Below, piece by piece: positions 1-64,000 of a stretch of DNA of 64,000 bases; positions within the stretch are counted from its first letter, which is position 1; every line of letters begins with the position of its first letter. The DNA lies in the NCBI GenBank assembly GCA_964368945.1, contig CAYJDM010000006.1, positions 22,546 through 86,545 on the forward strand. Reading direction: 5' to 3'. The stretch comes from an uncultured Candidatus Saccharibacteria bacterium (GTDB taxonomy: Bacteria > Patescibacteriota > Minisyncoccia > Phycocordibacterales > CAIZLB01). The notes under the pieces were generated by a model that saw only the letters and a program-made list of their open reading frames with translations, was not told the DNA's origin and ran no database searches. The position numbers and the translations under genes are program-made.

Positions 1-491
1 TGATCAAGTCGATCCAATTCCCTCGCGAATCGCTCGTGCTCGCCATCGTCATCAAGAATATTTTTTCCCATATATTCGAGATCATCCTGTTCGGACTCCT
101 CCTCATATATATGCATATCAGCATCATCGGCCTCATCAGCTATCTGCCTCTGCTGATCCTGTTCGCTGCATTCATATACGGCGCATCGCTTCTCATCGCG
201 GCTCTGACCGTTTATTTTGTGGACTTGGACAATATCTGGAACTTCGCGGTGAGGATCATCTGGTTCGGGACGCCTATCTTTTATTCTATCGGGAATCAGG
301 CAGGGCTTCTCGCGCTGAACAAGGTCAATCCTATGTATTATTTCATAACCGCTGCGAGAGACTTGGTCGTATACGGACGCATGCCCTCTGCAAGCATCCT
401 CATCGGCACGATCTGCTTCAGCTTGGGATTCATTGCTGTCGGCACTCTGGTATTCGGAAAGCTCAAGCATAAGTTCGCCGAATTGATATAG
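1..491 (+). CDS. ABC-2 type polysaccharide/teichoic-acid exporter permease (Wzm/TagG-like); 5' end lies outside the window
   Basis: The reading frame is open from the window edge to the stop at 491. The ORF-track start at 36 is an in-frame GTG inside this longer frame. The product is polytopic and hydrophobic (LLLIYMHISIIGLISYLPLLILFAAFIYGASLLIAALTVYFV...). A Wzt-type ATPase gene starts 16 nt downstream, which is the canonical Wzm-Wzt pair. Confidence 0.6.
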   Translation, partial: IKSIQFPRESLVLAIVIKNIFSHIFEIILFGLLLIYMHISIIGLISYLPLLILFAAFIYGASLLIAALTVYFVDLDNIWNFAVRIIWFGTPIFYSIGNQAGLLALNKVNPMYYFITAARDLVVYGRMPSASILIGTICFSLGFIAVGTLVFGKLKHKFAELI

Positions 492-507
492 ATGACATAG
501 AAATATC

Positions 508-1212
508 ATGAAAAAAATCGAACTCAACGCCATCACCAAATCATTCAATATCGGCATCGAAAAGAAGCTGAGCGCTTTGGCTGCGCTCATATCGTCAATG
601 TCATCAAGGGAATCGAAAAAGCGATTCACTGCCCTCGATGGCATATCGCTCAAGATCAGCTCCGGCGAGATCGTCGGCATTACGGGCAATAATGGCTCGG
701 GCAAATCTACCCTGCTTCGCATCATCGCAGGGATTTATAGGCCAGACAGCGGAACGATCTCGATCGATGGGAAAGTGATCTCTATCATCAACCTCGGAGT
801 AGGCCTGATAGAGCGCTTGCCCATGAGGGACAATATCTTCATCGTCGGATCGCTGTTCGGCATGAGCCGCAAATCCATCAGGGAAAAATTCGACTCCATA
901 GTCGAATTCTCAGAACTTCAGCAATTCAAAGGAACGAAGATATATCAATTCTCTGCAGGCATGATCCAGAGACTGGCTTTTTCCATCGCCATCCATGCTG
1001 ATCCCGACATCCTCCTCCTCGACGAGGTATTCGAAGTCGGCGATGAAAGCTTTCGCAAGAAAAGCAGCGAGAAGATCAAGGAGATCGCTCGCGCTGGTGC
1101 AGCTGTAGTGCTCGTCAGTCATGACCATGAATTGATCGAGCGCAATTGCACATCAGTTATCCGACTCGAGCATGGCAAGGTCATTTCTATTTCTCCTGCT
1201 ACCGTATCGTAG
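508..1212 (+). CDS. ABC transporter ATP-binding protein (Wzt/TagH-like polysaccharide export ATPase)
   Basis: ATG at 508. Walker A GNNGSGKST, ABC signature FSAGMIQRLAFSIA, Walker B ILLLDEVFE, H-loop VSHD. Confidence 0.85.
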   Translation: MKKIELNAITKSFNIGIEKKLSALAALISSMSSRESKKRFTALDGISLKISSGEIVGITGNNGSGKSTLLRIIAGIYRPDSGTISIDGKVISIINLGVGLIERLPMRDNIFIVGSLFGMSRKSIREKFDSIVEFSELQQFKGTKIYQFSAGMIQRLAFSIAIHADPDILLLDEVFEVGDESFRKKSSEKIKEIARAGAAVVLVSHDHELIERNCTSVIRLEHGKVISISPATVS

Positions 1213-2086
1213 AGCGCTTTGATAGTGCAGAGTTTGCAGCGATCCAAAGATCAGAAGCCATAGTTCGCGCCTTTGCCGCGCAGAGCAATGCGATATATTT
1301 CCAATACCTCAATCCATCGCGCGGCGTGAGGTATCGTAAGCGCAGCGCATCCCCTATCATGCCGACGAGCCGCCTGAATTTGGTTAGGCCAGCATAATGC
1401 TTGATGATAGGAGCGCTAGGAGCAGATTGGCTCGCCGCCGTTCCGCGAGCAGAAATATGAGGTATGAAATTCCAAGCCTCATCCAGCCATCCGATATGCG
1501 ATCCCGCTTCGGCGCGCTGCTGTCCCCGCACATACCCATCGAAGAGCCTTTTCTCATCTTCAGACAAAGTATCAATCAAGCCGAAGTATTCCATGAATGC
1601 GGCCTGCTCCCACCATGGATGATTCGCATATTTTTCCATGCTCCACATCTCACTGAGGAGCCGCTTCGTGAATTCGGAATTACGCGCGACGATGATGCCG
1701 AGGTTTGGGCTTTTTTTGCCATTGATATCATGCCTTGCGACAAAGAAATCCCGCTGGCCTCCTGCCCCATATTCGATACGCTCAATTTCCGCGAGGATAT
1801 CCTTGCTTAGATCAACGACCATCGCATCGGCATCGATGCAGAAAACGAATTCATAGCCATTGTCGAAAGCCTGCTGCATGAGGGGTATTTTTTCCCATGA
1901 ATGCGGACGATCGCTCTGCTTCTCTCTGAACCTGCGGCAATCATACCCCGCCGCCTCGGCATATCTGCGCATCGATTCCCAAGCCAGATCTCCCATCTGC
2001 GCGAAAGATGCATCATAATACGTGACGATGCAGATATTCGATTTCCTTATCATGTCGCTTGCCGGGATCTCAGGCTTGTTTTGCAT
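1199..2086 (-). CDS. nucleotide-diphospho-sugar glycosyltransferase, GT34/MNN10-like
   Basis: 295 aa ORF. Segment RRYAEAAGYD...HSWEKIPLMQQAFDNGYEFVFCIDADAMVV shows the GT34-type arrangement with a DxD motif. Assignment rests on recalled family patterns only. Confidence 0.5.
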   Translation of the reverse strand: MQNKPEIPASDMIRKSNICIVTYYDASFAQMGDLAWESMRRYAEAAGYDCRRFREKQSDRPHSWEKIPLMQQAFDNGYEFVFCIDADAMVVDLSKDILAEIERIEYGAGGQRDFFVARHDINGKKSPNLGIIVARNSEFTKRLLSEMWSMEKYANHPWWEQAAFMEYFGLIDTLSEDEKRLFDGYVRGQQRAEAGSHIGWLDEAWNFIPHISARGTAASQSAPSAPIIKHYAGLTKFRRLVGMIGDALRLRYLTPRDGLRYWKYIALLCAAKARTMASDLWIAANSALSKRSTIR

Positions 2087-3140
2087 GGTGACTTATCGCC
2101 GCTTCTTGATGCGGCTTATTCTTTAAAAATCGATATGCTCTCGGCGAAAAGCGCCTGATGAGTATGCCGCAGAGGCCGATCATCATTTCCGCATTTCCGA
2201 TCAGTCTATTGCGAAAGCGCTTGAATATGCCCTTCCTATATCCTTCCTGATACCAGCGCTCGATATCTCGAATCTGCGCTTCGGGCATTATATGCGCGAC
2301 CGGATATGCATCGATCAGTTCCGGAGACAAGAGTGGCTTCGCTGGAGAATTGCGCGCCGCATTGCATGCCACAATCCATTCGCCATGCTGCGGATGCGAA
2401 GGGACCCATGGCTTTTCAATTATAAAATGCGTCATGATCGGCTCAATATCAGAGATATCCAGATGCGTCTCATGGCGTATCGAAAACGGATATATATTGT
2501 ATGCATTCGGCAATGCATGCCATTTCGGTATCATGAGATTCAATATCGCCTGCTCTGGCACGATGATCATCTCGCCATATGCGCGCCTGAGCTCCATCGC
2601 TTTTTCGAAAGCATCATCAGGAATCGCCGATGTCGGAAAAGCCATGAGCCCGCAATTGAATGCAGGATTCGCGAGGTCGAATGTTTTCGCCATATCGATT
2701 CTCTTTCGCGTATCATATCCCCTGATCATCGCGCCCATTGGAGTCAAAAGCTCGTCGCGAAGGAGCTGATTAGAAGACACCGCCGAGAATTCATGCACAT
2801 TCGCAAGATTGGTGATGCTGGAATGTATAAGTATGTCGCCATCCAGAAACAGCAATCGCTCCCACTGCCTGAAATATGGCTTGAGAATATGAAGCTTATG
2901 CCAGACGACTTCTGGCCATTTATATTGCGCGCAAATGTCATTTGCATATGGCAGATCCGGACAATGATAGACCTGTATTCCCCGGTCTTCGAACCATGAA
3001 AGATCATCGCCCTCAAGCTCATATGCGAGGAGCAGCAGATCGCCTCGCCATCCGCCTTTTGTCACGGCGCTATGAAAAAGCTGCATCGCCTGCTCGAGAT
3101 ATCCCTTATCCGCAAGTGTTATCAGGACTTCCTTGTTCAT
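2070..3140 (-). CDS. glycosyltransferase family 8-like (retaining GT-A, DxD)
   Basis: 356 aa. LLFLDGDILIHSS contains a DxD motif. The N-terminal LITLADKGYLEQAMQLFHS is typical of GT8/LgtC-like enzymes. The gene overlaps the upstream gene by 17 nt, consistent with an operon. Confidence 0.6.
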   Translation of the reverse strand: MNKEVLITLADKGYLEQAMQLFHSAVTKGGWRGDLLLLAYELEGDDLSWFEDRGIQVYHCPDLPYANDICAQYKWPEVVWHKLHILKPYFRQWERLLFLDGDILIHSSITNLANVHEFSAVSSNQLLRDELLTPMGAMIRGYDTRKRIDMAKTFDLANPAFNCGLMAFPTSAIPDDAFEKAMELRRAYGEMIIVPEQAILNLMIPKWHALPNAYNIYPFSIRHETHLDISDIEPIMTHFIIEKPWVPSHPQHGEWIVACNAARNSPAKPLLSPELIDAYPVAHIMPEAQIRDIERWYQEGYRKGIFKRFRNRLIGNAEMMIGLCGILIRRFSPRAYRFLKNKPHQEAAISHHAKQA

Positions 3141-3141
3141 G

Positions 3142-4380
3142 CTATTTCGCAGCCTTGCGCTGGTATGCCTCGATCTGGTCTTTTATTTTCTGTATAAAAA
3201 CCTCAACGTCGAACTCCTCCGCCCGACCGATGCAGTCATGGCGGTACTGATCAGGATTGAGGCGCAGCTCTGCGCTCATCTGCTTGATGGCATCAGCAAG
3301 CGCTTCGGAATTCTTGGCCAAAGCCTCCGCATTTTCCGCAGGCGCATTGATATAGTCCACGAGCTTGCCCGTCTTGCCATCGATGATCGATTCCTTGTAT
3401 CCGCCTTCATTCGATGCGATCACGGGCTTGCCGCATGCCATCGCCTCGACCACAGTCAATCCGAAATCCTCTTCCTTCGATGTGGCGATAAATCCCTTGC
3501 ATTCCGAATACAGCTTGCGCAAATCGACATCATCGAGCCAGTGCACGAGTTCCACATTCGCCGGCTTGATGCTTTCTACGAATGCCTTATATGCCTCGAA
3601 CTGAGCTGCGCCCTTTTCATAGCTTCCGACCATTATCATGCGCTCCTCTGGCAAAAGGCTCATAGCCTTCATCTGGATCTCGACCCGCTTATGACTGAAC
3701 AACCGATTGACCGATAGCCAATATGCAGAGTCTCCCTGCAGGCTCGGCTTCGCCTCGGACTTTGACATGATGACAGGCGGATTGATGACGACCGATTCGA
3801 CTCCGTAATATTTCCTCGTCCTCGCCTGCACATTGCGCGAATTCGTGACCCAGATGCCGACATGCTTGGCATAGCCTCGAGTGAGCTCCCGATTGAACCA
3901 TGTGAAGATATCGAACAATGGCCGCTTCATCGGCGAGAGCAAAGTCTGGCGAATCCATTTGCTGAAATGCCAGAGCTCATTGAGCGGCGAATGCACGTAC
4001 CACATATTCGGCTTATTCTTGACTGCGGCGCTCATTGCCCAGTCTCCTGCGATTATGAAAAAATCATATGGCCGCGCGTCTGCCTCAGAAATCTGCTTTC
4101 CCGATTCTTTCTGCTGCTTGATTTTTTTTGCCAAAAGCTTATTCGCGTCTATCGTGCGCATCTTCCAAAGCGCGAGCTGCTGGCGAAAGGGCGCCATTTT
4201 GGGCACTGCCCCGACCGAAGTGATGCGAGGCGCGATATCCGCATATCCCATAGCTTTTATCTTTTCGACATTCAGGCTGGTCGTATATACGTCAGCATCG
4301 AAGCCGCGAGCCAGTGCCAGCGTAACCAGCTCCGCCCCGCCGATATTGTCCATGAAGTTGTGGAAGATTGCGATTTTCAT
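3142..4380 (-). CDS. glycosyltransferase family 4 (GT-B)
   Basis: 412 aa. C-terminal EDFGLTVVEAMACGKPVIASNEGG is the GT4 E-x7-E signature. The N-terminus MKIAIFHNFMDNIGGAE is typical of GT4 enzymes. Confidence 0.8.
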   Translation of the reverse strand: MKIAIFHNFMDNIGGAELVTLALARGFDADVYTTSLNVEKIKAMGYADIAPRITSVGAVPKMAPFRQQLALWKMRTIDANKLLAKKIKQQKESGKQISEADARPYDFFIIAGDWAMSAAVKNKPNMWYVHSPLNELWHFSKWIRQTLLSPMKRPLFDIFTWFNRELTRGYAKHVGIWVTNSRNVQARTRKYYGVESVVINPPVIMSKSEAKPSLQGDSAYWLSVNRLFSHKRVEIQMKAMSLLPEERMIMVGSYEKGAAQFEAYKAFVESIKPANVELVHWLDDVDLRKLYSECKGFIATSKEEDFGLTVVEAMACGKPVIASNEGGYKESIIDGKTGKLVDYINAPAENAEALAKNSEALADAIKQMSAELRLNPDQYRHDCIGRAEEFDVEVFIQKIKDQIEAYQRKAAK

Positions 4381-4436
4381 TGATTTATTTGTTCAGGCCA
4401 TTATAGCAAAAACGGCCCCTTGGGCCGCCTTCCTGC

Positions 4437-5324
4437 CTATTTCCCCAATGCCATCGCCTCTGCCTTCAATTCCCCGAGCGCGGCCTCCGTCTGCTTTCCC
4501 TTCTCCGGAGCGCCGGCGACCTCCTGAATGCCTGGCGGAGTCCCATGCCATTCGAAGCGCTTTTCCATATAGCTGACGCCGCGGCCAGGAATCGTATGCG
4601 CGATGATCATCGATGGCTTATGAAAGATCGCCTGCGCAGTTCGCACGGCATTGACGATGGCTTCCATATCATGGCCGTCGATCTCCTGAACATGCCAGCC
4701 AAACGCTTTCCACTTATCATATAAAGGCGCAAGCGGCATGATGTCCTCAGTATATCCGTCGATCTGTATATTGTTGCGATCGATGATAGCGATCAGGTTG
4801 CCGAGCTTTTCCTTGCCGGCAAGCAATCCCGCTTCCCAGATCTGGCCTTCATTATGCTCGCCATCAGAGAGCAGGGCATAGATATGCCGTGGAGCAATCT
4901 GTCCATAATCCATTTTGTCTGAGATCGCCATTCCGACTGCTTGCGAGAGGCCTGAACCAAGCGGACCAGAGCTGGTCTCGAGCATGGGCAAAAATTCCCG
5001 ATGAGGATGACCTTGCAATCGCGATCCGAATTTGCGGAGCGTCTTTAGTTCTTCTACGGGAAAATATCCCGCATGCGCCATCGTCGCATACAATACCGGA
5101 CAGATATGGCCGTTCGAGAGGACAAGTCGATCGCGCTTTTCCCAAGACGGATTCTTGGGGTCATGATTCATCAGATTGAAATAGAGCGCAGTAAAGACAT
5201 CGGCCATTCCGAGCGGGCCTCCGCTATGGCCAGACTTCGCCTCGGCAAGCATCTCGATGATCGAGACGCGGACATCGTTCGCTTTTTTTTCTAGATGCAG
5301 TTTTTGCGCATCGGTGAGTGACAT
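4437..5324 (-). CDS. tkt: transketolase, N-terminal (TPP-binding) subunit of a split transketolase
   Basis: GHSGGPLGMADVFTALYF, GHPHREF and LSDGEHNEGQIWEAGLLA motifs. Length of about 295 aa matches the N-terminal subunit only. Start moved to the ATG at 5324 (MSLTDAQKL...). The ORF-track start at 5366 is a TTG that adds 14 unconserved residues. No C-terminal subunit gene is adjacent. Confidence 0.85.
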   Translation of the reverse strand: MSLTDAQKLHLEKKANDVRVSIIEMLAEAKSGHSGGPLGMADVFTALYFNLMNHDPKNPSWEKRDRLVLSNGHICPVLYATMAHAGYFPVEELKTLRKFGSRLQGHPHREFLPMLETSSGPLGSGLSQAVGMAISDKMDYGQIAPRHIYALLSDGEHNEGQIWEAGLLAGKEKLGNLIAIIDRNNIQIDGYTEDIMPLAPLYDKWKAFGWHVQEIDGHDMEAIVNAVRTAQAIFHKPSMIIAHTIPGRGVSYMEKRFEWHGTPPGIQEVAGAPEKGKQTEAALGELKAEAMALGK

Positions 5325-5349
5325 GCGCTTATTATAGCGCAGTTTTAGT

Positions 5350-5378
5350 TTTTTTGTCTTGCACAAACTGACAAAAAA
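5350..5378. promoter_or_regulatory. 9 bp inverted repeat (TTTTTTGTC-N11-GACAAAAAA) in the divergent tkt / Cys-rich-gene promoter region
   Basis: Read directly from the sequence. It lies between the divergent starts at 5324 (minus strand) and 5441 (plus strand). Candidate operator site. Confidence 0.35.
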
Positions 5379-5440
5379 GGTACCATGGCACCAGCAATCA
5401 CGTACAAATCAACAGCACACAATAGAAAGGATGCAAAACG

Positions 5441-6352
5441 ATGAGCAGAATTCTAGTATTAGAGGACATACCACGATGGCACCATTTGGTTTGGGACGAT
5501 AAGACAGAGCAGCTCCACCTGGAGATTCACAAGGCGATGCTTTCATGCCTTTCGCATAGCAATATGCAGGCATGGTTCTGGAGAGTTCCCGAATCCGAGA
5601 CGATTCTCCCACTCTTTGAAAAAGTGGAACCAGCTCTTGGCAAGGAGACCTTTGGAATCAACAGAGCGCTGACCCTGGTTCGATCGGAGGGAGATTGGCT
5701 TATCTACGCAATCAAGATCCCAATAGTGAAGAACCGCACGGGCATGACATGCCAGCATTGCGGCGGTACAGGCAAGAAGACATATGAAGGATGGGAAAAC
5801 GAAGACTGCGACTGGTGCGATGCCGACGGATGCGAGTACTCGCATGACAATTTCGAGCTTAGGCAAGTGACGGCAACCCTGTCCATACTCTTCTGCCTAC
5901 TTCATTATTCCGATATCTCAGTCGAGTCTGATCGCTGGCAGTTATTTTCGCTCGAGTCTCGAGCCGAGGACGGCATGCATGGGCATTCGGTCGGAGGATA
6001 CTCAAGCCCGATTTTCGCGAAGTGGATCGAGGGATTCTCAGATGATGCCAAGAAATTCGTGCAGTTAGGCGATGTCGAAAATACCATGAGGCTGGTGCAT
6101 GCCAAAATGTTCGGGACAACTCGCCATCCAGAACGCTTTACGGCTTGGATTCGACGGGGGCAATTCATGCTTGACTGCCCGGGCAACGCTTGCGAAATCC
6201 ACGTTGATCCTGACCTGCGATATGGTTCCGGCGAAGGCAATCGCATCGTCTGCCATAACCTTGACGGGGCATGCCAACAGATCGTCCTGCTCGCAGGCAT
6301 GGGCGGATTGGCTCTCAGATACGATAAGGCGAACATCGCAAAAGCCGTATAG
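5441..6352 (+). CDS. hypothetical Cys-rich protein with a zinc-ribbon-like CxxC-x13-CxxC cluster
   Basis: 303 aa ORF. No credible ORF lies antisense to it. Contains CQHCGGTGKKTYEGWENEDCDWCDADGC and a second cluster CPGNACEIH...CHNLDGAC. It is the only plus-strand gene within a minus-strand pentose-phosphate gene run. I recognise no family. Confidence 0.45.
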   Translation: MSRILVLEDIPRWHHLVWDDKTEQLHLEIHKAMLSCLSHSNMQAWFWRVPESETILPLFEKVEPALGKETFGINRALTLVRSEGDWLIYAIKIPIVKNRTGMTCQHCGGTGKKTYEGWENEDCDWCDADGCEYSHDNFELRQVTATLSILFCLLHYSDISVESDRWQLFSLESRAEDGMHGHSVGGYSSPIFAKWIEGFSDDAKKFVQLGDVENTMRLVHAKMFGTTRHPERFTAWIRRGQFMLDCPGNACEIHVDPDLRYGSGEGNRIVCHNLDGACQQIVLLAGMGGLALRYDKANIAKAV

Positions 6353-6380
6353 ACTTAGTCGTATTTAAAAAGTGAGAGCA

Positions 6381-6430
6381 AAAAGCCTCCGGCGTCACAG
6401 CGCGCCGGAGGCCTTATACTTTATCTTTTT
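6381..6430. terminator. bidirectional intrinsic terminator between convergent genes
   Basis: Perfect 10 bp stem GCCTCCGGCG / CGCCGGAGGC (6385-6394 and 6403-6412). AAAA lies on the 5' side and a T-rich tract (CTTATACTTTATCTTTTT) on the 3' side. Confidence 0.6.
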
Positions 6431-6453
6431 AAAAACGCCTCTCAAAAAAAACG

Positions 6454-7203
6454 TTACTCCCCGCTTATCTCCGCAAATCGGTCGAGTGCCTGAATCACCG
6501 AATCCGCATCATATACCGCAGATCCCGCGACGAGATAGCTGGCGCCTGCCTCGAATAGCTTGCTGGCAGTATCGAAAGAAACGCCACCGTCTACCGAGAT
6601 CTCGAGCGGCAATCCTCGCGTATCGATCTCCTTGCGAAACATGCGCACCATGTCGATGACGGCAGGATCGAATTTCTCATGCTGATGCCCAATATGGTCT
6701 ATGCCCATGCACTGGATGCCCGATAGCCTCGCCGCGATTTCCCAAATGAAATCGGCAATCGCGGGCGCGAGCGGCAGAAGCTGAGGCAAAACCGCGACGG
6801 AAATCTGCAAGCCGCGCAACGCCGCCACATCGATCGCAGCGCGAATCGTCTCTATATTGTCGCTGACAATGCCATTTTTTTCTTCGGAATGAATATGGAA
6901 AATAACGCGCGTGGCGCCAGCAGACGCCCAATGTTCAGCTGCGGCCGCAGGATCCGAAACCATGAGATCGATTTCGAAATCGAATTCTTCCCAGCAAGGC
7001 AGGCCACGCTCCTCGTTCACGATGGACATGAAATCCTCATCAAATTCCAAATGCCCGCTTTTGGTTCGCCGATATGGCCATGCCATTGAATCCGTGAATT
7101 TGCCATCCATGGTGTCGATTTGGACCCATTTGACGAGGCCGCTGACCTGAGTGATCTTTTCCTCGGCGTCGGCGAAATCCGATGCCATAACGGCCGGGAC
7201 CAT
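6454..7203 (-). CDS. rpe: ribulose-phosphate 3-epimerase
   Basis: MVPAVMASDFADAEEKITQV...IDTMDGKF matches the Rpe N-terminus (SILSADF...DVMDGHF). The C-terminal ISVDGGV is also Rpe-like. The ORF track extends in-frame to 7389, but the extra 62 aa would translate a 41 bp palindrome, so I place the start at the ATG at 7203. An ATG at 7287 is also possible. Confidence 0.75.
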   Translation of the reverse strand: MVPAVMASDFADAEEKITQVSGLVKWVQIDTMDGKFTDSMAWPYRRTKSGHLEFDEDFMSIVNEERGLPCWEEFDFEIDLMVSDPAAAAEHWASAGATRVIFHIHSEEKNGIVSDNIETIRAAIDVAALRGLQISVAVLPQLLPLAPAIADFIWEIAARLSGIQCMGIDHIGHQHEKFDPAVIDMVRMFRKEIDTRGLPLEISVDGGVSFDTASKLFEAGASYLVAGSAVYDADSVIQALDRFAEISGE

Positions 7204-7325
7204 CTTTTCATAGGGAGCGCGAGGCTCGTTTTGATTGCGATCAGCGTTTTGACCGCCCTCTGCCGCCTGATGTGGAGTCTTTTTCATATGGCTTGAGAAT
7301 ATCATACATGGCAGGCTTTTGCAGT

Positions 7326-7366
7326 GGTGTACCGAACTGTCACGTAACGTGATAGTTCGGTACACC
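7326..7366. repeat. 41 bp near-perfect palindrome (one mismatch), flanked by a GGCAGG / CCTGCC outer stem
   Basis: GGTGTACCGAACTGTCACGTAACGTGATAGTTCGGTACACC. The core CACGTAACGTG is itself palindromic. It lies between the rpiB stop (7417) and the rpe start. Confidence 0.6.
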
Positions 7367-7416
7367 ATGAGAGAGTCCTGCCTTGCCAAATTATGCCTTT
7401 GCCTTGTTTCCGTCTT

Positions 7417-7971
7417 CTACAATTCCTCGATCTGCTCTATCTCATCATTGCGACGCTCGTATTTGGGATCATGAGAAAAAGGCTCGGCTAGCCAAATTTC
7501 GACAACCTTGAGTGCCTCTCCGGGATCGATGAAGCGTGCGCCGAATGAAAGCACATTGGAATCATTATGCTGCCGCGAAAGCTTCGCGATGGTCTCGATG
7601 AGCTGCGATGATCCACCGACAGCTTTTCCTCCATAGATCACAGCGGCGCGCACATGCGGAAACTTATTCGCCGCCATGGCTTCGCCTTGCCCCGAACCGC
7701 CAATGACGATGCCGACCATATCCCGGTCATGAGGATGCTTCGAACGCTTTTCTCCATGAGCCGTATGCGATGTTCGAGTTCCATTGAATATGCTTTCCTC
7801 ATGCTTTGAGATATCCTCTGCCACCTTCGCGATGAATATCGGGAAATCATCATCAGGAGAAAAATCATGAGCGCCATGATCATGCATTTCATGGCCTTGC
7901 GCCTCGAGTTCGGCAATGAGAAAAGACTTGAGCTCAAACCCTGCATGATCGGATGCGATGGAGATTTTCAT
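7417..7971 (-). CDS. rpiB: ribose-5-phosphate isomerase B (RpiB/LacAB family)
   Basis: MKISIASDHAGFELK, GIVIGGSGQGEAMAANK and RAAV motifs. About 184 aa with an internal insertion. Confidence 0.85.
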   Translation of the reverse strand: MKISIASDHAGFELKSFLIAELEAQGHEMHDHGAHDFSPDDDFPIFIAKVAEDISKHEESIFNGTRTSHTAHGEKRSKHPHDRDMVGIVIGGSGQGEAMAANKFPHVRAAVIYGGKAVGGSSQLIETIAKLSRQHNDSNVLSFGARFIDPGEALKVVEIWLAEPFSHDPKYERRNDEIEQIEEL

Positions 7972-7999
7972 AGATCCATTTTATCACGAGCGACGAATG

Positions 8000-10261
8000 C
8001 TACCAGCCAAACAGCGCTTTGATCGCCTTGAAAATGCTTGCTCCTCCTCCTGATGCCGCATTGCTTATGGAGAATGCCGCATCCGAATAATCAACCTTGG
8101 TTCCGGTACTAGTCGTTACTCCTATATAGATCTTGTAAATCTCGCCGCTATCATATGTGCCTGAGGGGATCGTCCATTGAATGCTGCCATTCGTTATCGG
8201 AATGCGCGTGCCTATATTCGTATAATGCCTTCCATTCTTGAAGACGGCGACCGTTGCTACATGGTCCGAAGTGAGTCCTGATGTGCTCCATGTCACGGTC
8301 AGCGTATCGCCAACCTTGTATGCTCCGCCATTATTCTGAGAGAGGATCGTGATATATCCGCCATTGGTATTTACTGGAGTTGAAGCTGCTGGAGCCTGGA
8401 TCTGTGCGGGCGCCTGAGCCGGAACAGCAACCGGCGTTGGCGTCGGCGTTGGTATTGGCGCAGGAGCAGGCGTCGGAGTCGGAGCCACCGCTGCGGCAGG
8501 AGTCGGCGGAACTACTGCCTGAGCAGCCGGCTTGGCAGCCTGGGCATTCGCGACATCGCTGATTCCAGCCACATTCTTTATCATGAAGCTGTCCCTGAAC
8601 GATTGACTTGCGGGCGGATTGCCATTATCGGTCATGGTCACCGTATATTCATACGTATCAGCATCCAATGCGCCAGGAATCGCTCTGCCATAGTATCTCA
8701 CCGGTTCTTTGAAATATACCGCGCCCGTCGCAGCATCGACCGCTAGCAGATTCGCTCGATCAGATACAGATACCGTAACCTTGTCGCCATCCGGATCTGT
8801 AGGGCTGAATTTGATAAATGGATTGGATGGGCTCGTGACGATTCCTGCGGGCAATACGGAATATCCGCTATCATCCGGCGTCCAATTCGGGCTATTCGGA
8901 TCGAGATACTGCTTGTAATAGCCGCTGGCTTTGCCGAACAGAGGCGCATGATTGAGAGAATATGAATTGAAGCAGCCCAGATCGAATTGCTTGAGCTGAT
9001 ATGTTCCGCCAAGCTCGGTCATGGCGGCATTTATTTCATTTGCAAATTTTCCAAGCAAATAGCCTGAATTCGACTCGGTATGCAAGCCCAGAAGGACAAG
9101 CTGATCCGTAATGACAGCAAGATTAGGTTGCCCAGAATCCCCGTTGACCATTTTCTCGCTCAAATTATTATTCTGATGCATGTCATGCAAAAACAATGTC
9201 GCCGACGGATCGGTGATCAGGACGCCCTGGCTCGTTACGGATTTCAACCCTCCGAACGAATGCAGCAGCGGCCGATCGTTTTTATCCAATGAAATTATGT
9301 CAAAAGGCTGATTGCCCTGATCGGTTCGATATATCTTGCTGAAAGCGGCGCTTGGCATGATCGGATAATACGCGATATCAGCAGGAAGATCGCTGTCCAA
9401 TATGCCCACCGTAATGTCATGCCCTATCGTCTTTACCGCGGTCAATGTCCTGATATACGATGCATTGTCTGGCGAAACAAAGGCCATTTTGGCACCCACC
9501 TGTACGGGATAATGCGAAGCGACGACGATATGCCTCGGCGAGATCAGCGTTCCCGCTTGTCGGTACGGGTATCCATTGCTCGGATGGCTATTGAATGGGG
9601 ATACGCCGCTGAAATCCAATGCGGCTCTCCCCTTCGCAGTCCAAACATCAGGATTTCTTTTCCACGAACCATCGAGCGTCGTGGCCATAACCGACCAGAG
9701 ATTCGATGCGGCGGCGGTCGAATTCGATGCGGCGACGCGGCTTGCCGTCTGTGCCTTCATATGCGTTGCCAGATCTTTCGAGTCCAATTCCGCGCACGAT
9801 ATCGGAGCACTGAGTATGCGCTTCGCTCTCGCTTCGGCATGCCCATTATCCGCATTGGCGAGTCGCGCATTGTCGTTCTGCGGAGCTGCAGGCGCATCGG
9901 GCTTATTGCCGGCATCCACTTTCTTTCCGACGATCCCTGCCGCATTCTGACCTACCAGCCTTTGTATGAGCGCAACGGTCTTTGGCCCGACAGAGCCGAA
10001 ACCATTCGTGGAAGCCGAGCCCGAGCATATCGCCAGGTATTTGCACTGAAGCGATTTGATGGCAGTCTCAGTCGCCTTGCCATAATATTCAGTCTCGCTT
10101 CCTTCGGCTATTACGGGCTGGCCCGCGAGACGCAATGATTTCTGAAGCTCTTTTACGTTCGGATTCTTATCCCCCAATCTCAAAGGCTTTGCATCGGCGG
10201 CAAATACCGTTAGCGGAATTATCAAGGTGATCAGCACGGTCAGGAGCAAGCTTTTTTTCAT
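8000..10261 (-). CDS. secreted multidomain protein: N-terminal peptidoglycan-binding domain, trypsin-like peptidase-like region, Pro/Thr linker, Ser/Thr-rich beta-sandwich C-terminus
   Basis: Signal peptide MKKSLLLTVLITLIIPLTVFAADA. PG_binding_1-like segment LGDKNPNVKELQKSLRLAG...YGKATETAIKSLQ. ISPRHIVVASHY and MVNGDSGQPNL resemble the His (TAAHC) and Ser (GDSGGP) motifs of S1 peptidases. PTPAAAVAPTPTPAPAPIPTPTPTP linker. C-terminal VGDTLTVTWSTSG...GSIQWTIPSG is Kre9/KNH-like. Confidence 0.55.
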   Translation of the reverse strand: MKKSLLLTVLITLIIPLTVFAADAKPLRLGDKNPNVKELQKSLRLAGQPVIAEGSETEYYGKATETAIKSLQCKYLAICSGSASTNGFGSVGPKTVALIQRLVGQNAAGIVGKKVDAGNKPDAPAAPQNDNARLANADNGHAEARAKRILSAPISCAELDSKDLATHMKAQTASRVAASNSTAAASNLWSVMATTLDGSWKRNPDVWTAKGRAALDFSGVSPFNSHPSNGYPYRQAGTLISPRHIVVASHYPVQVGAKMAFVSPDNASYIRTLTAVKTIGHDITVGILDSDLPADIAYYPIMPSAAFSKIYRTDQGNQPFDIISLDKNDRPLLHSFGGLKSVTSQGVLITDPSATLFLHDMHQNNNLSEKMVNGDSGQPNLAVITDQLVLLGLHTESNSGYLLGKFANEINAAMTELGGTYQLKQFDLGCFNSYSLNHAPLFGKASGYYKQYLDPNSPNWTPDDSGYSVLPAGIVTSPSNPFIKFSPTDPDGDKVTVSVSDRANLLAVDAATGAVYFKEPVRYYGRAIPGALDADTYEYTVTMTDNGNPPASQSFRDSFMIKNVAGISDVANAQAAKPAAQAVVPPTPAAAVAPTPTPAPAPIPTPTPTPVAVPAQAPAQIQAPAASTPVNTNGGYITILSQNNGGAYKVGDTLTVTWSTSGLTSDHVATVAVFKNGRHYTNIGTRIPITNGSIQWTIPSGTYDSGEIYKIYIGVTTSTGTKVDYSDAAFSISNAASGGGASIFKAIKALFGW

Positions 10262-10349
10262 ATATGATATTTATTGTGTATGTCGAATAATCATATCACA
10301 AACGATATGCTTCGCTTTTCCGAGGATCCTCTTGCACCCCCACTCATCT

Positions 10350-11186
10350 CTACCCGCCCCTCTTATCCTGCGCATGGCTTTCCGCCTCGGCCTTTGTCAC
10401 GCCAACGAAATTGGATGATCCGTCTGCGCCCTGGACGAGCTTATAGTATGTAGTCGTCGTAGCGGATTTTCCTTTTTCATCATATCTGACGATATCCCTG
10501 AAGTAATATCCCGTATCGTCCGGATTGCCCACGCCGTCCTGTTGCTCGACTTCGGCCAAATACCATCCCTGGCTGCCAAATCTGAAAGTATTGACGACAT
10601 AGATATCGCCCACGCCTCGGCCCTTGTAGAAGCTGTAGATTTCGCGCTTGTCCTTATCGAATTTCGCCAGTGACAATTCAGTGTAATCAGTGGAATCCGG
10701 ATTCCCAACGGTTCCATGCGGCCTCGCATCGATTTCGTACAATCTGAAGGCATGCGTCTGGGGGTTTTGAACATAAAATCTCGTACCGACATTGTATGCG
10801 CCAGCCATATACGAAAGCATCAAATCATCATATCCGTCGAAATTCACATCCATGGCCTGAATCCATGGATTATAGAATTCGCCTTCCTGCCAAAACAGCG
10901 GCGCTTTCACGATGCTTCCATCCGCGAATGTTATGACAGCGCCTTTGACCGTCTTATCGATCAGCGCTTTGAACTGCTTTGATTCGCCATAATCGCCGGT
11001 ATGATCCGCATCCACCGGCGCCATATCTTCCGTGCTGGATGCATTTGATTGGCCGGCATTATCCTTCACGACCTGCTCGATATCGACAGTCTGCGCATTT
11101 CGCTTGATATAGCTCGATATTGATGCCCATCCAATGAGCACGATTGCGAGTATGAGGATGAGCCATGAGATATGGTGTTTTTTCAT
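10350..11186 (-). CDS. membrane-anchored hypothetical protein (possible FG-GAP-like repeats)
   Basis: N-terminal TM/signal anchor HISWLILILAIVLIGWASI. Repeats DVNFDGYDDLMLSY, GNPDSTDY, GVGNPDDTGYY. Confidence 0.45.
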   Translation of the reverse strand: MKKHHISWLILILAIVLIGWASISSYIKRNAQTVDIEQVVKDNAGQSNASSTEDMAPVDADHTGDYGESKQFKALIDKTVKGAVITFADGSIVKAPLFWQEGEFYNPWIQAMDVNFDGYDDLMLSYMAGAYNVGTRFYVQNPQTHAFRLYEIDARPHGTVGNPDSTDYTELSLAKFDKDKREIYSFYKGRGVGDIYVVNTFRFGSQGWYLAEVEQQDGVGNPDDTGYYFRDIVRYDEKGKSATTTTYYKLVQGADGSSNFVGVTKAEAESHAQDKRGG

Positions 11187-11190
11187 ATAT

Positions 11191-11400
11191 TTATATTAAA
11201 GCATCTATGCTTATCAATATGAACAGACCAGGGACAGCGATCTGTGAATTCACATCGCAGAATTTGCTTGTCTTTGTATAATCATCGGGCGCATTGAATG
11301 GCGGCTGTGTCGTATATGTATGGCAGTATTTCGACTCTATGCCAGCAGCAATTAGCGATATGCCGATGAGTATAGCGGCTATGAGTAGGATTTTTTTCAT
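11191..11400 (-). CDS. small secreted/membrane hypothetical protein (69 aa)
   Basis: Signal-peptide-like MKKILLIAAILIGISLIAAG. Tightly spaced between neighbouring minus-strand genes. Confidence 0.35.
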   Translation of the reverse strand: MKKILLIAAILIGISLIAAGIESKYCHTYTTQPPFNAPDDYTKTSKFCDVNSQIAVPGLFILISIDALI

Positions 11401-11409
11401 ATCATGCTC

Positions 11410-11607
11410 TTATTTTAATAATTCCAATGCCTGATCAAAATCTGTTTTAAGAACCATAAGATCTGCGCCATATCTATCATCGGGGATACCGCTTGAGTGA
11501 ACGCCATTAGTCTGGACCCGACTTTTTATTCCATATGCCTGTAACATATTTTTTGCCATTTCAGCTTCTATCGTTGTCGCAAAGCTTTTTATCTTGATCT
11601 CTTCCAT
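11410..11607 (-). CDS. small DUF2007-like (putative signal-transducing) protein, 65 aa
   Basis: MEEIKIKSFATTIEAEMAKNMLQAYGIK...DDRYGADLMVLKTDFDQALELLK resembles DUF2007 family members from memory. Lies 6 nt downstream of gap. Confidence 0.4.
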   Translation of the reverse strand: MEEIKIKSFATTIEAEMAKNMLQAYGIKSRVQTNGVHSSGIPDDRYGADLMVLKTDFDQALELLK

Positions 11608-11612
11608 TTTTA

Positions 11613-12644
11613 TTAAATTAATTTACCGGCCTCCACAACATGTCGCACAAGCGAATGAGTGTATCCGCCCTCATTGTCATACCATGCAAGAACCTTTACC
11701 AATGTGCCATCTACGACTCGCGTCATCTTGAGGTCCGCAATCGATGCATGAGGATTGCCGATGATGTCTCGAGATACGAGCTCTTCATCAGTCGCCTCGA
11801 AGATCCCCTTCCATCGAGGCTCAGAGGCAGCGGCTCGGAGGAGCGCATTCACTTCTTCTACAGTCGTAGGCTTTGATGTGATAAAAGTCACATCGCACAA
11901 AGATCCGGTAATGACAGGAACTCGGACAGAGATGCCATCGAACTTGCCTTTGAGATCAGGGATGACTTTCGTAACCGCAATCGCAGCACCAGTAGATGAT
12001 GGCGCCATATTCATAGCAGCCGCTCGGCCTTCTCGCCAATCCTTCTTGTTCGGAGCATCCACGAGTGCCTGGCTTGCAGTATATGCATGCGTCGTATTGA
12101 GGATGGCCTTCTCGATTCCGATCTTTTCATGAAGGATTGAGATTACAGGGCTTGCGGCATTCGTCGTGCAAGATGCATTCGATGTGATGGCGCATGTCGC
12201 GAGAGCGGGCTGATTGATTCCCATCAATACCGTCGCATTCGCAATCGCTCCGGTTGGATCATCTTTGGTTGGAGCAGATACGACCACTCTCTTCGCGCCG
12301 GCTGTAATATGCGCATTGGCTTTGTCAGCCTGAGTAAAAAATCCGGTAGACTCGAGAACGATATCGACGCCGAGATCCTTCCATGGAAGAAGGGCTGGAT
12401 CTTTTTCGCTCAAATATTTCACAGTCTGACCATTGATGCTGAGCGTATTGCCTGCCTTGTCAGCTTTCACATCGAGATCGCTTCGGCCATATGCGCTATC
12501 GTATTTCATCAAGTATGCGATATTCTCGATATCCGCAAGGTCATTGATGGCAACGACTTCGAGCGTCGGCTCCATTACTGCTAGTTTGAGAAAAGCACGT
12601 CCGATTCGTCCTGCCCCATTGATTGCTACTCGTTTTTTTGTCAT
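11613..12644 (-). CDS. gap: glyceraldehyde-3-phosphate dehydrogenase, type I
   Basis: N-terminal Rossmann motif VAINGAGRIGRAFLK. Active-site SNASCTTNAASP. Confidence 0.9.
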   Translation of the reverse strand: MTKKRVAINGAGRIGRAFLKLAVMEPTLEVVAINDLADIENIAYLMKYDSAYGRSDLDVKADKAGNTLSINGQTVKYLSEKDPALLPWKDLGVDIVLESTGFFTQADKANAHITAGAKRVVVSAPTKDDPTGAIANATVLMGINQPALATCAITSNASCTTNAASPVISILHEKIGIEKAILNTTHAYTASQALVDAPNKKDWREGRAAAMNMAPSSTGAAIAVTKVIPDLKGKFDGISVRVPVITGSLCDVTFITSKPTTVEEVNALLRAAASEPRWKGIFEATDEELVSRDIIGNPHASIADLKMTRVVDGTLVKVLAWYDNEGGYTHSLVRHVVEAGKLI

Positions 12645-12672
12645 TTCTGTATATGTTGATTATTGAAATTAT

Positions 12673-12690
12673 ATGCAGAAATTATAGCAC
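12673..12690 (-). promoter_or_regulatory. extended -10 promoter (TGCTATAAT) for gap
   Basis: Minus strand reads GAAAGTGCTATAATTTCTGCA about 30 nt upstream of the gap ATG. The plus-strand complement ATTATAGCA is at about 12681-12689. No clear -35 element. Confidence 0.5.
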
Positions 12691-12703
12691 TTTCGGCTTA
12701 TTT

Positions 12704-15700
12704 CTATAAACCGAGCAAAGCCCTTGTTTTTGGCCCTACGAGGCCCCACCCCGTTGATACGGGATTTCCATAGCAAATGATTACCTTGTCGCATTGGAAT
12801 TTCTTTACGGCAGTCTCAGTAGTTGGGCCGAATACATCCGTCTCTGCCGCCGCATTTGCGGGAACGTCAGGAGCAGATCCATATGGGGCAAAATATCCCA
12901 GCGCCCGCAATGCTGTTCGGAGGGTTTTTACCAAAGATCCTTTGGAGCCGAGCATGAGCGAAGGCTTCTTCGGAGCCGCGGGAGCAGGATCGTTTGCCGG
13001 CGCAGCGGCATCGCTGCCATTCGCGGCATTCACGCTCGCTCTAGTTGCGGGACCGAATCTTCCTGCTGGCGGCTGGATGCCCTTCGATGCCTGGTATTTT
13101 GCTACCGCGGCCTTCGTCGCGGCTCCGAACGATGTCGTTTCTTTTCCCGGCGAGCCTGCGCCGCTCTGCGCGACCCTGAAGCCGTTGGCATTGAGGAAGA
13201 TTTGCAGCTGGCGCACGTCTTCTCCAGTCGAGCCGACAGAAAGATCCCGGAGGAATCTGTATGCATTGCCGATGCCTGATCCGTTTACGCCTGCGGGATT
13301 CGCTCCTGCCCAAGCCGTGCATCTCTGTCCCGTCGCATTGCTGAAGATCTGGCCCACGAGGCAGACGACCGGCGCGCCAGGATTTGCTGCAGTCGATGTC
13401 GCGGTCGATGATCCGTTTCCATAAATGATCGTGATGTTGCCGCCGGATGAATATCCTCCGCCTCCGCCGGACGATCCTCCTCCCGATCCGCCAGAACCTC
13501 CGCCATTTCCAGGATCCGGTGGCGTCACCACTATGACGCCCAATTCCGGATATCCATCAGCCACCTTGAGCCAAGTCGTATTGAAGTTCCATGAATCCAG
13601 TGGGGCATTCGTATTGTTGTTCTTGAAATAGTCGGAATTGTCTTCTATGCCTGTGCAGCCTGCTGGATCAGGATCCAGGTCGCTAGTACATAATCGATTG
13701 CTCGCAAGGGTTTTGTCATAGAATGAATTAGTGAAGGTCGAAACGTCTGCCGCATACCCTGTCATGGCCCCGACATACAGATCATCGCTTGAAGATGTCG
13801 CTATCGATACCGCCGCAAAAGAGTTATTGATATTTGTTCTAGCGGATCCCACAAGGCCTGCAACACCCTGGACCACATTGGGATTAGCGACGCTTGCGAC
13901 GATGTCGCCAGCGGCATAACTTTTTGAAATTGTTGCGCCTGCCCCATCGGTACCGATGATGCCTCCGATATAATTCACATAAGACTGGGTGGAGGTAGCA
14001 TGGATTGCCCCTGTCCAATAGCTATCCGAAATCGAGAGAGGCGCTGTAACGCTACCAATAATTCCACCAACTGTATCGATATACCCGCTGTCAGCAGAAA
14101 GCATAAGGCCGACTTCAGTTGAGGTCTTGCTGATCGTCCCGCCGGTATGCTGACCAATAAGTCCCCCTATGTCTTGCAGCTCGTTGGTGCTAGTCGCATT
14201 TATGCGCCCAGACACATGCATATTCTCGAGAGACCCCTGTCCGTCAGCAGTGTAGCTATATCCGAATAAGCCGCCGACACTAGTCATTCCGCTTACCGAG
14301 ACAAGCTGCATGTCTGTTAGAACTATAATATTTTCTATTGCCTGACTCTGATTTTTACCAGCGAATCCGCCGATATAGCTACCGCCGCCGAAATCGATAG
14401 CTAATGTGCTGGATGCATAGATATCGTGAGCACTTTCTTCAAATCCAAATAATCCCGCGAAGCCTCCGATTTGGGTAACGCTGGTATCGCTTTGCAGACT
14501 CACATTGACCGTTGAGGTCGCATTCGCCATTGAGGGTCCATGCAGCTCTCCGGCAAAGCCTCCAATACCCTGAGGACCTCCGACGCTTACGATTTCAACA
14601 GACCCTGATGCAGAAATAACACTGAAGTCGGCAATGGCATATCCAAAGAGACCGCCAACTGCGTATGCGGAATTAGAAGCATTTATATGCATATCAACAT
14701 CGGCGATTGCATTGCTCATAGAAGCCCCGGCAAATTGCCCGAACAGGCTTCCGGTATAGCTGACACCCTGTCCCGTGATGTCGATACTGCCGGTCGAAGA
14801 AACTGTATGCGCGATCGCATCGTCGCTGATGAAATATCCAGCCAATCCTCCAACATATGACAGATCACTATCAGACTGCAGATTCATATCCATGGTCGAG
14901 CTAACATTTACGAAAGATAACCCCGTGAAATACCCTATGACACCTCCAAAATATGAGCCGGCGGACGAAGATGCATTGATATTTCCAGACGACGAGCTTG
15001 AAGCGATGAGGCTTTCGCCATTGTCGTTGTCGATCTGGCCGACAAGTCCGCCAGCCCCATATGCAGATCCAGAATTTGCAGCAGCTGATATCGTTCCAGA
15101 ATAGTGGCTATTGGTCAATGTCACTTTTGCCCCAGTGCCGACCCCAAGCAAGCCGCCGGCATGACCCTGATTCGACTGCACAGTTCCCACACTCGATACA
15201 TCGTCCATGACAAGATCTGACGAATTCGAATACCCGACAACTGATCCCACATATTCATTGCCAGAAACAGATCCGCTGATATTGAAATTGCGGAATACGC
15301 CGCCAGATACATATCCGAACAGACCTACGAAGTCCTCATCTGGTCTATCTATGTTCAAGCCCGAAATCGTATATCCGTTTCCGTCGAACGAGCCGGTAAA
15401 CGGATTGCCGACGGTACCCACAGGAATAAACCCTTTGCCATCATTATCAGGATCGAAGCCGGTACAATCTATATCGTTCGCCAATACAAATGAGGCATAT
15501 AAGTCTTGAGACATGGCCTGCAATTCCGTACATGTCGTGATTGACACAAGTGACTTCGCGGTAAATGACTGAATGGCTCCGTACGCTGTTCCGACCGGAT
15601 TCTTGCTATATGCCTGGAAATAATATGTGGTTCCTGTTACCAGTCCCGTTATTTCCTCTGAGAAATTCCCAGTTCCAGTAAATGCACCAAGCGTAGTTGT

Positions 15701-18700
15701 TGAAACGCCCGTCGAGAGATCGCTCACAGTGCCATATATGAAGCCATGCTCAGTGGCATCCGCGCCCATAATATCGTCTATGCTGCCATTTAGGGTCGCA
15801 CTTGAATTAGTTACAAGCGAGGCACTTCCCGTAGTTACAGACTGAACATTATTCGTCAAAAATGATAGCCTCTGCCCGTATTCTATGCCTGTGCCATTGT
15901 TGGCATATGCGCGGAAATAATATGTCGTACCTGGAGCCAATCCGGAAATATTCGCAGAATAATCTCCGACTCCGACAAATGTGCCAAGTGTAGTCGTGGA
16001 AACGTCGCTAGAGAAATCGTTCGCCGTGCTGTATGCAAATCCATGCTGAAATGCATCAATGCCACTTATGTCATATATCGAGCCGTGCAAAGTTGCGGTC
16101 GTGCCCAAAACAGAAGTTGCCGGATGCGTAAGCGGCGCAATGATAGGAGCATAGATCTTTATGCGATTATTCGAGGTATCGGCGATGTACAGAAAACCGC
16201 GAGGATCTCGGAAAATACCCCCAGGGAAGCTGAATTGGTCGGCGCCTGATCCCTGAGAACCGAAACTCTTTATAAATATTCCGTCAGGTGAGAATTGCTG
16301 AACGCGATGGTTGTATGTATCGGCTATATATGCGATGCCGGTTGAAGTAGAGACGGTCACATCTTGCGGTCCTAGAAATCCGGGACCCCCGCTTACGAAG
16401 AACTGGAATACTCCAGCTGAATTGAACTTCGATACGCGATGATTGAGGAAGGTGTCTGTTATATAAATATTGTCTTCGGCATCAATTGCGACTCCATAAG
16501 CGCCTCCGTATTGACCATTGCCGCTTCCTGAGCTGCCGATATTCGTGATAAATGATCCATTTGAATCAAATTTCATGACTTTGGTAGGACCAAGGTCCGC
16601 TACATAAATATTGCCCATGCTGTCCAAGGCGATTCCCTCGACCTGATTAAATATGCTTGCATTCCCGAATTGCGAAAGATACGCTCCATTGGCATCAAAC
16701 TTCTGAACCCTCTTATTGCCAAAGTCAGTCACATATAGATTTCCGGAATGATCGATCGCTATATAGCGAGGAGAATTGAATTCGCCATCGCCAGAGCCCG
16801 ATGTGCCGAATTGCGATAGGTAATTTCCTGCGGCATCAAATTTCTGAATGCGATTATTGCCGGTATCCACTACGAAAATATTTCCATTGGAATCCGTGAC
16901 CACGCCTCTCGGACCGCTGAACTGCCCATCACCGGAACCAGACGTTCCGAATGAAGTATTGCCATCATTATCAGCGATCGTTATGGTGACCGATGAAACC
17001 GCCGCCTCATTGAAATCCGGATCTGAAGATGCGGCAGTTCCTGTGACAGTAACTGTCTTGATATTATTGTAAATACTGTCATCAATTGCAGAAACCGTTA
17101 CCGTCTGGGGCTGGTCCCAATCGCCTGATGTGAATGTGAGCATTTGCGGAGAGATTGATGCACCAGACCCCGCAATCGGAGTTGATGTAGCAAGCGTGAT
17201 CACGACATCGCTAGAAGGCTGCTGCTCCAGTACTATGTCGAATGAGTCATCGGATCCCCCTTCAGTAAGCGATATATCGGTCGGTGTGACGCTGACAGGA
17301 GAATTTCCAAATACCGGATAGTCGTTCGTCACGGCCTTCCATACATCAACGAAATCCCATGAGCTCATTGGCTCATTTATATTATTGCCCTTGAAATATT
17401 CTGAGTTGCCCGTAATGGCGGTACAACCGGATGGATCTGATTGATCGCTGCCGCTGCAATAATCTTGGCCGCTTAGTGTTTTGTCATAAAAGTTATTCGT
17501 AAGAACGGTGCCATTATCTCCTATAAAGGCACCGACATTCGTAGCAGGATCAACAGAATTCATAGAGAATGCAACAGCCGCAAATGAATCCGCGATATGG
17601 TCTCCAGACATTGAACCTGCCAAACCGCCGACGCTCTCGATTACAGAGCTTGAATCGAGAGCGATATTTCCGACAGTATAGCTTCGATTGATTGAAGAAG
17701 CTCCTCCTATTCCGATAATGCCACCGATATCCGAAACATAGGAGAGCTCAGAAGTCAGATCCATATCGCCCGTCCAATATGCATCAGAAATAGCGACATC
17801 GTAGTTACTGTCAAAGCCGATAAGTCCGCCAATGCGATCTATGTGTCCGTCTGAAACAATGTGAATGTCAACCGAAGAATTGCTTCGCTCAAAAGTCGCC
17901 CCGACATAATATCCAAAGATGCCAGCCACATCCTCGACTCCAATATCAGGATCACCCGAAGTTGATTCGATATCGATGCTTCCAGACGAGGAGACATTTT
18001 CCGCAGATGCACTTGGTTCAGTCCAGTATCCAACCAATCCGCCAATATGATTGGAATTCGAATCAGACACGATGCTTATGATTGCAGATGAGCTGCTATT
18101 GTTTATTGACGCACCAGCGTATTCACCTACGAGTCCTCCGATATCGCTTCCAGATCCTGTAAAATTGAAATTCATATTGCCCGATACTGAGCTTGATTCT
18201 ATATAACTGCCAGACGCATTAACACCTCCTATCAAACCTCCGAAACACGATGCGCCCGTCTGAGTTACCACTTCAATATTTCCTGAATAATGACCATTAG
18301 TAACCGTGATAATGGACACGCCTGTTCCTACCAACCCTCCGACACAGTCGGCAGAACCAGTAATCGCAACGGAGCTGTTCACATTTTCGATTACGAGATC
18401 CCCTCCATTTTGATTTGAATATCCGACGAGAGATCCGATCACGCCAGATCCGCTTATCGATCCGGCAATAGTCACATTGCTGAATGATCCTCCCGTCACA
18501 ACTCCGAACAGACCCACGTTTTCTTCCTCAGGCCGATTTATTGTCAGGTTCGAGATGGTGTGGCCGTTTCCATCGAATGACCCTCTAAACTCATCGCTTA
18601 GATTTCCGACAGGAATGAATCCCTTGCCATTATTCTCAGGATCGAATCCCGTACAATCGATATCGTTCGAAAGCGTATAATCTTGCGTTAGATCATAGGC

Positions 18701-19093
18701 CATCGCCTGGAGCTCGCTGCAATTCGTGATCGCTGCGTTAACGGGGTCCCCATCATCGGCGATCTCTACCGTGACAAGGCTCACAAGTCCGTCGAAAGAT
18801 ACATCGGACGAAGTCGACGAAGCCGTAATGGTGATAGTTCGAGTACCCGACTGAATGGCATCATCTATCGCGGAAACCGTAACCGTCTGAGGCTGATCCC
18901 AATCGCTTGGCGTGAAAGTCAGCAGTTCAGGCGATACGGTCGCACCCGAACCATTGCCCGGAGTCGAAGTCGCAAACGTTATCACGACATCGTCGGTCGG
19001 CGCTTGCTTGAGCTTGAGCGTGAAAGTATCGCTAGATCCTTCTTCGATTCCAAGATCAGTTTTGGAAAACTTGAACAAAGGATCTCGAAGCAT
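12704..19093 (-). CDS. giant cell-surface protein, C-terminal 2129 aa portion: Calx/Ig-like domains, 2 GLUG-motif beta-helix modules, 6 NHL repeats, 2 Ig-like domains, Gly linker, 2 C-terminal peptidoglycan-binding domains
   Basis: NHL repeats ([34 protein letters not shown] and five more). Repeated G-L-x-G blocks (VGGLVG, IGGLIG) after a conserved CSELQAM...NDIDCTGFD...[15 protein letters not shown] module, present twice. [17 protein letters not shown] linker. Two PG_binding_1-like domains at the C-terminus ([22 protein letters not shown]..., [23 protein letters not shown]...). There is no signal peptide at this ORF's own N-terminus, so it probably continues from the upstream 971 aa ORF (see findings). 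Confidence 0.85.
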   Translation of the reverse strand: [2129 protein letters not shown]

Positions 19094-19226
19094 CGGATAA
19101 TCATCCGTATCAGTAACCGTGACCCAGACGCTGCTGAAATTCCATTGATCGAGCGGCGGATTAGTGCTATTGCCCTTGAAATACCCTGAATCGTTCTCGA
19201 TCGCCGTGCAGCCCGCAGGATCAGGA

Positions 19227-22103
19227 TCATCGATGATCGTTGCAGAAATCCTGGCCGCTTAGTGTTTTATCAAAAAATGTATTATCAAAGCTCGCATAAT
19301 CGGAACCCGTAACCGCGCCGATATTCGAAGTCGGATTCACAGAAACGACCGTTATGCCCACGGCCGAGAACGAATCGACATATTGCGCCTGAATATCATA
19401 TCCTGTCATTCCTCCTATGTTTGAAACCGCATCAGCGGAATCAAGCCACATCTGTCCGGCAGCATATGTCCGCGTGAATATCGATGGATTGGTATCATGG
19501 TACCCAATCATTCCTCCCACGAATGCGATATATGCGCCAGTGCCTGTGGCATTGATCTGGCCACTCCAGTAGCTATCCGTGAAAGAAAGCGCCATCGACG
19601 ATTGGCCTACGAAGCCGCCTACATATGCCACTTCGGCATCCGAATCGAGATGCATCTCGACCGAAGATCTGCTGCGCGCAAATGAAATCTCACTGGCTTC
19701 GCCTTCAGCGAATCCCGTCATGCCGCCGATATCATAGATTTCCGCTGAATCGATCGTGATGCTTCCCAATGCCTGGACGTCATCTATATTGCCTTCGGGA
19801 TATATATATGAATATCCGTTCAGACCGCCGATATACGTAACGGCTCCGCTCGGAGCCTGGATCTCGATATCGGCATCGGCTATAGAATCCGTAATCGAGC
19901 CGGCCCCATAGTCTCCGAACAGGCCTCCTATGAGCGACACGGGGCCATTCGACTCTGTATGTATGGTCCCTGAATATGAGACGCCATCAACGATTCCCAC
20001 TTCATTGTAAAATGCGCCGACCAAGCCTCCGACATTCGCAACCTGGCCGCTCGCATCGGTTATGATGCTTATATCCATGGTCGAGCTGCTATTCGTGATC
20101 GAGGCTCCTTCGAAATAAGCGACCAAGCCTCCCACATCGCTAGACTGCGATGCATTCACATGATTAAAAACAATCGCGCCAGAAGCCGAGCTGTCCGAGA
20201 TGGTGCTGCCGCTTCCACCGCCGCCTGCAGAAAGTCCGCCTATCGAATCAATCTGGCCTCCGTCTCCATCGACTGTTATCGTACCGTCATAGTGGACATT
20301 CGTAAGCGTGGAATCAGGACCGAGATCCATGCTCGCTATCACTCCTCCGACGCCGGTGCCATGCCCAGTCACGTCAGCGGAAGAGAAAACATTCTCGACC
20401 ACAAGATCGTTCGTATCGGAAAGCCCGATAAGGGAACCGACATTGCCAAGCCCTTCCACGTTTCCGGCAAGGCTCACATCCTTGAATGTTCCGCCCTGCA
20501 CATATCCGAACAATCCTACATAATACTCATCAGGCCGTGCAATCGTAAGATTCGAAATAGTGTGTCCATTTCCATCGAATGATCCGGTAAACGGAATGCT
20601 ATCGTCTCCAACAGGCCGGAACCCCTTGCCATCATTGTCGGCATCGAAGCCGGTGCAGTCGATATCGTTCGAAAGCTCATAAGACGCTCCGAGACCTTCG
20701 GACATCGCCTGCAGCTCAGCGCAGTTCGCGATCGGCAGTGCTTCATTGTCCGAAACAGTGACGACGACATTGGAAATGATAACGCCGTTGAAATCACTAT
20801 CCGCTGAAGAGACAGACGCCGAGACATCTACGGTTCTCTGAGGATTTCCGACTCCATCATCAATACCCGTAACGGTTACGGTTTGCGGCTCATCCCAATT
20901 TCCAGGCATGAAGGTAAGCACCTCTGGGGAAATTGACGCGCCTGCCCCAACGCCAGGAGTCGAAGTCGAAAGAGTCACGATTACGTCATTTGCAGGCTGT
21001 CGATCGAGCACGTACGTAAATGTCGAAGAATCTCCTTCCTCGACGGAAAGCGCATTTACAGATGGGCTCACAAGCGTCGGGATGAATTTTTGAATACGCC
21101 CATTGTTCCCATCGGTCACGTATATATTGTTGGCGGCATCAAAAGCGGTCGCTTGCCCACTATTGCCAAATTCCCCATCACCGGATCCATCTGATCCGAA
21201 CTCAAATAGATATTTTCCGTCGTTGGTAAACGCTCTAATGCGCGCATTTGAGGAGCTTGTAACGTAGACAGTTCCATAATTATCTATTGATACGTCTTGA
21301 GCCCTGCCCAAGTCCGCATTTGATTGAGCGTCGAGACCGGGCTGACAATCTGAAGTACATACCTGATACTCCCTGTTTCCGTCGATAACGCCTTGGCCAA
21401 AGGTCAGAATAAAATTACCGGCGGAATCGAATTTCTGGACGCGATGAGCATTGTATTCGGTGACGAAGATGTTTCCAGAAGCATCTACTGCTATGCCTTG
21501 CGCGGCCGAAAACTGATTATTGCCGAATTGAGAAATATAATTCCCATCAGAATCAAACTTTTGAATCCGTGAATTATCGCTATCAACAACGAGAATGTTG
21601 CCAGACCCGTCAATCGCGATATCATGCACGAATCCGAATTCGCCGTCGTCGCTGCCTGCAGGGCCGCCGATATAGGAAACAAAATCGCCATTTGAATCGA
21701 ATTTCTGGACGCGACTATTGAGCTCGTCAGCCACGTATACATTCCCGGAAGAATCCACTGCTATCCCCTGAGGGCCGTTGAACTGGCCATCGCCGGAACC
21801 AAAGGAGCCGAATTGAGAAATGTATGTCCCCGTAGGATCGAATTTCTGCACCCGATGAGAAGTGCTGTCAGTGACATATATATTCCCTGCGCTATCCAAT
21901 GCGATGCCGAACGGACGATCGAACTGCCCGTCACCGGAACCCGCTGAACCGAATTGGCTCGCATACTGCATTCCTGCTTTGACTTCGTTTGGGGAGAAAA
22001 GCGTACTGACTAAACCTATTACCATGACTGCAACTAGAGCAAAACGCATCGGATATGCCAAAACCCTTCGCTTTGATTTTTTTAAATTAAAGAGTTTCAA
22101 CAT
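19227..22103 (-). CDS. giant cell-surface protein, N-terminal portion: signal peptide, 6 NHL repeats, Calx/Ig-like domain, GLUG module; ends in a premature stop in the middle of a conserved module
   Basis: Start placed at the ATG at 22103 ([43 protein letters not shown], a signal peptide). The ORF-track start at 22142 is GTG. NHL repeats ([33 protein letters not shown] and others). The same CAELQAM...DIDCTGFD...[11 protein letters not shown] GLUG module as the downstream ORF. The ORF stops at ...[15 protein letters not shown], in the middle of the motif that continues in the other frame. Confidence 0.8.
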   Translation of the reverse strand: [958 protein letters not shown]

Positions 22104-22217
22104 ACTTAAAAATACTGAGTTCGCCAAAGCGAGGGACAGCACATATATGCCAAATTATATCATGCGGGAGGCATGATTCTCAGTAAAACGTTGAAAACTA
22201 TGGCTATTTGCGTATTT

Positions 22218-23879
22218 TTACGCAATTCCGTTTACAAATGCGATTACGGCAGCCTTGGCAGCTGCAGGATTCACCGAGCCCTTGCTCGCCTTCATGATTT
22301 GGCCGACGAAAAACATCAGCGCGGCTTCCTTGCCCGCCTTATAGTCCGCCACTACGGATGGATGTGCGGCTACGAGCTCGGCGATCATCTTATTCAGAGC
22401 TTCTGGATCGTTTTTCTGGATCAAGCCATGGGCTTCGGCGATTTCCTTGCTTGTTTTCTTGATGATTTCTTCACGTGCGATGCGAGACAATGGAGCGGCG
22501 GAGTCTTTTTTGTTTTCTTCGATGTCGGGCACGCTGATATCTGCATATGCGAAGAAAAGCATGGCCAATGCATCCTTGGCGCCTCGAGACGATAGCTCCC
22601 CTGCCTTGATCATGAGGATGATATCCGCAAAATTTTGAACCGGTATCGAAAACGCCGCATCGGGATCACTTGACCCGCTTAGAGCGCCATATTTCTTGAT
22701 AAGTCCCGCGAGGTCAGACGTCACATAGTTCGTCGCAAGCTTGATGAGCTCTTTCTGCTCCGGCATATCCTTCAGCGCATCAGTGACAAGCTCGAAAAAG
22801 TTCCTGAAGCCTGTATTCTGAACGAACATTTCAGCGTCTTCAGCCTTCATTTCAAACAGGTTCACGAAACGATCGCGAACCTGCCAAGGCAGAGTCGGCA
22901 TGCCTGCATCGATCTCATGAGGCTGGAATTCCGGTATTTCGCTTATGAAAAGCTTTGGCAGATCAGGATCTGGGAAGTACATATAGTCATGCGAGTTTTC
23001 TTTCGCTCGCTGGCTGATGGTTTTGCCTGTGGCTTCGTCGAAGCCTCGCGTCTCCTGGACGAGCTTCTTTGTGGCAAGGGCAGCCTTCCATGCGACAGAA
23101 TCAGTTGGAGAAACCCCCTCTGCGAGTACCGCCTCGATCGCGGCGATATGTCGCTGGATTTCGAATTCGATAGATCGCTCTGCTGATCGGAATGAGTTGA
23201 TATTCTTGACCTCGGTCTTCACGCCGAAAGTCGCGAAGGCTTCTTTGGCGACGGGCTTCTGTGCAGCAAGCGCCTCATCGATGAAACGATGCGCAGCAGG
23301 ATCGGTCGATACCGAAATATTCACCTCGACGCGCATTTCGCCTTTTTCCATATTGGCCTCGCCTGCTCCTAGATATCGCAAGAGCAATTGCAGCTCCCGC
23401 CCGAAATCTCCGGCAGTCTTGGCATCGCGAATGACCGGCTCAGTCACGAGCTCCATGAGCGGCACTCCTGAGCGATTGAAATTCACGAGGCTGAAATCGC
23501 CCTTGTCATGAGACGAAGAAGCCGTATCCTCCTCAAGATGGATTCGCGTCAGCTCGACGCCTCGCAATGAGCCGCCAGTGATGAGAGGATGCGCGAACTG
23601 GCTGATCTGATATGCCTTTGGAATATCTGGATAAAAATAATTCTTTCGATCCCATTCAGTGAAGTCCGCTACGTTGCCGCCTATCGCCGTACCGATGCGC
23701 ACCATATGCTTGATCGCCTGCTTATTGAGGACGGGCAAAGTTCCGGGATGCCCCATGCAGATCGCGCAGACATTGAAGTTGGGTCGCTCTTCGTCCGGAT
23801 TATTTCGGCATGAGCAAAACATCTTGGACTGAGTCTTGAGCTCGGCATGGATTTCGAGGCCGATTACGGGATAATACAT
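22218..23879 (-). CDS. gatB: aspartyl/glutamyl-tRNA(Asn/Gln) amidotransferase subunit B
   Basis: MYYPVIGLEIHAELKTQSKMFCSC...NVCAICMGHPGTLP is the GatB N-terminus. Start placed at the ATG at 23879. In-frame ATGs at 23936 and 23987 would add unconserved residues. Confidence 0.9.
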   Translation of the reverse strand: MYYPVIGLEIHAELKTQSKMFCSCRNNPDEERPNFNVCAICMGHPGTLPVLNKQAIKHMVRIGTAIGGNVADFTEWDRKNYFYPDIPKAYQISQFAHPLITGGSLRGVELTRIHLEEDTASSSHDKGDFSLVNFNRSGVPLMELVTEPVIRDAKTAGDFGRELQLLLRYLGAGEANMEKGEMRVEVNISVSTDPAAHRFIDEALAAQKPVAKEAFATFGVKTEVKNINSFRSAERSIEFEIQRHIAAIEAVLAEGVSPTDSVAWKAALATKKLVQETRGFDEATGKTISQRAKENSHDYMYFPDPDLPKLFISEIPEFQPHEIDAGMPTLPWQVRDRFVNLFEMKAEDAEMFVQNTGFRNFFELVTDALKDMPEQKELIKLATNYVTSDLAGLIKKYGALSGSSDPDAAFSIPVQNFADIILMIKAGELSSRGAKDALAMLFFAYADISVPDIEENKKDSAAPLSRIAREEIIKKTSKEIAEAHGLIQKNDPEALNKMIAELVAAHPSVVADYKAGKEAALMFFVGQIMKASKGSVNPAAAKAAVIAFVNGIA

Positions 23880-24124
23880 GCGGCCATTTGACTCGATTGC
23901 ATATTTATTTTCTATTGATTCTGAGGCTGCATTCATGGCTTTGATGGGCGACTTGCTAGAATTTTGATGGCTTTTTAATGGTTGCATAATAGCATAAAGA
24001 AAAGAAAAAGCCCGCTCACGGGACTCTTCCTTTTTCGCTTTGCAGCGACCTCACTAATGAGGAGAAAGAGTCCCGCGTCGGGCTCTATGAGGGTTGGGCC
24101 GCGTCACGGCCCTGTTGTCGAACC

Positions 24125-24580
24125 TCAGGCCTTGATGCCGGCGACGAGGCCGGCTGCCACAGGATCGTCATCCAGAATCCCGGAGCTGATGATACGGGCG
24201 AGCAGATGACTGTCGGCGCCGGCGCCGATGATTCCCGGTGGACCGTCATTGCCATCGCCGATGCCGATGATGCTGCCGCCAATGACGAGGTAGGTTTTGC
24301 TGTCCGAACTGATCGCATTTGCTTTCAGTCCATTGTTCACGGTATCCCCAGGCAAAAAAGGCGGAGCCTGGTATTTGACGGCGAAGACCTCCAGAGAGGC
24401 CGTGGCACTGGCCATATCATTAGCCATGGCATCGTAGCCCGAGTCGTAGAGACTCTGAACTCCTGCGGCCCGGATGATCGGCTCAGGCATGGGCGGAATA
24501 TCAGGGGCGGCCCTGGCCTGCAGCGGGATGCTGACGGAAAGCAGCGCGAGCGCTGCGAGGGTGAGTGTGCGATTCATGGT
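24125..24580 (-). CDS. small secreted hypothetical protein (about 151 aa)
   Basis: Start placed at MNRTLTLAALALLSVSIPLQARA, a signal peptide with an AxA cleavage site. The ORF-track start at 24715 adds 45 residues with no signal peptide. Local GC is clearly above the window average. Gly/Ile-rich C-terminus (VIGGSIIGIGDGNDGPPGIIGAGA). Confidence 0.45.
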   Translation of the reverse strand, partial: TMNRTLTLAALALLSVSIPLQARAAPDIPPMPEPIIRAAGVQSLYDSGYDAMANDMASATASLEVFAVKYQAPPFLPGDTVNNGLKANAISSDSKTYLVIGGSIIGIGDGNDGPPGIIGAGADSHLLARIISSGILDDDPVAAGLVAGIKA

Positions 24581-24763
24581 ATTTTCTGGGTTCTGTATTT
24601 TCGGGTTCGGGTTTACTGACTCAGACAGCTCATAGCACGCGCTGTTATGCGCATGGGAAAGAGCTGCATCCAATGCTACACCCGCCAGACTGATCGTCAA
24701 GCGGGTGCTGTGCATTTTTTTATACCGGCATCCTGATGCGAAAAACTCGCGGATCAGGAGCGA

Positions 24764-25804
24764 CTAAGAGACAAACTTGATCAAGGTATCGCTGAATTTC
24801 TTTACATCGGCATCGTCGAGAATCGTAATATATTCAACGGCATTTTTTGCCATCGCGGACGCGAATTCTGGAGCCTCGCTGACGAATTTCTTCAATTCTG
24901 CGAGCTGTTCAGGCAGGAGCACATCTGTTTTTGTAAAAAGAATCATCTCGTCCTTTTCGCCAAGCGCCTGATCGAATGTCTCCAATTCATTTCGAATCGT
25001 CTTGTAGGTGCTGATGATCTGCGCTCCATCAGTTTTCATAATCGCACCTTCGCCTTCTGTTGCGACATTGAGGAAATGCTCGCATGTGATGCAATGCACG
25101 AGCAATTTCGTTCGCTTGATATGTCGGAGGAATTTATGACCGAGGCCCTTCCCTTCTGACGCGCCTTCGATGAGACCAGGAATATCCGCGAGAATATGCC
25201 CATAGAGATCTCCGAGATTCGGCTCGAGCGTTGTGAATTCATAATTTCCGACCTTCACATTTGCTCGCGTGAGAGCATTGAGGAGAGATGACTTGCCAGC
25301 ATTCGGAAGTCCGATGAATCCGGCCTCGGCAATCAATTCTACTTCTATATAAAAATCAGCTTCTTCGCCCGGCTTGCCATCCGTCTGCTGCTTCGGCTGC
25401 TGATTCGTCGATCCTTTGAAATGATCGTTTCCGAGGCCTCCATTGCCGCCCTTGAGAAGCAGGACTTTCTGGCCTTCTTCTTCGAGCCTGACCTCCTCTC
25501 CGGTATCGAGGTTTTTGATTATAGAGCCAATGGGAAAATCGATAACGAGCTCTTCGCCATCAGACCCCTTGCAGAGGTGATTGCCTCCATTCTCTCCGTC
25601 ATTTCCTGTGAATTCCTTGGTATTTCGATATCGAGCCAAAAGCCAGGCATCCCGCACAGCATGCGCGTAAACAGACCCGCCGCGACCTCCGTCGCCGCCT
25701 CCAGGACCGCCGAATTCCTTGAATTTCTCATGAATCCAGCGAACGACGCCGTCGCCGCCCTTTCCAGCCTTTATATGCAATGTCAGTTCATCGATGAGTG
25801 CCAT
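24764..25804 (-). CDS. obg: GTPase Obg/CgtA
   Basis: Obg-fold N-terminus MALIDELTLHIKAGKGGDGVVRW, glycine-rich GGPGGGDGGRGGSV, G1 motif GLPNAGKSSLLN, G3 DIPGLIEGA. Confidence 0.9.
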   Translation of the reverse strand: MALIDELTLHIKAGKGGDGVVRWIHEKFKEFGGPGGGDGGRGGSVYAHAVRDAWLLARYRNTKEFTGNDGENGGNHLCKGSDGEELVIDFPIGSIIKNLDTGEEVRLEEEGQKVLLLKGGNGGLGNDHFKGSTNQQPKQQTDGKPGEEADFYIEVELIAEAGFIGLPNAGKSSLLNALTRANVKVGNYEFTTLEPNLGDLYGHILADIPGLIEGASEGKGLGHKFLRHIKRTKLLVHCITCEHFLNVATEGEGAIMKTDGAQIISTYKTIRNELETFDQALGEKDEMILFTKTDVLLPEQLAELKKFVSEAPEFASAMAKNAVEYITILDDADVKKFSDTLIKFVS

Positions 25805-25855
25805 AATGGTTGGAGTGTAGCATATTATTGCGATTTGGCATCATCTTTCAAGATA

Positions 25856-25895
25856 TCAAAATAGCCCCGCACGATCGTGCGGGGCCGGAAGGTTT
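25856..25895 (-). terminator. intrinsic terminator downstream of the 25936-26556 gene
   Basis: Perfect 22 bp palindrome GCCCCGCACGATCGTGCGGGGC (25863-25884). On the minus strand it is followed by CTATTTTGATATC (U-tract). Confidence 0.6.
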
Positions 25896-25935
25896 TTCCA
25901 AGCTAAAACCTTGCCTTAACTTTATTATTTTTTGC

Positions 25936-26556
25936 TCAATTTGAAGCGAAACCGAGAGCACTGCAGAGAGCGTCGCGATCGTAGCCAAGCCAGCGATAGA
26001 ATGACAGCCACGAGCTACCATCGGGTGAGCGATAGAGATACAGGCTGTAGCGGTTGCCGTCTGGGTTGCGAAGTATCGTTCCAAGGAATTCGATCCAAGC
26101 GACATCGAGAGTTTTCTCAAGCCACTTTAATGTGATCTGATCCTTTTCACTGAGTAAGGTTTCTGCTATTTTTGCATCGGCCTGAATGGCTCGAAGTGTA
26201 AGCCGTGCCAGCCTTACTTCGCCGACAAGAGATGTTTCCGTCTTCTTGAAACCAGTCTGGCTGATAAGTCGGGTCGGATCCAGCTCAGTGATAGCCAATG
26301 AGCGGCCGTCCTGCTCCTCATCGCCTTCGAGGCCATTACCGTTCTTCGGACCGCGCCAGATCGTCCAGCCCGTACCGATGGAGATAGCGGGATCGAACGG
26401 TTTGGATCGGTCAATTTTGAGGATGGCGGGCTTGATCACCTGATCCGGCGACACCACGACGAGCTGACCGGCAAGAAACGCTTTGGCACGCTTTTCACCA
26501 CCGAGTCTGTTGAGCAGGGCCTCATATTGACCCATTGTCCAATTTGGATATTTCAT
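25936..26556 (-). CDS. hypothetical protein (206 aa), probably highly expressed
   Basis: ATG at 26556 and a clean 206 aa ORF (MKYPNWTMGQYEALLNRLGGEKRAKAF...). No family recognised. It has its own super-consensus promoter and structured leader upstream and a strong terminator downstream. Confidence 0.5.
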   Translation of the reverse strand: MKYPNWTMGQYEALLNRLGGEKRAKAFLAGQLVVVSPDQVIKPAILKIDRSKPFDPAISIGTGWTIWRGPKNGNGLEGDEEQDGRSLAITELDPTRLISQTGFKKTETSLVGEVRLARLTLRAIQADAKIAETLLSEKDQITLKWLEKTLDVAWIEFLGTILRNPDGNRYSLYLYRSPDGSSWLSFYRWLGYDRDALCSALGFASN

Positions 26557-26729
26557 AATACAACTAATAGTTGGGTTTTGATTGCTGCCCGCAATCAGGG
26601 TCCGTTTTCACGGAATGATGCAAAGGCTTAGTTCAATAACCGAACTTCGCCATAGCCAGGAAACGCCTATGATTAGGCATCTTTTGGCTATGGCGATTTA
26701 GCAAAAAAATCAAGGTTCTTACGATAAAT

Positions 26730-26758
26730 ATTATACATTTTTTAAGTGTATTTGTCAA
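26730..26758 (-). promoter_or_regulatory. consensus sigma70-type promoter: TTGACA, 17 nt spacer, TGTATAAT (extended -10)
   Basis: Minus strand reads TTGACAAATACACTTAAAAAATGTATAAT. The plus-strand complement has TGTCAA at about 26753-26758 and ATTATA at about 26730-26735. The predicted transcript start near 26722 gives a leader of about 165 nt before the ATG at 26556. Confidence 0.6.
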
Positions 26759-26783
26759 TCACTTACGCATCTCTGTAGAGAAG

Positions 26784-27875
26784 CTAAAACCTCGGCTCCT
26801 TCAGCCCCAACTCCCTGAACGTCTTTCGCACGAGCTGCAATGCGCCCTCTTTGCTTTTGGCCACTGCGAGAAATCCGGAATTATGACAAAAAATCGCATC
26901 AGGCACGCCGCTGGCTTTGGCCATCTCGTCATCGCGCAAGCCTCGCCAAGATTCAGGAAATGATATTCGCGTCTCGAATGTCTGGCCGCCCATGGACACC
27001 ATCTTGGCAGACCAGCCGCCTCGGAGGTCCGGATAGACAAAGATCAGTGGCTCGACATATTTCGGCATCTTGAATTCCTCGAATCGCGTCGGTATATATT
27101 TGTTTGAGACGATGACGCGCTTGTCGGCTGCCTTTTCGTATGCGGCACGAGCATCCTTCATTATTTTTTCCTTCTGCTTTGATTTTATGATAAAAACCCT
27201 CAGGGCATCCTTGGCAATCGGAACCATGCGCATGAATTGATTATCGAATTCCTTCATCAATGCGCCATTGGCTTTCTTTTGGACAGCATCGCTTGCCTTG
27301 TCTGTCAGTGCAGCTACCGGCTTCGCGCGCGCGGCATCTGAATCGCCTTTGACCGTATCGCAAACCGTGCTGATATAGTCTTCGAACAAGAACGGCGTGA
27401 CATCGTCGAATGCCGGCGTATAGATATACATGCCATTGTCCATGGCATCGATTCCTTGGACCATATGTCGGTCAACCCAGTCCGCAGCATATGGCGTGCC
27501 CGCGAGTTTTTTTCCAAATTCCTTCCAGACCAAGCCGAAAGAGGCATACTTCACGCCATTCTCGCGCACGCCGCTTCCCTCTCGCTGATGATGATCGAAC
27601 CAGCGCTTTTTCGCATTGTACTTGCCTCCGATATCTACGATGAAATCCGCAACATCCTCGAACTTCTGAGGCTCGAGCGTTCTGATGACTTTGATTTTCT
27701 TTGCAGGATCCTTGGCTGTCTGGCTAAAACCTTCGAGCTCCAGCATATAGATCAGCGTCGCCACGGCGCAGACATCATCAGGATGAAAATTCGCCGAATG
27801 CGTGACGATGATTTTGCCCGACTTTTTCGGCGCAGGCGCCTTTGCTGCGGCTTTCTTTGTTTTCGCGATAGCCAT
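26784..27875 (-). CDS. MYG1/UPF0160 family metal-dependent hydrolase with a Lys/Ala-rich N-terminal extension
   Basis: IVTHSANFHPDDVCAVATL matches the MYG1 N-terminal motif (GTHxGxFHCDEALA). C-terminal FCHNSGFLAVAKSKEGAL matches the MYG1 C-terminal motif. N-terminus MAIAKTKKAAAKAPAPKKSGK. The start overlaps the upstream stop as TAATG. Confidence 0.65.
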   Translation of the reverse strand: MAIAKTKKAAAKAPAPKKSGKIIVTHSANFHPDDVCAVATLIYMLELEGFSQTAKDPAKKIKVIRTLEPQKFEDVADFIVDIGGKYNAKKRWFDHHQREGSGVRENGVKYASFGLVWKEFGKKLAGTPYAADWVDRHMVQGIDAMDNGMYIYTPAFDDVTPFLFEDYISTVCDTVKGDSDAARAKPVAALTDKASDAVQKKANGALMKEFDNQFMRMVPIAKDALRVFIIKSKQKEKIMKDARAAYEKAADKRVIVSNKYIPTRFEEFKMPKYVEPLIFVYPDLRGGWSAKMVSMGGQTFETRISFPESWRGLRDDEMAKASGVPDAIFCHNSGFLAVAKSKEGALQLVRKTFRELGLKEPRF

Positions 27876-28987
27876 TATCGTGCGGACTGATTTATCTTTT
27901 CAGGAGAAACCACGACATTGTTTTCCTGTGCCTTCTCATCGCCGCTGAACATTTTTACCAAAACGAATAGGATGCTGAGAACGAGCGGGCCGAGGATGAA
28001 CCCTTCAGGGCCAAAGAACTGAATGCCGCCCAATACAGAGAAGAGGATGAGCAGAGGATGAATATTGATTCCTTTTTCCAAAATGATGGGACCGAGGAAA
28101 TTATCGATGAGTCCGACAAGCAGCATTGACCAGAGTATCTGGCCAACAATGGCCCACATGGGCGCGCCCGTCGCCACGAGGAAAATTACCGCAGGGATCC
28201 AGACCAAAGCCGTACCGACTCCGGGAACGAGCGCGCATACCGCAGCAACCGTTCCCCACAATGTGGCATTCGGAATCCCAAAAATCGCGAATCCTATTCC
28301 TACCAGCACGCCCTGTATGAGCGCGATGACGAGCGAGCCGGCTACGACAGAACGCACCGCCGTATTCACTGACTTGATGAAAGATTCATCCTTGCTCTTG
28401 CTCCAAGGCGTAAGGGCGATGATATGAGCCTTGAGTTTTTCTCCATCTCTCAAGAAATAGAAGAGCGCGACGAATGCCAGAGCGAGCTTCAGAACGAAAT
28501 CGATAGTGCCTGAGAATATTCCGCCGAGCTTCGAGACGACCCATGAAGAGAATCCCGCGAGATATGATTTGGTATCGATAGTGAATTCAGGCAGGAATCG
28601 CTGCGCCTTCCCTTCTACCCAATTCGTAATGCCGTCAGACGTAAGCGCATCCGATGAGCTGACATGCGTATAGAGCTGCTGCGCCTGATCGACGATCGTA
28701 TTGGTAACGAGGATGAGAGGCAGGATGATTATGATGACCAAAAACGCAACCGTGAGCAGCGCCGATAAGCCGTCTCTTTTGACGCCCTTGCGAATGCGCC
28801 TGAATACAGGGCTGAGCAATATCGCGAGGATCAATGACATCGCGATCACGCCGAAGAATGGCATGAATACGAAGAATGCCAGGATGAATACGATGACGAA
28901 TATTATGGTCGAAAAAACCTGCTGTTGCTTATTTGTTGAGGCGTTCATAGGCACAAGTATACCAAAATCCCTCAAAAAACAACCCAT
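27875..28987 (-). CDS. AI-2E family transporter (UPF0118/PerM-like)
   Basis: 370 aa polytopic membrane protein. Typical AI-2E N-terminus (FSTIIFVIVFILAFFVFMPFFGVIAMSLILAILLSPVFRRI) and C-terminal hydrophobic helices. Confidence 0.75.
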   Translation of the reverse strand: MGCFLRDFGILVPMNASTNKQQQVFSTIIFVIVFILAFFVFMPFFGVIAMSLILAILLSPVFRRIRKGVKRDGLSALLTVAFLVIIIILPLILVTNTIVDQAQQLYTHVSSSDALTSDGITNWVEGKAQRFLPEFTIDTKSYLAGFSSWVVSKLGGIFSGTIDFVLKLALAFVALFYFLRDGEKLKAHIIALTPWSKSKDESFIKSVNTAVRSVVAGSLVIALIQGVLVGIGFAIFGIPNATLWGTVAAVCALVPGVGTALVWIPAVIFLVATGAPMWAIVGQILWSMLLVGLIDNFLGPIILEKGINIHPLLILFSVLGGIQFFGPEGFILGPLVLSILFVLVKMFSGDEKAQENNVVVSPEKINQSAR

Positions 28988-29003
28988 CCGCTTCCTTGCA
29001 GCA

Positions 29004-29033
29004 AAAAAGACCGCCCTTTGCGGAGCGGCCTTT
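29004..29033 (-). terminator. putative intrinsic terminator after the 29056-31065 gene
   Basis: AAAAG-A-CCGC...GCGG-C-CTTTT hairpin with flanking A and T runs. Imperfect. Confidence 0.4.
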
Positions 29034-29055
29034 TCAGATCAGGGTCTGCCTGCTA

Positions 29056-31065
29056 TTACCAAGGGGTTACCGTGAACGTAGGGCTTTCAGCGTCGATATA
29101 CGAAGTATTGTTTGCTGGATATGTTCCATAGCCCAGGCCGAAGACCTTGAGGAAGTAGCCCGACTTGAGCTCTTCCTTCGTCTTGCCGGTTCGCGTCACG
29201 AATCGATTGACTATCTCATTCGTTATCTTGACCGGAGTGCCAGTCGCAGTGACGGTCGTCTGAGGAACCATGACTTCCCACTGTCCAGGAGAAAGCTTAT
29301 TCTGAAGCTGAACCTGGAATCCATAATGGCGGAACTTTGCGAGATTTCCGAATACCCAAGTCATATTGATATCAGGAGATGTGCTTGCATATGCGAATCC
29401 CGCGACCGGAGCAGTTACTCGGAGATATGGATTCGTGCTCGAAGCTTCCGCAGCCGTAGCGCCGGTAGTTCCTGTCGTCCCGGTTGTTCCAGTTGATGCG
29501 GTGTCGTATGCGAATACGAATTTGTCTCCATTATTTCTTGTCAAAACCATTCGGCCATTTTCGAGAGAAACCGTCGCGCCTGATGTCATCATGGCTATGA
29601 ATGAAGTTTCGGCAGGGGCGATGATAGCTGCCGTGCAGGCCATCATCGTAGATGTGAGATTAGGGGCAGTGATCACATTGCCCGTTCGAGTGAATGAGCC
29701 CGAGATCGAATTGCAGATATTCGCAGAAAGCGTTCCATTTCCTGTTCCATTGCTTGTGAATGTCAACGACGGAGTCTGCATAGGCGTAGTGAAGTCTCCA
29801 TTGAATGAAAGGAGCTTGAATGGAGTCGATGCGAGATATACGAGATTCGTCCCAGTATTGCCAGTTCCTGTATTCGTATTGGTATTCGCAGGCGCATTCG
29901 GATTCGTCACCGTGATCACGCCGCTTTCATCATATGCGAGCGCGCTCCACTGCGTTGGGCTTCCGCTCGTCTCGCCTGCCGGTCGCAAATATACTCGGAC
30001 CTTGTACGTTCCACCTGGAATATCAGAAGGCACAGGAATGGTAGTCGTCACATTAGAGACCGGATTATTCGGAGTGAATGATCCTAGAGAATATCCGCCT
30101 GAAACAGAATCATAGTAAGAGCCATCGCCTGACAAAGCCGAGCCAGACTGCGGGATCAGATAGAATGACAATGAATATACCTTGTCGGATGAGATCGTGC
30201 TCTGATATGCAAAGCTTCCTCCCGCGGCAACCGTTCCCGATGTCGGCGAAGTGATATCGATCATGGCAGCGCCAGTGCTGCCCGTATTTCCTCCATTCGC
30301 AATATCGAAGACCGTGAATTCTGAGCTGAAAGCCTGTCGGCACTGGATGCTCGAAAGCGCTGTACAAGAAGGGGTCACTTTTATCTTATATGTGAAATCC
30401 TTATTCAATGCGGAAGACAAAGTGAATGTCGAAGTTTTTCGTCCTGCTGCAGTCGCATATACCGTGCCGAATCGCTGGAATACGGTATCGCCTCGCACCA
30501 AGTCCACTGCATATGACATCCATGTCGGATTGCTCGTAGGATTCGGAACCGGATTATCAATCGATACGGTAATAGTTCCTCCGGCCGTATATCGATCATA
30601 TCGCGTCGGAGAGCTGACGATGATTCCGAGGGCTGGATTCGAAACCGTAGACCCTGTCGATCCGGTGCTGCCCGTTCCGGCAGTAGGATCAGTTGGCACT
30701 ACGCTAGAGTTGGGATTACAGCTGATTTCTCGAATCTTTTCTCGAGTCAAAGATCCCACATATCCTGCAGGGCTAGCCGGGATATTGTACTGTCGCTGGA
30801 ATGCGCTGGCCGCATTTCGCGTCTGAGGGCCAAAGAGGCCATTCGGAGTCGCAGCGAGATAGCCCGCGCTTTTCAGAAAGTTCTGGAGAACCGTAACCGC
30901 TCCGCCTGTAGAGGCATCAGTCATCGGATATTTCAAATTGACCGCGATATTCGCACAAGCCATGGTCGAAGCCGTCTGCGCATTCGCAGAAGTCGCTCCA
31001 GCCGTGGCGCTAATAAAGAATGCTAATAAAAATACTAGTGTCTTGTAAACGTGAACTTTTTTCAT
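29056..31065 (-). CDS. secreted protein with N-terminal peptidoglycan-binding domain and repeated Ser/Thr-rich beta-sandwich domains
   Basis: Signal peptide MKKVHVYKTLVFLLAFFISATAGATSANA. PG_binding_1-like segment YPMTDASTGGAVTVLQNFLKSAGYLAATPNGLFGPQTRNAASAFQ. TGSTGSTGST and TGTTGTTGTTG linkers. Repeated Kre9/KNH-like domains. Confidence 0.6.
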   Translation of the reverse strand: MKKVHVYKTLVFLLAFFISATAGATSANAQTASTMACANIAVNLKYPMTDASTGGAVTVLQNFLKSAGYLAATPNGLFGPQTRNAASAFQRQYNIPASPAGYVGSLTREKIREISCNPNSSVVPTDPTAGTGSTGSTGSTVSNPALGIIVSSPTRYDRYTAGGTITVSIDNPVPNPTSNPTWMSYAVDLVRGDTVFQRFGTVYATAAGRKTSTFTLSSALNKDFTYKIKVTPSCTALSSIQCRQAFSSEFTVFDIANGGNTGSTGAAMIDITSPTSGTVAAGGSFAYQSTISSDKVYSLSFYLIPQSGSALSGDGSYYDSVSGGYSLGSFTPNNPVSNVTTTIPVPSDIPGGTYKVRVYLRPAGETSGSPTQWSALAYDESGVITVTNPNAPANTNTNTGTGNTGTNLVYLASTPFKLLSFNGDFTTPMQTPSLTFTSNGTGNGTLSANICNSISGSFTRTGNVITAPNLTSTMMACTAAIIAPAETSFIAMMTSGATVSLENGRMVLTRNNGDKFVFAYDTASTGTTGTTGTTGATAAEASSTNPYLRVTAPVAGFAYASTSPDINMTWVFGNLAKFRHYGFQVQLQNKLSPGQWEVMVPQTTVTATGTPVKITNEIVNRFVTRTGKTKEELKSGYFLKVFGLGYGTYPANNTSYIDAESPTFTVTPW

Positions 31066-31085
31066 GCATATAGTATAGCAAATAA

Positions 31086-31130
31086 AAAGGCCGCACCTCT
31101 CTCCTTTCAGAGAGCGATGCGGCTTTTGTC
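31086..31130 (-). terminator. intrinsic terminator after the PurM-like gene, with promoter region for the next gene
   Basis: Nested hairpin GCCGCA-C-CTCTCT-CCTTTC-AGAGAG-CGA-TGCGGC (about 31090-31123). On the minus strand it is followed by CTTTTTATTTG. Confidence 0.55.
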
Positions 31131-31159
31131 GTCAAGGCCAGGCTCGGGCCTTGCTCGAA

Positions 31160-32326
31160 TTATCGAACGGCCAGGGTGTCGCCGGCAAATTCGAGGTTTT
31201 TCGGACGAATAACGACCTTCTTTTCGCCCGCCTCGACATAGCCTGCGACGAATGCCTCATGGCCGAGGCCGCGACAGATGGCGACGGTTTTCTCAGCGTC
31301 GGTAAGACGAACATACAGAACGAATCCTGCGCCCATATTGAAATTCCCGTACGCCTCCCTGTCGTCGATGGGGCCATGCGTCTGCAGAAAATCAAAGATC
31401 GGCAGCTGCGGAGGGAGCTTGTCGACGACATACGTGAAATCGCCAGGATGCCGCATAAGCTTGCGCCAAGCATGGCCAGTTACATTGACCGTATACGGAA
31501 TGTGAATTCCCGCATTGAGACAACCCTCGATCGCATCAACATAAATCCTGGTCGGATCAAGCAAGGTCTCCCCATATGTGCGACCGTCTGACAGAGTTGT
31601 CAGATAGCCTTTGGGCAAAGCCTTCAATGGGAACTTTCTCGGCAAAACCAAATTCCCGAAGCGCCGCCAGAAGCCGTCCTTTCTTTCGCCGATTAATCCA
31701 CACATCGTCAGCCCATTGGCATGAACGCCGGAGCTAGGAAGAATAACTATCGCATCGCCATGCTGAATATCGCCTGTTATGAGTCTATCCTTGGGAGCGA
31801 TAATCCCGACGGCGGACCCAGCAATGACAGCAGTACCCGGATTAATGATACCCTTGAGAGTTGGCGTCTCGCCGCACCCCCAGACGCATCTTGCCAAATC
31901 GCAGGCCTTTTTCCAGCCTGATACCAGATCATTGACGCGCTGTTGATCATCAAACCAATCAGAAGATCCGACGGCAAGGTGCATGGCAACCGACAGGGGC
32001 AATGCGCCCAGCGTAATCATGTCATTGACAATCATCGCGACGGCGCATTGAGCGATATGATCATAGTACGATTTGCCAGTGAGGATATACATTGCGTCTG
32101 CAACCCGATTCTTGGTGCCAAGCCCTTCTTCGACTTGAGCTATGTACATCTCCAGCATCTCGATGAGATAGACGCTTTCGCCACGACTGAGTTCGTACTC
32201 CTTGATTGCGCCACCCATCAGACGCGCTATATTGCCAGCAGTGCCTTTTGCGGCGAGCTGAGCGAGGCGCTTAAACGGATCCATAGCACCGTAATCGACG
32301 CCCGAACCCTTATAGGTCATATTCAT
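31160..32326 (-). CDS. AIR synthase-related (PurM-like) protein
   Basis: N-terminal TYKGSGVDYGAMDPFKRL resembles the PurM SYKDAGVDIDAGN region. At 388 aa it is longer than canonical PurM (about 345 aa), so it may be a PurM-superfamily paralogue. Confidence 0.5.
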   Translation of the reverse strand: MNMTYKGSGVDYGAMDPFKRLAQLAAKGTAGNIARLMGGAIKEYELSRGESVYLIEMLEMYIAQVEEGLGTKNRVADAMYILTGKSYYDHIAQCAVAMIVNDMITLGALPLSVAMHLAVGSSDWFDDQQRVNDLVSGWKKACDLARCVWGCGETPTLKGIINPGTAVIAGSAVGIIAPKDRLITGDIQHGDAIVILPSSGVHANGLTMCGLIGERKDGFWRRFGNLVLPRKFPLKALPKGYLTTLSDGRTYGETLLDPTRIYVDAIEGCLNAGIHIPYTVNVTGHAWRKLMRHPGDFTYVVDKLPPQLPIFDFLQTHGPIDDREAYGNFNMGAGFVLYVRLTDAEKTVAICRGLGHEAFVAGYVEAGEKKVVIRPKNLEFAGDTLAVR

Positions 32327-32419
32327 AATGTTATTTGATTCTACGAGTTGAATGGGCGGATCCGCGTGATGCGAGTCCGAACTTACCCGGAATCAGAGTA
32401 TCAGATCAGTAACTCCATA

Positions 32420-32626
32420 TCAATACTCGGCCTTCTTTGGTGGCTTAGATGATTTCGCCGCTTTAGCCTTTGGCGCTTTTGTCATCTTCGGAACCTCCAA
32501 CGTCACCCAGACATCGTCAGCCTTGCATACGAGCATGGTTCGATCGTATTCCTTCTTGGTTTTCGAATCATTGCTGATATCTTTTCGCATCGACTTCATT
32601 TCCTTATTGCATATTGGGCAGTTCAT
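32420..32626 (-). CDS. small zinc-ribbon protein (about 68 aa) with a Lys-rich C-terminal tail
   Basis: Start placed at the ATG at 32626 (MNCPICNKEMK...VCKADD...KMTKAPKAKAAKSSKPPKKAEY). The longer ORF-track frame overlaps the NUDIX 3' end. Contains a CPxC...C motif. Confidence 0.4.
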   Translation of the reverse strand: MNCPICNKEMKSMRKDISNDSKTKKEYDRTMLVCKADDVWVTLEVPKMTKAPKAKAAKSSKPPKKAEY

Positions 32627-32642
32627 TTTTTTATTATATAGC

Positions 32643-33039
32643 TTAGAAGATAAATTTCTCAAAAAAATTCCGAGTCGCAGGCCATAATTGCATGGCGACG
32701 ATTTCGCTTTTGGCGAACCAGCCGATTCCGGCAATCTCGTTTTCATCAACCTTCATCTCCCCTTGCGAGAGCTCGCATTCCCACCAATGAACCAGTATGC
32801 CCGTCTCATCAGCGATGCTTTCAGCGAGCTTGCGCAAAGGAACCGCCTGCAAGCCTAACTCCTCCTGAATCTCTCTAACGAGCGCATCCTTATCGGATTC
32901 CCCATCTTCCAAATGCCCGCCTGGCGGATACCAAAAAACCGGCATATTGACCGTAATCAGTTGACGATTTCACCAAGAGATATTCATCGCTGCCATTCGC
33001 GTTTTTTCGCGACATGATACCAACGGCAATTTCTTTCAT
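32643..33039 (-). pseudogene. NUDIX hydrolase gene interrupted by a +1 frameshift in a T6 homopolymer (A6 on the plus strand, about 32933-32938)
   Basis: From the ATG at 33039 the frame reads MKEIAVGIMSRKNANGSDEYLLVKSSTDYGQYAGF. After the run GGTTTTTTGGTAT the other frame (ORF 32643-32945) reads WYPPGGHLEDGESDKDALVREIQEELG, a Nudix box. Removing one T restores a single ORF of about 130 aa. Confidence 0.55.
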
Positions 33040-33054
33040 ATTGTTTGCCTTGGC

Positions 33055-36000
33055 CTAGGCATTCGCCCCATGGCACTTTTTATATTTCTTATTCGAACCG
33101 CAAGGACAGGGGTCATTTCTTCCTACCTTGTCTTCGCCTTCTGATCGAGAGATTACGGGTCGGGCCATGCCGCTCTGCGATCCATTCGCAAGGGAGTTTG
33201 CCATGCTGCCTCCGAATCCGCCTCCAGCAGATCCAGTATGCCCGAGATTCATATCTCGAGCGAGATCTTCGGATGTATCGCGAGCAGCGACGACAGGAAC
33301 GCTTTCTTCCATCTTCATCTGGGAGCCGACATCGAGCGTGATCGATGTGAGGACCTGAACGGCCTGAGCTTGGATAGCAAAATCCATATCCTTGAAGAGC
33401 TGGTGCCCTGATTTTTTATATTCGACGAGAGGGTCTCGCTGCCCATATGCCCGCAAGTTGACGCTGGCTCGGAGATGATCCATGGTCTCGATATGCTCGA
33501 TCCAGAATGTATCGATAGACTGGAGCATGATCGTTCGGAAGATCTTGAGGAAAGCCATAGGATCGCCGGAGAGCTCGTCGATTTCCTTTCTCTTTGCATC
33601 GAGCTTTTCGTCTTCTGACATTTTCGCCTGATGGTTTGTCGAGACATCCGCGGCATTTCCATTGTCATCGAGATCAGCGACGCCATATGAATTCTCTTCG
33701 TCGGCCTCCTCGCTTTCTTCATCGCGCTTCAATGTCTTTGCGAAATCCTTCAGCCGCGCAAAAGCGACTTCGAGATTATGCTCATTGCCAGCCTCTCCGC
33801 CGAGAAGGATGGCTCGCCTATCCTCATAGATCCGCTTTCGCTGCTGATTCAAAACATTGTCGAATTCGAAGACATGCTTTCGAGAATCGAAGTACCAGCC
33901 TTCGATCTTTGTCTGGGCAGTCTCTAGCGTTCGTCCAACCATGCCGCTCTCTATAGGCATATCGTCAGGAATCTTCATGCGAGTCATGAGGTTTTTGACA
34001 AAATCATTCCCTGCAAAGTTGCGCATCAGATAATCCTCGAGCGAGACATAGAACTGCGTCTCTCCAGGATCGCCCTGTCGTCCAGATCGTCCTCGAAGCT
34101 GATTGTCGATTCGTCGAGCCTCATGCCGCTCCGTACCGAGCACGAATAATCCGCCGAGATCCCGGATCTCCTGCGCCTCTTCCGGAGTTGATGGAACGCC
34201 GCCCAATTTGATATCGACTCCTCGTCCTGCCATATTCGTGGCGATAGTGACGGAGCCCTTCTTTCCCGCCTGAGCAATCGTCTCTCCTTCCCGCTCCGCG
34301 AATTCAGGCTTGGCATTGAGCAATGCATATGGAACGCCCGCTCGCTTGAGCAAGGCACCGAGCTCCTGGCTTTTTTCGATAGAAACCGTACCGACAAGCA
34401 CGGGCTGACCCTTCTCATGCAATTCCTTGATCCTGTTTACTGCGGCCTGGAATTTGCCGGCTTCTGTTTTGAAAATGAGATCCCTCTTATCGAGTCGAGC
34501 GATCGGCCTATGCGTAGGGACCGAGACGACATCGAGATCGTAAACCTTTACGAATTCTTCTGAGCTTGTCTGTCCAGTTCCCGTCATGCCTCCGAGCTTC
34601 GGATATAGTCGGAAATAATTCTGGAATGTGATAGAGGCCTGCGTTCGCGATTCCTGCTGGATTCGCACGCCTTCCTTGGCCTCGATAGCCTGATGCAAGC
34701 CTTCTGACCAGCGATGGCCGGCCTTCACTCGTCCCGTAGCGGGATCAACGATGAGGATTTCTCCATCCTTAACGATATAGTCGACTTCAGCCTTATAAAT
34801 CGCCTTTGCGCGGATGGCATTCTCGAGATGGTGAACATATTTGACGCCTCCTTCCGAATACATATTCTTCATGCCGAGCGCGGCTTCTGCGGCATCGATG
34901 CCCGCATCAGTGATCGCAATGCTCTTATATTTTTCATTCGTCGTATAATGCTCGCCTTCTGTCAGGTTACGCGCAATCTGTGCGAATTTTACATAAAGCT
35001 CTCCGGAGTCCGCTACCGCAGCAGAGATAATGAGAGGCGTTCTCGCCTCATCGATGAGAATGGAGTCCACTTCATCCACGATCGCATAATGGAATTCTCG
35101 CTGTCGAAGTCCTCGCGGCTCTCGCTCCAGATTGTCTCGGAGATAGTCGAAGCCGAATTCGCTATTCGTACCATATGTGACATCGGCCATATATGCCTCG
35201 CGTCGATTGACCGGTCGGAGGAATTCATACTGAACCTTGAAGGCGCCGATCTCTCGCTCCTTATCTAGGACGACGTTTATATGCGCGGCCGCTTCGATCG
35301 TCTTATCGGTTCCCGCATCTGTCCCAGTCGTTTCTGCTGGCGGCGCGATATGAGAAGGATCATATACAAAACTTTCCTCTGAATTGACTACGGCAGCTGA
35401 GACTCCGAGCAAAGAATAGATCTGCCCCATCCAAACGGCATCTCGTCGCGATAGATAATCATTGACCGTTACGACATGAACGCCTCGCCCCATCAATGCA
35501 TTCAGATAGACAGGCAGCGTCGCCATCTGCGTCTTTCCTTCTCCGGTTTTCATTTCTGCGATCATCCCATCATTGAGAACGAGTCCTCCGATGAGCTGAA
35601 CGTCATAATGCCGCTGATTGAGCGCGCGCTTTGCGGCTTCGCGAACGAGGGCGAATGCTTCTGTGATATGAGGCTCGAGAATCTTCTTGATCTCGGCTTT
35701 GGTGAATCCCGAAGTGCGAACATCCTGCGCTCCGGCAGCTTTGGAATTTCCCGATGCAGACCGATTGCCGCTCAGAACCTCTGCTTCGGCATCCTTCTCA
35801 GCATTGGCTTTTTTGTCAGCAAGAAGAGCATCCGCCTTCCCCTGGATCTGGGAACGGAGCGCATTGCTGCGAGCCAGGAGGCCGGCAGCATCCAAGGCCT
35901 GTATTTCAGGCTCGAATGCATTAATAGCCTCTACGGTCTTACGGTAGGACTTGACTCGGCGTTCCGAGCTGCTTGGGAAGATGGTGTTTAGGATGCTCAT
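33055..36000 (-). CDS. secA: preprotein translocase ATPase SecA
   Basis: Start placed at [11 protein letters not shown] (ATG at 36000). DEAD-like motor motifs. C-terminal zinc finger [15 protein letters not shown]. 981 aa. Confidence 0.9.
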
Positions 36001-36077
36001 ATATATGTATGTATTGGGTATATACTGTAGCACTTTTGGCCTAGGAATTGAAGCCTCTCTGGCCCGTCCCTACAACA

Positions 36078-36110
36078 GAAAAACCCCGGACGAATCCGGG
36101 GCTTTTCCTA
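36078..36110 (-). terminator. strong intrinsic terminator upstream of secA
   Basis: Perfect 7 bp stem CCCCGGA / TCCGGGG (36084-36090 and 36095-36101) with a 4 nt loop. On the minus strand it is followed by UUUUUCUGUUG. Confidence 0.65.
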
Positions 36111-36143
36111 AGTAGTTGTCTACTCCTTTAAAGAAGTGGAGAC

Positions 36144-36233
36144 TATCGAGAAGTTTTCTTCTTCGCTGGTGCCTTCTTCTTTGCAGTCTTCTTTTTAGGA
36201 GCTGCCTTCTTTGCTTTCTTTTTTGCTGCCATG
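36144..36233 (-). CDS. putative 29 aa Lys/Ala-rich basic peptide (MAAKKKAKKAAPKKKTAKKKAPAKKKTSR)
   Basis: Clean ATG-to-TAG frame found by hand; it is below the ORF-track length cut-off. The terminator above lies about 40 nt downstream. A TTTACA-N16-TAAATA box ends 2 nt before the ATG, which would make it a leaderless transcript. Same Lys/Ala-rich composition as tails on three other proteins in the window. Confidence 0.3.
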
Positions 36234-36466
36234 ATATTTATTGAAAGATCTTTATTTGTAAATCTTTGCACTCGCTGACGATGCGCGCGCAAATACATAA
36301 GTAATTATCATGCAAGTGCGCTCGTCAAACAATAATCATATGAATTTACATGTGGATAACCGTACGACATTGAATATCAAGGTTATTTTCGATCTTCGAT
36401 ACTTAACATGTTAATCTTTCGACCCTTCATGCGCTATTTTTTCCGCGCAAATCCGATTTCGAAGAA

Positions 36467-38815
36467 TTATTTCGCTTCTTGCAGCTGCTTGATCGCCGCA
36501 TCGATCTGAGAAGTGAGGGTCGCATCGATCGCCTTGAGCGCATTCATTTCCTTGATCGCATTGCTCTTGTCCTTCAGTCGGACATAGACATTGATGAGCG
36601 TCGATCGCAATTCCACATTCTTTGGATCCGCTTCGATCTCCTTCTTGATGAGCGAGATGATTCGTGCCTGCTGCTTCGTATTGAGATATGCATTCAATAC
36701 GGCGACATCCTGGACGTATGCGAGCTTGGCCTCAGTCGTAGTCGCGAATGCCTCAGCCTCTGCCGCCTTTCCTACCAAGACAAGGGATGCGATATAGAAT
36801 CGCTTCGCCTCCTCATTTCGCGGCTCGAGATTATATGCATAGAGAGCGGTATCGTATGCTTCCTGATTTTTGCCCAGCTGCATCTCAGTGACGATCTGCA
36901 TGATGAGGAAAGACTGCTTCTTTGGAGAAAGAGCGACGACCTCCTTGACCTGATTGTATGCCTGCTCATTCATGCCGAGCTGGCTGAGCAGCATCGTATA
37001 GAAGTATCGAGGGCGAGGATCCTTCGGGCTTCGCGCGAATTCCTTTTCGAAAGCCGCAGTGATGTATCCGAATGCGGCAGACTTAACCTCAGGCGAAGCA
37101 TTCGATGTCAGCAAAGCAGAACCCTTCTGAGCGAGCTGCTCGAGCTGTTCGGTATTCGTCATGACATTCATCTCATATGCTTCCTTCACCTTTTCGAATT
37201 GCTGTTCGGGTGTCTGCTTTACGACTTTGCCAGCAGAGTTCCTCGTTTCAGGTCGCAAGCCATCGAGAAGGACGCTATTGGCATATACCGGCTTGAGATT
37301 CACCTGATAATATACGAAGCCCATGACGACCGCGCCGATGACTGATGCGGCCAATGCATATGTAGCCTGCATGCCGAAGTCCATCCGATCGTTCTTTGAC
37401 TGCTTATGATTATGCGCGGTTCCATTTGCATGCGCATGCTCTGCCAATCGCTGCTCCTTATCGGATCGATATGCATCATGAATGAAAGCGAGGACCGAGA
37501 AGAATAGGATATAGCTCGAGAGGTTATCGAATACGAATATATTGTGACCGAGATATGCGGCGAATCCTCCGATGATGACCGCTTTCGCTCCGAATGACAT
37601 ATTCTGCGGAGAGATTTTCCAAAGCATATAGATAGCCAACGCGAATAGCGATAGGTATGAAAGGAGTCCCAAGATTCCGGCAGAGACCATCCAGTCGGTG
37701 AATACATTATGGCTTCGATCGAACCATTGCTCCTGCGCATACATAGCCGGATTGTATTTTTCCGCGAATACATAATGGAAATCGTCCAGCCCCCATCCGA
37801 GCACAGGCCTGTCCTTTACGCCATCCCATGCGATGCCCCAGAGCATGGTTCGCGCGCTTCCCTGATTCTCGAGCACGCCCTTCACGTCGAGCGTCACCAA
37901 TTCAGCGAATCGGCTGAGCATGTCTGAATTCTTTATGAATGCAGCCTGCTTAAACAAGCCGAGGAAGAGAACGACGGCAACAGAGAATATGACGAGCGTT
38001 ATGCCCACCTTGCGCAATGCCTTGTTCTGCCGCTCGAAGATCGCGATGAGAACGGAAGAGATGAAGATTCCTCCCACAAGGCCTACGAATGATCCTCGGG
38101 TACCCGTATTGAAGAGAACGATGAGATTGAAGATCGCGACCAGAGAATAGAATCCGATCGAGACGAAGGATCCTTGCTCCGAAAGCGCTTTCATAGAGCG
38201 ATGTCCTATTTTTTTCATAATAAAAAACAGACAGACGAAGATATGGATCAAGGAATAGACTCCCAGATAGCTGGAATTGCCCAATCGGCCGAAGATTCGG
38301 TAGCCGGTATGGTTCGGATCAGAATAGAATGTGAGGAAAGCCTCGATTCCCACGATGACGCTCATTATGAGAGTGGCATTGAAAAACCATGTCCACCAGC
38401 CATCTTTCTTTTTCATAGTAGATCCAGCGACGAGGAAGAATGCGAATAGATGCAAAAAGAGAACCAATCCCTCCATTCGCTCAAAGTTGCTCCAGAATGC
38501 CTTGAGCGGATCGATAGCGAAGATGGTAGAAAGGCTCAGGATGACGAGGAAGGCGCCCACTCCCCACATGAGCGGAGACATCTTTGGCCGAGAATCCCTG
38601 TCGATGACCGCCAATACTATATATATGAGTACGGCTAATTCGGCTACGACTCTGAAATAGACCGCCTTTCCGGTAATGAATGGGAAAAACAGGTCATTAA
38701 ACATCACGAACGGACTAATGACTGCCAGCATTATGACGAATGGCAGTATGTTTTTTAGGGTATTGGCTAATTTTTTCATACCCGCAAGTATATCATCAAA
38801 ACCAAGCCCTTTCAT
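36467..38815 (-). CDS. O-antigen ligase / Wzy-like polytopic membrane protein with C-terminal TPR repeats
   Basis: Start placed at the ATG at 38815 (MKGLGFDDILAGMKKLANTLKNILPFVIM), preceded by GAGGA. The ORF-track start at 39220 would overlap the divergent epimerase gene. About 10 TM helices. Wzy_C-like GTRGSFVGLVGGIF. The C-terminal 300 aa are TPR-like (AYNQVKEVVALSP..., AYDTALYAYNLEP...). Confidence 0.7.
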   Translation of the reverse strand: MKGLGFDDILAGMKKLANTLKNILPFVIMLAVISPFVMFNDLFFPFITGKAVYFRVVAELAVLIYIVLAVIDRDSRPKMSPLMWGVGAFLVILSLSTIFAIDPLKAFWSNFERMEGLVLFLHLFAFFLVAGSTMKKKDGWWTWFFNATLIMSVIVGIEAFLTFYSDPNHTGYRIFGRLGNSSYLGVYSLIHIFVCLFFIMKKIGHRSMKALSEQGSFVSIGFYSLVAIFNLIVLFNTGTRGSFVGLVGGIFISSVLIAIFERQNKALRKVGITLVIFSVAVVLFLGLFKQAAFIKNSDMLSRFAELVTLDVKGVLENQGSARTMLWGIAWDGVKDRPVLGWGLDDFHYVFAEKYNPAMYAQEQWFDRSHNVFTDWMVSAGILGLLSYLSLFALAIYMLWKISPQNMSFGAKAVIIGGFAAYLGHNIFVFDNLSSYILFFSVLAFIHDAYRSDKEQRLAEHAHANGTAHNHKQSKNDRMDFGMQATYALAASVIGAVVMGFVYYQVNLKPVYANSVLLDGLRPETRNSAGKVVKQTPEQQFEKVKEAYEMNVMTNTEQLEQLAQKGSALLTSNASPEVKSAAFGYITAAFEKEFARSPKDPRPRYFYTMLLSQLGMNEQAYNQVKEVVALSPKKQSFLIMQIVTEMQLGKNQEAYDTALYAYNLEPRNEEAKRFYIASLVLVGKAAEAEAFATTTEAKLAYVQDVAVLNAYLNTKQQARIISLIKKEIEADPKNVELRSTLINVYVRLKDKSNAIKEMNALKAIDATLTSQIDAAIKQLQEAK

Positions 38816-38912
38816 TCCCCTGCTAAGTCCTCGGTCTGCCAAGTCAGACCCTAACAGCCCAGATGCCGCCAAGTGACAAAGCTTCCGGCTTGCCCTATAA
38901 TTTGCTCCATAT

Positions 38913-39890
38913 ATGACTACATCAAAAACAGCCCTGGTTTGCGGCGCGGGAGGATTCATTGGCAGCCATTTGGTAAAGCGACTCAAGTCTGAAGGATATT
39001 GGGTTCGAGGCGTAGACCTCAAAAATCCGGACTTCGGAGCCTCTTTTGCCGATGATTTCGTCATCGGAGATTTGCGAGACCAGAGCATATGCAAGGCAAT
39101 CCTTGATCGGCCTTTCGATGAGGTATACCAGCTCGCAGCGGATATGGGCGGAGCGGGATATATTTTCACTGGAGAGCATGATGCGGACGTGATGCACAAT
39201 TCAGCGACGATCAACCTCAATATCGCTCACTATGGTCAGATCGCTGGCATCAAGAAGATTTTTTACTCATCATCAGCCTGCATGTACCCCGCATACAATC
39301 AGGAAGATCCAGAAAATCCAAACTGCAAGGAGGATTCTGCCTACCCTGCCGCTCCAGATAGCGAATATGGCTGGGAAAAGCTTTTCAGCGAGCGACTCTA
39401 TCTCGCATATAATCGAAACTATGGATTGAATGTGCGAGTCGCGCGATTCCACAATATCTTCGGACCAGAAGGAACATGGACTGGCGGAAAGGAAAAAGCC
39501 CCAGCAGCAATGTGCCGAAAAGTGGCAATGGCAGCCGACGGCGGAGAGATTGAGATCTGGGGCGATGGCAAGCAGACGCGATCATTCCTATATATAGACG
39601 AATGCCTCGAAGGCGTGCGAAGATTGATGAATCAGGACGAATTCCTAGGACCGGTCAATATCGGATCTGATGAAATGGTTACTATCAATCAGCTCGCAGA
39701 AATGACGGCAGAAATCGCTGGCAAGAAAATCGACCTCAAGCATATCGACGGTCCGCTCGGAGTGCGGGGACGAAACTCTGACAACACCCTCATTAACGAA
39801 AAGCTCGGATGGGCTCCTGGCAAGACTTTGCGAGAAGGACTCGAGAAGACATATGCTTGGATCAATGAGCAGGTTGAAAAAAATAAATAA
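38913..39890 (+). CDS. NAD-dependent nucleotide-sugar epimerase/dehydratase (extended SDR; GDP-mannose 3,5-epimerase-like)
   Basis: Rossmann motif VCGAGGFIGSH. Catalytic YGWEK (YxxxK). Confidence 0.8.
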   Translation: MTTSKTALVCGAGGFIGSHLVKRLKSEGYWVRGVDLKNPDFGASFADDFVIGDLRDQSICKAILDRPFDEVYQLAADMGGAGYIFTGEHDADVMHNSATINLNIAHYGQIAGIKKIFYSSSACMYPAYNQEDPENPNCKEDSAYPAAPDSEYGWEKLFSERLYLAYNRNYGLNVRVARFHNIFGPEGTWTGGKEKAPAAMCRKVAMAADGGEIEIWGDGKQTRSFLYIDECLEGVRRLMNQDEFLGPVNIGSDEMVTINQLAEMTAEIAGKKIDLKHIDGPLGVRGRNSDNTLINEKLGWAPGKTLREGLEKTYAWINEQVEKNK

Positions 39891-41173
39891 TGTCCGCCAT
39901 ATCCAAACTGAAGGTTATCTTGTCCCATGGTGGGTTCAAACGCTATTTCGCTAATACTGGATGGCTTGTAGTTGGGCGCGGCATCGCTCTCATCCTTTCA
40001 TTCTTTGTGGCTACGTATGTGGCGAGATATCTTGGACCGACCAATTATGGAACCCTTAGCTATGCGATCGGTTTCGTGGGGCTCTTTTCATTCCTTGCCA
40101 ATCTTGGAATCGACCAGATCATCTACAGAGAACTGATCAAGGATCCGGGAAAAAGGGATATCCTGTTGGGATCATCACTAGGGCTCAAGCTCGGCGCAGG
40201 AACGCTCGCATTCGCATTGGCAAGCATCACTTCCCTTTTTATCGACAAGAGCGCATTCGTGACATCGCTGATTTTCATCATCAGCCTTTCATTCTTGTTC
40301 CAGCCATTCCATATCGTCAATTTTTATTTCCAATCTCAAGTAAAGGCGAAAAAAATAACCATAGTCCAATTGATAGTGGCATCCATCCTCGCCATCGCGA
40401 AGGTGGCTCTCGCCCTATACGGATTCGGAATCTATTATTTTTCTGCCATATTCGTTCTCGAGGCTTTGCTATACGCGATATTCTATATCTCGCTCTACCA
40501 CAAGAGCGGCAATGCACTGGCATGGAGATTCGATAAAAAAATGGCATGGTTCATCCTGAGCGAATCTTGGCCATATATGATCGCCACCGCCCTTGCCGTC
40601 ATTTATACGCGCATCGATCAGGTGATGATAAAACATATTATCGATACGACTTCAGTGGGCATATACGATGCCGCCGTTCGAGTGGCTGAAATATGGTATT
40701 TCATTCCCGGAGCAATCATCACATCGATGTTCCCCGCGATAGTCAATGCGAGAAAGGCGGCAGATGGCAGCTATGAAAGAAGGCTGCGGCATTTCTTTGT
40801 CATCATCACGATAATCGCAGCCGCATTCGCCTTGCCGATACATCTGCTATCGAAATGGATAATCAATACTCTATACGGCATCGGATATTCGGGCGCCGAT
40901 GGCATCCTCAGCATCTATGTTTGGGGAGGGATAGGATTCAGCCTCTCTATGGCGATTACGCAGTATCTGAGCGCGGAGCATCGCAAGGTGGCAATATTCG
41001 CCAGCTCTCTCATCGGCATGATCATCAATATCACCCTCAATATCGTCTGGATTCCGATATATGGCATGCAGGGGGCGGCTTGGGCAACCCTCGTGGCATA
41101 CTCAATCCTGCCATTTACAATCCTCGTTTTCAGGCCTATCAGAAAGCATATTATCCTGATTTGCAAGTCCTAA
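39890..41173 (+). CDS. Wzx-type oligosaccharide flippase (polysaccharide biosynthesis protein, MOP superfamily)
   Basis: 427 aa with about 12 TM helices. The N-terminus FANTGWLVVGRGIALILSFFVATYVARYLGPTNYGTLSYAIGF is typical of Wzx/RfbX. Start overlaps the upstream stop. Confidence 0.75.
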   Translation: MSAISKLKVILSHGGFKRYFANTGWLVVGRGIALILSFFVATYVARYLGPTNYGTLSYAIGFVGLFSFLANLGIDQIIYRELIKDPGKRDILLGSSLGLKLGAGTLAFALASITSLFIDKSAFVTSLIFIISLSFLFQPFHIVNFYFQSQVKAKKITIVQLIVASILAIAKVALALYGFGIYYFSAIFVLEALLYAIFYISLYHKSGNALAWRFDKKMAWFILSESWPYMIATALAVIYTRIDQVMIKHIIDTTSVGIYDAAVRVAEIWYFIPGAIITSMFPAIVNARKAADGSYERRLRHFFVIITIIAAAFALPIHLLSKWIINTLYGIGYSGADGILSIYVWGGIGFSLSMAITQYLSAEHRKVAIFASSLIGMIINITLNIVWIPIYGMQGAAWATLVAYSILPFTILVFRPIRKHIILICKS

Positions 41174-41206
41174 TCCGTCGGAAATCGGTATGATATACTG
41201 TCATTC

Positions 41207-42070
41207 ATGATTACAAAACCGGCAGTGGATGCAGCATTGAAGCAGATCGATAGCGAAGTCAGAACGTTGAAGATATCCCCTAAAAGCCTCGTTAAATTCA
41301 CCGACTCGAAGGATGACCAGCGATTCTTCAGCTACTTCAATGGGACGAATGAGTATTATCACCGTGCGCTTCCCCTTTTGATCAATAAGCTCGGGCTCAA
41401 GAATATAGTCGAGCTCGGCAGCCGCGAAGGAGTATCGACGCTCTGCATCTGGGATATGCTTCCTGCCGATGCTCACTTTACGACCATAGACCTGCTCAAG
41501 GATCAGCGATATTGTCCTGATGCCATGTATTCCGACCCGCGAGTCGATTTTATCTTTGGAGATGTCAGTGACCTCTCCATCTTCGAGGGCAAATACCCTT
41601 TTGATATAGACCTGCTTTTCTCCGATACGATTCATTATAATTTCCAGGTCACTGACGAATTCGAAATCTATCAGTATTTCTTGGCAGATACCTGCCTCTT
41701 TGCAATCGACGATATTCATATAAACGATAAGGAGAAATTTTTCGATAAGATTCCATATGAGAAATGGGATCTGACCGAGCTATATCACAAATCAGGCTGG
41801 GGAATGTTTCTATATAAGCGAAAGGAAAAGCTGACCCGCGAAGAGCGATTGCTGAAAGCATATCAAGCCTCTGCGGCAATCTGGAAGCGGAAGACCGAAG
41901 AACAAGAGGCCATCGCACAGAAATTCACCAAACGGTCACCGAAGCATATTGCCAAGGCGACGATCAAGAGGGTAAAGCCCCTGCATTCCCTGCTGACAGG
42001 CGCGTATAATAGATACAATGCGAATCGGCTCCGCAAGCGAACGCAAAGCATAATCAATCCAAACAAATGA
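41207..42070 (+). CDS. putative class I SAM-dependent O-methyltransferase (CmcI/family-3-like)
   Basis: VELGSREGVSTLCIWDML (motif I-like), TTIDL, DLLFSDTIH (motif II-like). Weak, pattern-based. Confidence 0.4.
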   Translation: MITKPAVDAALKQIDSEVRTLKISPKSLVKFTDSKDDQRFFSYFNGTNEYYHRALPLLINKLGLKNIVELGSREGVSTLCIWDMLPADAHFTTIDLLKDQRYCPDAMYSDPRVDFIFGDVSDLSIFEGKYPFDIDLLFSDTIHYNFQVTDEFEIYQYFLADTCLFAIDDIHINDKEKFFDKIPYEKWDLTELYHKSGWGMFLYKRKEKLTREERLLKAYQASAAIWKRKTEEQEAIAQKFTKRSPKHIAKATIKRVKPLHSLLTGAYNRYNANRLRKRTQSIINPNK

Positions 42071-43011
42071 AGATAATCGCCCTTTTTCCCATAAAGAATG
42101 ACCGCTGGATACTCGATATCGTCATACCCCAGCTAAAGAAATTCGCCGACGAAATCCTCGTATTGGACGGAGGATCGACGGATGGTACGATAGAAACCCT
42201 CAGATCGTATGGCGTAGAGGTCAAGGATCAGGACCAGTCGAATATGAATTATTCATCATGGCGGCAAGAGCTGCTTGATTGGGGGCGCGAGCGAGGCGGC
42301 ACACATTTCATCTGGCTCGATGCTGATGAGGCATTCACTACGAATTTTCTTCCGATTTTCCGAGACGAGATAGCCAAGCTCAAGCCGGGACAAAAGCTCG
42401 CGATGCAATGGCTTTGCCTTTGGAAAAGCCCATATGTATACCGTGAGGATTCTTCGGTATGGAGCAATCTCTATAAGGATTTCGTATTCTGCGATGACGG
42501 AAAGGCGGTTTTCGAAAGAATAAAGCTCCATGAGGGCCGAACGCCCGGACCGAATAATGAGGAAACTTGGGTTAGGCTGCCGTTGGAAAAAGGAGGCGTT
42601 CTCCATTTTCAATTCGTTCCATTCCAGCGCTTTCAGATCAAGCAGGCTTTCATGAAATGCAGAGAGCATATTATGAACAATGCCACTCCGCGACGGCTGA
42701 ATTATAAATATAGCGAGACGCTTGATACGAAAAAGGCCCGCACAAAGCCGATTCCAGAAGCATGGCTCGAGGGCATTACGGGAATGGACAAGATCGAAGA
42801 CACTGCCAATACGTCATATGACAAGCAGATCATGCAGTACTTCGACGAGAAAGGAATCGAATTTTTTGAGCCAATGCAGATTTGGCATATCAAAAAATAT
42901 GCGGATATGTTTATTTCAAAAGTCGGTCGCAAGCCTCGTCCTCAGGCCCACCCTGCCATCGTCATCTGGGCGGCAAAATTGCGAGCTAAGATAAAGAAAG
43001 CATTACGATGA
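42067..43011 (+). CDS. glycosyltransferase family 2-like
   Basis: ILVLDGGSTDGT is the GT2 nucleotide-binding signature. WLDADEAF is a DxD-like motif. ATGA overlap with the upstream gene. Confidence 0.6.
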   Translation: MKIIALFPIKNDRWILDIVIPQLKKFADEILVLDGGSTDGTIETLRSYGVEVKDQDQSNMNYSSWRQELLDWGRERGGTHFIWLDADEAFTTNFLPIFRDEIAKLKPGQKLAMQWLCLWKSPYVYREDSSVWSNLYKDFVFCDDGKAVFERIKLHEGRTPGPNNEETWVRLPLEKGGVLHFQFVPFQRFQIKQAFMKCREHIMNNATPRRLNYKYSETLDTKKARTKPIPEAWLEGITGMDKIEDTANTSYDKQIMQYFDEKGIEFFEPMQIWHIKKYADMFISKVGRKPRPQAHPAIVIWAAKLRAKIKKALR

Positions 43012-45137
43012 TCAATGAAGCCGAGGCAAGGAATTCAAAGATGAAGGTCGCCTTCGTCAAATTCGGAGGCGTGACCATAGGCGGCAGCGAGCTCTGGATC
43101 CAGAAGATGGCGGTCAATCTCCCGAAGGAAAATCTGGAGATCGACTATTATTATTGCGACGATACGCCCTATATAGGAGGCGACCATACTCCTGCCGAAT
43201 CAAGCCCGGAAAGAATCGAATACCTCCGGAACAATGGCGTCAATGTCATCAAATTCTCGGTCAAGGCAAAAGATATCCGAACGCTCACGCATGACTGGGT
43301 CGATACTGATTTTTGGGAAAAATTCGACGAGTCAAAATACGATCTGATCCAGACCGTCAAAGCGGGCCCGAAAGAATATCCTTTTTATAAGATGACGAAG
43401 CCCGTCGTCGAAATCGTCGCGCTGGCCAATCGACCTGATACGAGCAAGAATATCGCATGGAGCTTTCATTCTTCGAATTGGCAGAGAGCTCAATGGATTC
43501 GAATCGGAGGATCGATCAAGAAGAGCTCAGTGCTCACTTCCCCTATCGAGACGCCGCAATCGACCGAGAATTACAGAGCAGATCTCGGCATTCCAGCCGA
43601 TGCGATCGTCGCTGGCTTTCATCAAAGAAACGATGACCTCATATTCAGCCCAATCCCTCTCAATGCCTTCGCGGAGCTTAGGAAGAAATACCCTGAGGAA
43701 TCCAAGAATTGGCATTTCATAATCAAAAATGGAAGCGGCCTATATCGCGATCAGGCAAAGAAGCTCGGGCTGGAAAATATCCATTTCCTCGGCCGCACGC
43801 CGGACAGCGCAAGCGTTTCCAAATTCCTCAATACGCTGGATATCTTTGCGCATGGCAGAGCGGACGGAGAGACATTCGGAGCGATTTTCGTCGAAGCGAT
43901 GATGCATGGCAAGCCTTGCATATCGCACTATAGTCCGGAAGGCGCCAATGCGCAGCCGGAGACCATGGGACCCGCGGGAGTCTTTGCGATGAATGAGGGC
44001 GAATATGCCGTCCTTCTCGGCAGGCTTTTTACCGATAGCGCTTATCGCAATAAACTCGCAAGCAAGGCGAAATCGCATGTCGAATCGTATTATTCGATGG
44101 ACAAATGCATAGCCGAGACGATAGAAATCTATGAGAGGATTTCTGGCAAAAAAATCTCGGATGAGAAATACCGCCAGCTGACATTGCATCGGCCGATTCC
44201 CTATGGATATTCCGATATGGGTTTTCTCTATGCCGGAGATATGAATAAGATCGACAATATCGCCTATCATGTGCTCTATGGCGGAATTCCTGAAGCATTC
44301 GATGTCGCGATCGTCAGGGCCCTTCTTCCTTTTACAAATACCTTCTATGATGTCGGGGCGAATACCGGCATCTACTGCTGGATTGCAGCACAGAATTATG
44401 CGAAGCGAGAGGATCGGACGAAGACCAAGGCATACGCCTTCGAACCGCAATCGGATTGCGTGATCGCTTTAGAGGCGACCAGGACATTGAATAATTGGGA
44501 AGGCATAGTCGACATTCTGCCTATCGGCGTCGGTGACCAGCCAGGAAAAGGCAAGCTCTATCTTTCGGGAACAGGAAGCAGCCTGACTGATGATTTCGCA
44601 GGAAAAGACCTGCCTGCGCAAACGATCGAAATCAAGACCCTCGATTCCCTCCGAAATGATTCCGCCCATTCGAATAATCAGCCTGCGGATTTTATCAAGA
44701 TAGACGTCGAAGGATTCGAGCTCGCCGTGCTTCACGGAGCCGCTGAAACCATCTCGAACGATAAGCCCATTCTATTTATCGAAATAGCCAACCGCATCCA
44801 GAGCAGGAATTTCAAGAATGAAAAATACGCCGAGACGCTTGCATGGCTCAGGGATCATGGCTATCGCATCTGGAAATGCCATAACAATGCGATTGAGGAA
44901 ATCAACGCCCGATATGATGGCGATCCGCAAATCGATATGTATCTTTGCCTTCATAAGGAAAAACATGCCGACCTCGTGCCCGTATTCACGAATGCCGTGA
45001 AGGCATATAGGTCAGAAAATCTGATACTTGGATTAGTCGAGAAGAGACTCGTGAGAAAAGCCATCCGAAGGATCATCCCGCCTTATATCACCCTTCCAAA
45101 GCTCTTGGCATATGCCAAGCGAATGCTTCGACTTTAG
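43008..45137 (+). CDS. bifunctional protein: N-terminal GT4-like glycosyltransferase fused to a C-terminal FkbM-family methyltransferase
   Basis: N-terminal part has ETFGAIFVEAMMHGKPCISHYS (GT4 E-x7-E). C-terminal part has FYDVGANTGIYCW and DFIKIDVEGFELAVLHGA (FkbM motifs). 709 aa. Confidence 0.65.
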   Translation: MINEAEARNSKMKVAFVKFGGVTIGGSELWIQKMAVNLPKENLEIDYYYCDDTPYIGGDHTPAESSPERIEYLRNNGVNVIKFSVKAKDIRTLTHDWVDTDFWEKFDESKYDLIQTVKAGPKEYPFYKMTKPVVEIVALANRPDTSKNIAWSFHSSNWQRAQWIRIGGSIKKSSVLTSPIETPQSTENYRADLGIPADAIVAGFHQRNDDLIFSPIPLNAFAELRKKYPEESKNWHFIIKNGSGLYRDQAKKLGLENIHFLGRTPDSASVSKFLNTLDIFAHGRADGETFGAIFVEAMMHGKPCISHYSPEGANAQPETMGPAGVFAMNEGEYAVLLGRLFTDSAYRNKLASKAKSHVESYYSMDKCIAETIEIYERISGKKISDEKYRQLTLHRPIPYGYSDMGFLYAGDMNKIDNIAYHVLYGGIPEAFDVAIVRALLPFTNTFYDVGANTGIYCWIAAQNYAKREDRTKTKAYAFEPQSDCVIALEATRTLNNWEGIVDILPIGVGDQPGKGKLYLSGTGSSLTDDFAGKDLPAQTIEIKTLDSLRNDSAHSNNQPADFIKIDVEGFELAVLHGAAETISNDKPILFIEIANRIQSRNFKNEKYAETLAWLRDHGYRIWKCHNNAIEEINARYDGDPQIDMYLCLHKEKHADLVPVFTNAVKAYRSENLILGLVEKRLVRKAIRRIIPPYITLPKLLAYAKRMLRL

Positions 45138-46120
45138 AAGTCGGTCAATTCATTCTGAATATATTTGACCGTCTTTTGTATGCCTTCTCTGATCGAATGC
45201 GTGACCTTCCACCCTATCTTCTTCAGCTTGGAATTGTCGAGATGAACGAAGCCATTGTCTCCCTTCCATCCTATTTTTCCTCCTTCATATTCTTTCTTTA
45301 TCTTTATATTGCCTGATTCGAGGATGGAATCCACGATATCGTTCACGGTAATCACCTCGTCATGCCCGATATTGAATATATTGACCTTTCCCTTTCCAGC
45401 CTTGATCGCCATAAACATGGCATTTACCCCATCGCCGACATAGATAGAAGACTTCTTCTGCTTACCGTCTGAAAGCAGCGGCAAGACCTTCGGATTCTTT
45501 TTTACCTTCTTGAGTACATCATAGATGATGCCATGCGTATACCTCTCTCCGACGAATGATACGAATCGGAAGATATATGCATTCCAATCATAATAGCTTG
45601 CATATGCCTGAATATAGGTCTCAGATGAAGCCTTCGCAGCGCCATAGAGCGAAGTCGGCGCAAAAGGCGCATCTTCAGGCGTAGGATGTATTTCGGCATC
45701 GCCGTATACTGACGAGGTAGAAGCGAATGCGATCTTTTTTACCCCATTCTTGAACATGGCCTCGAGAACCGAATGCGTCGCCTCGAGATTCTGCTCATGA
45801 TTCCTATAATGATCATTGAGGCCGCTTCGCACATCTGCATGTCCGGCAATGTGAAATACGAAATCCACTCCCTTCATCGCTTTCGTCAGCTTTTTTGTGT
45901 CCAAGACATCGCCAGTGATCAGCTTGAAATTCTTATTCTTGAGATGATGCGCGACGAATTGCTTTCTTCCTGTAGAAAAATCATCATAGACGATCGCCTC
46001 ATTACCTTCCGCGATGATTCTGTCGACGATATGCGAGCCGATGAACCCTGACCCGCCTGTAACGAGGTACTTGATTTTCGCCTTTGTCTCTGGCTTCTTA
46101 GTTTGTTTTGTTTTTTTCAT
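45134..46120 (-). CDS. UDP-sugar 4-epimerase-like NAD-dependent epimerase/dehydratase with a Lys-rich N-terminal extension
   Basis: MKKTKQTKKPETKAK followed by YLVTGGSGFIGSH. Catalytic YGAAKASSE (YxxxK). Confidence 0.8.
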   Translation of the reverse strand: MKKTKQTKKPETKAKIKYLVTGGSGFIGSHIVDRIIAEGNEAIVYDDFSTGRKQFVAHHLKNKNFKLITGDVLDTKKLTKAMKGVDFVFHIAGHADVRSGLNDHYRNHEQNLEATHSVLEAMFKNGVKKIAFASTSSVYGDAEIHPTPEDAPFAPTSLYGAAKASSETYIQAYASYYDWNAYIFRFVSFVGERYTHGIIYDVLKKVKKNPKVLPLLSDGKQKKSSIYVGDGVNAMFMAIKAGKGKVNIFNIGHDEVITVNDIVDSILESGNIKIKKEYEGGKIGWKGDNGFVHLDNSKLKKIGWKVTHSIREGIQKTVKYIQNELTDF

Positions 46121-47090
46121 ATGCCTGATTGATTATTGATAAAGCGTATTTCGCCTTCTTGAGCTCCTCATCTCCCGTATCCCCTTCTCTGATCTTTTTC
46201 AAAAAGATTTTATTCTCCGCCTCCCAGCTATTGTCATCGCCTGGAAATTCGAATTCATCGACTTTGGGCGGACCCATTTCAGGACTCATTGTATAAAGGG
46301 TAAGCTTTTCTGTTCCATAGCTGCGGCCGAGTCCGTCGATCTGAATCTTGGCGGTTTTGAGCATGATTTCAAAGCTGAATACATTCTTCCATTCGAGACA
46401 TGTGGTTACGAGATTGGCGACAGCAGTCGGACCTTTCAATATGAGAAAAGCGGAATCCTCGAGCTTGGTCTTCCAATACAATGTATCGGTATGAGCGAAT
46501 TTGCATTTGAGCTCGCCCGCAAACATATTGGTTAGATCGATGAGATGGCATCCCTGATCGAGAAGCTGTCCTCCGCCCGAAATCTCCTTATCGAATCGCC
46601 ATTCCTTTTCATACCCTAGGCGAGCGCCATGTCCGTATTTCGCGCGAATGAATAAAACCGGACCGTACTTGCCCGAATCAACGAGAGCCTTCGCTTTCTG
46701 CATGGCAGGATGGTAGCGATGATTGTATCCGAACAATACTACGGATTTCTTGCCCGCTTTCTTGTATGCGCTCTCGAGTTTTTTGAAATCAGCGAGATTG
46801 CGAGCGCCAGGCTTCTCGAGCAGAACATGCTTGCCTTTGGCGATGGCCGCGGCTCCGATAAGCGAGAGATTATTATTCGTGGTGCAGACGATGACGGCAT
46901 CGATCGATGGATCGCTTACCACTTTCTTCCAATCGGTTTCCGCGCGGCATTTGAATTCAGCCGCAAATGCATCCGCTCTCGCTTTGTCGATATCGCAGAT
47001 GACGGCAAGCTTCGCTCCGTTCTTTCCTTTTGGAAGAGACAGCGCGCGTTTTTTTCCTATGAGACCAGCTCCGATGATTGCTATATTCAT
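46098..47090 (-). CDS. Gfo/Idh/MocA family oxidoreductase (WbpB-like sugar-nucleotide dehydrogenase)
   Basis: MNIAIIGAGLIGKKRA Rossmann N-terminus and characteristic C-terminal alpha/beta domain. Overlaps the upstream gene by 23 nt. Confidence 0.8.
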   Translation of the reverse strand: MNIAIIGAGLIGKKRALSLPKGKNGAKLAVICDIDKARADAFAAEFKCRAETDWKKVVSDPSIDAVIVCTTNNNLSLIGAAAIAKGKHVLLEKPGARNLADFKKLESAYKKAGKKSVVLFGYNHRYHPAMQKAKALVDSGKYGPVLFIRAKYGHGARLGYEKEWRFDKEISGGGQLLDQGCHLIDLTNMFAGELKCKFAHTDTLYWKTKLEDSAFLILKGPTAVANLVTTCLEWKNVFSFEIMLKTAKIQIDGLGRSYGTEKLTLYTMSPEMGPPKVDEFEFPGDDNSWEAENKIFLKKIREGDTGDEELKKAKYALSIINQAYEKNKTN

Positions 47091-47099
47091 ATTGTTTTA

Positions 47100-48422
47100 T
47101 TATTCCGTTCCGATGCCGAGATATCTGAATCCATGCTTCTTATAAAGCTTAGGGTCGAGAAAATTCTTCGTATCGATTATTATCTTCTGTACTACTTTTG
47201 ACGAGAACATGCCCGGATCGATATATTGGAATTCTGGCCAATCCGTCATCAGGATCATGACATCCGCATCCTTGGCAAAGGAGCCGACCGTCTTTGTGAC
47301 GTCAATGTATTCATAGCCTTCAGCCTTCGTCTGTATGGCAGGATCATATGCCTTTATCTTGCAGCCTTCTGCATGAAGCAGGCTTGCGAGCTCGAGAGAC
47401 ATCGATCTGCGCAGCGTATCCGTATTCGGCTTATATGTGAGCCCGAGGATGCCCACAGTTTTGCCCTTGAGCGTTGGCAGAATCGATCTGATCTTGCTTA
47501 CGAGCATTGGCAAGCGATCGCGATTGACCTGGTGGATGGCATTGAGCATCTTTGGCTCATATGTGAGATCTCGAGCGATCTTGCGAAGCGATTGTATATC
47601 TCTGCCCAAAGTGCCTCCGGCGAAACCGAGGCCGGGATTGAGCGGCGCGCTCGGACTGACTCTTTTATCGAGCTTCATGGCCTTCACCACATCCGTCATA
47701 TTGGCGCCGACCTTTTCTGCAAGATCCGAGAGCTCGCTGCTCAAAGAGATACATGTCGCTAGGTAGGTATTGAGAGCATGCTTCACCATCTCTGCGCTCT
47801 CAAGCCCCATGGTGATAATCGGGCAAGGGAAAGTGAAATCCTTTTCGAATTGATCCATGACTGCCCGATCGTCTGATCCTAATATGATGCGATCCGGAGT
47901 AAGGAAAGTGGCAAATCCATTTCCGAGCCGGAGGTTTTCCGGGAAATATATTACTTTCGGCTTCTTATTGCCCGCCGTCTTCAGAGCATTGATCAGATTG
48001 CGAGAAGTGCCAACCGGTATCTGGCTAGAAATGACTATGGTCGATTCAGGGTTTGCGTTTTTCTGCAGCAATGTAAAAATCCTATCAACGATTTGCATCT
48101 GAGGAATATCATCATTATCGACTTCGAGATCATATGTTATGAAAATATAATCCTTATTCTGCAGGGACTTTTCGGAAGTCGAATATTCGAGATTGTCTGA
48201 ATACGCCTTGATCGTTTCCTCTAGGCCTGGTTCGAATATCGGAGGTATTCCCTTTTTGAAATCATCTATGACGGCCTTATTGAAATCGAAGCCCGTTACA
48301 TGAAAACCAAGCTTTGCCAGTGAGGCGGCATAAACCGAGCCGAGATGCCAAAGGCCCACGACGGCAATCCGCTGGCCTTCCATTCTTGGAGCGACTTTTT
48401 TATTTGCCATAAAATAGATCAT
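47100..48422 (-). CDS. UDP-glucose/GDP-mannose dehydrogenase family protein (nucleotide-sugar 6-dehydrogenase, WbpA/WecC-like)
   Basis: IAVVGLWHLGSVYAASLAKLGFHVTGFD (NAD-binding). Catalytic Cys region GLGFAGGTLGRD. About 440 aa. Confidence 0.85.
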   Translation of the reverse strand: MIYFMANKKVAPRMEGQRIAVVGLWHLGSVYAASLAKLGFHVTGFDFNKAVIDDFKKGIPPIFEPGLEETIKAYSDNLEYSTSEKSLQNKDYIFITYDLEVDNDDIPQMQIVDRIFTLLQKNANPESTIVISSQIPVGTSRNLINALKTAGNKKPKVIYFPENLRLGNGFATFLTPDRIILGSDDRAVMDQFEKDFTFPCPIITMGLESAEMVKHALNTYLATCISLSSELSDLAEKVGANMTDVVKAMKLDKRVSPSAPLNPGLGFAGGTLGRDIQSLRKIARDLTYEPKMLNAIHQVNRDRLPMLVSKIRSILPTLKGKTVGILGLTYKPNTDTLRRSMSLELASLLHAEGCKIKAYDPAIQTKAEGYEYIDVTKTVGSFAKDADVMILMTDWPEFQYIDPGMFSSKVVQKIIIDTKNFLDPKLYKKHGFRYLGIGTE

Positions 48423-49248
48423 TATCTATCCTGCGCAGCTTGAGCAAATCGCCATCCGCCGGCAAACCCTTGAGCATTTCATGATTGTCCCATTTGGCGC
48501 TGAGAAGTCGCCCGGTAACATTGTCCGCGTCTGAGGTGCAAAGGAAATGAATTAGGGCAATGACCTTGTCTAGTGATTCGCCGCCTTTTTCTTTCTGCTC
48601 CAATGCCTTCTTATACGAATCAGTGCCTGCCCTATCCGGACCTCCAGCAAGCAAGGCTTCCGTCATGCCCGTATTGATAGCGCCTGGCGCCACTGCATTG
48701 ATCTGAATATTCGACGCGACAATTTCGCTCGCTATCGTCTCCGTGAATCCAACAACTGCGGCCTTTGAAGTGAAATAAGGAGAGAAATTAGGCAAAGGCT
48801 TTTTGCCCCCTACCCCGGCTCCCGCAAAATTTATGATCTTCCCTTTTCCTGCTTTTTTCATTATTGGCAAAACGAATTTCGAGCAAGCGACCGTACCAAG
48901 CAGATTGACATTGATCGCGCACGCCCATTTATTAATATCGCATGTTTCGAGCGAGCCAATTTCTCCATATATTCCGGCATTGTTTACGAGGATATCGACT
49001 GTTCCGAACCGCTCGACTGCCGAATTGATTACTTTTTCACAATCAGCGACAACCGAAACATCTGCCTGGATGCCGACGAATCTCTTGCCAGTAGGATCAA
49101 CCGAATGCGCTGCCGCTGCCGCCTCCTCACCATTTCGCGAACATACGAGAACGCATGCGCCGGCATCAAAAAAGCTCCTGGCAATCGCATTGCCAATGCC
49201 CTTCGTGCCACCGGTCACTATGATGCTCTTTCCTGTAAAATCACTCAT
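48400..49248 (-). CDS. SDR family oxidoreductase
   Basis: IIVTGGTKGIGNAIA (TGxxxGxG), NNAG, YxxxK (YFTSKAAVVG). Confidence 0.8.
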   Translation of the reverse strand: MSDFTGKSIIVTGGTKGIGNAIARSFFDAGACVLVCSRNGEEAAAAAHSVDPTGKRFVGIQADVSVVADCEKVINSAVERFGTVDILVNNAGIYGEIGSLETCDINKWACAINVNLLGTVACSKFVLPIMKKAGKGKIINFAGAGVGGKKPLPNFSPYFTSKAAVVGFTETIASEIVASNIQINAVAPGAINTGMTEALLAGGPDRAGTDSYKKALEQKEKGGESLDKVIALIHFLCTSDADNVTGRLLSAKWDNHEMLKGLPADGDLLKLRRIDNDLFYGK

Positions 49249-49263
49249 TCGAATCGTAATGTA

Positions 49264-50049
49264 TTATTTCTGGCTCTTCAATGTCTGCCATGCCTTGTCG
49301 AAATCAGCATTGGTCTCGATCGTTCGCTGGCTGAAAAGCATTGCTTCCAATGTCTTTGGCGTGATCGTCACGATATGCGCGCCAGACGCGAAGGCGTCTC
49401 CGACCTGTCCGACATTTCGGATGCTGCCGACGATGATCTTTGGATTATTGTATCCGCCCTCCTTGAGGAATTCATTGAGTGCTGCCGTTATTTTTGCAGG
49501 ATGTGCATTGACCTCGGCTGGCTTACCCATTATTTCATGCTCCTTGATGAATGCTTCATTTGTTCGATACTTGTCCTGATCTTCCATAGTTCGAGCCCAG
49601 AAAAGGCTGATGAATGAAGGCGCCGGATGATTTCGAGTGGCGAGAGCAGCCATGATGAGCTGCTCATATGTCATCATCGCCGTGACATTGACTGGGATTT
49701 TCAAGTCGCCCAGCTTCTTGATTACGACGAGGCTCTTGAGATCATTTGGGATGATAGGAACTTTGATGACGATATTTGGAGCGAGAGCCCGGTACTTTTT
49801 TGCCTCCTTGACCATTTCCTCCACTGATGCACTGCTATCAGAAAGCTCGATCGAAACCGGTCGATTCTTCATGATCGCGCACATTTTCTTGATCGTCGCG
49901 TTGAGATCCTTGAGCTTGACGCCATCCTTGAGCATGATGCCCTGATTGGTCGTGATGCCATCGATGATGCCAGTTTTGTCCCATCTTTCGATTTCGGCTA
50001 TGTTAGAAGAATCCAGAAAAACGCCTCGGTCGAACGTCAGTTTTTTCAT
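49264..50049 (-). CDS. tal: transaldolase family protein
   Basis: GIIDGITTNQGIM and IVIKVPII are transaldolase/FSA-family motifs. 261 aa. Confidence 0.6.
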   Translation of the reverse strand: MKKLTFDRGVFLDSSNIAEIERWDKTGIIDGITTNQGIMLKDGVKLKDLNATIKKMCAIMKNRPVSIELSDSSASVEEMVKEAKKYRALAPNIVIKVPIIPNDLKSLVVIKKLGDLKIPVNVTAMMTYEQLIMAALATRNHPAPSFISLFWARTMEDQDKYRTNEAFIKEHEIMGKPAEVNAHPAKITAALNEFLKEGGYNNPKIIVGSIRNVGQVGDAFASGAHIVTITPKTLEAMLFSQRTIETNADFDKAWQTLKSQK

Positions 50050-50054
50050 ATATA

Positions 50055-50708
50055 TTGGTGTGGTATATTAGAAATCAAGTGTATACCACAAAACCAGCAG
50101 AGGCAAACGCCTCAAAAAAGGCGCTATTCCTCGATCGAGACGGCGTAATAAACCATATGATCCGTCAAGGGGAATCATATGACTCGCCCCAGAGTGCAGA
50201 GCAAATCATGCTCGTAGACGGGATTGCCGAGGTAATAGCATGGGCGAATTCTCAAGGCATCCGCGTAATCGAAATATCGAATCAACCAGGCGCAGCCAAG
50301 GGGAAAATGAGCATGGAGACGCTCAATGAGATAGACGAGCAGGTCTTTTCCCTATTGCGGGATAAAGGGGCTCATATTGATAAAAGATATCTCTGCGTCC
50401 ATCATCCCAAAGGCACGGTCTCCAGGCTCGCCATCGAATGCGAATGCCGCAAGCCAGGCATCGGGCTTTTCAAGCAAGCCGAATCCGAGCTCGGCATCGA
50501 TATCGCCAATAGCGTATTCATCGGAGACAATGTCTCGGATATGCGAGCCGGCGAAAAAGCAGGATGCAAGACGGTCTTTTTTTTCCACACTGATGATACC
50601 CCTGAAAAAGTCGGGAAGAATCGCGAATACCTAGCGACAGAGGCGAAGCATGTGTCCAGATCGCATGAGGAAACTTTGACTTTGGTCCAACAGCTGCTTA
50701 CCATATAG
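50055..50708 (+). CDS. gmhB: D-glycero-D-manno-heptose 1,7-bisphosphate phosphatase (HAD superfamily, GmhB-like)
   Basis: LFLDRDGVIN (HAD motif I). CECRKPGIGLF (histidinol-phosphatase-family CxC/K motif). FIGDNVSDMRAGEKAG (motif III). Apparent TTG start; an 8 bp inverted repeat lies over the start region. Confidence 0.7.
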   Translation: MVWYIRNQVYTTKPAEANASKKALFLDRDGVINHMIRQGESYDSPQSAEQIMLVDGIAEVIAWANSQGIRVIEISNQPGAAKGKMSMETLNEIDEQVFSLLRDKGAHIDKRYLCVHHPKGTVSRLAIECECRKPGIGLFKQAESELGIDIANSVFIGDNVSDMRAGEKAGCKTVFFFHTDDTPEKVGKNREYLATEAKHVSRSHEETLTLVQQLLTI

Positions 50709-50711
50709 ATC

Positions 50712-51440
50712 ATGAAAGCAATTATAGTTGCAGGAGGCAAAGGCGAAAGACTGAAGCCACTGACAGAAACGCGTCCAAAGCCCATGATCGAAGTCGGAGG
50801 AAAGCCCATACTCGAGCATACGATCAACCTATTCAAAAAGCATGGGATAACAGATTTCGTTATTGCCCTCTGCTATCTTCCTGAAGTCATTACCTCATAT
50901 TTCGGAAACGGCTCTGCATTCGGCGTCACCATTGAATACACGTACGAGAACCTGACTCAGCCACGTGGCACCGCTGGAGCGATATTTCCAGCTAAGTCCC
51001 TAATCCAGGATACATTCATCGTCACTTATGCCGATACCCTGAGAGACCTGGACATCTCAGCGCTTATCCAGGCGCATCGAGACTCGAGAAGCTTCGCCAC
51101 ATTGAATGTCTACAAGCATACTGGAGAGAATTTCAAGAGCTCGCTGAAGTTCGATGATCAAAATCTCCTTACCGAATTCACTGAACTGCCTTCGTCACAG
51201 AAACTCGAAGGAGATTTCGCTTGGTCAAATGGATCATTCTATGTCTTCGAGTCCGAAATATTCGATTATATCCCTGAGCAGTCGAATGCCGACTTCGCAA
51301 AGGATATTTTCCCGGTTTTGCTTTCGGAGCACAAAAAAATATCCGTCTTTCCAAGTGACGGATATTTCATCGATATCGGAACCATTGAGACCTTGAAAAA
51401 GGCCGAGGTCGATATCCAGACCGGCGCTATCGCAATTTAG
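50712..51440 (+). CDS. hddC: sugar-1-phosphate nucleotidyltransferase (D-glycero-alpha-D-manno-heptose 1-phosphate guanylyltransferase-like)
   Basis: MKAIIVAGGKGERLKPLTETRPKPMIEVGGKPIL is the nucleotidyltransferase signature. Follows gmhB by 4 nt. Confidence 0.7.
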   Translation: MKAIIVAGGKGERLKPLTETRPKPMIEVGGKPILEHTINLFKKHGITDFVIALCYLPEVITSYFGNGSAFGVTIEYTYENLTQPRGTAGAIFPAKSLIQDTFIVTYADTLRDLDISALIQAHRDSRSFATLNVYKHTGENFKSSLKFDDQNLLTEFTELPSSQKLEGDFAWSNGSFYVFESEIFDYIPEQSNADFAKDIFPVLLSEHKKISVFPSDGYFIDIGTIETLKKAEVDIQTGAIAI

Positions 51441-51993
51441 GATGCGTAGCGATCAGGTGCCAAACGATAGCCTGAAAGCTTTCTGCCAACGGCGTGATGA
51501 GCTCCGCTTCCGCGATCGGAAGAAGAACCGAAGCATGAGCGACCTTGCGCGTATGTCCTCCATCGCGGCTGATGATTCCCGTTATTGTCGCGCCCTTTTC
51601 CTTTGCATGATCCAAGGCCTTGATGATATTCGTGCTGATATTCTTTTCAGCGTTTCCTCCTCCTACAGAAAATACCATGACCATATCCTTGTCATTGAGA
51701 CGGCTGCCCTTTAGCCAATTGCTGAAGATCGTATCCCAGCCATCATCGTTTGCTCGAGCGGTAAGCTCCGAGACATTGTCAGTAGGCGTATATGTTTCTA
51801 TATTGCAGATCTTGCGGAAATCATTGACCGCATGAGAGCAGTTCGCAGCGGATCCACCTACGCCCAAGAGGAAGAGTCTCCCCTCTCTCTGCTTTAGCGC
51901 AACGAATAAATCTACGAGCGCCTCGATCTCTTTCGTATCCAGGCTCGTGGCAAGCTTAACTGCCGTATCCAAATATTTTGTTATGTAATCCAT
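51427..51993 (-). CDS. gmhA: phosphoheptose isomerase (SIS domain)
   Basis: LFLLGVGGSAANCSHAVNDF and MVMVFSVGGGN are SIS-domain/GmhA motifs. 188 aa. Confidence 0.85.
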   Translation of the reverse strand: MDYITKYLDTAVKLATSLDTKEIEALVDLFVALKQREGRLFLLGVGGSAANCSHAVNDFRKICNIETYTPTDNVSELTARANDDGWDTIFSNWLKGSRLNDKDMVMVFSVGGGNAEKNISTNIIKALDHAKEKGATITGIISRDGGHTRKVAHASVLLPIAEAELITPLAESFQAIVWHLIATHPKLR

Positions 51994-52006
51994 AGATGAT
52001 TAGGTA

Positions 52007-53071
52007 TTAAAAATTAATTAGAGTCTTTGTTCCTTCGAAATCGAATCTGATCTTGCGCTCTTCGAGGCCGATCTCCTTCATGCGCTTTCGAAAGGCGCCC
52101 TTGTTCTCTTTTACATAGAAGACGAACCAGCCTCCTCCTCCGGCACCCATGATCTTTCCTCCCAAGGCTCCTGCAATCATAGCCTCTTTGTACCATTCGT
52201 CAATTTGCGTATTAGACACCTGTTCCGAAAGCGTCTTCTTGATCTTCCAATGCTCATCGAAGGTACGGCCGAAGGCATCGACATCTCCATTTTCCAAATA
52301 TTTCTTTGCCTTCTGCCCGAGCTTCTTTATCGCATCAAGCGCCTTGAAATGCTTGGCGCCCTTCTTTCCATCGGATGATTTCTTTGCCTTATTCGCAGCG
52401 TCTGCGAGAGCTGTGCCCGCATCGCGATAGATTCCCGTTCGGAAATAAAGCAAATTTGATTCGAGCTCTGAGATGGCGTGGAGCGAAAGCGATACCGGCT
52501 CCATGGTTACATTGCCTTTCGTATCGCGCTCATAATAATTGATGCCCCCATGAGCGACGATGTATTGATCCTGAGGACCGATGAAATCGCGCCCAAGTTT
52601 AACCTTCTCGATAGAATATGCCTTTTTTCCAAGCAAGGTCTTTGAGATCGACTCGCCTTTATATGTATACAAAGCGTTAAGGAGACCAACCTCAAGGGCT
52701 CCGGATCCTCCCAGTCCCGATCTGCCAGAAACCTCGGATGTGATATTGACGCTGATTCCGCTTTTGACATCGGCATGCTCGAGACAGGCTTTTACATACA
52801 GATTCGGAATATCCTTGTATGAATTGCTCTGAGATGCCTCATGGCCGTATGCGTAACCGACAAATCGAGCATCTTCGGTCATGGTAAGAGTAACAACGAG
52901 ATACCTATTTATTGTCGCGCTTATCCATGCTCCGCCTTTGACATCGCTATACCAATCGACATCTGTCCCTCCTCCGGCAAGGGTTATGCGCATCGGGGTC
53001 TGCGTGACGATTACCGCTCTTTCTCTGTACGTATGAGGACGCTTAAACACTTGTTCTTTATCCATATGCAA
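52007..53071 (-). CDS. hddA: GHMP-family D-glycero-alpha-D-manno-heptose 7-phosphate kinase
   Basis: GHMP motifs PMRITLAGGGTDVD and SGRSGLGGSGALEVGLLNALY. Adjacent to gmhA. Confidence 0.75.
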   Translation of the reverse strand: MHMDKEQVFKRPHTYRERAVIVTQTPMRITLAGGGTDVDWYSDVKGGAWISATINRYLVVTLTMTEDARFVGYAYGHEASQSNSYKDIPNLYVKACLEHADVKSGISVNITSEVSGRSGLGGSGALEVGLLNALYTYKGESISKTLLGKKAYSIEKVKLGRDFIGPQDQYIVAHGGINYYERDTKGNVTMEPVSLSLHAISELESNLLYFRTGIYRDAGTALADAANKAKKSSDGKKGAKHFKALDAIKKLGQKAKKYLENGDVDAFGRTFDEHWKIKKTLSEQVSNTQIDEWYKEAMIAGALGGKIMGAGGGGWFVFYVKENKGAFRKRMKEIGLEERKIRFDFEGTKTLINF

Positions 53072-53129
53072 GAAAGTATATATATGTATGGAGGGTTATA
53101 CAAGCCGCGCTCATGTACCACACTATATA

Positions 53130-53175
53130 AAAAAGATCCCCGCACACGGTCACGGGGACCTTCTGTGCGGGGACG
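53130..53175 (-). terminator. terminator/attenuator-like structure between the NUDIX gene and hddA
   Basis: CCCCGCACA (53137-53145) pairs with TGTGCGGGG (53164-53172). An alternative pairing uses the internal CACGGGGACC. On the minus strand it is followed by TTTTTTATATAG. Confidence 0.5.
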
Positions 53176-53203
53176 GTTATTCGAATGGACGAAATACGAG
53201 CTC

Positions 53204-53815
53204 TTAGCCCCTCTCTCCGTCTTCGTATTCGAACTCTGCGAGCCTCAAGGCATCGGCGAATGGCTTCGGAAAGTTCCGCGGGATGCGCGAGAACCATTTA
53301 TGTTCGCCGACACTGCCATCGCCTTCGAACTTTTCAGGCACGCTTTCGAGTTCCACGACATACAGATGCCAGAGGCTCCACCACGGCCGGTTCGGCGCGC
53401 ATTGGCTCTCTGGATTCAGCGTCGGAAACTCTCCGAGGTATTCGTACCCGAGACCGTCGAGATCGAGACCGATCTCCCTCTTGACCACCCTGATGAGAGC
53501 AGCCTTCGAGGTTTCGCCGGCCTCGATGCGTCCGCCTTTGAGGAAGTACTCGTTTTTCCATGGACGCTCCTTGCGGCGCGATCCAAGGAAATGAAGCACT
53601 CCGTCGAAGCGGCAGACTACAATAAAGTCAGCGGTCGAAGTCACTCCGAAGTGCTGAGTATCGGGCATGGCAGGCACAGGGATCCACTTCATTTGTGCCC
53701 TGACGGCTTCCCTGGTTGCTTCATCGGCATCGTAAAACGGGCCGAGACGATCTGGGAATGCAGGATTCAGAGGCGCGGCGGAAGGATCCGCCACGAGAGA
53801 TATCTTCTCGCTCAT
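53204..53815 (-). CDS. NUDIX hydrolase
   Basis: Nudix box GGRIEAGETSKAALIRVVKREIGLD. 203 aa. Confidence 0.65.
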   Translation of the reverse strand: MSEKISLVADPSAAPLNPAFPDRLGPFYDADEATREAVRAQMKWIPVPAMPDTQHFGVTSTADFIVVCRFDGVLHFLGSRRKERPWKNEYFLKGGRIEAGETSKAALIRVVKREIGLDLDGLGYEYLGEFPTLNPESQCAPNRPWWSLWHLYVVELESVPEKFEGDGSVGEHKWFSRIPRNFPKPFADALRLAEFEYEDGERG

Positions 53816-54059
53816 TTTTGGTTAGTATTGGATATGCGGCTTTTAGGCGCTGGTTTTTTGGGCTGGAATGAACTGTCGCTAAAGGAATTGGCAGCAGTTT
53901 TTAGCATGTATATTATGCATCTATATTGTGTAAAAGTCAATAGCACGGATCCGATTCAACCAAGGCACCTTCCCCACCAGCAATGCCTTATATATCCCCA
54001 AAATACATGCTAAAATGACCCTTATACCAAATTAGCCAAGCTGTTTTATCAGCAAATAC

Positions 54060-54914
54060 ATGAAACACCTCGTATTAGGATCATCAGGACAGGTCGGAGA
54101 AGGTCTCGTCGAATACATTCGCAAGATCGGCCATGAAGCCATCGAATTCGATATCGTGCGAAACGTCGAAGAAGACCTGCGCATTCCGAATAATCCCCTG
54201 CTCGACAAGGCCGTATCGGAAGCTGACTTCGTTTTCTTCCTTGCATTCGATGTGGGAGGCGCGCGATACCTCAAGAAGTATCAGGAGACATATGACTTCG
54301 TGACGAACAACCAGAAGCTCATGGTCAATACATTCGAGGCCATCAAGAAGCATGGCAAGAGATTCATCTTCGCATCGAGCCAGATGTCGAGCATGACTTT
54401 TTCCAATTATGGCGTTCTCAAGAATCTGGGAGAAAAAATGACCGACATCCTCGATGGCCGAGTCGTGAAGTTCTGGAATGTATACGGATTCGAGCGAGAC
54501 CTCGAGAAATCGCATGTAATCACCGACCTCATCCTCAAGGCGCATAAGCAGAAGGAGATCAGCCTCATGACAAGCGGTCAGGAAGAACGACAATTCCTCC
54601 ATGTAGAAGACTGCGCGAAATGCCTCATCACGATCGCGGAGCGATACGATGAGATCAGCAAGGAACACCCTCTCCATATCACGACATTCGAATGGACGAA
54701 AGTCATCGATGTGGCGAATATCATCAGCCACAATTTCGACAATATGCCAGTCGTTCCGACTATCGTGGCTTCTGATCAGCAAAACGATGTGCAGCATGCC
54801 ATCAAGAATGATGCCTCAACTTATATTTTGCGATTCTGGAAGCCTGAAATCGATCTCAAGACCGGCATCGTGGACATTATCAAGCGCATGAAGGAGCATG
54901 GAATGATTTCATAG
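54060..54914 (+). CDS. NAD(P)-dependent epimerase/reductase (RmlD/extended SDR-like)
   Basis: HLVLGSSGQVG Rossmann-like motif, YGVLKNLGE (YxxxK). A TGCTAAAAT extended -10 lies about 45 nt upstream. Confidence 0.5.
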   Translation: MKHLVLGSSGQVGEGLVEYIRKIGHEAIEFDIVRNVEEDLRIPNNPLLDKAVSEADFVFFLAFDVGGARYLKKYQETYDFVTNNQKLMVNTFEAIKKHGKRFIFASSQMSSMTFSNYGVLKNLGEKMTDILDGRVVKFWNVYGFERDLEKSHVITDLILKAHKQKEISLMTSGQEERQFLHVEDCAKCLITIAERYDEISKEHPLHITTFEWTKVIDVANIISHNFDNMPVVPTIVASDQQNDVQHAIKNDASTYILRFWKPEIDLKTGIVDIIKRMKEHGMIS

Positions 54915-54949
54915 CGAGCGAATGTTTTTATACTAAAAAATTAAAAAAA

Positions 54950-55912
54950 ATGAACAGTACAAATCCAAACATCATCGTCAGCACCATCACGCCGAGCTTC
55001 CGCATGAAGCGATATCTCCAGCTATTCCTCGAAGAACTCCCGCAGCAGACATATTTCGATAAGATGGAAGTGGTCCTCGATCATAATGAGCCGGATGAGG
55101 AGGAGATCGCATGGGTAAAGGAATTCCAAGCCAAGCATCCTGGCCGAATCAAGCACATCATCACCAATCCCGTCGCTCCTATCGGCACATCGATGAATAC
55201 CTGCATCCGCGAGGCATCTGGAAAATACCTGACGATCTGGAATGTGGACGACCTTCGAACGCCTGACTCCATCGAGCTTCAGGTTCGCGCGATCGAGGAA
55301 AAGAATGCGGATATCGCTTTCGGCGACTATCTCATCGTCCGCAAATTCGCCCCTGCAGGATCGATCACATCAGGCAAATGGGTGAGACATGCTGATATAC
55401 CTGAATCAGAATATACTCGAGGCATGATCTTCGGGCCTTTTATCATGTTCAAAAAATCCCTCACTGAGCGAGCTGGGATGTTCGATGAGCAGCTCGTATC
55501 TGGCGCTGATTTCGACATCTCAGTACGGCTCGCATTCAATGGCAAGGCAGTCGTTGCCGACGGAAATCTCGGCTACTATCTCAATGAGGGCAAAGGCGCG
55601 AGCACGCGGCCGAATTCAAAGCAGAAGATCGACCGAACCATCATCGAGCTCCGCTTCGGAATCTATGACAAGATGGATTATGACCTCGTCGCTGAGGCGA
55701 GCACATACCATCTGCATCATGTCATTGTCGATGGTGTCCCGCATCTCATTGATCTCTATGTCCCCAATTATCGAGCGGTAATCAACCAACGCCTCAAGGA
55801 ATGGAAGGCGCATGGCGTGCGAAGATTCATTACGAGAAAAGTATTCATGACTGACAAGATCAAGGGCAAGATCAGGAATGCAGCAAAGAAGGTCCTAAGG
55901 GTTGGCAAATAA
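54950..55912 (+). CDS. glycosyltransferase family 2
   Basis: IIVSTITPSFRMKRYLQLFLEEL (GT2 N-terminus), WNVDDL (DxD). Confidence 0.65.
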   Translation: MNSTNPNIIVSTITPSFRMKRYLQLFLEELPQQTYFDKMEVVLDHNEPDEEEIAWVKEFQAKHPGRIKHIITNPVAPIGTSMNTCIREASGKYLTIWNVDDLRTPDSIELQVRAIEEKNADIAFGDYLIVRKFAPAGSITSGKWVRHADIPESEYTRGMIFGPFIMFKKSLTERAGMFDEQLVSGADFDISVRLAFNGKAVVADGNLGYYLNEGKGASTRPNSKQKIDRTIIELRFGIYDKMDYDLVAEASTYHLHHVIVDGVPHLIDLYVPNYRAVINQRLKEWKAHGVRRFITRKVFMTDKIKGKIRNAAKKVLRVGK

Positions 55913-56738
55913 TATGCGACAATTCCTCAAACACCATCTTTCCATAAAGACCAAGGCCAAGCTGCTCGCTTTCGAGCGCCTGACCAAGCTTCTTATTCGT
56001 CCTCAAGTAGCGCGAGACTTGTATATCTACAATGAGCTCAAATCCGCCAAGCATGCTGGAGAGCCCCGCTTCTCCATAAAGATCGTGGATGTCTTCCCTA
56101 TCACGGGCGAGAATACGAAGTATACGAGCTTCGACAGGCATTATGTATATCACACATCATGGGCCGCTCGCGCGGTATCGGAATTGGATTCTGCCGCAAA
56201 GCAATCAGGGCGAAATGACTATAAGCATATCGATATCTCTTCAAGCCTTTATTTCAGCGGCATCGTTTCCGCATTCGTTCCTGTGGATTTTTATGACTAT
56301 CGACCAGCGGATCTCCGCCTCGAAGGATTGACGACGAATCCTGGAGACCTCATGAAGCTGCCATTCGCCAGCGACAGCGTCGAATCAATCTCTTGCCTCC
56401 ATACGATAGAGCATATCGGCCTCGGCAGATATGGCGATCCCATCGATCCGGATGGCGACATGAAGGCGCTCGCTGAATTGAAGCGCGTCGTCAAAAAGGG
56501 AGGCTCGCTGCTTATCGTCGTGCCCGTTGGAAGACAGCGGATCGAATTCAATGCGCATCGCATATATGCCCCAAGCCATATGAATGATCTGATCTGCGGC
56601 GATGGAGAATTTTCTCTCAAGGAATATGCCTATATACCCGAAACGGATAAGGAAGGCGGCCTCGAGCGAGGAGCCGACCTGAGCAAGGGCTCGAATGATA
56701 GATATGCCTGCGGATGCTTCTGGTTTACGAAGAATTGA
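55902..56738 (+). CDS. putative SAM-dependent methyltransferase (DUF268-like)
   Basis: ISCLHTIEHIGLGRYGDPIDPDGDMKALAELKRVVKKGGSLLIVVPVG resembles the class I MTase motif II/III region as found in DUF268-type proteins. Weak. Confidence 0.4.
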   Translation: MANNMRQFLKHHLSIKTKAKLLAFERLTKLLIRPQVARDLYIYNELKSAKHAGEPRFSIKIVDVFPITGENTKYTSFDRHYVYHTSWAARAVSELDSAAKQSGRNDYKHIDISSSLYFSGIVSAFVPVDFYDYRPADLRLEGLTTNPGDLMKLPFASDSVESISCLHTIEHIGLGRYGDPIDPDGDMKALAELKRVVKKGGSLLIVVPVGRQRIEFNAHRIYAPSHMNDLICGDGEFSLKEYAYIPETDKEGGLERGADLSKGSNDRYACGCFWFTKN

Positions 56739-56769
56739 TCAAAATTTAATCACATACAATATACACAAA

Positions 56770-57714
56770 ATGAACACTGAAAAAAGAATGGAATTGCAGA
56801 AAATGATACTCGCTAATGTCAAAAGCTCAGAGTCCAAGCCGACTCGCTTGAGCAGGCTGCTCAAGGAACCGGTAAAGTCCATTCCTTTTTTCTGCAAGCA
56901 GGTCATCGCGCGCATAAAGCCTTTCAAGGTCGACTATAAGACGCTTTGGAACGATACGATGTCATTCTATCTGCCCGAAGGAAATGCCATCTACTATTAT
57001 GGATATTATGAAGCGGACCTGACGAATTTTTTCATCAATGCGATCCATGATGGCGACGTATTCTTCGATATCGGAACGCATGTCGGATACTATACCCTTC
57101 TCGCCTCTCGCCTTGCCGCTTCTTCAGGATCAGTGCACGGATTCGAGCCTACGCCAAGAACGTTCAAGACGCTTTCTGAAAATATGGCGAGGAATGCGGG
57201 CGCTGCAGACGGAATATCACGAGCGAAAGTCTCGCTTAACAATGTGGCGGTCTTGGATCATGAGACCGAAATCGATTTCGTGGATTATGGGCCAAAAAAT
57301 AGCGCCTTCAATAGCTATAAATCGCGAGACGGAGAAGGCATGGAATTCCTAGGACAGCCAGAGCACTTCAAGGCAAAGACCATATCGCTCGATGCTTACT
57401 GCAAGGAGAGATCTGTCGCGCCGACCATCATCAAGATCGATGCGGAAGGAGCAGAGCATCTCATATTGCAGTCGATGAACCAGATACTCGAGAATGCCAA
57501 GCCTATCGTCACTATCGAAGTCGGCGGCGGCGCAGAATGGAAGCATAATTGCGATCAGTCGATTGATTTTCTCCTAGGAAAGGGCTATGCATGCTATGAG
57601 ACGACGATCGAGGGCAAAATTAAGCCTCATATCAGGCAGGATCTATATCACTACGACAATCTCATCTTCATCCATCCGGAAAAGATGGCCAAGGTGCAGA
57701 ATATTTTGGCATAA
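56770..57714 (+). CDS. FkbM family methyltransferase
   Basis: FFDIGTHVGYYTLLAS and IIKIDAEGAEHLIL (FkbM motifs). Start moved to the ATG at 56770 (MNTEKRMELQKM), just after the upstream stop. Confidence 0.7.
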   Translation: MNTEKRMELQKMILANVKSSESKPTRLSRLLKEPVKSIPFFCKQVIARIKPFKVDYKTLWNDTMSFYLPEGNAIYYYGYYEADLTNFFINAIHDGDVFFDIGTHVGYYTLLASRLAASSGSVHGFEPTPRTFKTLSENMARNAGAADGISRAKVSLNNVAVLDHETEIDFVDYGPKNSAFNSYKSRDGEGMEFLGQPEHFKAKTISLDAYCKERSVAPTIIKIDAEGAEHLILQSMNQILENAKPIVTIEVGGGAEWKHNCDQSIDFLLGKGYACYETTIEGKIKPHIRQDLYHYDNLIFIHPEKMAKVQNILA

Positions 57715-57725
57715 AGAAAAACCGA

Positions 57726-58703
57726 ATGCTCAATATACTTACCAGACCTCCGAAAATATGGTTCCCAGGATCAGCGAGGTATTTTTCGAAATGGCTCATA
57801 AAGAAAATCCTGAACAAGAAGCGCGGCCCTGACGGAGTGCTCGAAAGCCTGAAGCGAGGACTGAATGAGCTCCGCTTCCCTTTCGTCATCAATGCTCCGC
57901 TGCAAAAAGGCCAAATCGTCCATGTGATTAGCAATATGGAGGCGCTCAAATATGCAGTCGCTCATAAGGAATCAGTCGGCATAAGCAAGCTTGTTGCAGG
58001 TCCTAATTTGGTCGTGCTGCCAGATGAGCGTGACAGCCTGCTCGCCTCTACGCTGATCGATATAGTCCTCACCGTTTCTCCTTGGGTCACTGATTTGTAT
58101 GGAAAAATAATTCCGAGCCTCATTCCAAAGATGCATATCTGGCCAGCAGGAGTGCAGATGCCCGATGCAAATGCGTATATGAGCGATAGCCCGTCGAATA
58201 TTGATCAGAATTTCATTTGCATAGTCTTCAAGAAAAAAGTTCCGGTCAATATTTACGAAAAAGCCATTCATGCCCTTGATGAAAAAAAGATCAAATACAA
58301 GGTCTTCGTATATGGCACATTCAAGCAGAAGGAATATTTCGACGCCCTCTCCAGTATTTCTGGCCGAAATGGATTCATGATCTATCTTCAGGAATCCGAG
58401 AGCCAAGGCATAGCATTCCAGGAAGCCTGGATTCGCAATGTCCCTACCCTTGTCTGGAATAAAGGTTCGTATACCAGCACCACGGGCATCAACGTGACCG
58501 GCAATGTAGGCGCCCCCTTCCTTACAGATGAGGCCGGCATGCTCTTCAGCGGCATAAGCGATCTGGACGCAGCGCTCGATGCTTTTATCCTGAAAAAGGA
58601 TGCCGCAGATCCATCCAATGCCTTTCACCCTCGGGAATATTGTCTGCAGAGCCTCACTGACAAGGCCTCAGCGCAGACATATCTACGGGCCACAGGCTTA
58701 TAG
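57726..58703 (+). CDS. hypothetical protein, possibly a GT-B glycosyltransferase
   Basis: C-terminal ESQGIAFQEAWIRNVPTLVWNKG loosely resembles the GT1/GT4 E-x7-E region. Otherwise unassigned. Confidence 0.35.
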   Translation: MLNILTRPPKIWFPGSARYFSKWLIKKILNKKRGPDGVLESLKRGLNELRFPFVINAPLQKGQIVHVISNMEALKYAVAHKESVGISKLVAGPNLVVLPDERDSLLASTLIDIVLTVSPWVTDLYGKIIPSLIPKMHIWPAGVQMPDANAYMSDSPSNIDQNFICIVFKKKVPVNIYEKAIHALDEKKIKYKVFVYGTFKQKEYFDALSSISGRNGFMIYLQESESQGIAFQEAWIRNVPTLVWNKGSYTSTTGINVTGNVGAPFLTDEAGMLFSGISDLDAALDAFILKKDAADPSNAFHPREYCLQSLTDKASAQTYLRATGL

Positions 58704-58715
58704 TATAATGACCGC

Positions 58716-59621
58716 ATGTTTTATACAGCCATAAAAAGCGGATTGGGAAACCAGATGTTTCAGTATGCATATGGCTATACTGCCGCCAAAAAAGCCGGAT
58801 TGGATCTATCGCTCGATACCAGCGCATATGGGAGGCAGTTTGCAAAAGATACGCCGCGCAATTTCACGCTTCAGCATTTCAATATCGAAGCGAAGATAGC
58901 AACTGACGAAGAGACTGCGCGCTTTCATACCACTCTCAGATTCTTCTTGCGCAGGGTTCGCAATAAGCTTTGGCCATTCGCGAATATGACTTTTTATCCA
59001 AAGGAATTCGCAGTCAAAGACGGCCAGTACAAGGAGGGCTATTGGCAGAATGAAAAATATTTCATCGATTGCGCGGACGATATCCGACGTCAGTTCACGC
59101 TCAAGGCCGGCTTTGGCCCAGAGGCATCAAGGGCACTCGATGAGATTCGGGCATGCAAAGAAAAAGGAATCATCACCGTACTTGTTCATGTCCGTCGGGG
59201 AGATTTCGTCACGAATGTCCACGCCCGTGCTGAACAAGGGGCGCTCGACATCGACTATTTCAAGCGAGGCATCGACCTTATCGCAGAGAGGATCGCGCTC
59301 AAGGCAAAGATGGGAAATGATTTTGAGAAAAACATTCCGAGCATCCATATTTTCTTCGCATCAGACGATATCCCTTGGGTTTTAGAAAATATCAAGACCG
59401 ATTTTCCATCAAGCGCCATAAGCGCACCAGGCATCAAAGATTATGAAGAGCTTCTTATAATGTCGAATTGCGATCATTTCGTAATCTCGAATTCGAGCTT
59501 CAGCTGGTGGGCGGCTTGGCTTTCTACCAATCCGAACAAGATCGTCATTGCGCCCAAGCGATGGCGAGTGGATAATGCCGATACAAGCGATGCTACCCCA
59601 CCGAACTGGCTTCGAATCTAA
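58716..59621 (+). CDS. alpha-1,2-fucosyltransferase-like glycosyltransferase (GT11)
   Basis: GT11 motif I GLGNQMFQYAYG and motif VLVHVRRGDF (HxRRGD). Confidence 0.75.
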   Translation: MFYTAIKSGLGNQMFQYAYGYTAAKKAGLDLSLDTSAYGRQFAKDTPRNFTLQHFNIEAKIATDEETARFHTTLRFFLRRVRNKLWPFANMTFYPKEFAVKDGQYKEGYWQNEKYFIDCADDIRRQFTLKAGFGPEASRALDEIRACKEKGIITVLVHVRRGDFVTNVHARAEQGALDIDYFKRGIDLIAERIALKAKMGNDFEKNIPSIHIFFASDDIPWVLENIKTDFPSSAISAPGIKDYEELLIMSNCDHFVISNSSFSWWAAWLSTNPNKIVIAPKRWRVDNADTSDATPPNWLRI

Positions 59622-59631
59622 TATCTAATAT

Positions 59632-60477
59632 ATGAGCGATACAGCGAATACCGACAATAAGCCGAATATTTCGGCAATCATACCGACGAGAAATGGCCAT
59701 GCAACGATCGCGCGGGCAATTCAGAGCATGCTGGATCAGACTTTGGTTCCGTCTGAGATCTTGATCATTTCTGACAATGATGTGATAGACGCTGCGGGCA
59801 AGATCGCATCCGATGAGCTGCATGCCGTCATCGCTAACAATTTTGCAAATGAAAGTTTCTCAGAAGACGCAAGAGGCAAAATCCGCATAATCCAAGGACC
59901 ATCGAAAGGCCCCGGAATTGCCCGCAATCTCGGAGTCGAAAAGGCATCGAACGATCTGATCGCCTTTCTCGACGATGACGATATATGGAGCGATAAGCAG
60001 AAGCTCGAGAAGCAGGCCGCTTATCTGGCAAACCACCCTGAGATAGATGTCGTCGGAGCGGAGACAGCTTTTTTCATAAGAGAGAATGGCGAAAAATTCC
60101 AGACAATAACACAGCCAACAGATCCTGAGGCGGTACGCGATCAGATGCTTGTCCGCAATCCCCTCATCACATCTTCCGTCTTGATGCGCCGACAGGCATT
60201 CATCGATGCGAAAGGCTTCAAGCCAATGTATCTCGCCGAAGACTATGACCTCTGGCTGCGCATGAATCGCAAGCGAAATCGAATCTCAAATGTACCCGGC
60301 ACATCGATCGAATATACCGTACGCGAAGGCAGCGCTTCCCAGAAAAGAAAAGTCCGCATGGCATATGCGGTCGCTTCTCTCGTATTCAAGAATGCATTTT
60401 TTTATCCAAATAAATTCGCAATCGTAAAAGCGAAATGGCCAATCTTCAAGAGATTGCTAGCTGAGAAGCTTCGATAA
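59632..60477 (+). CDS. glycosyltransferase family 2
   Basis: ISAIIPTRNGHATIARAIQSMLDQT (GT2 N-terminus), AFLDDDDIW (DxD). Confidence 0.7.
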   Translation: MSDTANTDNKPNISAIIPTRNGHATIARAIQSMLDQTLVPSEILIISDNDVIDAAGKIASDELHAVIANNFANESFSEDARGKIRIIQGPSKGPGIARNLGVEKASNDLIAFLDDDDIWSDKQKLEKQAAYLANHPEIDVVGAETAFFIRENGEKFQTITQPTDPEAVRDQMLVRNPLITSSVLMRRQAFIDAKGFKPMYLAEDYDLWLRMNRKRNRISNVPGTSIEYTVREGSASQKRKVRMAYAVASLVFKNAFFYPNKFAIVKAKWPIFKRLLAEKLR

Positions 60478-63051
60478 GGTATCTATATCGACTTCCGGCG
60501 CGGCTGGCTGTGCCGCAGGCGCAGGAGTATGCGCTTGCGCTTGAGTTTCAGCATGCGGCTTATGGTGAGCGGCATGATGCGAAGCCAGTTTTGATTCAGC
60601 GTGAGGAGTCGGAGTCCTATGTTCAGTGTGCGGCGCATTGACAGGATGTGAAGCATGCATTGCGCGAGAATCCGTATCAGCAGACCGTGCGCCGCTTTGC
60701 GCATGCTGCCTTTCTGGATGCACGGCATGAGTGCGTGATGATGCATCGTGAGCATGGGTTCGAGGCTGGGCATGATGCGCAGGATTATCGGTTCGAGGCG
60801 CATGCGTCTGCTGAGCAGGTGTCGGCGCTGGCGCAGGGGCTATCGGTACAGATTGCGGTTGTGGCTGCGGACGAGATTGGGGCAGCGACTGCGGTTGTGA
60901 TGCCGGCGCTTCTCTCTCAGGATTCGAAGGCACTTCTCCAAGCACGCCGAGCAAGGCATTCTTTAGATCAAGGATGTTTTGAGGCTTGGCTGTCTTTGCC
61001 TCATTTCTCACCTTCTGCTCTTCCTCATTTCGGCTTTTCAAATAATTGAGCGAGATCGCTTCGCGCAGGGATTTCTCCCTATCGACTGCTGGCTCGATCG
61101 AATCGACGCTGGAATTCTTGTGAACCTCATGATCATTCCTGAAACCGCGCGGAGATGCCGCGACGGATTCCGTCGGATCCTGCTCTTCGAGGCCTTCGAC
61201 TTTTTCTCCAGCCAAAAGGCTCTCGAATGCCTTAGCAAAAGGCTTCTCTGTCTTTGGGCTGCTTGGACCGCGGCCATCATCGCGACGAGGTCTATCGTCT
61301 GATCGCTCGCCGAACCTACTTCCTGTGCGGTCGCCTGCAGGCCTGTCTCCGCCTCTGTCATTTGATCGTCCGGCAAAGCTTCCAGCATTCGGCGCTCCGC
61401 CGCTCGATCTCTCCGGAGATCTTTCTCCGAATCTTTCGCCTCCTCTACCGCCGCGATCGCCCGATCCCGACATAGACGAATTCGCAGATGAGCCGCCTGC
61501 AAATCCAGAATCTCGTCTCGGCGGCCGATCGCCATAATTGCCAGCGCCTTGTGATCCGCCGCCCGATGATCGCGGAGCGCTATCTCGATTGTCTCTATTG
61601 CCAGAGAATCCGCCTTCGCGTCCGCCTCTGTCGCCGCCGCCAGCATATCCTCCGCCCTGACCTCCTCCTTGGCCACTCTGTCCACCCTGAGGGTGCGATG
61701 AAGGCGCGCCATATCCGCTCGAGCCGCCGCCTGCGCTTGGTGCATTGGGACCTGGCAGGATTTTATCAATATGCCATTGTCGAATCATATCTTCTACCTG
61801 CTCGCGAGGATGCGCGAACTGTGCTCGAGACGAATCGATGATTTCCTTTACATATGTCTTCTCAGGCTTTGCGATCGGCGCCATTCCCATGGCAGAAAAA
61901 GGAGGCGAAGTAACATAGTCGATCATGAGCTTCAGATACATCTGATATTGCTGCAAGTTCACGAGGTCCTCGGCGCTGAATTGCGGCACGAATTCTTTTT
62001 CAAAAACAGCCGCATCGTATGCGCCCACTCGGAATACGACCATGGAACCGACGTTACCGAATACGGCAGCGCGCACTTCCTCGGTCATCTGCTCGATATA
62101 TTGGTGAGCGATGGTGAGCGAGAGCTTATACTTTCGTGCCTCGGACAAGATATCGGCAAATGATTCATTGGCAAAAGACTGAAACTCATCCACATAGAGA
62201 TAGAATTCAGCCGCTTCCTTGAGCTCCTTCTCATTCAAGTCGGCTCGTGACATCGCGGCGAGGTAGATCTTGGTAATGAGCATGGCTCCGAGCAAGTTCG
62301 CATTCGCCTCGCCAACTCGTCCCTTCGACAGGTTCACTATGAAAATCTTCTTCTGATCCATCATCGCTCGGATATCGAAAGAAGATTTCGGCTGGCCTAT
62401 GATATTTCGTACGAGCGGATTGGCTACGAATTGTCCTACCTTGTTCTGGATGGCAGGAGCGGCCTCGGCTGCGAATTTGTCCGTATATTTTGCATATTCA
62501 TCTACCCAGAATGATCGCACTGATGGATCAGTGATATTGTTCACCACCGTCGTTCTGAAATCCTTGTCCACGAGCATGCGGTTCACGCCCATCAATGTAG
62601 ACTCTGGATATTCGAGAAGAGCGAGCATGATATTCGAAAGGATATATTCCATTCGAGCAGAGAAGGCATCCACCCAGATTCGCTTGAAAGCGGACATGAG
62701 GCCGTTGACGACGAGATGTCTTTTTTCTGGACCTACATCCTCGAGCACATTGAAAGAGATGGGGTGATCGAGGTCGAAAGGCGCGAAATATACGACATCC
62801 TTGATGCGATGCTCTGGAATATATTCGAGGAGGAAGTCCGCGGACTTTCCGTGAGGGTCGATAAAGGCAAGCCCTTCCCCATTCTGAATATCCTGAATCG
62901 CCAGGTTTTCAAGAAAAGTCGACTTACCCATACCCGTCTTTCCGATGACGTACATGTGTCGCGAGCGGTCTTTTTTCTTTATGCCAAAACGCACCCGCTT
63001 ATTGCGGGCATCCGTCTCGCCGAAATATGTTACTCGCTCGTTATCATCCAT
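60457..63051 (-). CDS. TraD/TraG/VirD4-like type IV coupling-protein P-loop ATPase (about 430 aa) fused to an intrinsically disordered C-terminal tail (about 430 aa) rich in RGG and His/Pro/Ala/Gln
   Basis: Walker A YVIGKTGMGKSTFLENL, FIDPHGKSADF, Walker B FYLYVDEFQSFA, LTIAHQYIEQM, and FRVG arginine-finger region. The tail carries GGQSGQGGGQGGGYAGGGDRGGREGGFSGNRD...RGGRGGERFGERS..., then PQPQPQSVPIAPAPAPTPAQQTHAPRTDNPAHHAQPRTHAHDASSRTHAVHPER... The tail DNA is GC-rich and produces spurious overlapping ORFs. Confidence 0.7.
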   Translation of the reverse strand: MDDNERVTYFGETDARNKRVRFGIKKKDRSRHMYVIGKTGMGKSTFLENLAIQDIQNGEGLAFIDPHGKSADFLLEYIPEHRIKDVVYFAPFDLDHPISFNVLEDVGPEKRHLVVNGLMSAFKRIWVDAFSARMEYILSNIMLALLEYPESTLMGVNRMLVDKDFRTTVVNNITDPSVRSFWVDEYAKYTDKFAAEAAPAIQNKVGQFVANPLVRNIIGQPKSSFDIRAMMDQKKIFIVNLSKGRVGEANANLLGAMLITKIYLAAMSRADLNEKELKEAAEFYLYVDEFQSFANESFADILSEARKYKLSLTIAHQYIEQMTEEVRAAVFGNVGSMVVFRVGAYDAAVFEKEFVPQFSAEDLVNLQQYQMYLKLMIDYVTSPPFSAMGMAPIAKPEKTYVKEIIDSSRAQFAHPREQVEDMIRQWHIDKILPGPNAPSAGGGSSGYGAPSSHPQGGQSGQGGGQGGGYAGGGDRGGREGGFSGNRDNRDSAPRSSGGGSQGAGNYGDRPPRRDSGFAGGSSANSSMSGSGDRGGRGGERFGERSPERSSGGAPNAGSFAGRSNDRGGDRPAGDRTGSRFGERSDDRPRRDDGRGPSSPKTEKPFAKAFESLLAGEKVEGLEEQDPTESVAASPRGFRNDHEVHKNSSVDSIEPAVDREKSLREAISLNYLKSRNEEEQKVRNEAKTAKPQNILDLKNALLGVLGEVPSNPEREAPASQPQSLPQSRPQPQPQSVPIAPAPAPTPAQQTHAPRTDNPAHHAQPRTHAHDASSRTHAVHPERQHAQSGARSADTDSRAMHASHPVNAPHTEHRTPTPHAESKLASHHAAHHKPHAETQAQAHTPAPAAQPAAPEVDIDTLSKLLS

Positions 63052-63164
63052 AATGTGCTGTGCTGATGGATAAAGTATATCAGAAAGCGTGGCGGTTTTA
63101 TATGTGCTTTTTTGCGCGAAAGTTGAGCGCTTTTGTATGAGTTTTTATATAAAAAAATAGACGA

Positions 63165-63205
63165 GGGAAAGCCCGCCTGCACTGGGTGCGCGGCGGGCTT
63201 TGAGG
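63165..63205 (-). terminator. intrinsic terminator after the small membrane-protein gene
   Basis: AAAGCCCGCC...GGCGGGCTTT 10 bp stem (63168-63177 and 63192-63201). On the minus strand it is followed by a T-rich run. Confidence 0.5.
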
Positions 63206-63231
63206 CTTTCGCCTGTGGGCCTTTTTGACGA

Positions 63232-63597
63232 TTACTTCGTGCCTTCCGGCGCTTCGTATTCGTCGTAGTAATAGGTCTCGCCTTCTGAGCCGTAGTCGTC
63301 GTACTCTGACTCCGACGTCGATACGGCTTTATAGGCATAGTACCCACCTGCCGGATCTTCATAGGAGAAGCTGAATGTGTCGCCGTACTCGAATCTGGCG
63401 GAATTCACGTAGGTGTACGTCGGAAGCTTAGTGGCTTGAGGTTGCACGGCGCTCACGGTCAGTGAGGAATTCGGCTGGCCTTCAATGACTTCAAGCCGCT
63501 TGATGCGCGCAGCCAGAAAGCTGACGGAGAATGCGAGAGAGAGGGATCCGAGGAATGTGACGGCGAGCAAGGTGTTCTTAAAGGAGTTGATATTCAT
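63232..63597 (-). CDS. small membrane-anchored protein (about 121 aa) with an acidic Tyr-rich C-terminal tail
   Basis: Start placed at the ATG at 63597 (MNINSFKNTLLAVTFLGSLSLAFSVSFLAARIK, TM/signal). C-terminus ...SESEYDDYGSEGETYYYDEYEAPEGTK. The ORF-track start at 63771 would translate through the promoter below. Confidence 0.45.
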   Translation of the reverse strand: MNINSFKNTLLAVTFLGSLSLAFSVSFLAARIKRLEVIEGQPNSSLTVSAVQPQATKLPTYTYVNSARFEYGDTFSFSYEDPAGGYYAYKAVSTSESEYDDYGSEGETYYYDEYEAPEGTK

Positions 63598-63705
63598 GTT
63601 TTCTGAGTGCTGGGTGTTGGAGTGATGTATTTTGGGAAAGAAGCAGATTTGGTCGCAGAATGATCGTTTAAAATCACCGTAGCTACCATGACCTGTCTGG
63701 TATAA

Positions 63706-63734
63706 ATTATACACCTTTATTGTATATTTGTCAA
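63706..63734 (-). promoter_or_regulatory. consensus sigma70-type promoter: TTGACA, 17 nt spacer, TGTATAAT (extended -10)
   Basis: Minus strand reads TTGACAAATATACAATAAAGGTGTATAAT. The plus-strand complement has TGTCAA at about 63729-63734 and ATTATA at about 63706-63711. Nearly identical to the promoter at 26730-26758. Confidence 0.6.
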
Positions 63735-63739
63735 TAGTA

Positions 63740-63770
63740 CGAAAATAGGCCCGGTTGAGGCCTTTTTTCA
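63740..63770. terminator. bidirectional hairpin terminator
   Basis: AAAATAGGCCCGGTTGAGGCCTTTTTT: stem AGGCC / GGCCT with flanking A and T runs. Sits between the partial gene at the window end and the promoter above. Confidence 0.45.
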
Positions 63771-63810
63771 CGAATATCCATAAGAGATACCGGCGTCTTA
63801 ATACTGTGTC

Positions 63811-64000
63811 TTAGATAGCCAATGCCCCGCCCTTCGTATATACATTCGAGGCATTCCAGAGCATCCAGCTTGTCAGGCCGACATCGTATGTGGCTTTGAC
63901 CTGAGCGCGGATCATGTCAGAGGTATATGTGGCGCCGAGATTGAAGTCCTGCAGCCAAGGCCGGAGCTTGAGCGGATCGAGACCGATGGCCTTGAGCTTT
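63811..64000 (-). CDS. 3' fragment of a hypothetical gene running off the window end
   Basis: Minus-strand frame ...KLKAIGLDPLKLRPWLQDFNLGATYTSDMIRAQVKATYDVGLTSWMLWNASNVYTKGGALAI ends at TAA (63811-63813). No family assigned. Confidence 0.3.
   Translation of the reverse strand, partial: KLKAIGLDPLKLRPWLQDFNLGATYTSDMIRAQVKATYDVGLTSWMLWNASNVYTKGGALAI

Follow-up and report, generated by a model that had tools for sequence, protein, structure and literature searches.

Three genes in the window, as we call the whole 64,000-nt stretch of DNA analysed, encode proteins of a Paceibacteria (Parcubacteria) CPR bacterium that carry PG_binding_1 domains, and on balance these are probably accessory surface proteins that are exported, held non-covalently on the cell's own murein and used to display passenger domains. 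Each protein would leave the cell by Sec export through its N-terminal signal peptide, after which PG_binding_1 would hold it on the peptidoglycan of the cell that made it; the module follows the signal peptide immediately in the protease and META-domain proteins and, in a giant protein, forms a C-terminal pair preceded by a flexible Gly-rich linker. The passengers facing outward would be a chymotrypsin-fold serine protease followed by cadherin/Ig-like spacers; ~3,100 aa of two six-bladed NHL propellers, three GLUG β-helices and Ig/fn3 spacers; and a META-domain protein with Ig-like spacers.

PG_binding_1 modules and the proteins that carry them

The window contains exactly four PG_binding_1 modules, confined to these three genes (Table 1); searching all six-frame ORFs of the window with an HMM made from these modules yielded no others. 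The preliminary description had placed the module (PF01471) in all three proteins, and it exceeds the Pfam gathering cut-off (GA, 23 bits) in each, in the protease protein for the N-terminal piece only: the whole protein scores 22.5 bits, just below GA, and its N-terminal 154 aa alone score 26.6 bits, with aa 28-111 matching endolysin PHROGs (E 3e-6). This copy is of a Cys-loop subtype, in which an insertion (QCxxxxICxGxxxxxGxGxVGPKT) precedes the last helix. PG_binding_1 is a three-helix bundle known mostly, and best, from wall hydrolases and endolysins; there it serves to target a substrate, not to anchor a passenger, which is a point against self-anchoring. All three gene products appear to be built for export, with signal-peptide-like N-termini (MKKSLLLTVLITLIIPLTVFA/AD; MKK…ATSANA/QT; …FALVAVMVIGLVSTLFSPNEVKA/GM), and by their architecture the passengers would be adhesin-like or enzymatic.

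Table 1. Features of the three PG_binding_1 genes and their surroundings, in window coordinates
Feature	Position	Strand	Basis or content
Protease gene, 753-aa secreted protein (predicted)	8000..10261	-	
Protease core, aa 159-441	8939..9787	-	Invariant columns, AF2, Foldseek, weak PDB profile matches
PG_binding_1 of protease protein, aa 27-103	9953..10183	-	Pfam 26.6 bits (N-terminal piece); PHROG endolysin match; aligned with giant copy B
Upstream neighbour of protease gene, 278 aa	10350..11186	-	N-terminal TM helix; XAC2610-family/DUF1176-like domain
Giant adhesin-like gene, ~3,132 aa read through frameshift	12704..22103	-	
Giant, N-terminal part (merged aa)			Signal peptide 1-43; NHL propeller 44-340; Ig-like 342-454; GLUG β-helix 456-1000
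Giant, middle (merged aa)			Ig-like 1003-1117; GLUG 1124-1600; Ig-like 1602-1713; NHL propeller 1716-2000
Giant, C-terminal part (merged aa)			fn3 x2 ~2010-2185; GLUG 2186-2860; Gly-rich linker; PG_binding_1 x2
Two C-terminal PG_binding_1 of giant	12710..13243	-	Pfam 72.3 bits (C-terminal piece, 2 stretches), 64.4 bits (whole ORF)
Giant PG_binding_1 copy B, Cys-loop subtype	12710-12958	-	
Giant PG_binding_1 copy A, canonical	13028-13243	-	
Gly-rich linker	~13433-13510	-	
GLUG β-helix module 3, longest	13523..15547	-	Pfam Glug 45.7 bits; PDB IgA1 protease N-terminal domain, E 3e-4; paralogy
NHL β-propeller 2, six blades	16103..16957	-	Pfam NHL 125.8 bits; blade motif count
GLUG β-helix module 2	~17303-18733	-	Pfam Glug 15.4 bits; paralogy
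GLUG β-helix module 1	~19103-20738	-	Pfam Glug 29.8 bits
Frameshift site	19225..19245	-	…TGC AAC GAT CAT CGA T GAT CCT GAT CCT GCG GGC TGC…
NHL β-propeller 1, six blades	21084..21974	-	Pfam NHL 139.4 bits; blade motif count
Promoter-like site, just upstream of giant start	22154..22183	-	CTGAGA-18-TATAAT with TG; consensus match only
META-domain gene, 669-aa secreted protein (predicted)	29056..31065	-	
META domain	29521-29835	-	Pfam 51.3 bits
PG_binding_1 of META protein, aa 54-110	30730-30915	-	Pfam 41.9 bits

The protease protein comprises, in order, a signal peptide, PG_binding_1, a linker, the protease domain, a weak cadherin-like repeat, a Pro-rich linker, a weak Ig-like (Kre9_KNH-like) domain and a short amphipathic C-terminal tail; this tail might serve as a second anchor, which would speak against self-anchoring. 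The protease region had been called trypsin-like, and its fold bears this out although profiles do not: it has no match in Pfam or NCBIfam, and the core has no significant sequence match to the Pfam Trypsin models, NCBIfam or PDB. With the AF2 model of aa 155-445 (pLDDT 80.4, pTM 0.84), Foldseek returned 929 PDB matches at E<=1e-3, with S1 proteases in 50 of the 50 listed and E-values down to 3.8e-9, and every weak PDB profile match of the core is a trypsin in which the His and Ser motifs line up. The proposed triad is His250 (ASHY), Asp282 (DITVG) and Ser376 (GDSGQP), and H250, D282 and G374-D-S-G377 are invariant across 16 homologues. As modelled, the domain is a divergent serine protease of chymotrypsin fold, with its His-Asp-Ser triad intact and catalysis predicted, and represents a new kind of trypsin-like protease that constitutes its own family without a Pfam or NCBIfam entry. 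The ~4,450 representative clusters of this family are distributed among CPR and PVC-group phyla. It shares with chymotrypsin and trypsin (MEROPS clan PA, family S1) the two-barrel fold, the order His-Asp-Ser, the GDSG motif and TAAHC-like and DIxLL-like motifs, but TM-scores reach only 0.45-0.6 and the family has a conserved N-terminal extension of ~80 aa (W207, D216, SPWNS).

In CPR genomes this protease domain is repeatedly fused to PG_binding_1, at either end of the protein (five loci), and other large proteins ending in PG_binding_1 adjoin protease-family genes at three loci; family members from PVC-group phyla (Verrucomicrobiota, Kiritimatiellia, Lentisphaerales) are without the module. 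The recurrence of such fusions and neighbours indicates that PG_binding_1 recurs as a portable module among the secreted proteins of CPR bacteria. In the META protein it is followed by two weak Ig-like regions (weak Big_5/GEVED matches), the META domain and a C-terminal domain; a syntenic orthologue (L046) is 64% identical.

The giant gene and its frameshift

The giant gene consists of two ORFs (12704-19093 and 19227-22142) split by a +1 frameshift, a 1-nt insertion. The latter ORF contains six NHL blades, one Ig-like and one GLUG module and the gene's only signal peptide, and ORF 12704-19093 the other six blades, two GLUG, two Ig-like and two fn3 modules, the Gly linker and both PG_binding_1 copies. 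The preliminary description had attributed the full architecture to ORF 12704-19093; it holds for the merged gene (12704-22142), including twelve NHL blades in two sets of six, but not for that ORF, which has only half of the listed domains and no signal peptide and represents the 3′ two-thirds of a gene broken by a frameshift rather than a secreted protein. The upstream frame ends at TGA (19227-19229), at a site with 31 nt between two conserved Cys codons that are separated by 10 codons in both paralogous modules. Promoter-like sites such as the one upstream are no more numerous in the region than in shuffles.

As read, the gene would be able to yield only an unanchored 971-aa N-terminal fragment and a C-terminal part without an export signal, and the largest member of the set may be wholly non-functional in the sequenced population. 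Conceivably, the insertion arose as an error of consensus building or assembly, or belongs to a minority allele, and the intact gene encodes one 3,132-aa secreted, wall-bound protein, as this is a lone 1-nt lesion in 9.4 kb with no other stop codon and the paralogous modules show clean frame continuation past the site. This reading is rather doubtful, however, because the inserted base also occurs in a second, independent assembly, made by Logan from run ERR4405439 (contig ERR4405439_141128, corresponding to 12005-20555 and identical over 8,551 nt), the site is not a homopolymer and shows no slippery or recoding signature of a known kind, and a frame in which UGA is taken as sense does not resemble that of the paralogues.

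Propeller 2 is 42-50% identical to propeller 1. Three GLUG modules had been proposed, of which 1 and 3 exceed the Pfam Glug GA (20.5 bits), whereas module 2 falls below it but is ~50% identical to module 1; likewise, the Ig-like modules stand, but the Calx-β assignment (16.6 bits against a GA of 27) is a fold-level resemblance only. The suggestion that the NHL and GLUG duplications are substrates for size or phase variation does not hold, since paralogous modules share 65-83% DNA identity, exact repeats reach 21 nt at most and tandem repeats are absent. Overall, the giant protein appears to have an adhesin-type architecture. Its hydrophobic segment at the N-terminus could stay uncleaved and act as a membrane anchor, contrary to self-anchoring, in which case the distal PG_binding_1 pair would be free to reach the wall of another cell.

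Like the streptococcal IgA1 protease/ZmpA family (PDB 6XJA/6XJB), the giant protein contains GLUG modules above the Pfam cut-off (1 and 3), and it shows a weak but significant PDB similarity (module 3) and weak NCBIfam ZmpA matches to this family; unlike these proteins, it lacks the M26 metalloprotease domain and LPXTG, and its three helices are interleaved with NHL propellers. It also resembles giant NHL-repeat surface proteins from the CPR and other uncultured bacteria, such as P0063 (3,624 aa, Ca. Saccharibacteria) and P0061 (Ca. Doudnabacteria), which are multi-kilodalton, secreted and equipped with six-bladed propellers. None of its best 120 matches combines NHL, GLUG and PG_binding_1, the best non-self alignment among them covers at most 16% of the query, and there is no orthologue among the matches.

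Accessory genes in a conserved backbone

The best named SecA matches of the source organism are to Parcubacteria/Paceibacteria, and the bacterium is tiny and probably symbiotic. Its three PG_binding_1 genes are accessory (strain-variable) insertions within a conserved housekeeping backbone: two relatives (78% SecA identity) have the backbone SecA-AIRS-AI2E-MYG1-Obg-GatB-GAPDH and lack the META and giant genes, a relative with 84% SecA identity retains the META gene (64% identical), and the closest homologue of the protease protein is just 42% identical. The idea that the three proteins form one apparatus fails, because their genes occupy separate insertion points in the housekeeping backbone, and relatives have or lack each of them independently. 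The accompanying inference of an episymbiont fares better, since the organism belongs to the CPR and to a lineage for which ectosymbiosis has been inferred (PMC4508563). Peptidoglycan synthesis belongs to the core genome of Parcubacteria/Paceibacteria (PMC4508563), so that a wall of the cell's own should be available; the window itself contains no peptidoglycan synthesis genes.

Which wall the modules would bind

In Gram-positive bacteria, non-covalent wall anchors (SLH, LysM, CWB2, GW) pair a signal peptide with a terminal, often duplicated wall-binding module and variable passengers. The three proteins follow the same logic and are likewise accessory and fast-evolving, differing in that the module is PG_binding_1 and its binding is predicted. 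In two of them (protease and META) the module comes right after a cleavable-looking signal peptide, with no evident second anchor, and the N-terminus of the giant protein has a standard V-x-A cleavage motif. The methanogenic archaea described as hosts of certain Paceibacteria are not known to have murein. Because these archaea are parasitised by the Paceibacteria whose secreted PG-binding-domain proteins were reported as highly expressed (PMC10936435), anchoring on the own wall is favored.

These two considerations, module position and archaeal hosts, make it unlikely that PG_binding_1 binds the murein of a bacterial host, as the host-cell-wall attachment apparatus of the preliminary description would have it, and nothing within the window identifies a host. 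Such targeting would fit the CPR lifestyle, the proposal of PG-binding-domain proteins as host-attachment factors (PMC10936435) and the accessory, lineage-specific nature of the genes, as expected of host-range determinants. In that case the giant protein would serve as a tether, with an N-terminal signal-anchor in the symbiont membrane, a long β-helix/propeller stalk and a distal PG_binding_1 pair, and the protease would degrade the host envelope or act in feeding; the N-terminal module of the protease protein resembles endolysin wall-binding domains, and one protease relative lies in a podophage structural/tail module beside a depolymerase-like gene, suggesting action on foreign envelopes.

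Least probable is a role in remodelling the own wall, with PG_binding_1 as a substrate-targeting module during growth and division, the protease as an autolysin-like peptidoglycan stem/cross-bridge endopeptidase or a wall-protein processing enzyme, and the upstream XAC2610-like membrane protein (NCBIfam NF047539 38.4 bits, cut-off 35; Pfam DUF1176 40.1 bits) as its inhibitor. PG_binding_1 is typical of wall hydrolases, weak SleB-like matches occur, bacteriolytic activity is known from certain S1-fold enzymes such as the Lysobacter alpha-lytic-type proteases, and the XAC2610-family gene is on the same strand as the protease gene, 88 nt upstream of it; however, close relatives do not conserve the protease as they would a core wall-growth enzyme, its homologues elsewhere have no XAC2610-like gene beside them, and the adhesin-type giant and the META protein are left unexplained.

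Comparable proteins come from parasitic members of the same bacterial class, Ca. Yanofskyibacterium, Microsyncoccus and Minisyncoccus; they are extracellular, combine a peptidoglycan-binding domain with Ig-like and other adhesion folds and are proposed to act in cell-cell interaction (PMC10936435). Those proteins were picked by expression, whereas the proteins described here are known from their genes alone and likened by architecture, and neither the NHL/GLUG giant architecture nor an S1-like protease fusion was described in that study. For Paceibacteria, a role as candidate attachment factors has already been put forward for secreted PG-binding-domain proteins (Kuroda et al., mBio 2024, PMC10936435), and the pattern of secreted proteins bearing wall modules is one already reported in related bacteria.

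Three genes sharing a peptidoglycan-binding module

The three open reading frames (ORFs) named in the preliminary description are all present on the minus strand, where housekeeping genes both surround and separate them (table). Neither a tRNA gene nor an Rfam family above threshold occurs in the window. The surface-polysaccharide cluster shows partial synteny with that of the closest relative, L046.

Features of the window (nucleotide positions) and domains of the merged giant product (merged residues, from self-comparison)
Feature	Position	Strand	Details
Split transketolase, Rpe, RpiB	below 8 kb		
Protease protein	8000-10261	-	753 aa
XAC2610-family/DUF1176-like protein	10350-11186	-	278 aa, N-terminal TM helix; NF047539 38.4 bits, cut-off 35
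GAPDH	11613-12644		
Giant gene, downstream ORF	12704-19093	-	2,129 aa
Giant gene, preceding ORF	19227-22142	-	
GatB, Obg, MYG1, AI-2E transporter, AIRS-like gene, SecA	between 22 and 36 kb		
META protein	29056-31065	-	669 aa
Surface-polysaccharide cluster	36467-60477		Wzy_C+TPR, Wzx flippase, GT1/GT2/GT8/GT11 glycosyltransferases, FkbM methyltransferases, UDP-sugar dehydrogenase and epimerases
864-aa protein	60457-63051	-	weak matches to TrwB/VirD4-type (type IV secretion coupling protein) and HerA-like ATPases
Giant: signal peptide	residues 1-43		
Giant: NHL x6	residues 44-340		139.4 bits
Giant: Ig-like	residues 342-454		
Giant: GLUG module 1	residues 456-1000		29.8 bits
Giant: Ig-like	residues 1003-1117		
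Giant: GLUG module 2	residues 1124-1600		15.4 bits
Giant: Ig-like	residues 1602-1713		
Giant: NHL x6	residues 1716-2000		125.8 bits
Giant: fn3 x2	residues about 2010-2185		27.2 bits
Giant: GLUG module 3	residues 2186-2860		45.7 bits
Giant: Gly-rich linker, then PG_binding_1 x2	C-terminus, after GLUG module 3		

A PG_binding_1 domain (PGB1; PF01471) had been proposed in all three genes, and each indeed reaches at least the Pfam gathering cut-off of 23 bits, the protease protein through its N-terminal piece only. The two copies in the giant ORF score 64.4 bits in the context of the whole ORF and 72.3 bits in the C-terminal piece alone, and the META protein scores 41.9 bits. The protease protein falls just below the cut-off when searched whole (22.5 bits) and reaches 26.6 bits with its N-terminal 154 aa; residues 28-111 also resemble the wall-binding part of endolysin PHROGs (E 3e-6). 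An HMM built from these four copies, which is no independent proof of the four and serves to exclude a fifth only, finds no further copy among the six-frame ORFs of the window.

The window carries two PGB1 subtypes. Copy A of the giant and the META protein have the canonical form, and the protease protein (9953-10183, minus strand) and copy B of the giant (12710-12958, minus strand) share a two-cysteine insertion before the last helix (QCxxxxICxGxxxxxGxGxVGPKT) that is also found at the C-termini of the homologous proteins P0003 and P0005. Ahead of the first PGB1 of the giant, at about 13300-13360 (minus strand), is a Cys-bracketed motif, C-x2-G-x2-F-S-x2-TG-x2-C, which also occurs ahead of a PGB1-like segment adjoining a protease homologue in a Nomurabacteria locus (L006, 10723-11799).

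In the META protein, the signal peptide and PGB1 are followed by two weakly Ig-like regions, a META domain and a C-terminal domain. The META assignment (PF03724) is well above its cut-off of 24, at 51.3 bits over residues 411-515 (52.1 bits in the L046 orthologue), and the Ig-like regions give sub-threshold matches to Big_5 (19.5 bits) and GEVED (19.3 bits).

A giant gene interrupted by a frameshift

The giant protein had been described as secreted, a feature that belongs to a longer gene: ORF 12704-19093 begins MLRDPLFKF, without a signal peptide, and it is the preceding ORF, 19227-22142, that has a signal-peptide-like N-terminus (MLKLFNLKKSKRR…FALVAVMVIGLVSTLFSPNEVKA/GM). Behind this N-terminus come six blades of the NHL type (139 bits), then an Ig-like module and a GLUG helix (29.8 bits), and the ORF ends in …FFDKTLSGQDFCNDHR and a stop codon. 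The +1 frame runs on as …DDPDPAGCTAIENDSGYFKGN…DDYPMLRDP, which is the conserved cap that closes the other two GLUG modules. Two conserved Cys codons at the frameshift are 31 nt apart, as against 10 codons in both paralogues, which identifies the lesion as the insertion of one base. The giant protein thus belongs to a FRAMESHIFTED, longer gene, whose merged product would comprise about 3,132 aa. An independent assembly of the public sequencing run ERR4405439 in Logan is identical to window positions 12005-20555, inserted base included; the lesion is therefore present in the read consensus, and it could still be a minority or systematic error.

Two functional genes in place of a single broken one are rejected because the downstream ORF starts within a module cap and has neither a signal peptide nor a promoter-like site of its own: such a site (TG-TATAAT) lies upstream of the 22103 start, and none was found before 19093, although the total number of these sites in the region does not exceed that in shuffled controls. 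A programmed frameshift at 19227-19229 is rejected because the sequence there, CGA-UGA-U, offers no slippery re-pairing. Recoding of the UGA is dismissed, since reading on in the upstream frame yields a product unlike the paralogues as well as more stops, and the organism, which is Paceibacteria by SecA, does not belong to a code-25 lineage.

The domain map of the merged gene accommodates the 12 NHL blades in two sets and three GLUG modules that had been listed for the giant, and that inventory therefore fits the merged gene rather than ORF 12704-19093, outside which one propeller lies. Ten of the blades follow the motif pattern and two divergent sixth blades were read by eye, giving six per propeller (PF01436 cut-off 20 bits). 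GLUG modules 1 and 3 exceed the PF07581 cut-off of 20.5 bits; module 2, at 15.4 bits, does not, and its assignment is by paralogy with module 1, to which it is 50-54% identical over the first ~210 aa and 30-50% across the whole module. In the PDB, the GLUG modules also have a weak match (E 3e-4) in pneumococcal IgA1 protease, to its N-terminal helix. The Gly-rich linker ahead of the C-terminal PGB1 pair is present as described.

Membership of the Calx-beta profile (PF03160) was not borne out, as the best of the three Ig-like modules reaches 16.6 bits (E 0.008) against a cut-off of 27, and no significant match to these modules was found among PDB sequences. An AlphaFold2 (AF2) model of moderate quality (pLDDT 73, pTM 0.65) matches the CBD1 domain of NCX1/CALX best in Foldseek (TM 0.61-0.68, E about 1e-4), with generic Ig-like sandwiches such as SbsC and PapD-like chaperones scoring just as well. 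By this model, the modules are predicted to be Ig-like, and Calx-like at the level of the fold and no further.

Size or phase variation through internal repeats, which had been suggested for the NHL and GLUG duplications, is not supported at the DNA level. Identity between paralogous modules is 30-54% for protein and, over stretches of 32-220 nt, 65-83% for DNA; exact repeats within the 9.4-kb gene reach 21 nt at most. None of the three genes contains a tandem repeat; the sole array in 8000-31100, at 24579-24608, is outside them.

In the homology search, whose matches are all NHL proteins and which was swamped by them, no alignment other than that to itself spans more than 16% of the giant protein, and no match to the whole protein has the same architecture. 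This particular NHL/GLUG/PGB1 giant is new: it has no counterpart in the databases searched, and in this population its gene is broken. For annotation, the lesson is that the "giant protein" on public record corresponds to the tail end of a gene with a frameshift, with the signal peptide and a third of the giant's domains residing in the preceding ORF.

A protease family coupled to the wall-binding module

No Pfam or NCBIfam model matches the peptidase domain of the protein at 8000-10261. The trypsin-like region reported there fails sequence-profile membership of Peptidase S1/Trypsin (PF00089), and it is at the level of the fold that the description is right. A homology search yields 16 relatives with a common core of ~280 aa (residues 155-445), and the residues invariant among 16 sequences include H250, D282 and G374-D-S-G377 (with S376); the segments GTLISPRHIVVASHY, DITVGILD and GDSGQP align with the trypsin motifs around His57, Asp102 and Ser195. 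In a profile search of PDB sequences, all 20 matches are proteases of the trypsin fold in which the His and Ser motifs are aligned, at non-significant E values of 0.6-1.2. An AlphaFold2 model of the core from a 15-sequence alignment (pLDDT 80.4, pTM 0.84) has 929 Foldseek matches in the PDB at E<=1e-3 (best E 3.8e-9, TM 0.45-0.6), and the 50 of these that were listed are all S1 proteases, including factor Xa, factor IXa, tryptase and elastase. The domain is therefore predicted, on its modelled structure, to adopt the double beta-barrel fold of Clan PA, with triad residues in the order His, Asp, Ser. In sequence, it is a family of its own.

That family is sizeable: a profile search of 1.84 billion representatives recovers 4,453 clusters when the threshold is E<=1e-3 and 1,485 when it is E<=1e-30. 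Among the GTDB species-representative genomes scanned, from which the window's own genome is absent, it is found on the one hand in CPR lineages (Saccharibacteria, Peribacteraceae and Nomurabacteria MAGs) and on the other in the PVC-group phyla Verrucomicrobiota, Kiritimatiellia and Lentisphaerales. CPR members repeatedly fuse the protease domain to PGB1, which is N-terminal in the protein at 8000-10261 and in P0002 and C-terminal in loci L003, L005, L007, L009 and L010; in PVC-group members, the protease domain is C-terminal and PGB1 is lacking. What is new is the recognition of this unannotated PA-clan protease family, for which Pfam and NCBIfam have no entry and which is joined to PGB1 time and again in CPR bacteria. 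The nearest relative of the protease protein, P0002, is 42% identical with the same architecture, and its locus also encodes a 1,349-aa protein with Big_7 domains and PGB1.

In two CPR loci, L002 (457-3267 and 2997-4844) and L006 (9902-10861 and 10723-11799), the protease ORF overlaps the next ORF, which is in a different frame and bears the PGB1 modules. Such pairs may be additional genes of this type that are frameshifted or mis-assembled. The protease protein itself ends (8000-8060, minus strand) in a Gly-rich stretch and an amphipathic tail, GGGASIFKAIKALFGW, comparable to that of P0002 (IFRTLWDWVRGR), which may act as a second anchor or sorting signal.

A phage origin of the family is rejected, as a single relative was found among 50,697 phage records and no PHROG matches the protease domain. 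That relative (MW202510.1, 5437-6672) resides in a podophage structural module, adjoining a depolymerase-like gene and flanked by a gene annotated as a rhamnogalacturonan lyase and by an fN3 gene. XAC2610 is an immunity protein against a Xanthomonas PG-hydrolase effector, and the finding of a gene of its family 88 nt upstream of that for the protease suggested an effector/immunity pair. A conserved partnership is rejected, since no XAC2610-like homologue occurs in the 41 loci carrying the protease family or beside P0002.

Accessory insertions and the probable target of anchoring

The best protease matches suggested a Saccharibacteria affinity for the organism, but SecA points instead to Parcubacteria/Paceibacteria, its closest named relatives being Ca. 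Parcubacteria (60% identity), Pacebacteria (56%), Paceibacterota and Taylorbacteria, with further relatives at 84% and 78%. At 84%, L046 has the order SecA-…-AIRS-[PGB1-META]-AI2E-MYG1-…-Obg, with a PGB1-META protein that is 64% identical. The two 78% relatives (a JGI 117-kb contig and GCA_013565675.1) have SecA-…-AIRS-AI2E-MYG1-Obg-x-GatB-(131/146 aa)-GAPDH, and both the META gene and the giant gene are absent from this backbone, other gaps of which contain toxin-antitoxin genes. Given this synteny, the lack of a giant orthologue and the 42% identity of the nearest protease, the three genes are accessory insertions in a conserved backbone, and not a single apparatus inherited together. In the JGI contig (L047) and in the relative L048, the gaps at the positions of the PGB1 genes hold toxin-antitoxin (RelB/YafQ, PemK), NUDIX or Fic genes. 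These gaps appear to be insertion hot spots.

As read from the genes, the proteins would share one layout, in which a Sec signal and a wall-binding module at one terminus are combined with passengers that vary; surface proteins bound non-covalently to the wall are built in this way. Methanogenic archaeal hosts are not known to have murein. Such archaea are parasitised by the published Paceibacteria with highly expressed, secreted PG-binding-domain proteins (PMC10936435), and peptidoglycan synthesis belongs to the Parcubacteria core genome (PMC4508563). For these reasons, and because two of the three proteins have no evident second anchor, anchoring on the organism's own murein is mildly favoured. 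Targeting of a host wall by the PGB1 modules seems unlikely; secreted PG-binding-domain proteins are published candidate attachment factors in Paceibacteria (PMC10936435). Remodelling of the organism's own wall, which would apply mainly to the protease, is rather improbable. Equally speculative, and doubtful, is a reading in which PGB1 would bind the murein of a bacterial host, rather than the symbiont's own wall, and the three genes would be host-range determinants. The giant would then serve as a ~3,100-aa membrane-rooted tether with a distal wall-grabbing PGB1 pair, and the PGB1-protease, of an unrecognised PA-clan family of ~4,450 representative clusters with one relative in a phage tail module, would attack foreign envelopes.

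The domains themselves (NHL, GLUG, fn3, META and PGB1) are all standard. A diverse accessory set of cell-contact proteins was noted in Parcubacteria in 2015 (PMC4508563), and the locus bears on how CPR/Patescibacteria attach to partners and decorate their walls. It reveals a sizeable serine-protease family missing from Pfam and NCBIfam, and PGB1 emerges as a portable module across CPR lineages, placed at either protein end and joined to many passengers. An experimental handle is known for few surface proteins of these bacteria. The locus provides three concrete, separable test objects with one common anchoring module.

What the first reader, a model, noticed from the sequence alone, without database searches (positions are those of the whole stretch)
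12704..22142. Two giant adhesin-like ORFs (971 aa and 2129 aa) are very likely one surface-protein gene of about 3,100 aa, split by a single-nucleotide frameshift near nt 19232
The upstream ORF (19227-22142) has the signal peptide but stops at ...FDKTLSGQDFCNDHR. This falls exactly inside a module that elsewhere in the downstream ORF reads FYDKTLSGQDYCSGSDQSDPSGCTAITGNSEYFKGNN...SWDF and FYDKTLASNRLCTSDLDPDPAGCTGIEDNSDYFKNNN...SWNF. Translating the minus strand in the frame of the downstream ORF from 19246 downward gives SATIIDDPDPAGCTAIENDSGYFKGNSTNPPLDQWNFSSVW, which continues in-frame into the annotated start MLRDPLFKFSKTD at 19093. So the conserved module is completed in the other frame. 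Joining the frames with a one-base deletion around 19232-19235 reproduces the paralogous Cys-to-Cys spacing (C-x10-C). The downstream ORF also lacks any signal peptide of its own. The cause is either an assembly or sequencing error in a repeat-rich gene, or a genuine frameshift that truncates the adhesin or makes it phase-variable.
Basis: seen in the sequence. Interest (0 to 1): 0.7.

Follow-up and report, generated by a model that had tools for sequence, protein, structure and literature searches.

The report
Frameshift-split giant cell-wall-anchored surface protein gene
Two adjacent large genes in this uncultured Patescibacteria genome are one ~3,145-residue wall-anchored surface-protein gene broken by a single extra base; the break is reproduced in a second assembly, so it is most likely a recent, ordinary inactivating mutation.

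Summary
On the minus strand, ORF A (22142-19227) ends FFDKTLSGQDFCNDHR*. The +1 frame continues with ..DDPDPAGCTAIENDSGYFKGNSTNPPLDQWNF.., which matches the two paralogous module ends of ORF B (E 5e-19 and 6e-16). Removing any one base in 19241-19230 gives a single 3,145-codon ORF. Its layout is signal peptide, NHL propeller, Ig-like domain and GLUG beta-helix, then further copies of these modules, two FN3-like domains, and two C-terminal peptidoglycan-binding domains. The break lies about 48 residues before the end of beta-helix 1, inside its C-terminal cap, which AlphaFold2 models confidently for the paralogous helix 2. The closest homologues (P0128, P0151, P0002) read through this point in one frame and then carry a PG_binding_1 anchor. 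An independent Logan assembly of run ERR4405439 is 100% identical across the junction, so an assembler error is unlikely. The site has no simple repeat, slippery codon or stimulatory RNA structure, so neither phase variation nor programmed frameshifting is supported. The best reading is a real, recent +1 insertion, probably an extra A at 19241/19240. As encoded, it leaves a secreted, unanchored fragment of about 940 aa and an untranslated or mislocalised 2,129-aa remainder. The case is ordinary and of low interest.

The parts
22154..22183 (-). Promoter-like site (CTGAGA, 18-nt spacer, TG-extended TATAAT) just upstream of ORF A
   Evidence: Consensus scan, 10 of 12 matches with a TG before the -10 box. 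This is a pattern match only.
19227..22142 (-). ORF A: the 5' part of the gene. It is 971 codons from GTG 22142. Likelier starts are ATG 22103 or ATG 22049, the latter giving the 940-aa NCBI protein P0001. It encodes a signal peptide, NHL propeller 1 (21974-21063), Ig-like domain 1 (21062-20733) and GLUG beta-helix 1 up to the first cap cysteine (20732-19242).
   Evidence: NHL 139 bits, Glug 29.8 bits; P0001 100% identical.
19230..19241 (-). Frameshift interval. It holds 10 nt (AACGATCATC) between the Cys codon TGC (19244-19242) and GATGATCCT, where paralogues and homologues have 9 nt (three codons). The best guess for the extra base is an A at 19241/19240 (TGC-A-ACG).
   Evidence: Codon-level alignment with modules 2 and 3, P0002 and P0128. 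The residue after the first Cys is T in 4 of 6 homologous caps.
19227..19229 (-). Premature TGA stop of ORF A, created by the frameshift
   Evidence: TGA is the rarest stop codon in the window (3 of 33 genes).
19225..19238 (.). Perfect 14-nt palindrome GATCATCGATGATC that covers most of the frameshift interval and the stop codon
   Evidence: There are 13 such palindromes in the window against about 4 in shuffles, so a chance overlap with the site has a probability of about 0.005-0.01. Its relevance is unproven.
19094..19258 (-). Stranded remainder of the beta-helix-1 cap in the +1 frame (55 codons: ..DDPDPAGCTAIENDSGYFKGNSTNPPLDQWNFSSVW..DDYP). This frame has no ATG, GTG or TTG before 19093, so the stretch cannot be translated by ordinary initiation.
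12704..19093 (-). ORF B: the 3' part of the gene (2129 codons). It encodes Ig-like 2 (19081-18737), GLUG helix 2 (18736-17306), Ig-like 3 (17305-16967), NHL propeller 2 (16966-16112), two FN3-like domains (16111-15542), GLUG helix 3 (15541-13532), a Gly-rich linker (13531-13247) and two PG_binding_1 domains (13246-12707).
   Evidence: (NHL 125.8 bits, PG_binding_1 64.4 bits with 2 stretches), and for the structure of helix 2.
19238..19283 (-). A 46-nt stretch encoding NTFFDKTLSGQDFC that is 83% identical in DNA to the equivalent stretch of module 2 (17452-17497). The similarity ends at the frameshift site.
   Evidence: (repeat family D7).

Best explanation
ORF A and ORF B are the two halves of one ancestral gene for a cell-surface protein of about 3,145 residues in an uncultured Patescibacteria (Paceibacteria-like) bacterium. 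The intact protein would be exported through an N-terminal signal peptide. It would be held on the cell wall by two C-terminal PG_binding_1 domains and would display two NHL beta-propellers, three GLUG beta-helices, three Ig-like domains and two FN3-like domains. This is a plausible binding or adhesion array, but that function is inferred from domain content only. A single-base insertion lies within 19241-19230 and is most probably an extra A after the Cys codon at 19244-19242. It shifts the frame 4 codons before a TGA stop, inside the disulphide-containing C-terminal cap of beta-helix 1. As the sequence stands, the cell makes a secreted fragment of about 940 aa. That fragment lacks the helix cap, has one unpaired cysteine and has no wall anchor. 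The distal two thirds has no signal peptide and no start codon covering the stranded cap remnant, so it is either not made or made in the wrong compartment. ORF B is still open for 2,129 codons with all modules intact, which suggests the lesion is evolutionarily very recent. Shown here: the split, the homology in the other frame, the single-ORF state of homologues, and the reproducibility of the sequence in a second assembly. Inferred: that the mutation is real in the cells, its recency, and its consequences for the protein.
For: The frame-B peptide matches both paralogous cap modules (E 5e-19 and 6e-16). A one-base deletion gives a 3,145-codon ORF, and GLUG1 then aligns with GLUG2 through the junction (E 9e-74). 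The closest homologues all read FC/LC-T-x-x-D-D-P-D-P-[AS]-G-C...W[DN]F in a single frame, then continue for at least 177 residues into a PG_binding_1 anchor. These are P0128 (1249 aa, 47% identity over query residues 323-937), P0151 (1437 aa, 44%) and P0002 (757 aa, 48%). The AlphaFold2 model of the paralogous helix 2 has pLDDT 94.4 and pTM 0.93. It shows a beta-helix whose C-terminal cap is confidently folded (10-residue block means of pLDDT 83-94 over model residues ~417-480), and the equivalent of the break falls at about residue 430. The fold matches the GLUG beta-helices of 3n6z and of streptococcal IgA1 protease (E 2.4e-5 and 7.9e-5). The Logan contig from ERR4405439 is 100% identical to window 20555-12005 with no gaps, junction included. 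The same strain, also at 100% identity, is present in ERR4405440 and ERR4405441. Other long genes in the window are intact, for example a 992-aa SecA with all its domains, so the assembly is not indel-ridden. Frame B has no start codon between 19258 and 19093, and no promoter-like site lies on the minus strand between the ORFs.
Against: Reads could not be inspected. The Logan contig may derive from the same reads as the MAG, so it excludes an assembler artefact but not a systematic read error or a minority intact allele. No true orthologue was found, either syntenic or above 50% identical, so the state of this exact locus in sister strains is unknown. A fully intact 6.4-kb ORF downstream of the frameshift is what a recent mutation predicts, but it is equally what a consensus error predicts. 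Most genes in this genome lack Shine-Dalgarno motifs (only 4 of 33 have one), so the absence of one before ATG 19093 does not rule out independent translation of ORF B.
Confidence: 0.72

Rival explanations
1. The extra base is a sequencing or consensus artefact, or a minority allele fixed by the assembler. On this reading the real genome carries an intact 3,145-codon gene.
For: ORF B and the 55-codon stranded cap remnant have no further lesions. The gene is repeat-rich at the protein level. Only one sample series (ERR4405439-41) contains this strain, so the two assemblies may share their reads.
Against: Two different assemblers give an identical sequence over 8.5 kb. The site is not a homopolymer, since the longest run there is AA. 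DNA-level repeats near the site are short and imperfect: 46 nt at 83% identity, with a 17-nt longest exact match. That is too little to cause a chimeric join, and the flank is not identical to any other module. No other split gene was seen in the window.
Confidence: 0.17
2. The shift is a regulated or reversible switch. It could be programmed +1 ribosomal frameshifting at CGA-UGA, or phase variation through reversible indels at the 14-nt palindrome. Either would yield both a released short form and an anchored long form.
For: A +1 shift anywhere in the 29-nt overlap restores a full-length protein with the correct Cys spacing. A perfect 14-nt palindrome sits on the site, with a chance overlap of about 0.005-0.01. 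Quasipalindromes are known hotspots for template-switch frameshifts (PMC7202029).
Against: There is no homopolymer or short tandem repeat at the site. No P-site codon can re-pair in the +1 frame. CGA is the commonest Arg codon here (13 per 1000), so it is not a 'hungry' codon. The local RNA fold is no better than shuffled sequence (z = -0.11). All homologues and both paralogous modules are in frame at this point, so the shift site is not conserved. The repair best supported by homology puts the extra base 1-2 nt outside the palindrome.
Confidence: 0.04
3. The two ORFs are now separate, functional genes: a secreted NHL-GLUG protein, and an independently translated protein of 2,129 aa.
For: NCBI's annotation lists both as proteins (P0001 and P0038). 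Initiation without a Shine-Dalgarno motif is the norm in this genome, so ATG 19093 could in principle be used.
Against: ORF B has no signal peptide, yet it consists of extracytoplasmic-type domains and a peptidoglycan anchor. Its ATG lies at the very end of the beta-helix-1 cap, in the conserved closing ...YP.L motif (DDYPML). Fifty-five codons of cap homology lie upstream of it, with no start codon in that frame. ORF A ends in the middle of a domain with an unpaired Cys. No homologue ends at this point.
Confidence: 0.05

Closest known systems
P0128 (1249 aa, JGI metagenome 3300043411) and P0151 (1437 aa): uncharacterised metagenomic surface proteins
   Same: They share the N-terminal order signal peptide, NHL propeller, Ig-like domain(s), GLUG beta-helix and a two-Cys cap (FYDKT..C-T-G-V-D-D-P-D-P-S-G-C..W-D-F), followed by a Cys-loop and a PG_binding_1 anchor. 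They are 44-47% identical to ORF A over residues 323-937.
   Different: They are single-unit proteins with one helix, read in one frame. The window gene has the unit expanded to three helices and two propellers, and it is frameshifted in the first cap. They are not syntenic with the window locus.
GLUG beta-helix domain of M26 IgA1 proteases (S. pneumoniae IgA1 protease, PDB 6xja/7jgj; putative IgA1 protease BACOVA_03286, PDB 3n6z)
   Same: The GLUG-motif repeats match Pfam PF07581 (29.8 bits in ORF A). The predicted right-handed beta-helix matches 3n6z (Foldseek E 2.4e-5, TM 0.60 normalised to the target) and 6xja (E 7.9e-5).
   Different: No M26 catalytic domain was detected. Peptidase_M26_N reaches only 11.8 bits against a cut-off of 27.7. 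Sequence identity is 15-22%. The protein is therefore not an IgA1 protease.
Frameshift-disrupted (pseudogenised) large surface-protein genes in bacterial genomes and MAGs
   Same: A single indel splits a long multi-repeat exported protein into an ORF bearing the signal peptide and an ORF bearing the anchor, with homology continuing in another frame.
   Different: There is no simple-sequence tract of the kind that makes classical contingency loci reversible. The downstream part is still entirely intact.
Giant multi-domain NHL/Ig-like surface proteins of uncultured bacteria
   Same: Thousands of proteins of 2,000-7,900 aa with the same NHL and Ig-like modules were found (25,211 representatives at E <= 1e-30; the top hits are 2,000-7,900 aa).
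   Different: None is more than about 55% identical, and none is an orthologue of this locus.

Membership tests
Frameshift-split gene (single ancestral ORF) | Homology to the same domain continues in a different reading frame across the stop codon | tested here: met
   The frame-B peptide matches the paralogous caps at E 5e-19 and 6e-16.
Frameshift-split gene (single ancestral ORF) | One indel restores a single uninterrupted ORF with the expected domain spacing | tested here: met
   A 1-nt deletion gives a 3,145-codon ORF with C-x10-C restored. GLUG1 then aligns with GLUG2 through the junction at E 9e-74.
Frameshift-split gene (single ancestral ORF) | Homologues encode the region in one frame | tested here: met
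   P0002, P0128, P0151, P0024 and both ORF B modules have intact caps followed by at least 177 residues.
Frameshift-split gene (single ancestral ORF) | The sequence is correct at read level | tested here: inconclusive
   The independent Logan assembly is identical across the junction. The reads themselves cannot be accessed with these tools.
Phase-variable contingency locus | A homopolymeric or short tandem repeat tract at the frameshift site | tested here: not met
   The sequence is TGCAACGATCATCGATGATCC. The longest mononucleotide run is AA, and the only repeats are two copies each of the trinucleotides ATC and GAT, which cannot change the frame.
Phase-variable contingency locus | Tract-length heterogeneity within the population | not testable with these tools
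   This needs read-level data from ERR4405439-41.
Programmed +1 ribosomal frameshift (prfB-like or Ty-like) | A slippery or hungry P/A-site context with a stimulatory element, conserved among homologues | tested here: not met
   CGA is the commonest Arg codon. No codon can re-pair in the +1 frame. The RNA fold z-score is -0.11. Homologues are in frame at this point.
Quasipalindrome-associated template-switch mutation | The mutation converts an imperfect inverted repeat into a perfect one | tested here: inconclusive
   A perfect 14-nt palindrome covers most of the shift interval. However, the ancestral sequence is unknown, and the repair best supported by homology (an extra A at 19241/40) lies outside the palindrome. 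The mechanism is described in PMC7202029.
GLUG-motif beta-helix (Pfam PF07581) | GLUG repeats above the Pfam gathering score and a beta-helix fold | tested here: met
   ORF A scores 29.8 bits against a cut-off of 20.5. The AF2 beta-helix has pLDDT 94.4. Foldseek matches 3n6z and 6xja.
M26 IgA1-specific metallopeptidase | An M26 catalytic metallopeptidase domain | tested here: not met
   Pfam finds no Peptidase_M26 catalytic domain. Peptidase_M26_N reaches only 11.8 bits against a cut-off of 27.7.
NHL-repeat beta-propeller (PF01436) | Multiple NHL repeats above the gathering score | tested here: met
   ORF A scores 139.4 bits with 5 stretches, and ORF B scores 125.8 bits with 4 stretches.
PG_binding_1 wall-anchored protein (PF01471) | PG_binding_1 domain(s) above the gathering score in an exported protein | tested here: met
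   There are two stretches, scoring 64.4-72.2 bits against a cut-off of 23, at the C-terminus of ORF B. The export signal is present only on ORF A (by inspection, and by alignment with the N-termini of P0128 and P0151).
Calx-beta / bacterial Ig-like domain | A Pfam match above the gathering score for the ~110-aa repeated domain | tested here: not met
   Only sub-threshold hits were found: Big_9 at 20 bits against 23.6, and LapA at 16.9 bits against 27. It is called 'Ig-like' here by analogy only.

The most novel reading that the evidence does not exclude
The single-base offset is not a dead lesion but a switch. Candidates are +1 recoding at CGA-UGA, or reversible indels promoted by hairpin formation at the 14-nt palindrome GATCATCGATGATC. 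Either would let this episymbiont-type bacterium alternate between a shed 940-aa NHL-GLUG protein and a wall-anchored 3,145-aa form, without a classical simple-sequence repeat.
Probability: 0.03. Interest if true: 0.6.

Novelty: new member of a known kind. Interest (0 to 1): 0.2.

Why it matters
The main value is for annotation. The two NCBI proteins (940 aa and 2,129 aa) should be read as one disrupted gene, and the 2,129-aa 'protein' should not be counted as an independent, signal-less giant protein. Biologically, the locus documents a lineage-specific modular surface protein (NHL, Ig-like, GLUG, PG-binding) in Patescibacteria. That is a group in which large surface proteins are suspected to mediate attachment to hosts. 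The locus may also record a recent loss of the anchored form in one natural population. None of this is surprising to a specialist.

Tried and rejected
(1) I looked for orthologues to see whether the locus is a single ORF elsewhere. Peptide-pattern scans of the GTDB species representatives and of JGI metagenomes found no relative of the junction region. Eighty Patescibacteria loci fetched through the upstream neighbour GatB (at most 60% identity) had no homologous giant gene next to GatB. No orthologue was available.

(2) An exact-protein look-up of P0001 and of GatB found nothing on record. GAPDH retrieved only short contigs from ERR4405440 and ERR4405441, and these do not reach the junction.

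(3) A short 83-aa cap query against the word-indexed protein database returned nothing, so that search was wasted.

(4) A literature search for the run accessions returned nothing. A search for giant Patescibacteria surface proteins returned nothing specific.

(5) A PDB sequence search with GLUG module 2 gave no hit. Only the fold comparison worked.

(6) Assembly chimera between paralogous modules was rejected. The longest DNA repeat at the site is 46 nt at 83% identity.

(7) Alternative genetic codes (UGA as a sense codon) were rejected. Frame A has further stops (TGA, TAG and TAA) just downstream, and the homology is clearly in the other frame.

(8) The absence of a Shine-Dalgarno motif before ATG 19093 was dropped as an argument, because only 4 of 33 genes here have one.

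Full report
**Observation.** On the minus strand there are two long ORFs: 22142..19227 (971 codons from a GTG) and 19093..12704 (2,129 codons). ORF A ends ...NTFFDKTLSGQDFCNDHR, followed by TGA at 19229-19227. The frame offset by +1 is open from 19258, after a TAA at 19261-19259. It reads AARISATIIDDPDPAGCTAIENDSGYFKGNSTNPPLDQWNFSSVWVTVTDTDDYP and runs directly into the ATG of ORF B.

These are residues 1807-1846 (26 of 40 identical, E 5e-19) and residues 550-593 (25 of 46 identical, E 6e-16). Nothing else scores better than E about 1.

**Repair and architecture.** Deleting one base in the interval gives a single ORF of 3,145 codons. Self-comparison and Pfam give the following layout, numbered from the GTG:

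| Residues | Feature |
|---|---|
| 1-56 | Signal-peptide region |
| 57-360 | NHL propeller 1 |
| 361-470 | Ig-like domain 1 |
| 471-1018 | GLUG beta-helix 1 |
| 1021-1135 | Ig-like domain 2 |
| 1136-1612 | GLUG helix 2 |
| 1613-1725 | Ig-like domain 3 |
| 1726-2010 | NHL propeller 2 |
| 2011-2200 | Two FN3-like domains |
| 2201-2870 | GLUG helix 3 |
| 2871-3145 | Gly-rich linker, then two PG_binding_1 domains |

With the repair, helix 1 aligns with helix 2 from its first residue to its last, straight through the junction (471-1018 against 1138-1611, E 9e-74). The break lies at about residue 968-971, roughly 48 residues before the end of module 1.

**Structure.** An AlphaFold2 model of the intact paralogue, helix 2 (ORF B residues 118-600), was built with 24 aligned sequences. 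It has mean pLDDT 94.4 and pTM 0.93. It is a long beta-helix ending in a short helix (FYDKTL) and a C-terminal cap that carries the two cysteines and the W-x-F motif. The 10-residue block means of pLDDT across the cap are 83-94. The position equivalent to the break is about model residue 430. ORF A therefore stops inside a folded unit, four residues after the first of two cap cysteines.

Foldseek places the model with the GLUG beta-helices of PDB 3n6z (putative IgA1 protease BACOVA_03286, E 2.4e-5) and of streptococcal IgA1 proteases (6xja, E 7.9e-5). There is no M26 catalytic domain, so the protein shares a binding or scaffold module with those enzymes and not their activity.

**Homologues.** The exhaustive HMMER search with ORF A found 25,211 representatives at E <= 1e-30, and many of the top hits are 2,000-7,900 aa long. 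This kind of giant modular NHL/Ig-like protein is therefore common in metagenomes.

Two hits match the Ig-like plus GLUG part almost end to end. P0128 (1249 aa) is 47% identical over query residues 323-937. P0151 (1437 aa) is 44% identical over residues 335-937. P0002 (757 aa) is 48% identical.

All three read the junction region in one frame. P0128 has LCTGVDDPDPSGCTAIENNTSYF..WDF, P0002 has FCTGADDPDPAGCTAIENDSAYFKGN..WNF, and P0151 has FCTGDGGEVEGCTGI..WDF. Each then continues for 177-252 residues into a Cys-loop and a PG_binding_1 anchor. Six two-Cys caps were found in five proteins of the retrieved set, and all are followed by at least 177 residues. No homologue ends where ORF A ends.

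**Where the extra base is.** Between the Cys codon TGC (19244-19242) and GAT GAT CCT the window has 10 nt (AACGATCATC). Modules 2 and 3, P0002 and P0128 have 9 nt. Any single deletion in this stretch restores C-x10-C, so spacing alone does not locate the extra base.

The residue after the first Cys is Thr in 4 of 6 homologous caps. P0128 reads TGT ACC GGT GTC GAT GAT CCT. Removing one A from TGC-AA-CG gives TGC ACG ATC ATC GAT GAT CCT, which translates to C-T-I-I-D-D-P. This fits the consensus best and lets both frames' homology run right up to the extra base. My best guess is therefore an A duplication at 19241/19240 rather than a change at 19232-19235. This rests on a small sample and is an inference.

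**A palindrome at the site.** A perfect 14-nt palindrome, GATCATCGATGATC (19238-19225), covers most of the interval and the stop codon. The window has 13 perfect 14-mers of this kind against about 4 in shuffles. A chance overlap with a 10-nt target is therefore about 0.005-0.01.

Quasipalindrome template switching is a known source of frameshifts that perfect an inverted repeat (PMC7202029). However, the homology-favoured repair puts the extra base just outside the palindrome, so this remains an open alternative for the origin of the mutation.

**Real or artefact?** The window comes from a 93,925-bp NCBI contig. An independent assembly, the Logan contig ERR4405439_141128 (8,551 nt), is 100% identical to window 20555-12005 with no gap, and it includes the junction. 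The same strain, also at 100% identity, is present in ERR4405440 and ERR4405441, but those contigs do not reach the junction.

The site is not a homopolymer. The nearest DNA repeat is 46 nt at 83% identity to module 2, which is too weak to cause a chimeric join. Other long genes in the window are intact, including a 992-aa SecA with all domains, GatB, Obg and GAPDH.

An assembler error is therefore unlikely, and a systematic read error is improbable. I could not see the reads, and the two assemblies may share them. I leave about 0.17 for a consensus or minority-allele artefact.

**Switch hypotheses.** Classical phase variation needs a simple-sequence tract, and there is none.

Programmed +1 frameshifting is not supported, for four reasons:
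- No codon in the 29-nt overlap can re-pair in the +1 frame.
- CGA, which precedes the stop, is the commonest Arg codon here (13 per 1000).
- The local RNA folds no better than shuffles (z = -0.11).
- The offset is absent from every homologue and paralogue.

Independent expression of ORF B cannot be excluded on initiation signals, because only 4 of 33 genes here have a Shine-Dalgarno-like motif. However, ORF B has no signal peptide and consists of extracytoplasmic-type domains plus a peptidoglycan anchor. Frame B has no start codon upstream of 19093 that could cover the 55 stranded cap codons. No promoter-like site lies on the minus strand between the ORFs.

**Organism and context.** GatB, immediately upstream of ORF A, is at most 60% identical to GatB of Patescibacteria/Paceibacteria MAGs. 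The flanking genes are housekeeping genes: Obg and GatB upstream, GAPDH downstream. None of 80 related loci carries a homologous giant gene beside GatB. The source genome and its close relatives are absent from the GTDB representatives and from the JGI contigs. The gene is therefore lineage-specific, and the locus could not be compared with an orthologue.

**Mechanism and verdict.** The ancestral product would be exported by its signal peptide, tethered to peptidoglycan by its C-terminal PG_binding_1 pair, and would project propellers and beta-helices outward. A role in adhesion is plausible for an episymbiotic lineage, but it rests on domain content only.

The +1 insertion truncates this to a released fragment of about 940 aa with an uncapped helix and no anchor. 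The remaining 2,129 codons are intact, which argues that the event is very recent, or, less likely, not real.

The finding is a correct and useful annotation catch, but it is biologically ordinary: a new member of a known kind. Interest is about 0.2.

Noticed in passing
window-wide: start regions of 33 genes: Only 4 of 33 well-defined genes have a Shine-Dalgarno-like motif within 20 nt of the start. Seven have a TATAAT-like box within 40 nt, for example the GAPDH gene (11613-12644), the PG-binding gene ending at 31065, and ORF A. This suggests short-leader or SD-independent initiation in this genome.
   Followed up: partly
window-wide; 14-nt palindromes starting at 5831, 6969, 10692, 13945, 16756, 19225, 19646, 24214, 25868, 45105, 57267, 62834, 63142: Perfect 14-nt palindromes are about 3 times more frequent than in shuffles (13 against about 4). 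GATC is about 2 times over-represented (508 against 249 expected). The palindromes at 6969 (CGATTTCGAAATCG) and 57267 (CGAAATCGATTTCG) are permutations of each other.
   Followed up: no
window 19238-19283 versus 17452-17497: The stretch coding FYDKTLSGQD[F/Y]C in GLUG modules 1 and 2 is 83% identical in DNA over 46 nt, with a 17-nt exact core. Downstream of the frameshift, module 1 instead resembles module 3, P0002 and P0128 (DDPDPAGCTAIEN). This is a mosaic pattern whose breakpoint coincides with the frameshift. It may be the trace of an old intragenic gene conversion.
   Followed up: partly
window 8000-10261 (-) and 29056-31065 (-): Two further proteins carry a PG_binding_1 domain, here N-terminal: a 753-aa protein (22.5 bits, just under the cut-off) and a 669-aa protein that also has a META domain. 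Peptidoglycan tethering appears to be a recurrent way of anchoring surface proteins in this organism.
   Followed up: no
window-wide stop codons: TGA is the rarest stop codon: 3 of 33 genes, against 17 TAA and 13 TAG. One of the three TGA stops is the premature stop of ORF A.
   Followed up: no
window 22218-23987 (-): GatB is unusually long at 589 aa. The GatB_N profile of 277 positions is spread over residues 41-350, which implies an insertion in the catalytic domain.
   Followed up: no
window 60457-63051 (-): An 864-aa protein has weak matches to type IV secretion coupling proteins and to HerA (TrwB_AAD_bind, T4SS-DNA_transf, TraG-D_C, DUF87). It is a possible conjugation or competence-type ATPase.
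   Followed up: no
tails of ORF B (window ~13330-13280), P0128 and P0151: A conserved small Cys-loop, C-x2-G-x2-F-[SN]-x2-T-G-x2-C, precedes the PG_binding_1 domain in ORF B (CLVGQIFSNATGQRC), P0128 (CQAGHLFNILTGARC) and P0151 (CLPGYLFSPSTGKSC). It has no Pfam assignment.
   Followed up: no

What the first reader, a model, noticed from the sequence alone, without database searches (positions are those of the whole stretch)
36467..60477. A 24 kb surface-glycan locus encodes a complete GDP-D-glycero-alpha-D-manno-heptose pathway plus four methyltransferases, a GT11 fucosyltransferase-like enzyme and a Wzx/Wzy pair
gmhA (51427-51993), hddA (52007-53071), gmhB (50055-50708) and hddC (50712-51440) together form the four-step GDP-heptose route known from S-layer glycan and capsule biosynthesis in Gram-positive bacteria. 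A transaldolase gene lies divergent to gmhB and separated from it by only 5 bp. The transketolase subunit is in the same window. Both link to sedoheptulose-7-phosphate supply. Around the pathway genes are two FkbM methyltransferases (one fused to a GT4), a CmcI-like and a DUF268-like methyltransferase, GT2 (three copies), GT4, GT11, two NDP-sugar epimerases, a UDP-sugar 6-dehydrogenase, a WbpB-like oxidoreductase, an SDR, two NUDIX hydrolases, a Wzx flippase and a Wzy/O-antigen-ligase-like protein with a 300 aa TPR domain. The predicted product is a heavily O-methylated glycan containing heptose and probably 6-deoxyhexose, polymerised or ligated outside the membrane. That is unusual content for a putatively small-genome monoderm.
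Basis: partly seen in the sequence, partly recalled or inferred. Interest (0 to 1): 0.55.

Follow-up and report, generated by a model that had tools for sequence, protein, structure and literature searches.

The report
Heptose surface-sugar locus in a CPR bacterium
A tiny-genome (CPR/Parcubacteria) bacterium carries a 24 kb cell-surface sugar locus whose core is a heptose-activation pathway with its own transaldolase; this five-gene module recurs across CPR and other phyla, so it is a refinement of a known pathway, not a new system.

Summary
Window 36.5-60.5 kb holds Wzy_C/TPR, Wzx, three GT2s, a GT4-FkbM fusion, GT11, four methyltransferases, three extended SDRs, an NDP-sugar dehydrogenase, a GFO oxidoreductase, an SDR, one NUDIX, a transaldolase and a GmhA/HddA/GmhB/nucleotidyltransferase set.

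The organism is a CPR bacterium related to Candidatus Taylorbacteria.

HddA, GmhA and GmhB are specifically heptose-type. The nucleotidyltransferase lacks the HddC signature motif, so "GDP" is inferred and not shown.

The new result is comparative. A transaldolase homologue sits in the heptose cluster in 17/17 CPR-type and 13/14 non-CPR loci that have at least 4 kb on both sides of hddA. The nine genes at 45.1-53.1 kb form a block that recurs in CPR. The glycosyltransferase, methyltransferase, Wzx and Wzy genes are strain-specific.

Corrections:
- ORF 52841-54013 is spurious.
- Only one NUDIX lies inside the locus.
- No 4,6-dehydratase is present. Gene 38913-39890 is GDP-mannose 3,5-epimerase-like, which points to L-galactose or L-gulose and not a 6-deoxyhexose.
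- The module is common in CPR, not unusual.

Verdict: a known pathway in a variant, transaldolase-coupled form. Interest is moderate.

The parts
36470..38785 (-). Wzy_C (O-antigen polymerase/ligase/O-OTase family) membrane protein with a C-terminal TPR region. The ORF extends to 39220, but the real start is probably M146 or M158.
   Evidence: Pfam Wzy_C 65 bits and TPR_19. The N-terminal 145 codons overlap the divergent gene and look non-coding.
38913..39890 (+). GDP-mannose 3,5-epimerase-like extended SDR
   Evidence: It carries the S-A-C123, Y152xxxK156, EKAPAA Lys and RGRNSDN Arg motifs, which match the defining GM35E residues in PMC8787198. Homologues at ~80% identity are named GDP-D-mannose 3',5'-epimerase by JGI.
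39890..41173 (+). Wzx-type MOP flippase
   Evidence: Pfam Polysacc_synt 103 bits; NCBIfam Wzx_EPS
41207..42070 (+). Methyltransf_24 (CmcI-clan) methyltransferase
   Evidence: Pfam 33.8 bits, above the cut-off of 26.3
42067..43011 (+). GT2 glycosyltransferase (weak match)
   Evidence: Pfam Glycos_transf_2 29.9 bits
43008..45137 (+). GT4 glycosyltransferase fused to an FkbM methyltransferase
   Evidence: Glycos_transf_1 at residues 218-355 and Methyltransf_21 at 448-621; TIGR01444
45134..46120 (-). Extended SDR of the GDP-sugar 4-epimerase (GDP-Gal4E) subgroup, CPR variant. Part of the conserved block.
   Evidence: Best PDB matches are 3EHE, 8RDG, 3ICP and 3AW9 (E 1e-74 to 1e-52), all members of the archaeal GDP-Gal4E subgroup (PMC12171764). 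Equivalents of R83, H182, Y145 and K149 are kept. P80 is replaced by A and N174 by S, and both changes are conserved in CPR.
46098..47090 (-). GFO/IDH/MocA sugar dehydrogenase; conserved block
   Evidence: Pfam; the nearest solved relatives are sugar 3-/inositol dehydrogenases; syntenic in other loci
47100..48422 (-). NDP-sugar 6-dehydrogenase (UDP-glucose dehydrogenase-like); conserved block
   Evidence: TIGR03026 297 bits, above its cut-off. PDB UGDHs score 191 bits against 119 for GDP-mannose dehydrogenase.
48400..49248 (-). Classical SDR oxidoreductase; conserved block
   Evidence: adh_short 179 bits; syntenic in other loci
49264..50049 (-). Short-type transaldolase (TalC/FSA family) with a CPR-specific insertion of about 33 aa
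   Evidence: TAL_FSA 110 bits; PDB short transaldolases. D13, E68, K96, T123, F150 and R153 are invariant in alignment A2. Linked to hddA in 30/31 loci with at least 4 kb on both sides.
50055..50708 (+). GmhB-type heptose-1,7-bisphosphate 7-phosphatase (HAD-IIIA). The start is TTG 50055, GTG 50058 or GTG 50079.
   Evidence: E. coli GmhB 2gmw scores 83 bits. The DRDG, SNQP, CxHH...CxCRKP and GDxxxD motifs are conserved. Start codons.
50712..51440 (+). Sugar-1-phosphate nucleotidyltransferase (inferred heptose-1-P guanylyltransferase; not HddC-type by motif)
   Evidence: NTP_transferase 130 bits. Top NCBIfam hit is mannose-1-P guanylyltransferase; the HddC model ranks 6th. PDB matches. The motif is ENLTQPRGTAGA where HddC has EXXPLGTGGA.
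51427..51993 (-). Divergent GmhA-type sedoheptulose-7-P isomerase (SIS domain)
   Evidence: All 12 PDB hits are phosphoheptose isomerases. H54, D58, E171 and H179 align with the BpGmhA zinc/catalytic ligands and are invariant in CPR orthologues.
52007..53071 (-). HddA-type D-glycero-D-manno-heptose-7-P kinase (GHMP)
   Evidence: PDB 4n3o, 3k85 and 4usk at E 1e-37 to 4e-35. The NCBIfam HddA model is the best hit at 154 bits. [quoted passage not shown]
53204..53815 (-). NUDIX hydrolase (candidate NDP-sugar hydrolase); strain-specific
   Evidence: Pfam NUDIX 40 bits; a called gene in L010; no homologue in the other 92 loci
54060..54914 (+). Short extended SDR (epimerase/reductase family)
   Evidence: Pfam Epimerase 85 bits
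54950..55912 (+). GT2 glycosyltransferase
   Evidence: Pfam 42 bits
55902..56738 (+). DUF268-type methyltransferase
   Evidence: Pfam DUF268 68 bits and Methyltransf_11
56695..57714 (+). FkbM methyltransferase
   Evidence: Methyltransf_21 56 bits; TIGR01444 84 bits
57726..58703 (+). Unassigned protein, possibly a GT-B glycosyltransferase
   Evidence: Only a marginal Glycos_transf_1 hit (E 0.13) and an E-x7-E motif. The AF2 model was unusable.
58716..59621 (+). GT11 (fucosyl/L-galactosyl-transferase family)
   Evidence: Pfam Glyco_transf_11 101.5 bits
59632..60477 (+). GT2 glycosyltransferase
   Evidence: Pfam 77 bits
4440..7971 (-). Non-oxidative pentose-phosphate genes elsewhere in the window that can feed the transaldolase: transketolase N-subunit 4440-5366, ribulose-P 3-epimerase 6457-7389 and RpiB 7420-7971
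   Evidence: Pfam

Best explanation
This is the cell-surface glycan locus of a CPR (Parcubacteria, Taylorbacteria-related) bacterium. It has two parts: a recurrent precursor block (45.1-53.1 kb) and strain-specific assembly genes on either side.

Proposed route in the core block:
1. The cluster-encoded short transaldolase makes sedoheptulose-7-P from fructose-6-P and erythrose-4-P. Transketolase, Rpe and RpiB lie at 4.4-8 kb in the same window.
2. GmhA isomerises it to D-glycero-D-manno-heptose-7-P.
3. The GHMP kinase HddA phosphorylates C1 to give the alpha-1,7-bisphosphate.
4. GmhB removes the 7-phosphate.
5. The nucleotidyltransferase forms NDP-heptose. [quoted passage not shown]

A GDP-sugar-4-epimerase-type SDR in the same block probably tailors this or another GDP-sugar. 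The NDP-sugar dehydrogenase, the GFO oxidoreductase and the classical SDR supply or tailor further precursors, with substrates unknown. Outside the core, a GDP-mannose-3,5-epimerase-like enzyme would give GDP-L-galactose or GDP-L-gulose for the GT11 enzyme. The GT2 and GT4 enzymes and four methyltransferases build and methylate the repeat. Wzx flips it, and the Wzy_C/TPR protein polymerises or ligates it outside the membrane.

Shown here: family assignments, conserved catalytic residues, gene linkage. Inferred: every substrate, the nucleotide, the order of steps and the acceptor.
For: - Organism: the five closest genomic loci are Taylorbacteria, Parcubacteria or Paceibacterota MAGs.
- HddA matches heptose-7-P kinases specifically.
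- GmhA's solved relatives are exclusively GmhA, and the ligand residues are conserved.
- GmhB has the DxD motif and zinc loop.
- The transaldolase's catalytic Asp/Glu/Lys/Thr and the Tal-type Phe are invariant.
- Linkage: a TAL homologue lies in the cluster in 17/17 CPR-type and 13/14 non-CPR loci with at least 4 kb on both sides. With at least 5 kb flanks and an 8 kb radius the counts are 16/16 and 11/13. Chance expectation for one tal gene per ~1 Mb genome is about 2%.
- The nine-gene block is syntenic in L002, L004, L005, L007 and L011, and in L003 and L012 as far as those loci extend. It persists after rearrangement (P0070 locus) and is interleaved in L081 and a single operon in L067.
- GDP is supported indirectly. 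The linked epimerase belongs to the GDP-sugar 4-epimerase subgroup. In the non-CPR loci where that epimerase sits beside hddA it keeps equivalents of P80, R83, N174 and H182. The top NCBIfam hit of the nucleotidyltransferase is a mannose-1-P guanylyltransferase.
- The flanking GT, MTase, Wzx and Wzy genes have no or few homologues in 92 related loci, as expected for variable glycan loci.
Against: - None of the four heptose enzymes, nor the transaldolase, reaches NCBIfam's curated equivalog cut-off: HddA 154/600, GmhA 49/209, GmhB 122/178, HddC model 99.5/300, Tal 102/246.
- The nucleotidyltransferase lacks the HddC motif, and its best solved relative is a UDP-glucose pyrophosphorylase.
- No initiating polyprenyl-phosphate glycosyl-phosphate transferase and no dedicated mannose-1-P guanylyltransferase were found in the window.
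- The CPR epimerase has lost two of the four residues shown to matter in PhGal4E_1.
- There are no biochemical or glycan-composition data for any CPR organism.
Confidence: 0.7

Rival explanations
1. The nine conserved genes form one pathway. After NDP-heptose is made, the 4-epimerase-type SDR, the NDP-sugar dehydrogenase, the GFO oxidoreductase and the classical SDR all act on it. The product would be an undescribed modified heptose, for example a talo-configured heptose, a 3-epimer or a hepturonic acid, and it would be a conserved CPR envelope component.
For: - The four redox genes accompany the heptose genes in most CPR-type loci: SDR 14/16, GFO 13/16, epimerase 13/16, dehydrogenase 9/16.
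- They stay together after rearrangement.
- They are interleaved with heptose genes in L081 and form a single co-directional operon in L067.
- The epimerase is of the GDP-sugar type.
Against: - The dehydrogenase resembles UDP-glucose dehydrogenases more than GDP-mannose dehydrogenase (191 vs 119 bits).
- The GFO enzyme's nearest solved relatives act on free sugars or inositols.
- In non-CPR heptose operons these genes are mostly absent (1-2 of 13).
- Co-location of precursor genes for two different sugars of one glycan is common.
Confidence: 0.3
2. The pathway makes an NDP-heptose with a nucleotide other than GDP (UDP, CDP, dTDP or ADP).
For: - The HddC guanine-binding motif EXXPLGTGGA is absent. 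The CPR consensus is E[DN]PxxP[LM]GTAGA and the window reads ENLTQPRGTAGA.
- The best solved relative is a UDP-glucose pyrophosphorylase (8x7s, E 6e-33). Cytidylyl- and uridylyl-transferases also score better than Yersinia HddC.
Against: - A conserved Glu (E79) remains two residues further from the PxGT motif.
- GDP-mannose pyrophosphorylases are the next-best relatives, and the top NCBIfam hit is a mannose-1-P guanylyltransferase.
- The linked epimerase is of the GDP-sugar subgroup.
- All characterised HddA-type (alpha) routes end in GDP-heptose (own knowledge: Kneidinger et al. 2001).
Confidence: 0.2
3. The 'heptose' enzymes act on hexose phosphates. The SIS protein would be a phosphomannose isomerase. 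The kinase and phosphatase would replace phosphomannomutase (mannose-6-P to mannose-1,6-bisP to mannose-1-P). [quoted passage not shown]
For: - No other mannose-1-P guanylyltransferase or phosphomannomutase is in the window.
- The nucleotidyltransferase's top NCBIfam hit is mannose-1-P guanylyltransferase.
- HddC enzymes accept mannose-1-P in assays (PMC6981941).
- GmhA similarity is weak (44-49 bits).
Against: - The near-universal linkage of a transaldolase, whose product is the C7 substrate.
- HddA's margin of about 26 orders of magnitude for heptose kinases over other GHMP kinases.
- The only solved relatives of the SIS protein are heptose isomerases.
- GmhB's closest relatives are heptose bisphosphate phosphatases.
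Confidence: 0.07
4. The transaldolase is only the housekeeping pentose-phosphate enzyme. It lies next to the heptose genes through inherited gene order and has no functional coupling to them.
For: - The other non-oxidative PPP genes are in the same window, and no second tal is seen there.
- CPR genomes are small and gene order can be inherited.
Against: - The linkage holds in Parcubacteria, Microgenomates (Daviesbacteria), Saccharimonadales and Peregrinibacteria. It also holds in loci of a second HddA clade whose named relatives are Omnitrophota, Chloroflexota/Dehalococcoidia and Thermodesulfobacteriota MAGs.
- It holds with different gene orders and orientations. That points to selection for co-location and not shared ancestry.
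Confidence: 0.1

Closest known systems
[quoted passage not shown]
   Same: The same four enzyme families and the same predicted chemistry. HddA's best solved relatives are the heptose-7-P kinases 4n3o, 3k85 and 4usk. GmhA and GmhB keep their active-site residues.
   Different: - All four proteins fall far below the curated equivalog scores.
- The nucleotidyltransferase is not of the HddC motif type.
- A transaldolase is part of the cluster. The searchable literature does not describe this for the characterised clusters.
- In CPR the module travels with four redox enzymes.
Archaeal promiscuous GDP-sugar 4-epimerases (PhGal4E_1 8RDG, A. fulgidus 3EHE, P. calidifontis 3ICP/3AW9)
   Same: Gene 45134-46120 matches them at E 1e-74 to 1e-52 over the full length. 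It has the catalytic Y/K plus equivalents of R83 and H182.
   Different: P80 is replaced by Ala and N174 by Ser, and both changes are fixed in the CPR clade. The enzyme is linked to heptose genes. Its substrate is unknown.
GDP-mannose 3,5-epimerase (Arabidopsis GM35E 2C54/2C59; Methylacidiphilum GM35E)
   Same: Gene 38913-39890 has the Ser-Ala-Cys, YxxxK, Lys-base and Arg motifs that separate GM35E from GDP-fucose synthase and GalE. JGI names its homologues GM35E.
   Different: It was not aligned residue by residue to a solved GM35E here, and NCBIfam has no matching model (the best hit is Fcl at 115/500). No GDP-mannose-forming enzyme was identified beside it.
Wzx/Wzy-dependent O-antigen, capsule and S-layer-glycan assembly, including Wzy_C-domain O-oligosaccharyltransferases (PglL, WsaB)
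   Same: A Wzx flippase and a Wzy_C membrane protein sit with GT2, GT4 and GT11 enzymes.
   Different: No initiating phosphoglycosyltransferase or chain-length regulator is in the window. The host has no outer membrane or lipid A core, so the acceptor (protein, lipid or wall polymer) is unknown. A C-terminal TPR extension is present.
Short (TalC/FSA-family) transaldolases such as Thermoplasma acidophilum TacTal, Thermotoga maritima and B. subtilis Tal
   Same: Same fold family, with the Schiff-base Lys, Asp, Glu, Thr and Tal-type Phe conserved.
   Different: An insertion of about 33 aa follows R153 in the Parcubacteria and Microgenomates copies. The score against the TIGR00875 model is low (102 against a cut-off of 246). 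The gene is embedded in a glycan-precursor cluster.

Membership tests
[quoted passage not shown] | GHMP-family kinase (HddA) specific for heptose-7-P, which gives the alpha-anomer (as opposed to the ribokinase-type HldE/HldA) | tested here: met
   Best PDB hits are heptose-7-P kinases at E 1e-37 to 4e-35, against 6e-11 for fucokinase. The HddA model is the top NCBIfam hit, though at 154 bits against a cut-off of 600. The GHMP motifs are conserved.
[quoted passage not shown] | SIS-domain sedoheptulose-7-P isomerase (GmhA) with its catalytic and metal-binding His/Glu/Gln/His set | tested here: met
   All 12 PDB hits are GmhA. H54, D58, E171 and H179 align with BpGmhA H64, E68, Q175 and H183 and are invariant in 12 orthologues. 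The score is low (49 bits against a cut-off of 209).
[quoted passage not shown] | HAD-IIIA heptose-1,7-bisphosphate phosphatase (GmhB) with the DxD nucleophile motif and the Cys/His zinc loop | tested here: met
   E. coli GmhB scores 83 bits. DRDG, CxHH...CxCRKP and GDxxxD are conserved. Anomer preference cannot be read from the sequence.
HddC (heptose-1-P guanylyltransferase) family | EXXPLGTGGA motif, whose Glu80 binds guanine (PMC6981941) | tested here: not met
   The window reads ENLTQPRGTAGA and the CPR consensus is E[DN]PxxP[LM]GTAGA, so the Glu lies two residues further from the Pro. The HddC model ranks 6th at 99.5 against a cut-off of 300. Yersinia HddC scores 2.6e-15 against 6e-33 for a UGPase.
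[quoted passage not shown] | Demonstrated formation of GDP-heptose from sedoheptulose-7-P | not testable with these tools
   Needs enzyme assays.
Transaldolase (short TalC/FSA family) | Schiff-base Lys, catalytic Asp/Glu/Thr, and Phe (Tal) in place of Tyr (FSA) after the S-x motif | tested here: met
   D13, E68, K96, T123, S148-x-F150 and R153 are invariant in alignment A2, and they align to TacTal. The Tal-versus-FSA reading of Glu/Phe rests on my own knowledge. NCBIfam scores 102 against a cut-off of 246.
GDP-sugar 4-epimerase (GDP-Gal4E) subgroup | Catalytic S/T..YxxxK plus the P80, R83, N174 and H182 network of PhGal4E_1 | tested here: inconclusive
   The Y/K pair and the R83 and H182 equivalents are present. 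P80 is replaced by A94 and N174 by S187. The non-CPR epimerases adjacent to hddA keep all four.
GDP-mannose 3,5-epimerase | Cys acid (S-A-C), Lys base, and Arg that acidifies the Cys; distinct from GMER (His base, Lys) | tested here: met
   The motifs SAC123, Y152xxxK156, GGKEKAPAA and GVRGRNSDN are present and match the criteria of PMC8787198. JGI names the homologues GM35E. This is motif-level evidence only; no residue-by-residue alignment to a solved GM35E was made.
Wzx/Wzy-dependent glycan assembly | Flippase, Wzy_C polymerase/ligase and an initiating polyprenyl-P glycosyl-1-P transferase | tested here: inconclusive
   Wzx and Wzy_C are present. No Bac_transf or WecA-type protein was found among the ORFs tested in the window.
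CAZy GT11 | Match to the Glyco_transf_11 profile above the gathering score | tested here: met
   101.5 bits against a cut-off of 23.9, covering profile positions 33-295 of 298. The donor sugar is not testable.

The most novel reading that the evidence does not exclude
The nine-gene block (tal, gmhA, hddA, gmhB, nucleotidyltransferase, GDP-sugar-4-epimerase-type SDR, NDP-sugar dehydrogenase, GFO oxidoreductase, classical SDR) is one pathway. It turns pentose-phosphate intermediates into a modified GDP-heptose that has not yet been described, for example a C4- or C3-epimerised or C7-oxidised heptose. That sugar would be a conserved, lineage-typical envelope sugar of CPR bacteria, with the cluster transaldolase as a dedicated sedoheptulose-7-P supplier.
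Probability: 0.25. Interest if true: 0.65.

Novelty: new variant of a known kind. Interest (0 to 1): 0.45.

Why it matters
The envelopes of CPR/Patescibacteria are almost uncharacterised, yet these cells live attached to hosts, so their surface glycans are likely to matter for attachment and recognition.

This locus shows that a heptose-nucleotide route is a common, conserved CPR trait. It comes with its own transaldolase and, in CPR, usually four co-inherited redox enzymes. That gives a concrete set of five to nine enzymes that can be reconstituted in vitro.

It also exposes an annotation gap. NCBI names these kinases 'galactokinase' or 'hypothetical protein', and no curated model reaches its cut-off.

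The transaldolase-heptose operon also occurs in a second HddA clade whose named relatives are Omnitrophota, Chloroflexota and Thermodesulfobacteriota MAGs. I found no paper describing it.

The chemistry is still a variation on a known pathway, and the assembly genes are ordinary variable glycan-locus content.

Tried and rejected
- ORF 52841-54013(+), the longest ORF between hddA and the next SDR. It has no Pfam or NCBIfam hit and a Cys/Arg/His-rich translation, and it overlaps hddA and the real NUDIX gene on the other strand. Rejected as a gene.
- Single-sequence AlphaFold2 of the unassigned protein 57726-58703. Mean pLDDT was 36, which is unusable, so no fold search was run.
- Promoter and terminator scan of 36.0-55.9 kb. 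Promoter-like sites are not above chance (34 against 28.3 +/- 4.7) and terminators only mildly so (26 against 17.7 +/- 4.7). The one notable site is an 11/12 match at 38873-38901, upstream of 38913.
- Exact-sequence cluster look-up of ten window proteins. It confirmed nine as called genes but returned no source names.
- Searches for a second NUDIX inside the locus by motif. The only canonical Nudix box in the window is at 32859-32918.
- Looked for a 4,6-dehydratase signature in the three extended SDRs. None has it. The SDR at 45134-46120 reads STSSVYG and the SDR at 38913-39890 reads SSACMYP.
- A 'WbpB-like' assignment of the GFO enzyme is not specifically supported.
- Literature searches for heptose in CPR and for transaldolase in heptose clusters. 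Only a KEGG-level remark on Paceibacteria turned up.
- Gene-order comparison with the Aneurinibacillus and Geobacillus S-layer glycan clusters could not be done, because those sequences are not in the collections available here.

Full report
**What is there**

In order, the genes are:

- Wzy_C/TPR membrane protein: ORF 36467-39220(-), real start probably near 38785
- extended SDR: 38913-39890(+)
- Wzx: 39890-41173
- Methyltransf_24 enzyme: 41207-42070
- GT2: 42067-43011
- GT4-FkbM fusion: 43008-45137
- on the minus strand: extended SDR 45134-46120, GFO/IDH/MocA oxidoreductase 46098-47090, NDP-sugar 6-dehydrogenase 47100-48422, classical SDR 48400-49248, TAL_FSA protein 49264-50049
- divergent from these: GmhB-like HAD-IIIA phosphatase 50055-50708 and NTP_transferase 50712-51440
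- convergent on those: SIS/GmhA-like protein 51427-51993(-) and HddA-like GHMP kinase 52007-53071(-)
- NUDIX: 53204-53815(-)
- third extended SDR: 54060-54914
- GT2: 54950-55912
- DUF268 methyltransferase: 55902-56738
- FkbM: 56695-57714
- unassigned protein: 57726-58703
- GT11: 58716-59621
- GT2: 59632-60477

The locus is bounded by SecA (33055-36033) and a VirD4/TraG-like ATPase (60457-63051). Eight of the ten sequences I looked up, plus the 352-aa database form of HddA, are called genes in public assemblies.

**Corrections to the observation**

- The 390-aa ORF 52841-54013(+) is not a gene. The real gene in that interval is the NUDIX on the other strand.
- The second NUDIX lies outside the locus, at about 32.6-32.9 kb.
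- There are three extended SDRs, not two.
- The free-standing 'GT4' is only marginally supported.
- TPR signal covers about 150 aa, not 300.
- The 5-bp tal/gmhB spacing depends on a TTG start, and two GTG alternatives exist.

**Organism**

The closest genomic loci to hddA (71-79% identity) are in MAGs of Candidatus Taylorbacteria, the Parcubacteria group and Paceibacterota.

**Are the heptose genes really heptose genes?**

- HddA: the best solved relatives are three heptose-7-phosphate kinases (E 1e-37 to 4e-35). Fucokinase (6e-11), galactokinase (7e-8) and mevalonate kinases are far behind. The NCBIfam HddA model is the top hit by 20 orders of magnitude.
- GmhA: similarity is weak (44-49 bits), but all 12 solved relatives are phosphoheptose isomerases. 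The residues that align with the Burkholderia GmhA zinc/catalytic ligands (H54, D58, E171, H179) are invariant in 12 orthologues.
- GmhB: it aligns to E. coli GmhB (83 bits) and keeps DRDG, the CxHH...CxC zinc loop and GDxxxD.
- Nucleotidyltransferase: this is the weak link. Its best solved relative is a UDP-glucose pyrophosphorylase (8x7s, 6e-33), followed by GDP-mannose pyrophosphorylases, a cytidylyltransferase and MurU. Yersinia HddC scores only 2.6e-15. The HddC family motif EXXPLGTGGA, whose Glu80 reads guanine (PMC6981941), is replaced by ENLTQPRGTAGA. The CPR consensus is E[DN]PxxP[LM]GTAGA.

None of the proteins reaches NCBIfam's curated cut-offs. The alpha-heptose route is therefore well supported, but 'GDP' is an inference.

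**The comparative result**

tblastn of the window proteins against the related genomic loci showed that nine genes are syntenic at 40-79% identity. These are hddA, gmhA, the nucleotidyltransferase, gmhB, tal, the SDR, the dehydrogenase, the GFO enzyme and the epimerase (window 45.1-53.1 kb). The GT, MTase, Wzx and Wzy genes have no counterparts.

Context look-ups for more distant HddA homologues showed:

- the same nine genes in Daviesbacteria
- the same block in two further contigs, one of them cut at the locus end
- all nine again in a rearranged order
- tal next to hddA in Saccharimonadales and Peregrinibacteria

A metagenome scan with an HddA alignment added 80 loci. I built HMMs from the CPR orthologues and searched six-frame ORFs with them.

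| Loci considered | CPR-type | Distant HddA clade |
|---|---|---|
| at least 4 kb on both sides of hddA: tal homologue present | 17/17 | 13/14 |
| at least 5 kb flanks, 8 kb radius: tal | 16/16 | 11/13 |
| same: SDR | 14/16 | 2/13 |
| same: GFO | 13/16 | 2/13 |
| same: epimerase (score 250 or more) | 13/16 | 4/13 |
| same: NDP-sugar dehydrogenase | 9/16 | 1/13 |

The tal gene is usually within 3 kb of hddA. The distant group was placed taxonomically from one locus, L091. Its HddA is from an Omnitrophota MAG, and its named homologues (54-82% identity) are from Omnitrophota, Chloroflexota/Dehalococcoidia and Thermodesulfobacteriota MAGs. The typical operon in that group is epimerase-(NTase)-hddA-gmhA-gmhB-tal-(NTase). 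Its tal genes are full-length TalC/FSA-family members.

The transaldolases share the Schiff-base Lys (K96), D13, E68, T123 and an S-x-F-x-x-R motif. From my own knowledge of the family, Glu plus Phe is the transaldolase state and not the fructose-6-phosphate-aldolase state. The Parcubacteria and Microgenomates copies carry an insertion of about 33 aa.

With one tal per ~1 Mb genome, chance co-location within 8 kb would be about 2%. I found no paper describing a transaldolase inside heptose clusters. The only CPR mention is a KEGG-module remark that Paceibacteria encode heptose synthesis (PMC9166423).

**The redox genes**

The epimerase at 45134-46120 matches 3EHE, 8RDG, 3ICP and 3AW9 at E 1e-74 to 1e-52. 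PMC12171764 places these structures in an archaeal, promiscuous GDP-sugar 4-epimerase subgroup. The window enzyme keeps the catalytic Tyr/Lys and the R83 and H182 equivalents. It has Ala for P80 and Ser for N174, and both substitutions are fixed in the CPR clade. The non-CPR epimerases that sit beside hddA keep all four residues. This is indirect support for a GDP-linked product and for tailoring of it.

The dehydrogenase is UDP-glucose-dehydrogenase-like. The GFO enzyme is nearest to sugar and inositol dehydrogenases. The SDR is generic.

In one non-CPR locus these genes are interleaved with the heptose genes (L081), and in another they form one nine-gene operon (L067). A single pathway to a modified heptose therefore remains possible. 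I put it at about 0.25-0.3.

**Outside the core**

[quoted passage not shown] Its homologues, about 80% identical across many Patescibacteria, are named GM35E by JGI. No 4,6-dehydratase is present. The GT11 enzyme is therefore more likely to transfer L-galactose or L-gulose than a 6-deoxyhexose. The source of GDP-mannose is unclear, and the single nucleotidyltransferase may serve both sugars. No initiating phosphoglycosyltransferase was found in the window.

**Mechanism proposed**

1. Transaldolase: F6P + E4P gives S7P.
2. GmhA gives heptose-7-P.
3. HddA gives the alpha-1,7-bisphosphate.
4. GmhB gives the alpha-1-phosphate.
5. The nucleotidyltransferase gives (G)DP-heptose.
6. Tailoring follows.
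7. GT2, GT4 and GT11 transfer the sugars, and four methyltransferases methylate them.
8. Wzx flips the unit.
9. The Wzy_C/TPR protein polymerises it or ligates it to an unknown acceptor.

Family assignments, conserved residues and linkage are shown. Substrates, the nucleotide and the acceptor are inferred.

**Verdict**

The locus is a variant of a known kind. Its most informative feature is the widespread five-gene heptose module with an embedded transaldolase, extended in CPR to a nine-gene block. Interest is moderate (0.45).

Noticed in passing
window 12707-19093(-) and 19230-22142(-): Two very large proteins (2129 and 971 aa) with NHL/beta-propeller repeats. The larger one also has a peptidoglycan-binding domain. 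They are candidate surface proteins and possible glycosylation targets.
   Followed up: no
window 60457-63051(-): An 864-aa VirD4/TraG/TrwB-like type IV coupling ATPase lies directly next to the glycan locus.
   Followed up: no
window 1199-4380(-): A second small glycosyltransferase group (GT34/nucleotide-diphospho-sugar transferase-like, GT8, GT4) lies next to the transketolase N-subunit gene.
   Followed up: no
window 4440-7971: Non-oxidative pentose-phosphate genes are clustered here (transketolase N-terminal subunit, ribulose-P 3-epimerase with a ~130-aa N-terminal extension, RpiB). No transketolase C-terminal subunit was seen nearby. The 303-aa ORF 5441-6349(+) between them has no family hit.
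   Followed up: partly
window 38913-39890 and homologues P0137-P0255: [quoted passage not shown] The 119 best cluster representatives after the query's own sequence are all 77-98% identical. The few that carry an organism name are Patescibacteria, Doudnabacteria or Nomurabacteria. This is far more conserved than the heptose enzymes (35-79%).
   Followed up: no
HddA homologues: [quoted passage not shown] No NCBIfam equivalog model reaches its cut-off for any of the pathway proteins, which is an annotation gap for CPR and other uncultivated phyla.
   Followed up: partly
L010 (Logan ERR4405439 contig), gene 5378-5929: The public gene call for gmhB starts at an internal ATG (183 aa) and cuts off the catalytic DRDG motif. 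The true start must be one of the upstream TTG or GTG codons.
   Followed up: yes
L008 and L012: In Saccharimonadales-type loci an inositol-monophosphatase-family gene sits between gmhA and the nucleotidyltransferase. L008 also has a NUDIX gene there. The window's own NUDIX has no homologue in the other loci.
   Followed up: partly
window 38873-38901(+): The best sigma-70-like match in the region (GTGACA-17-TATAAT, 11/12) lies just upstream of the 38913 start, in the divergent gap to the Wzy gene. The overall promoter count is not above chance.
   Followed up: no
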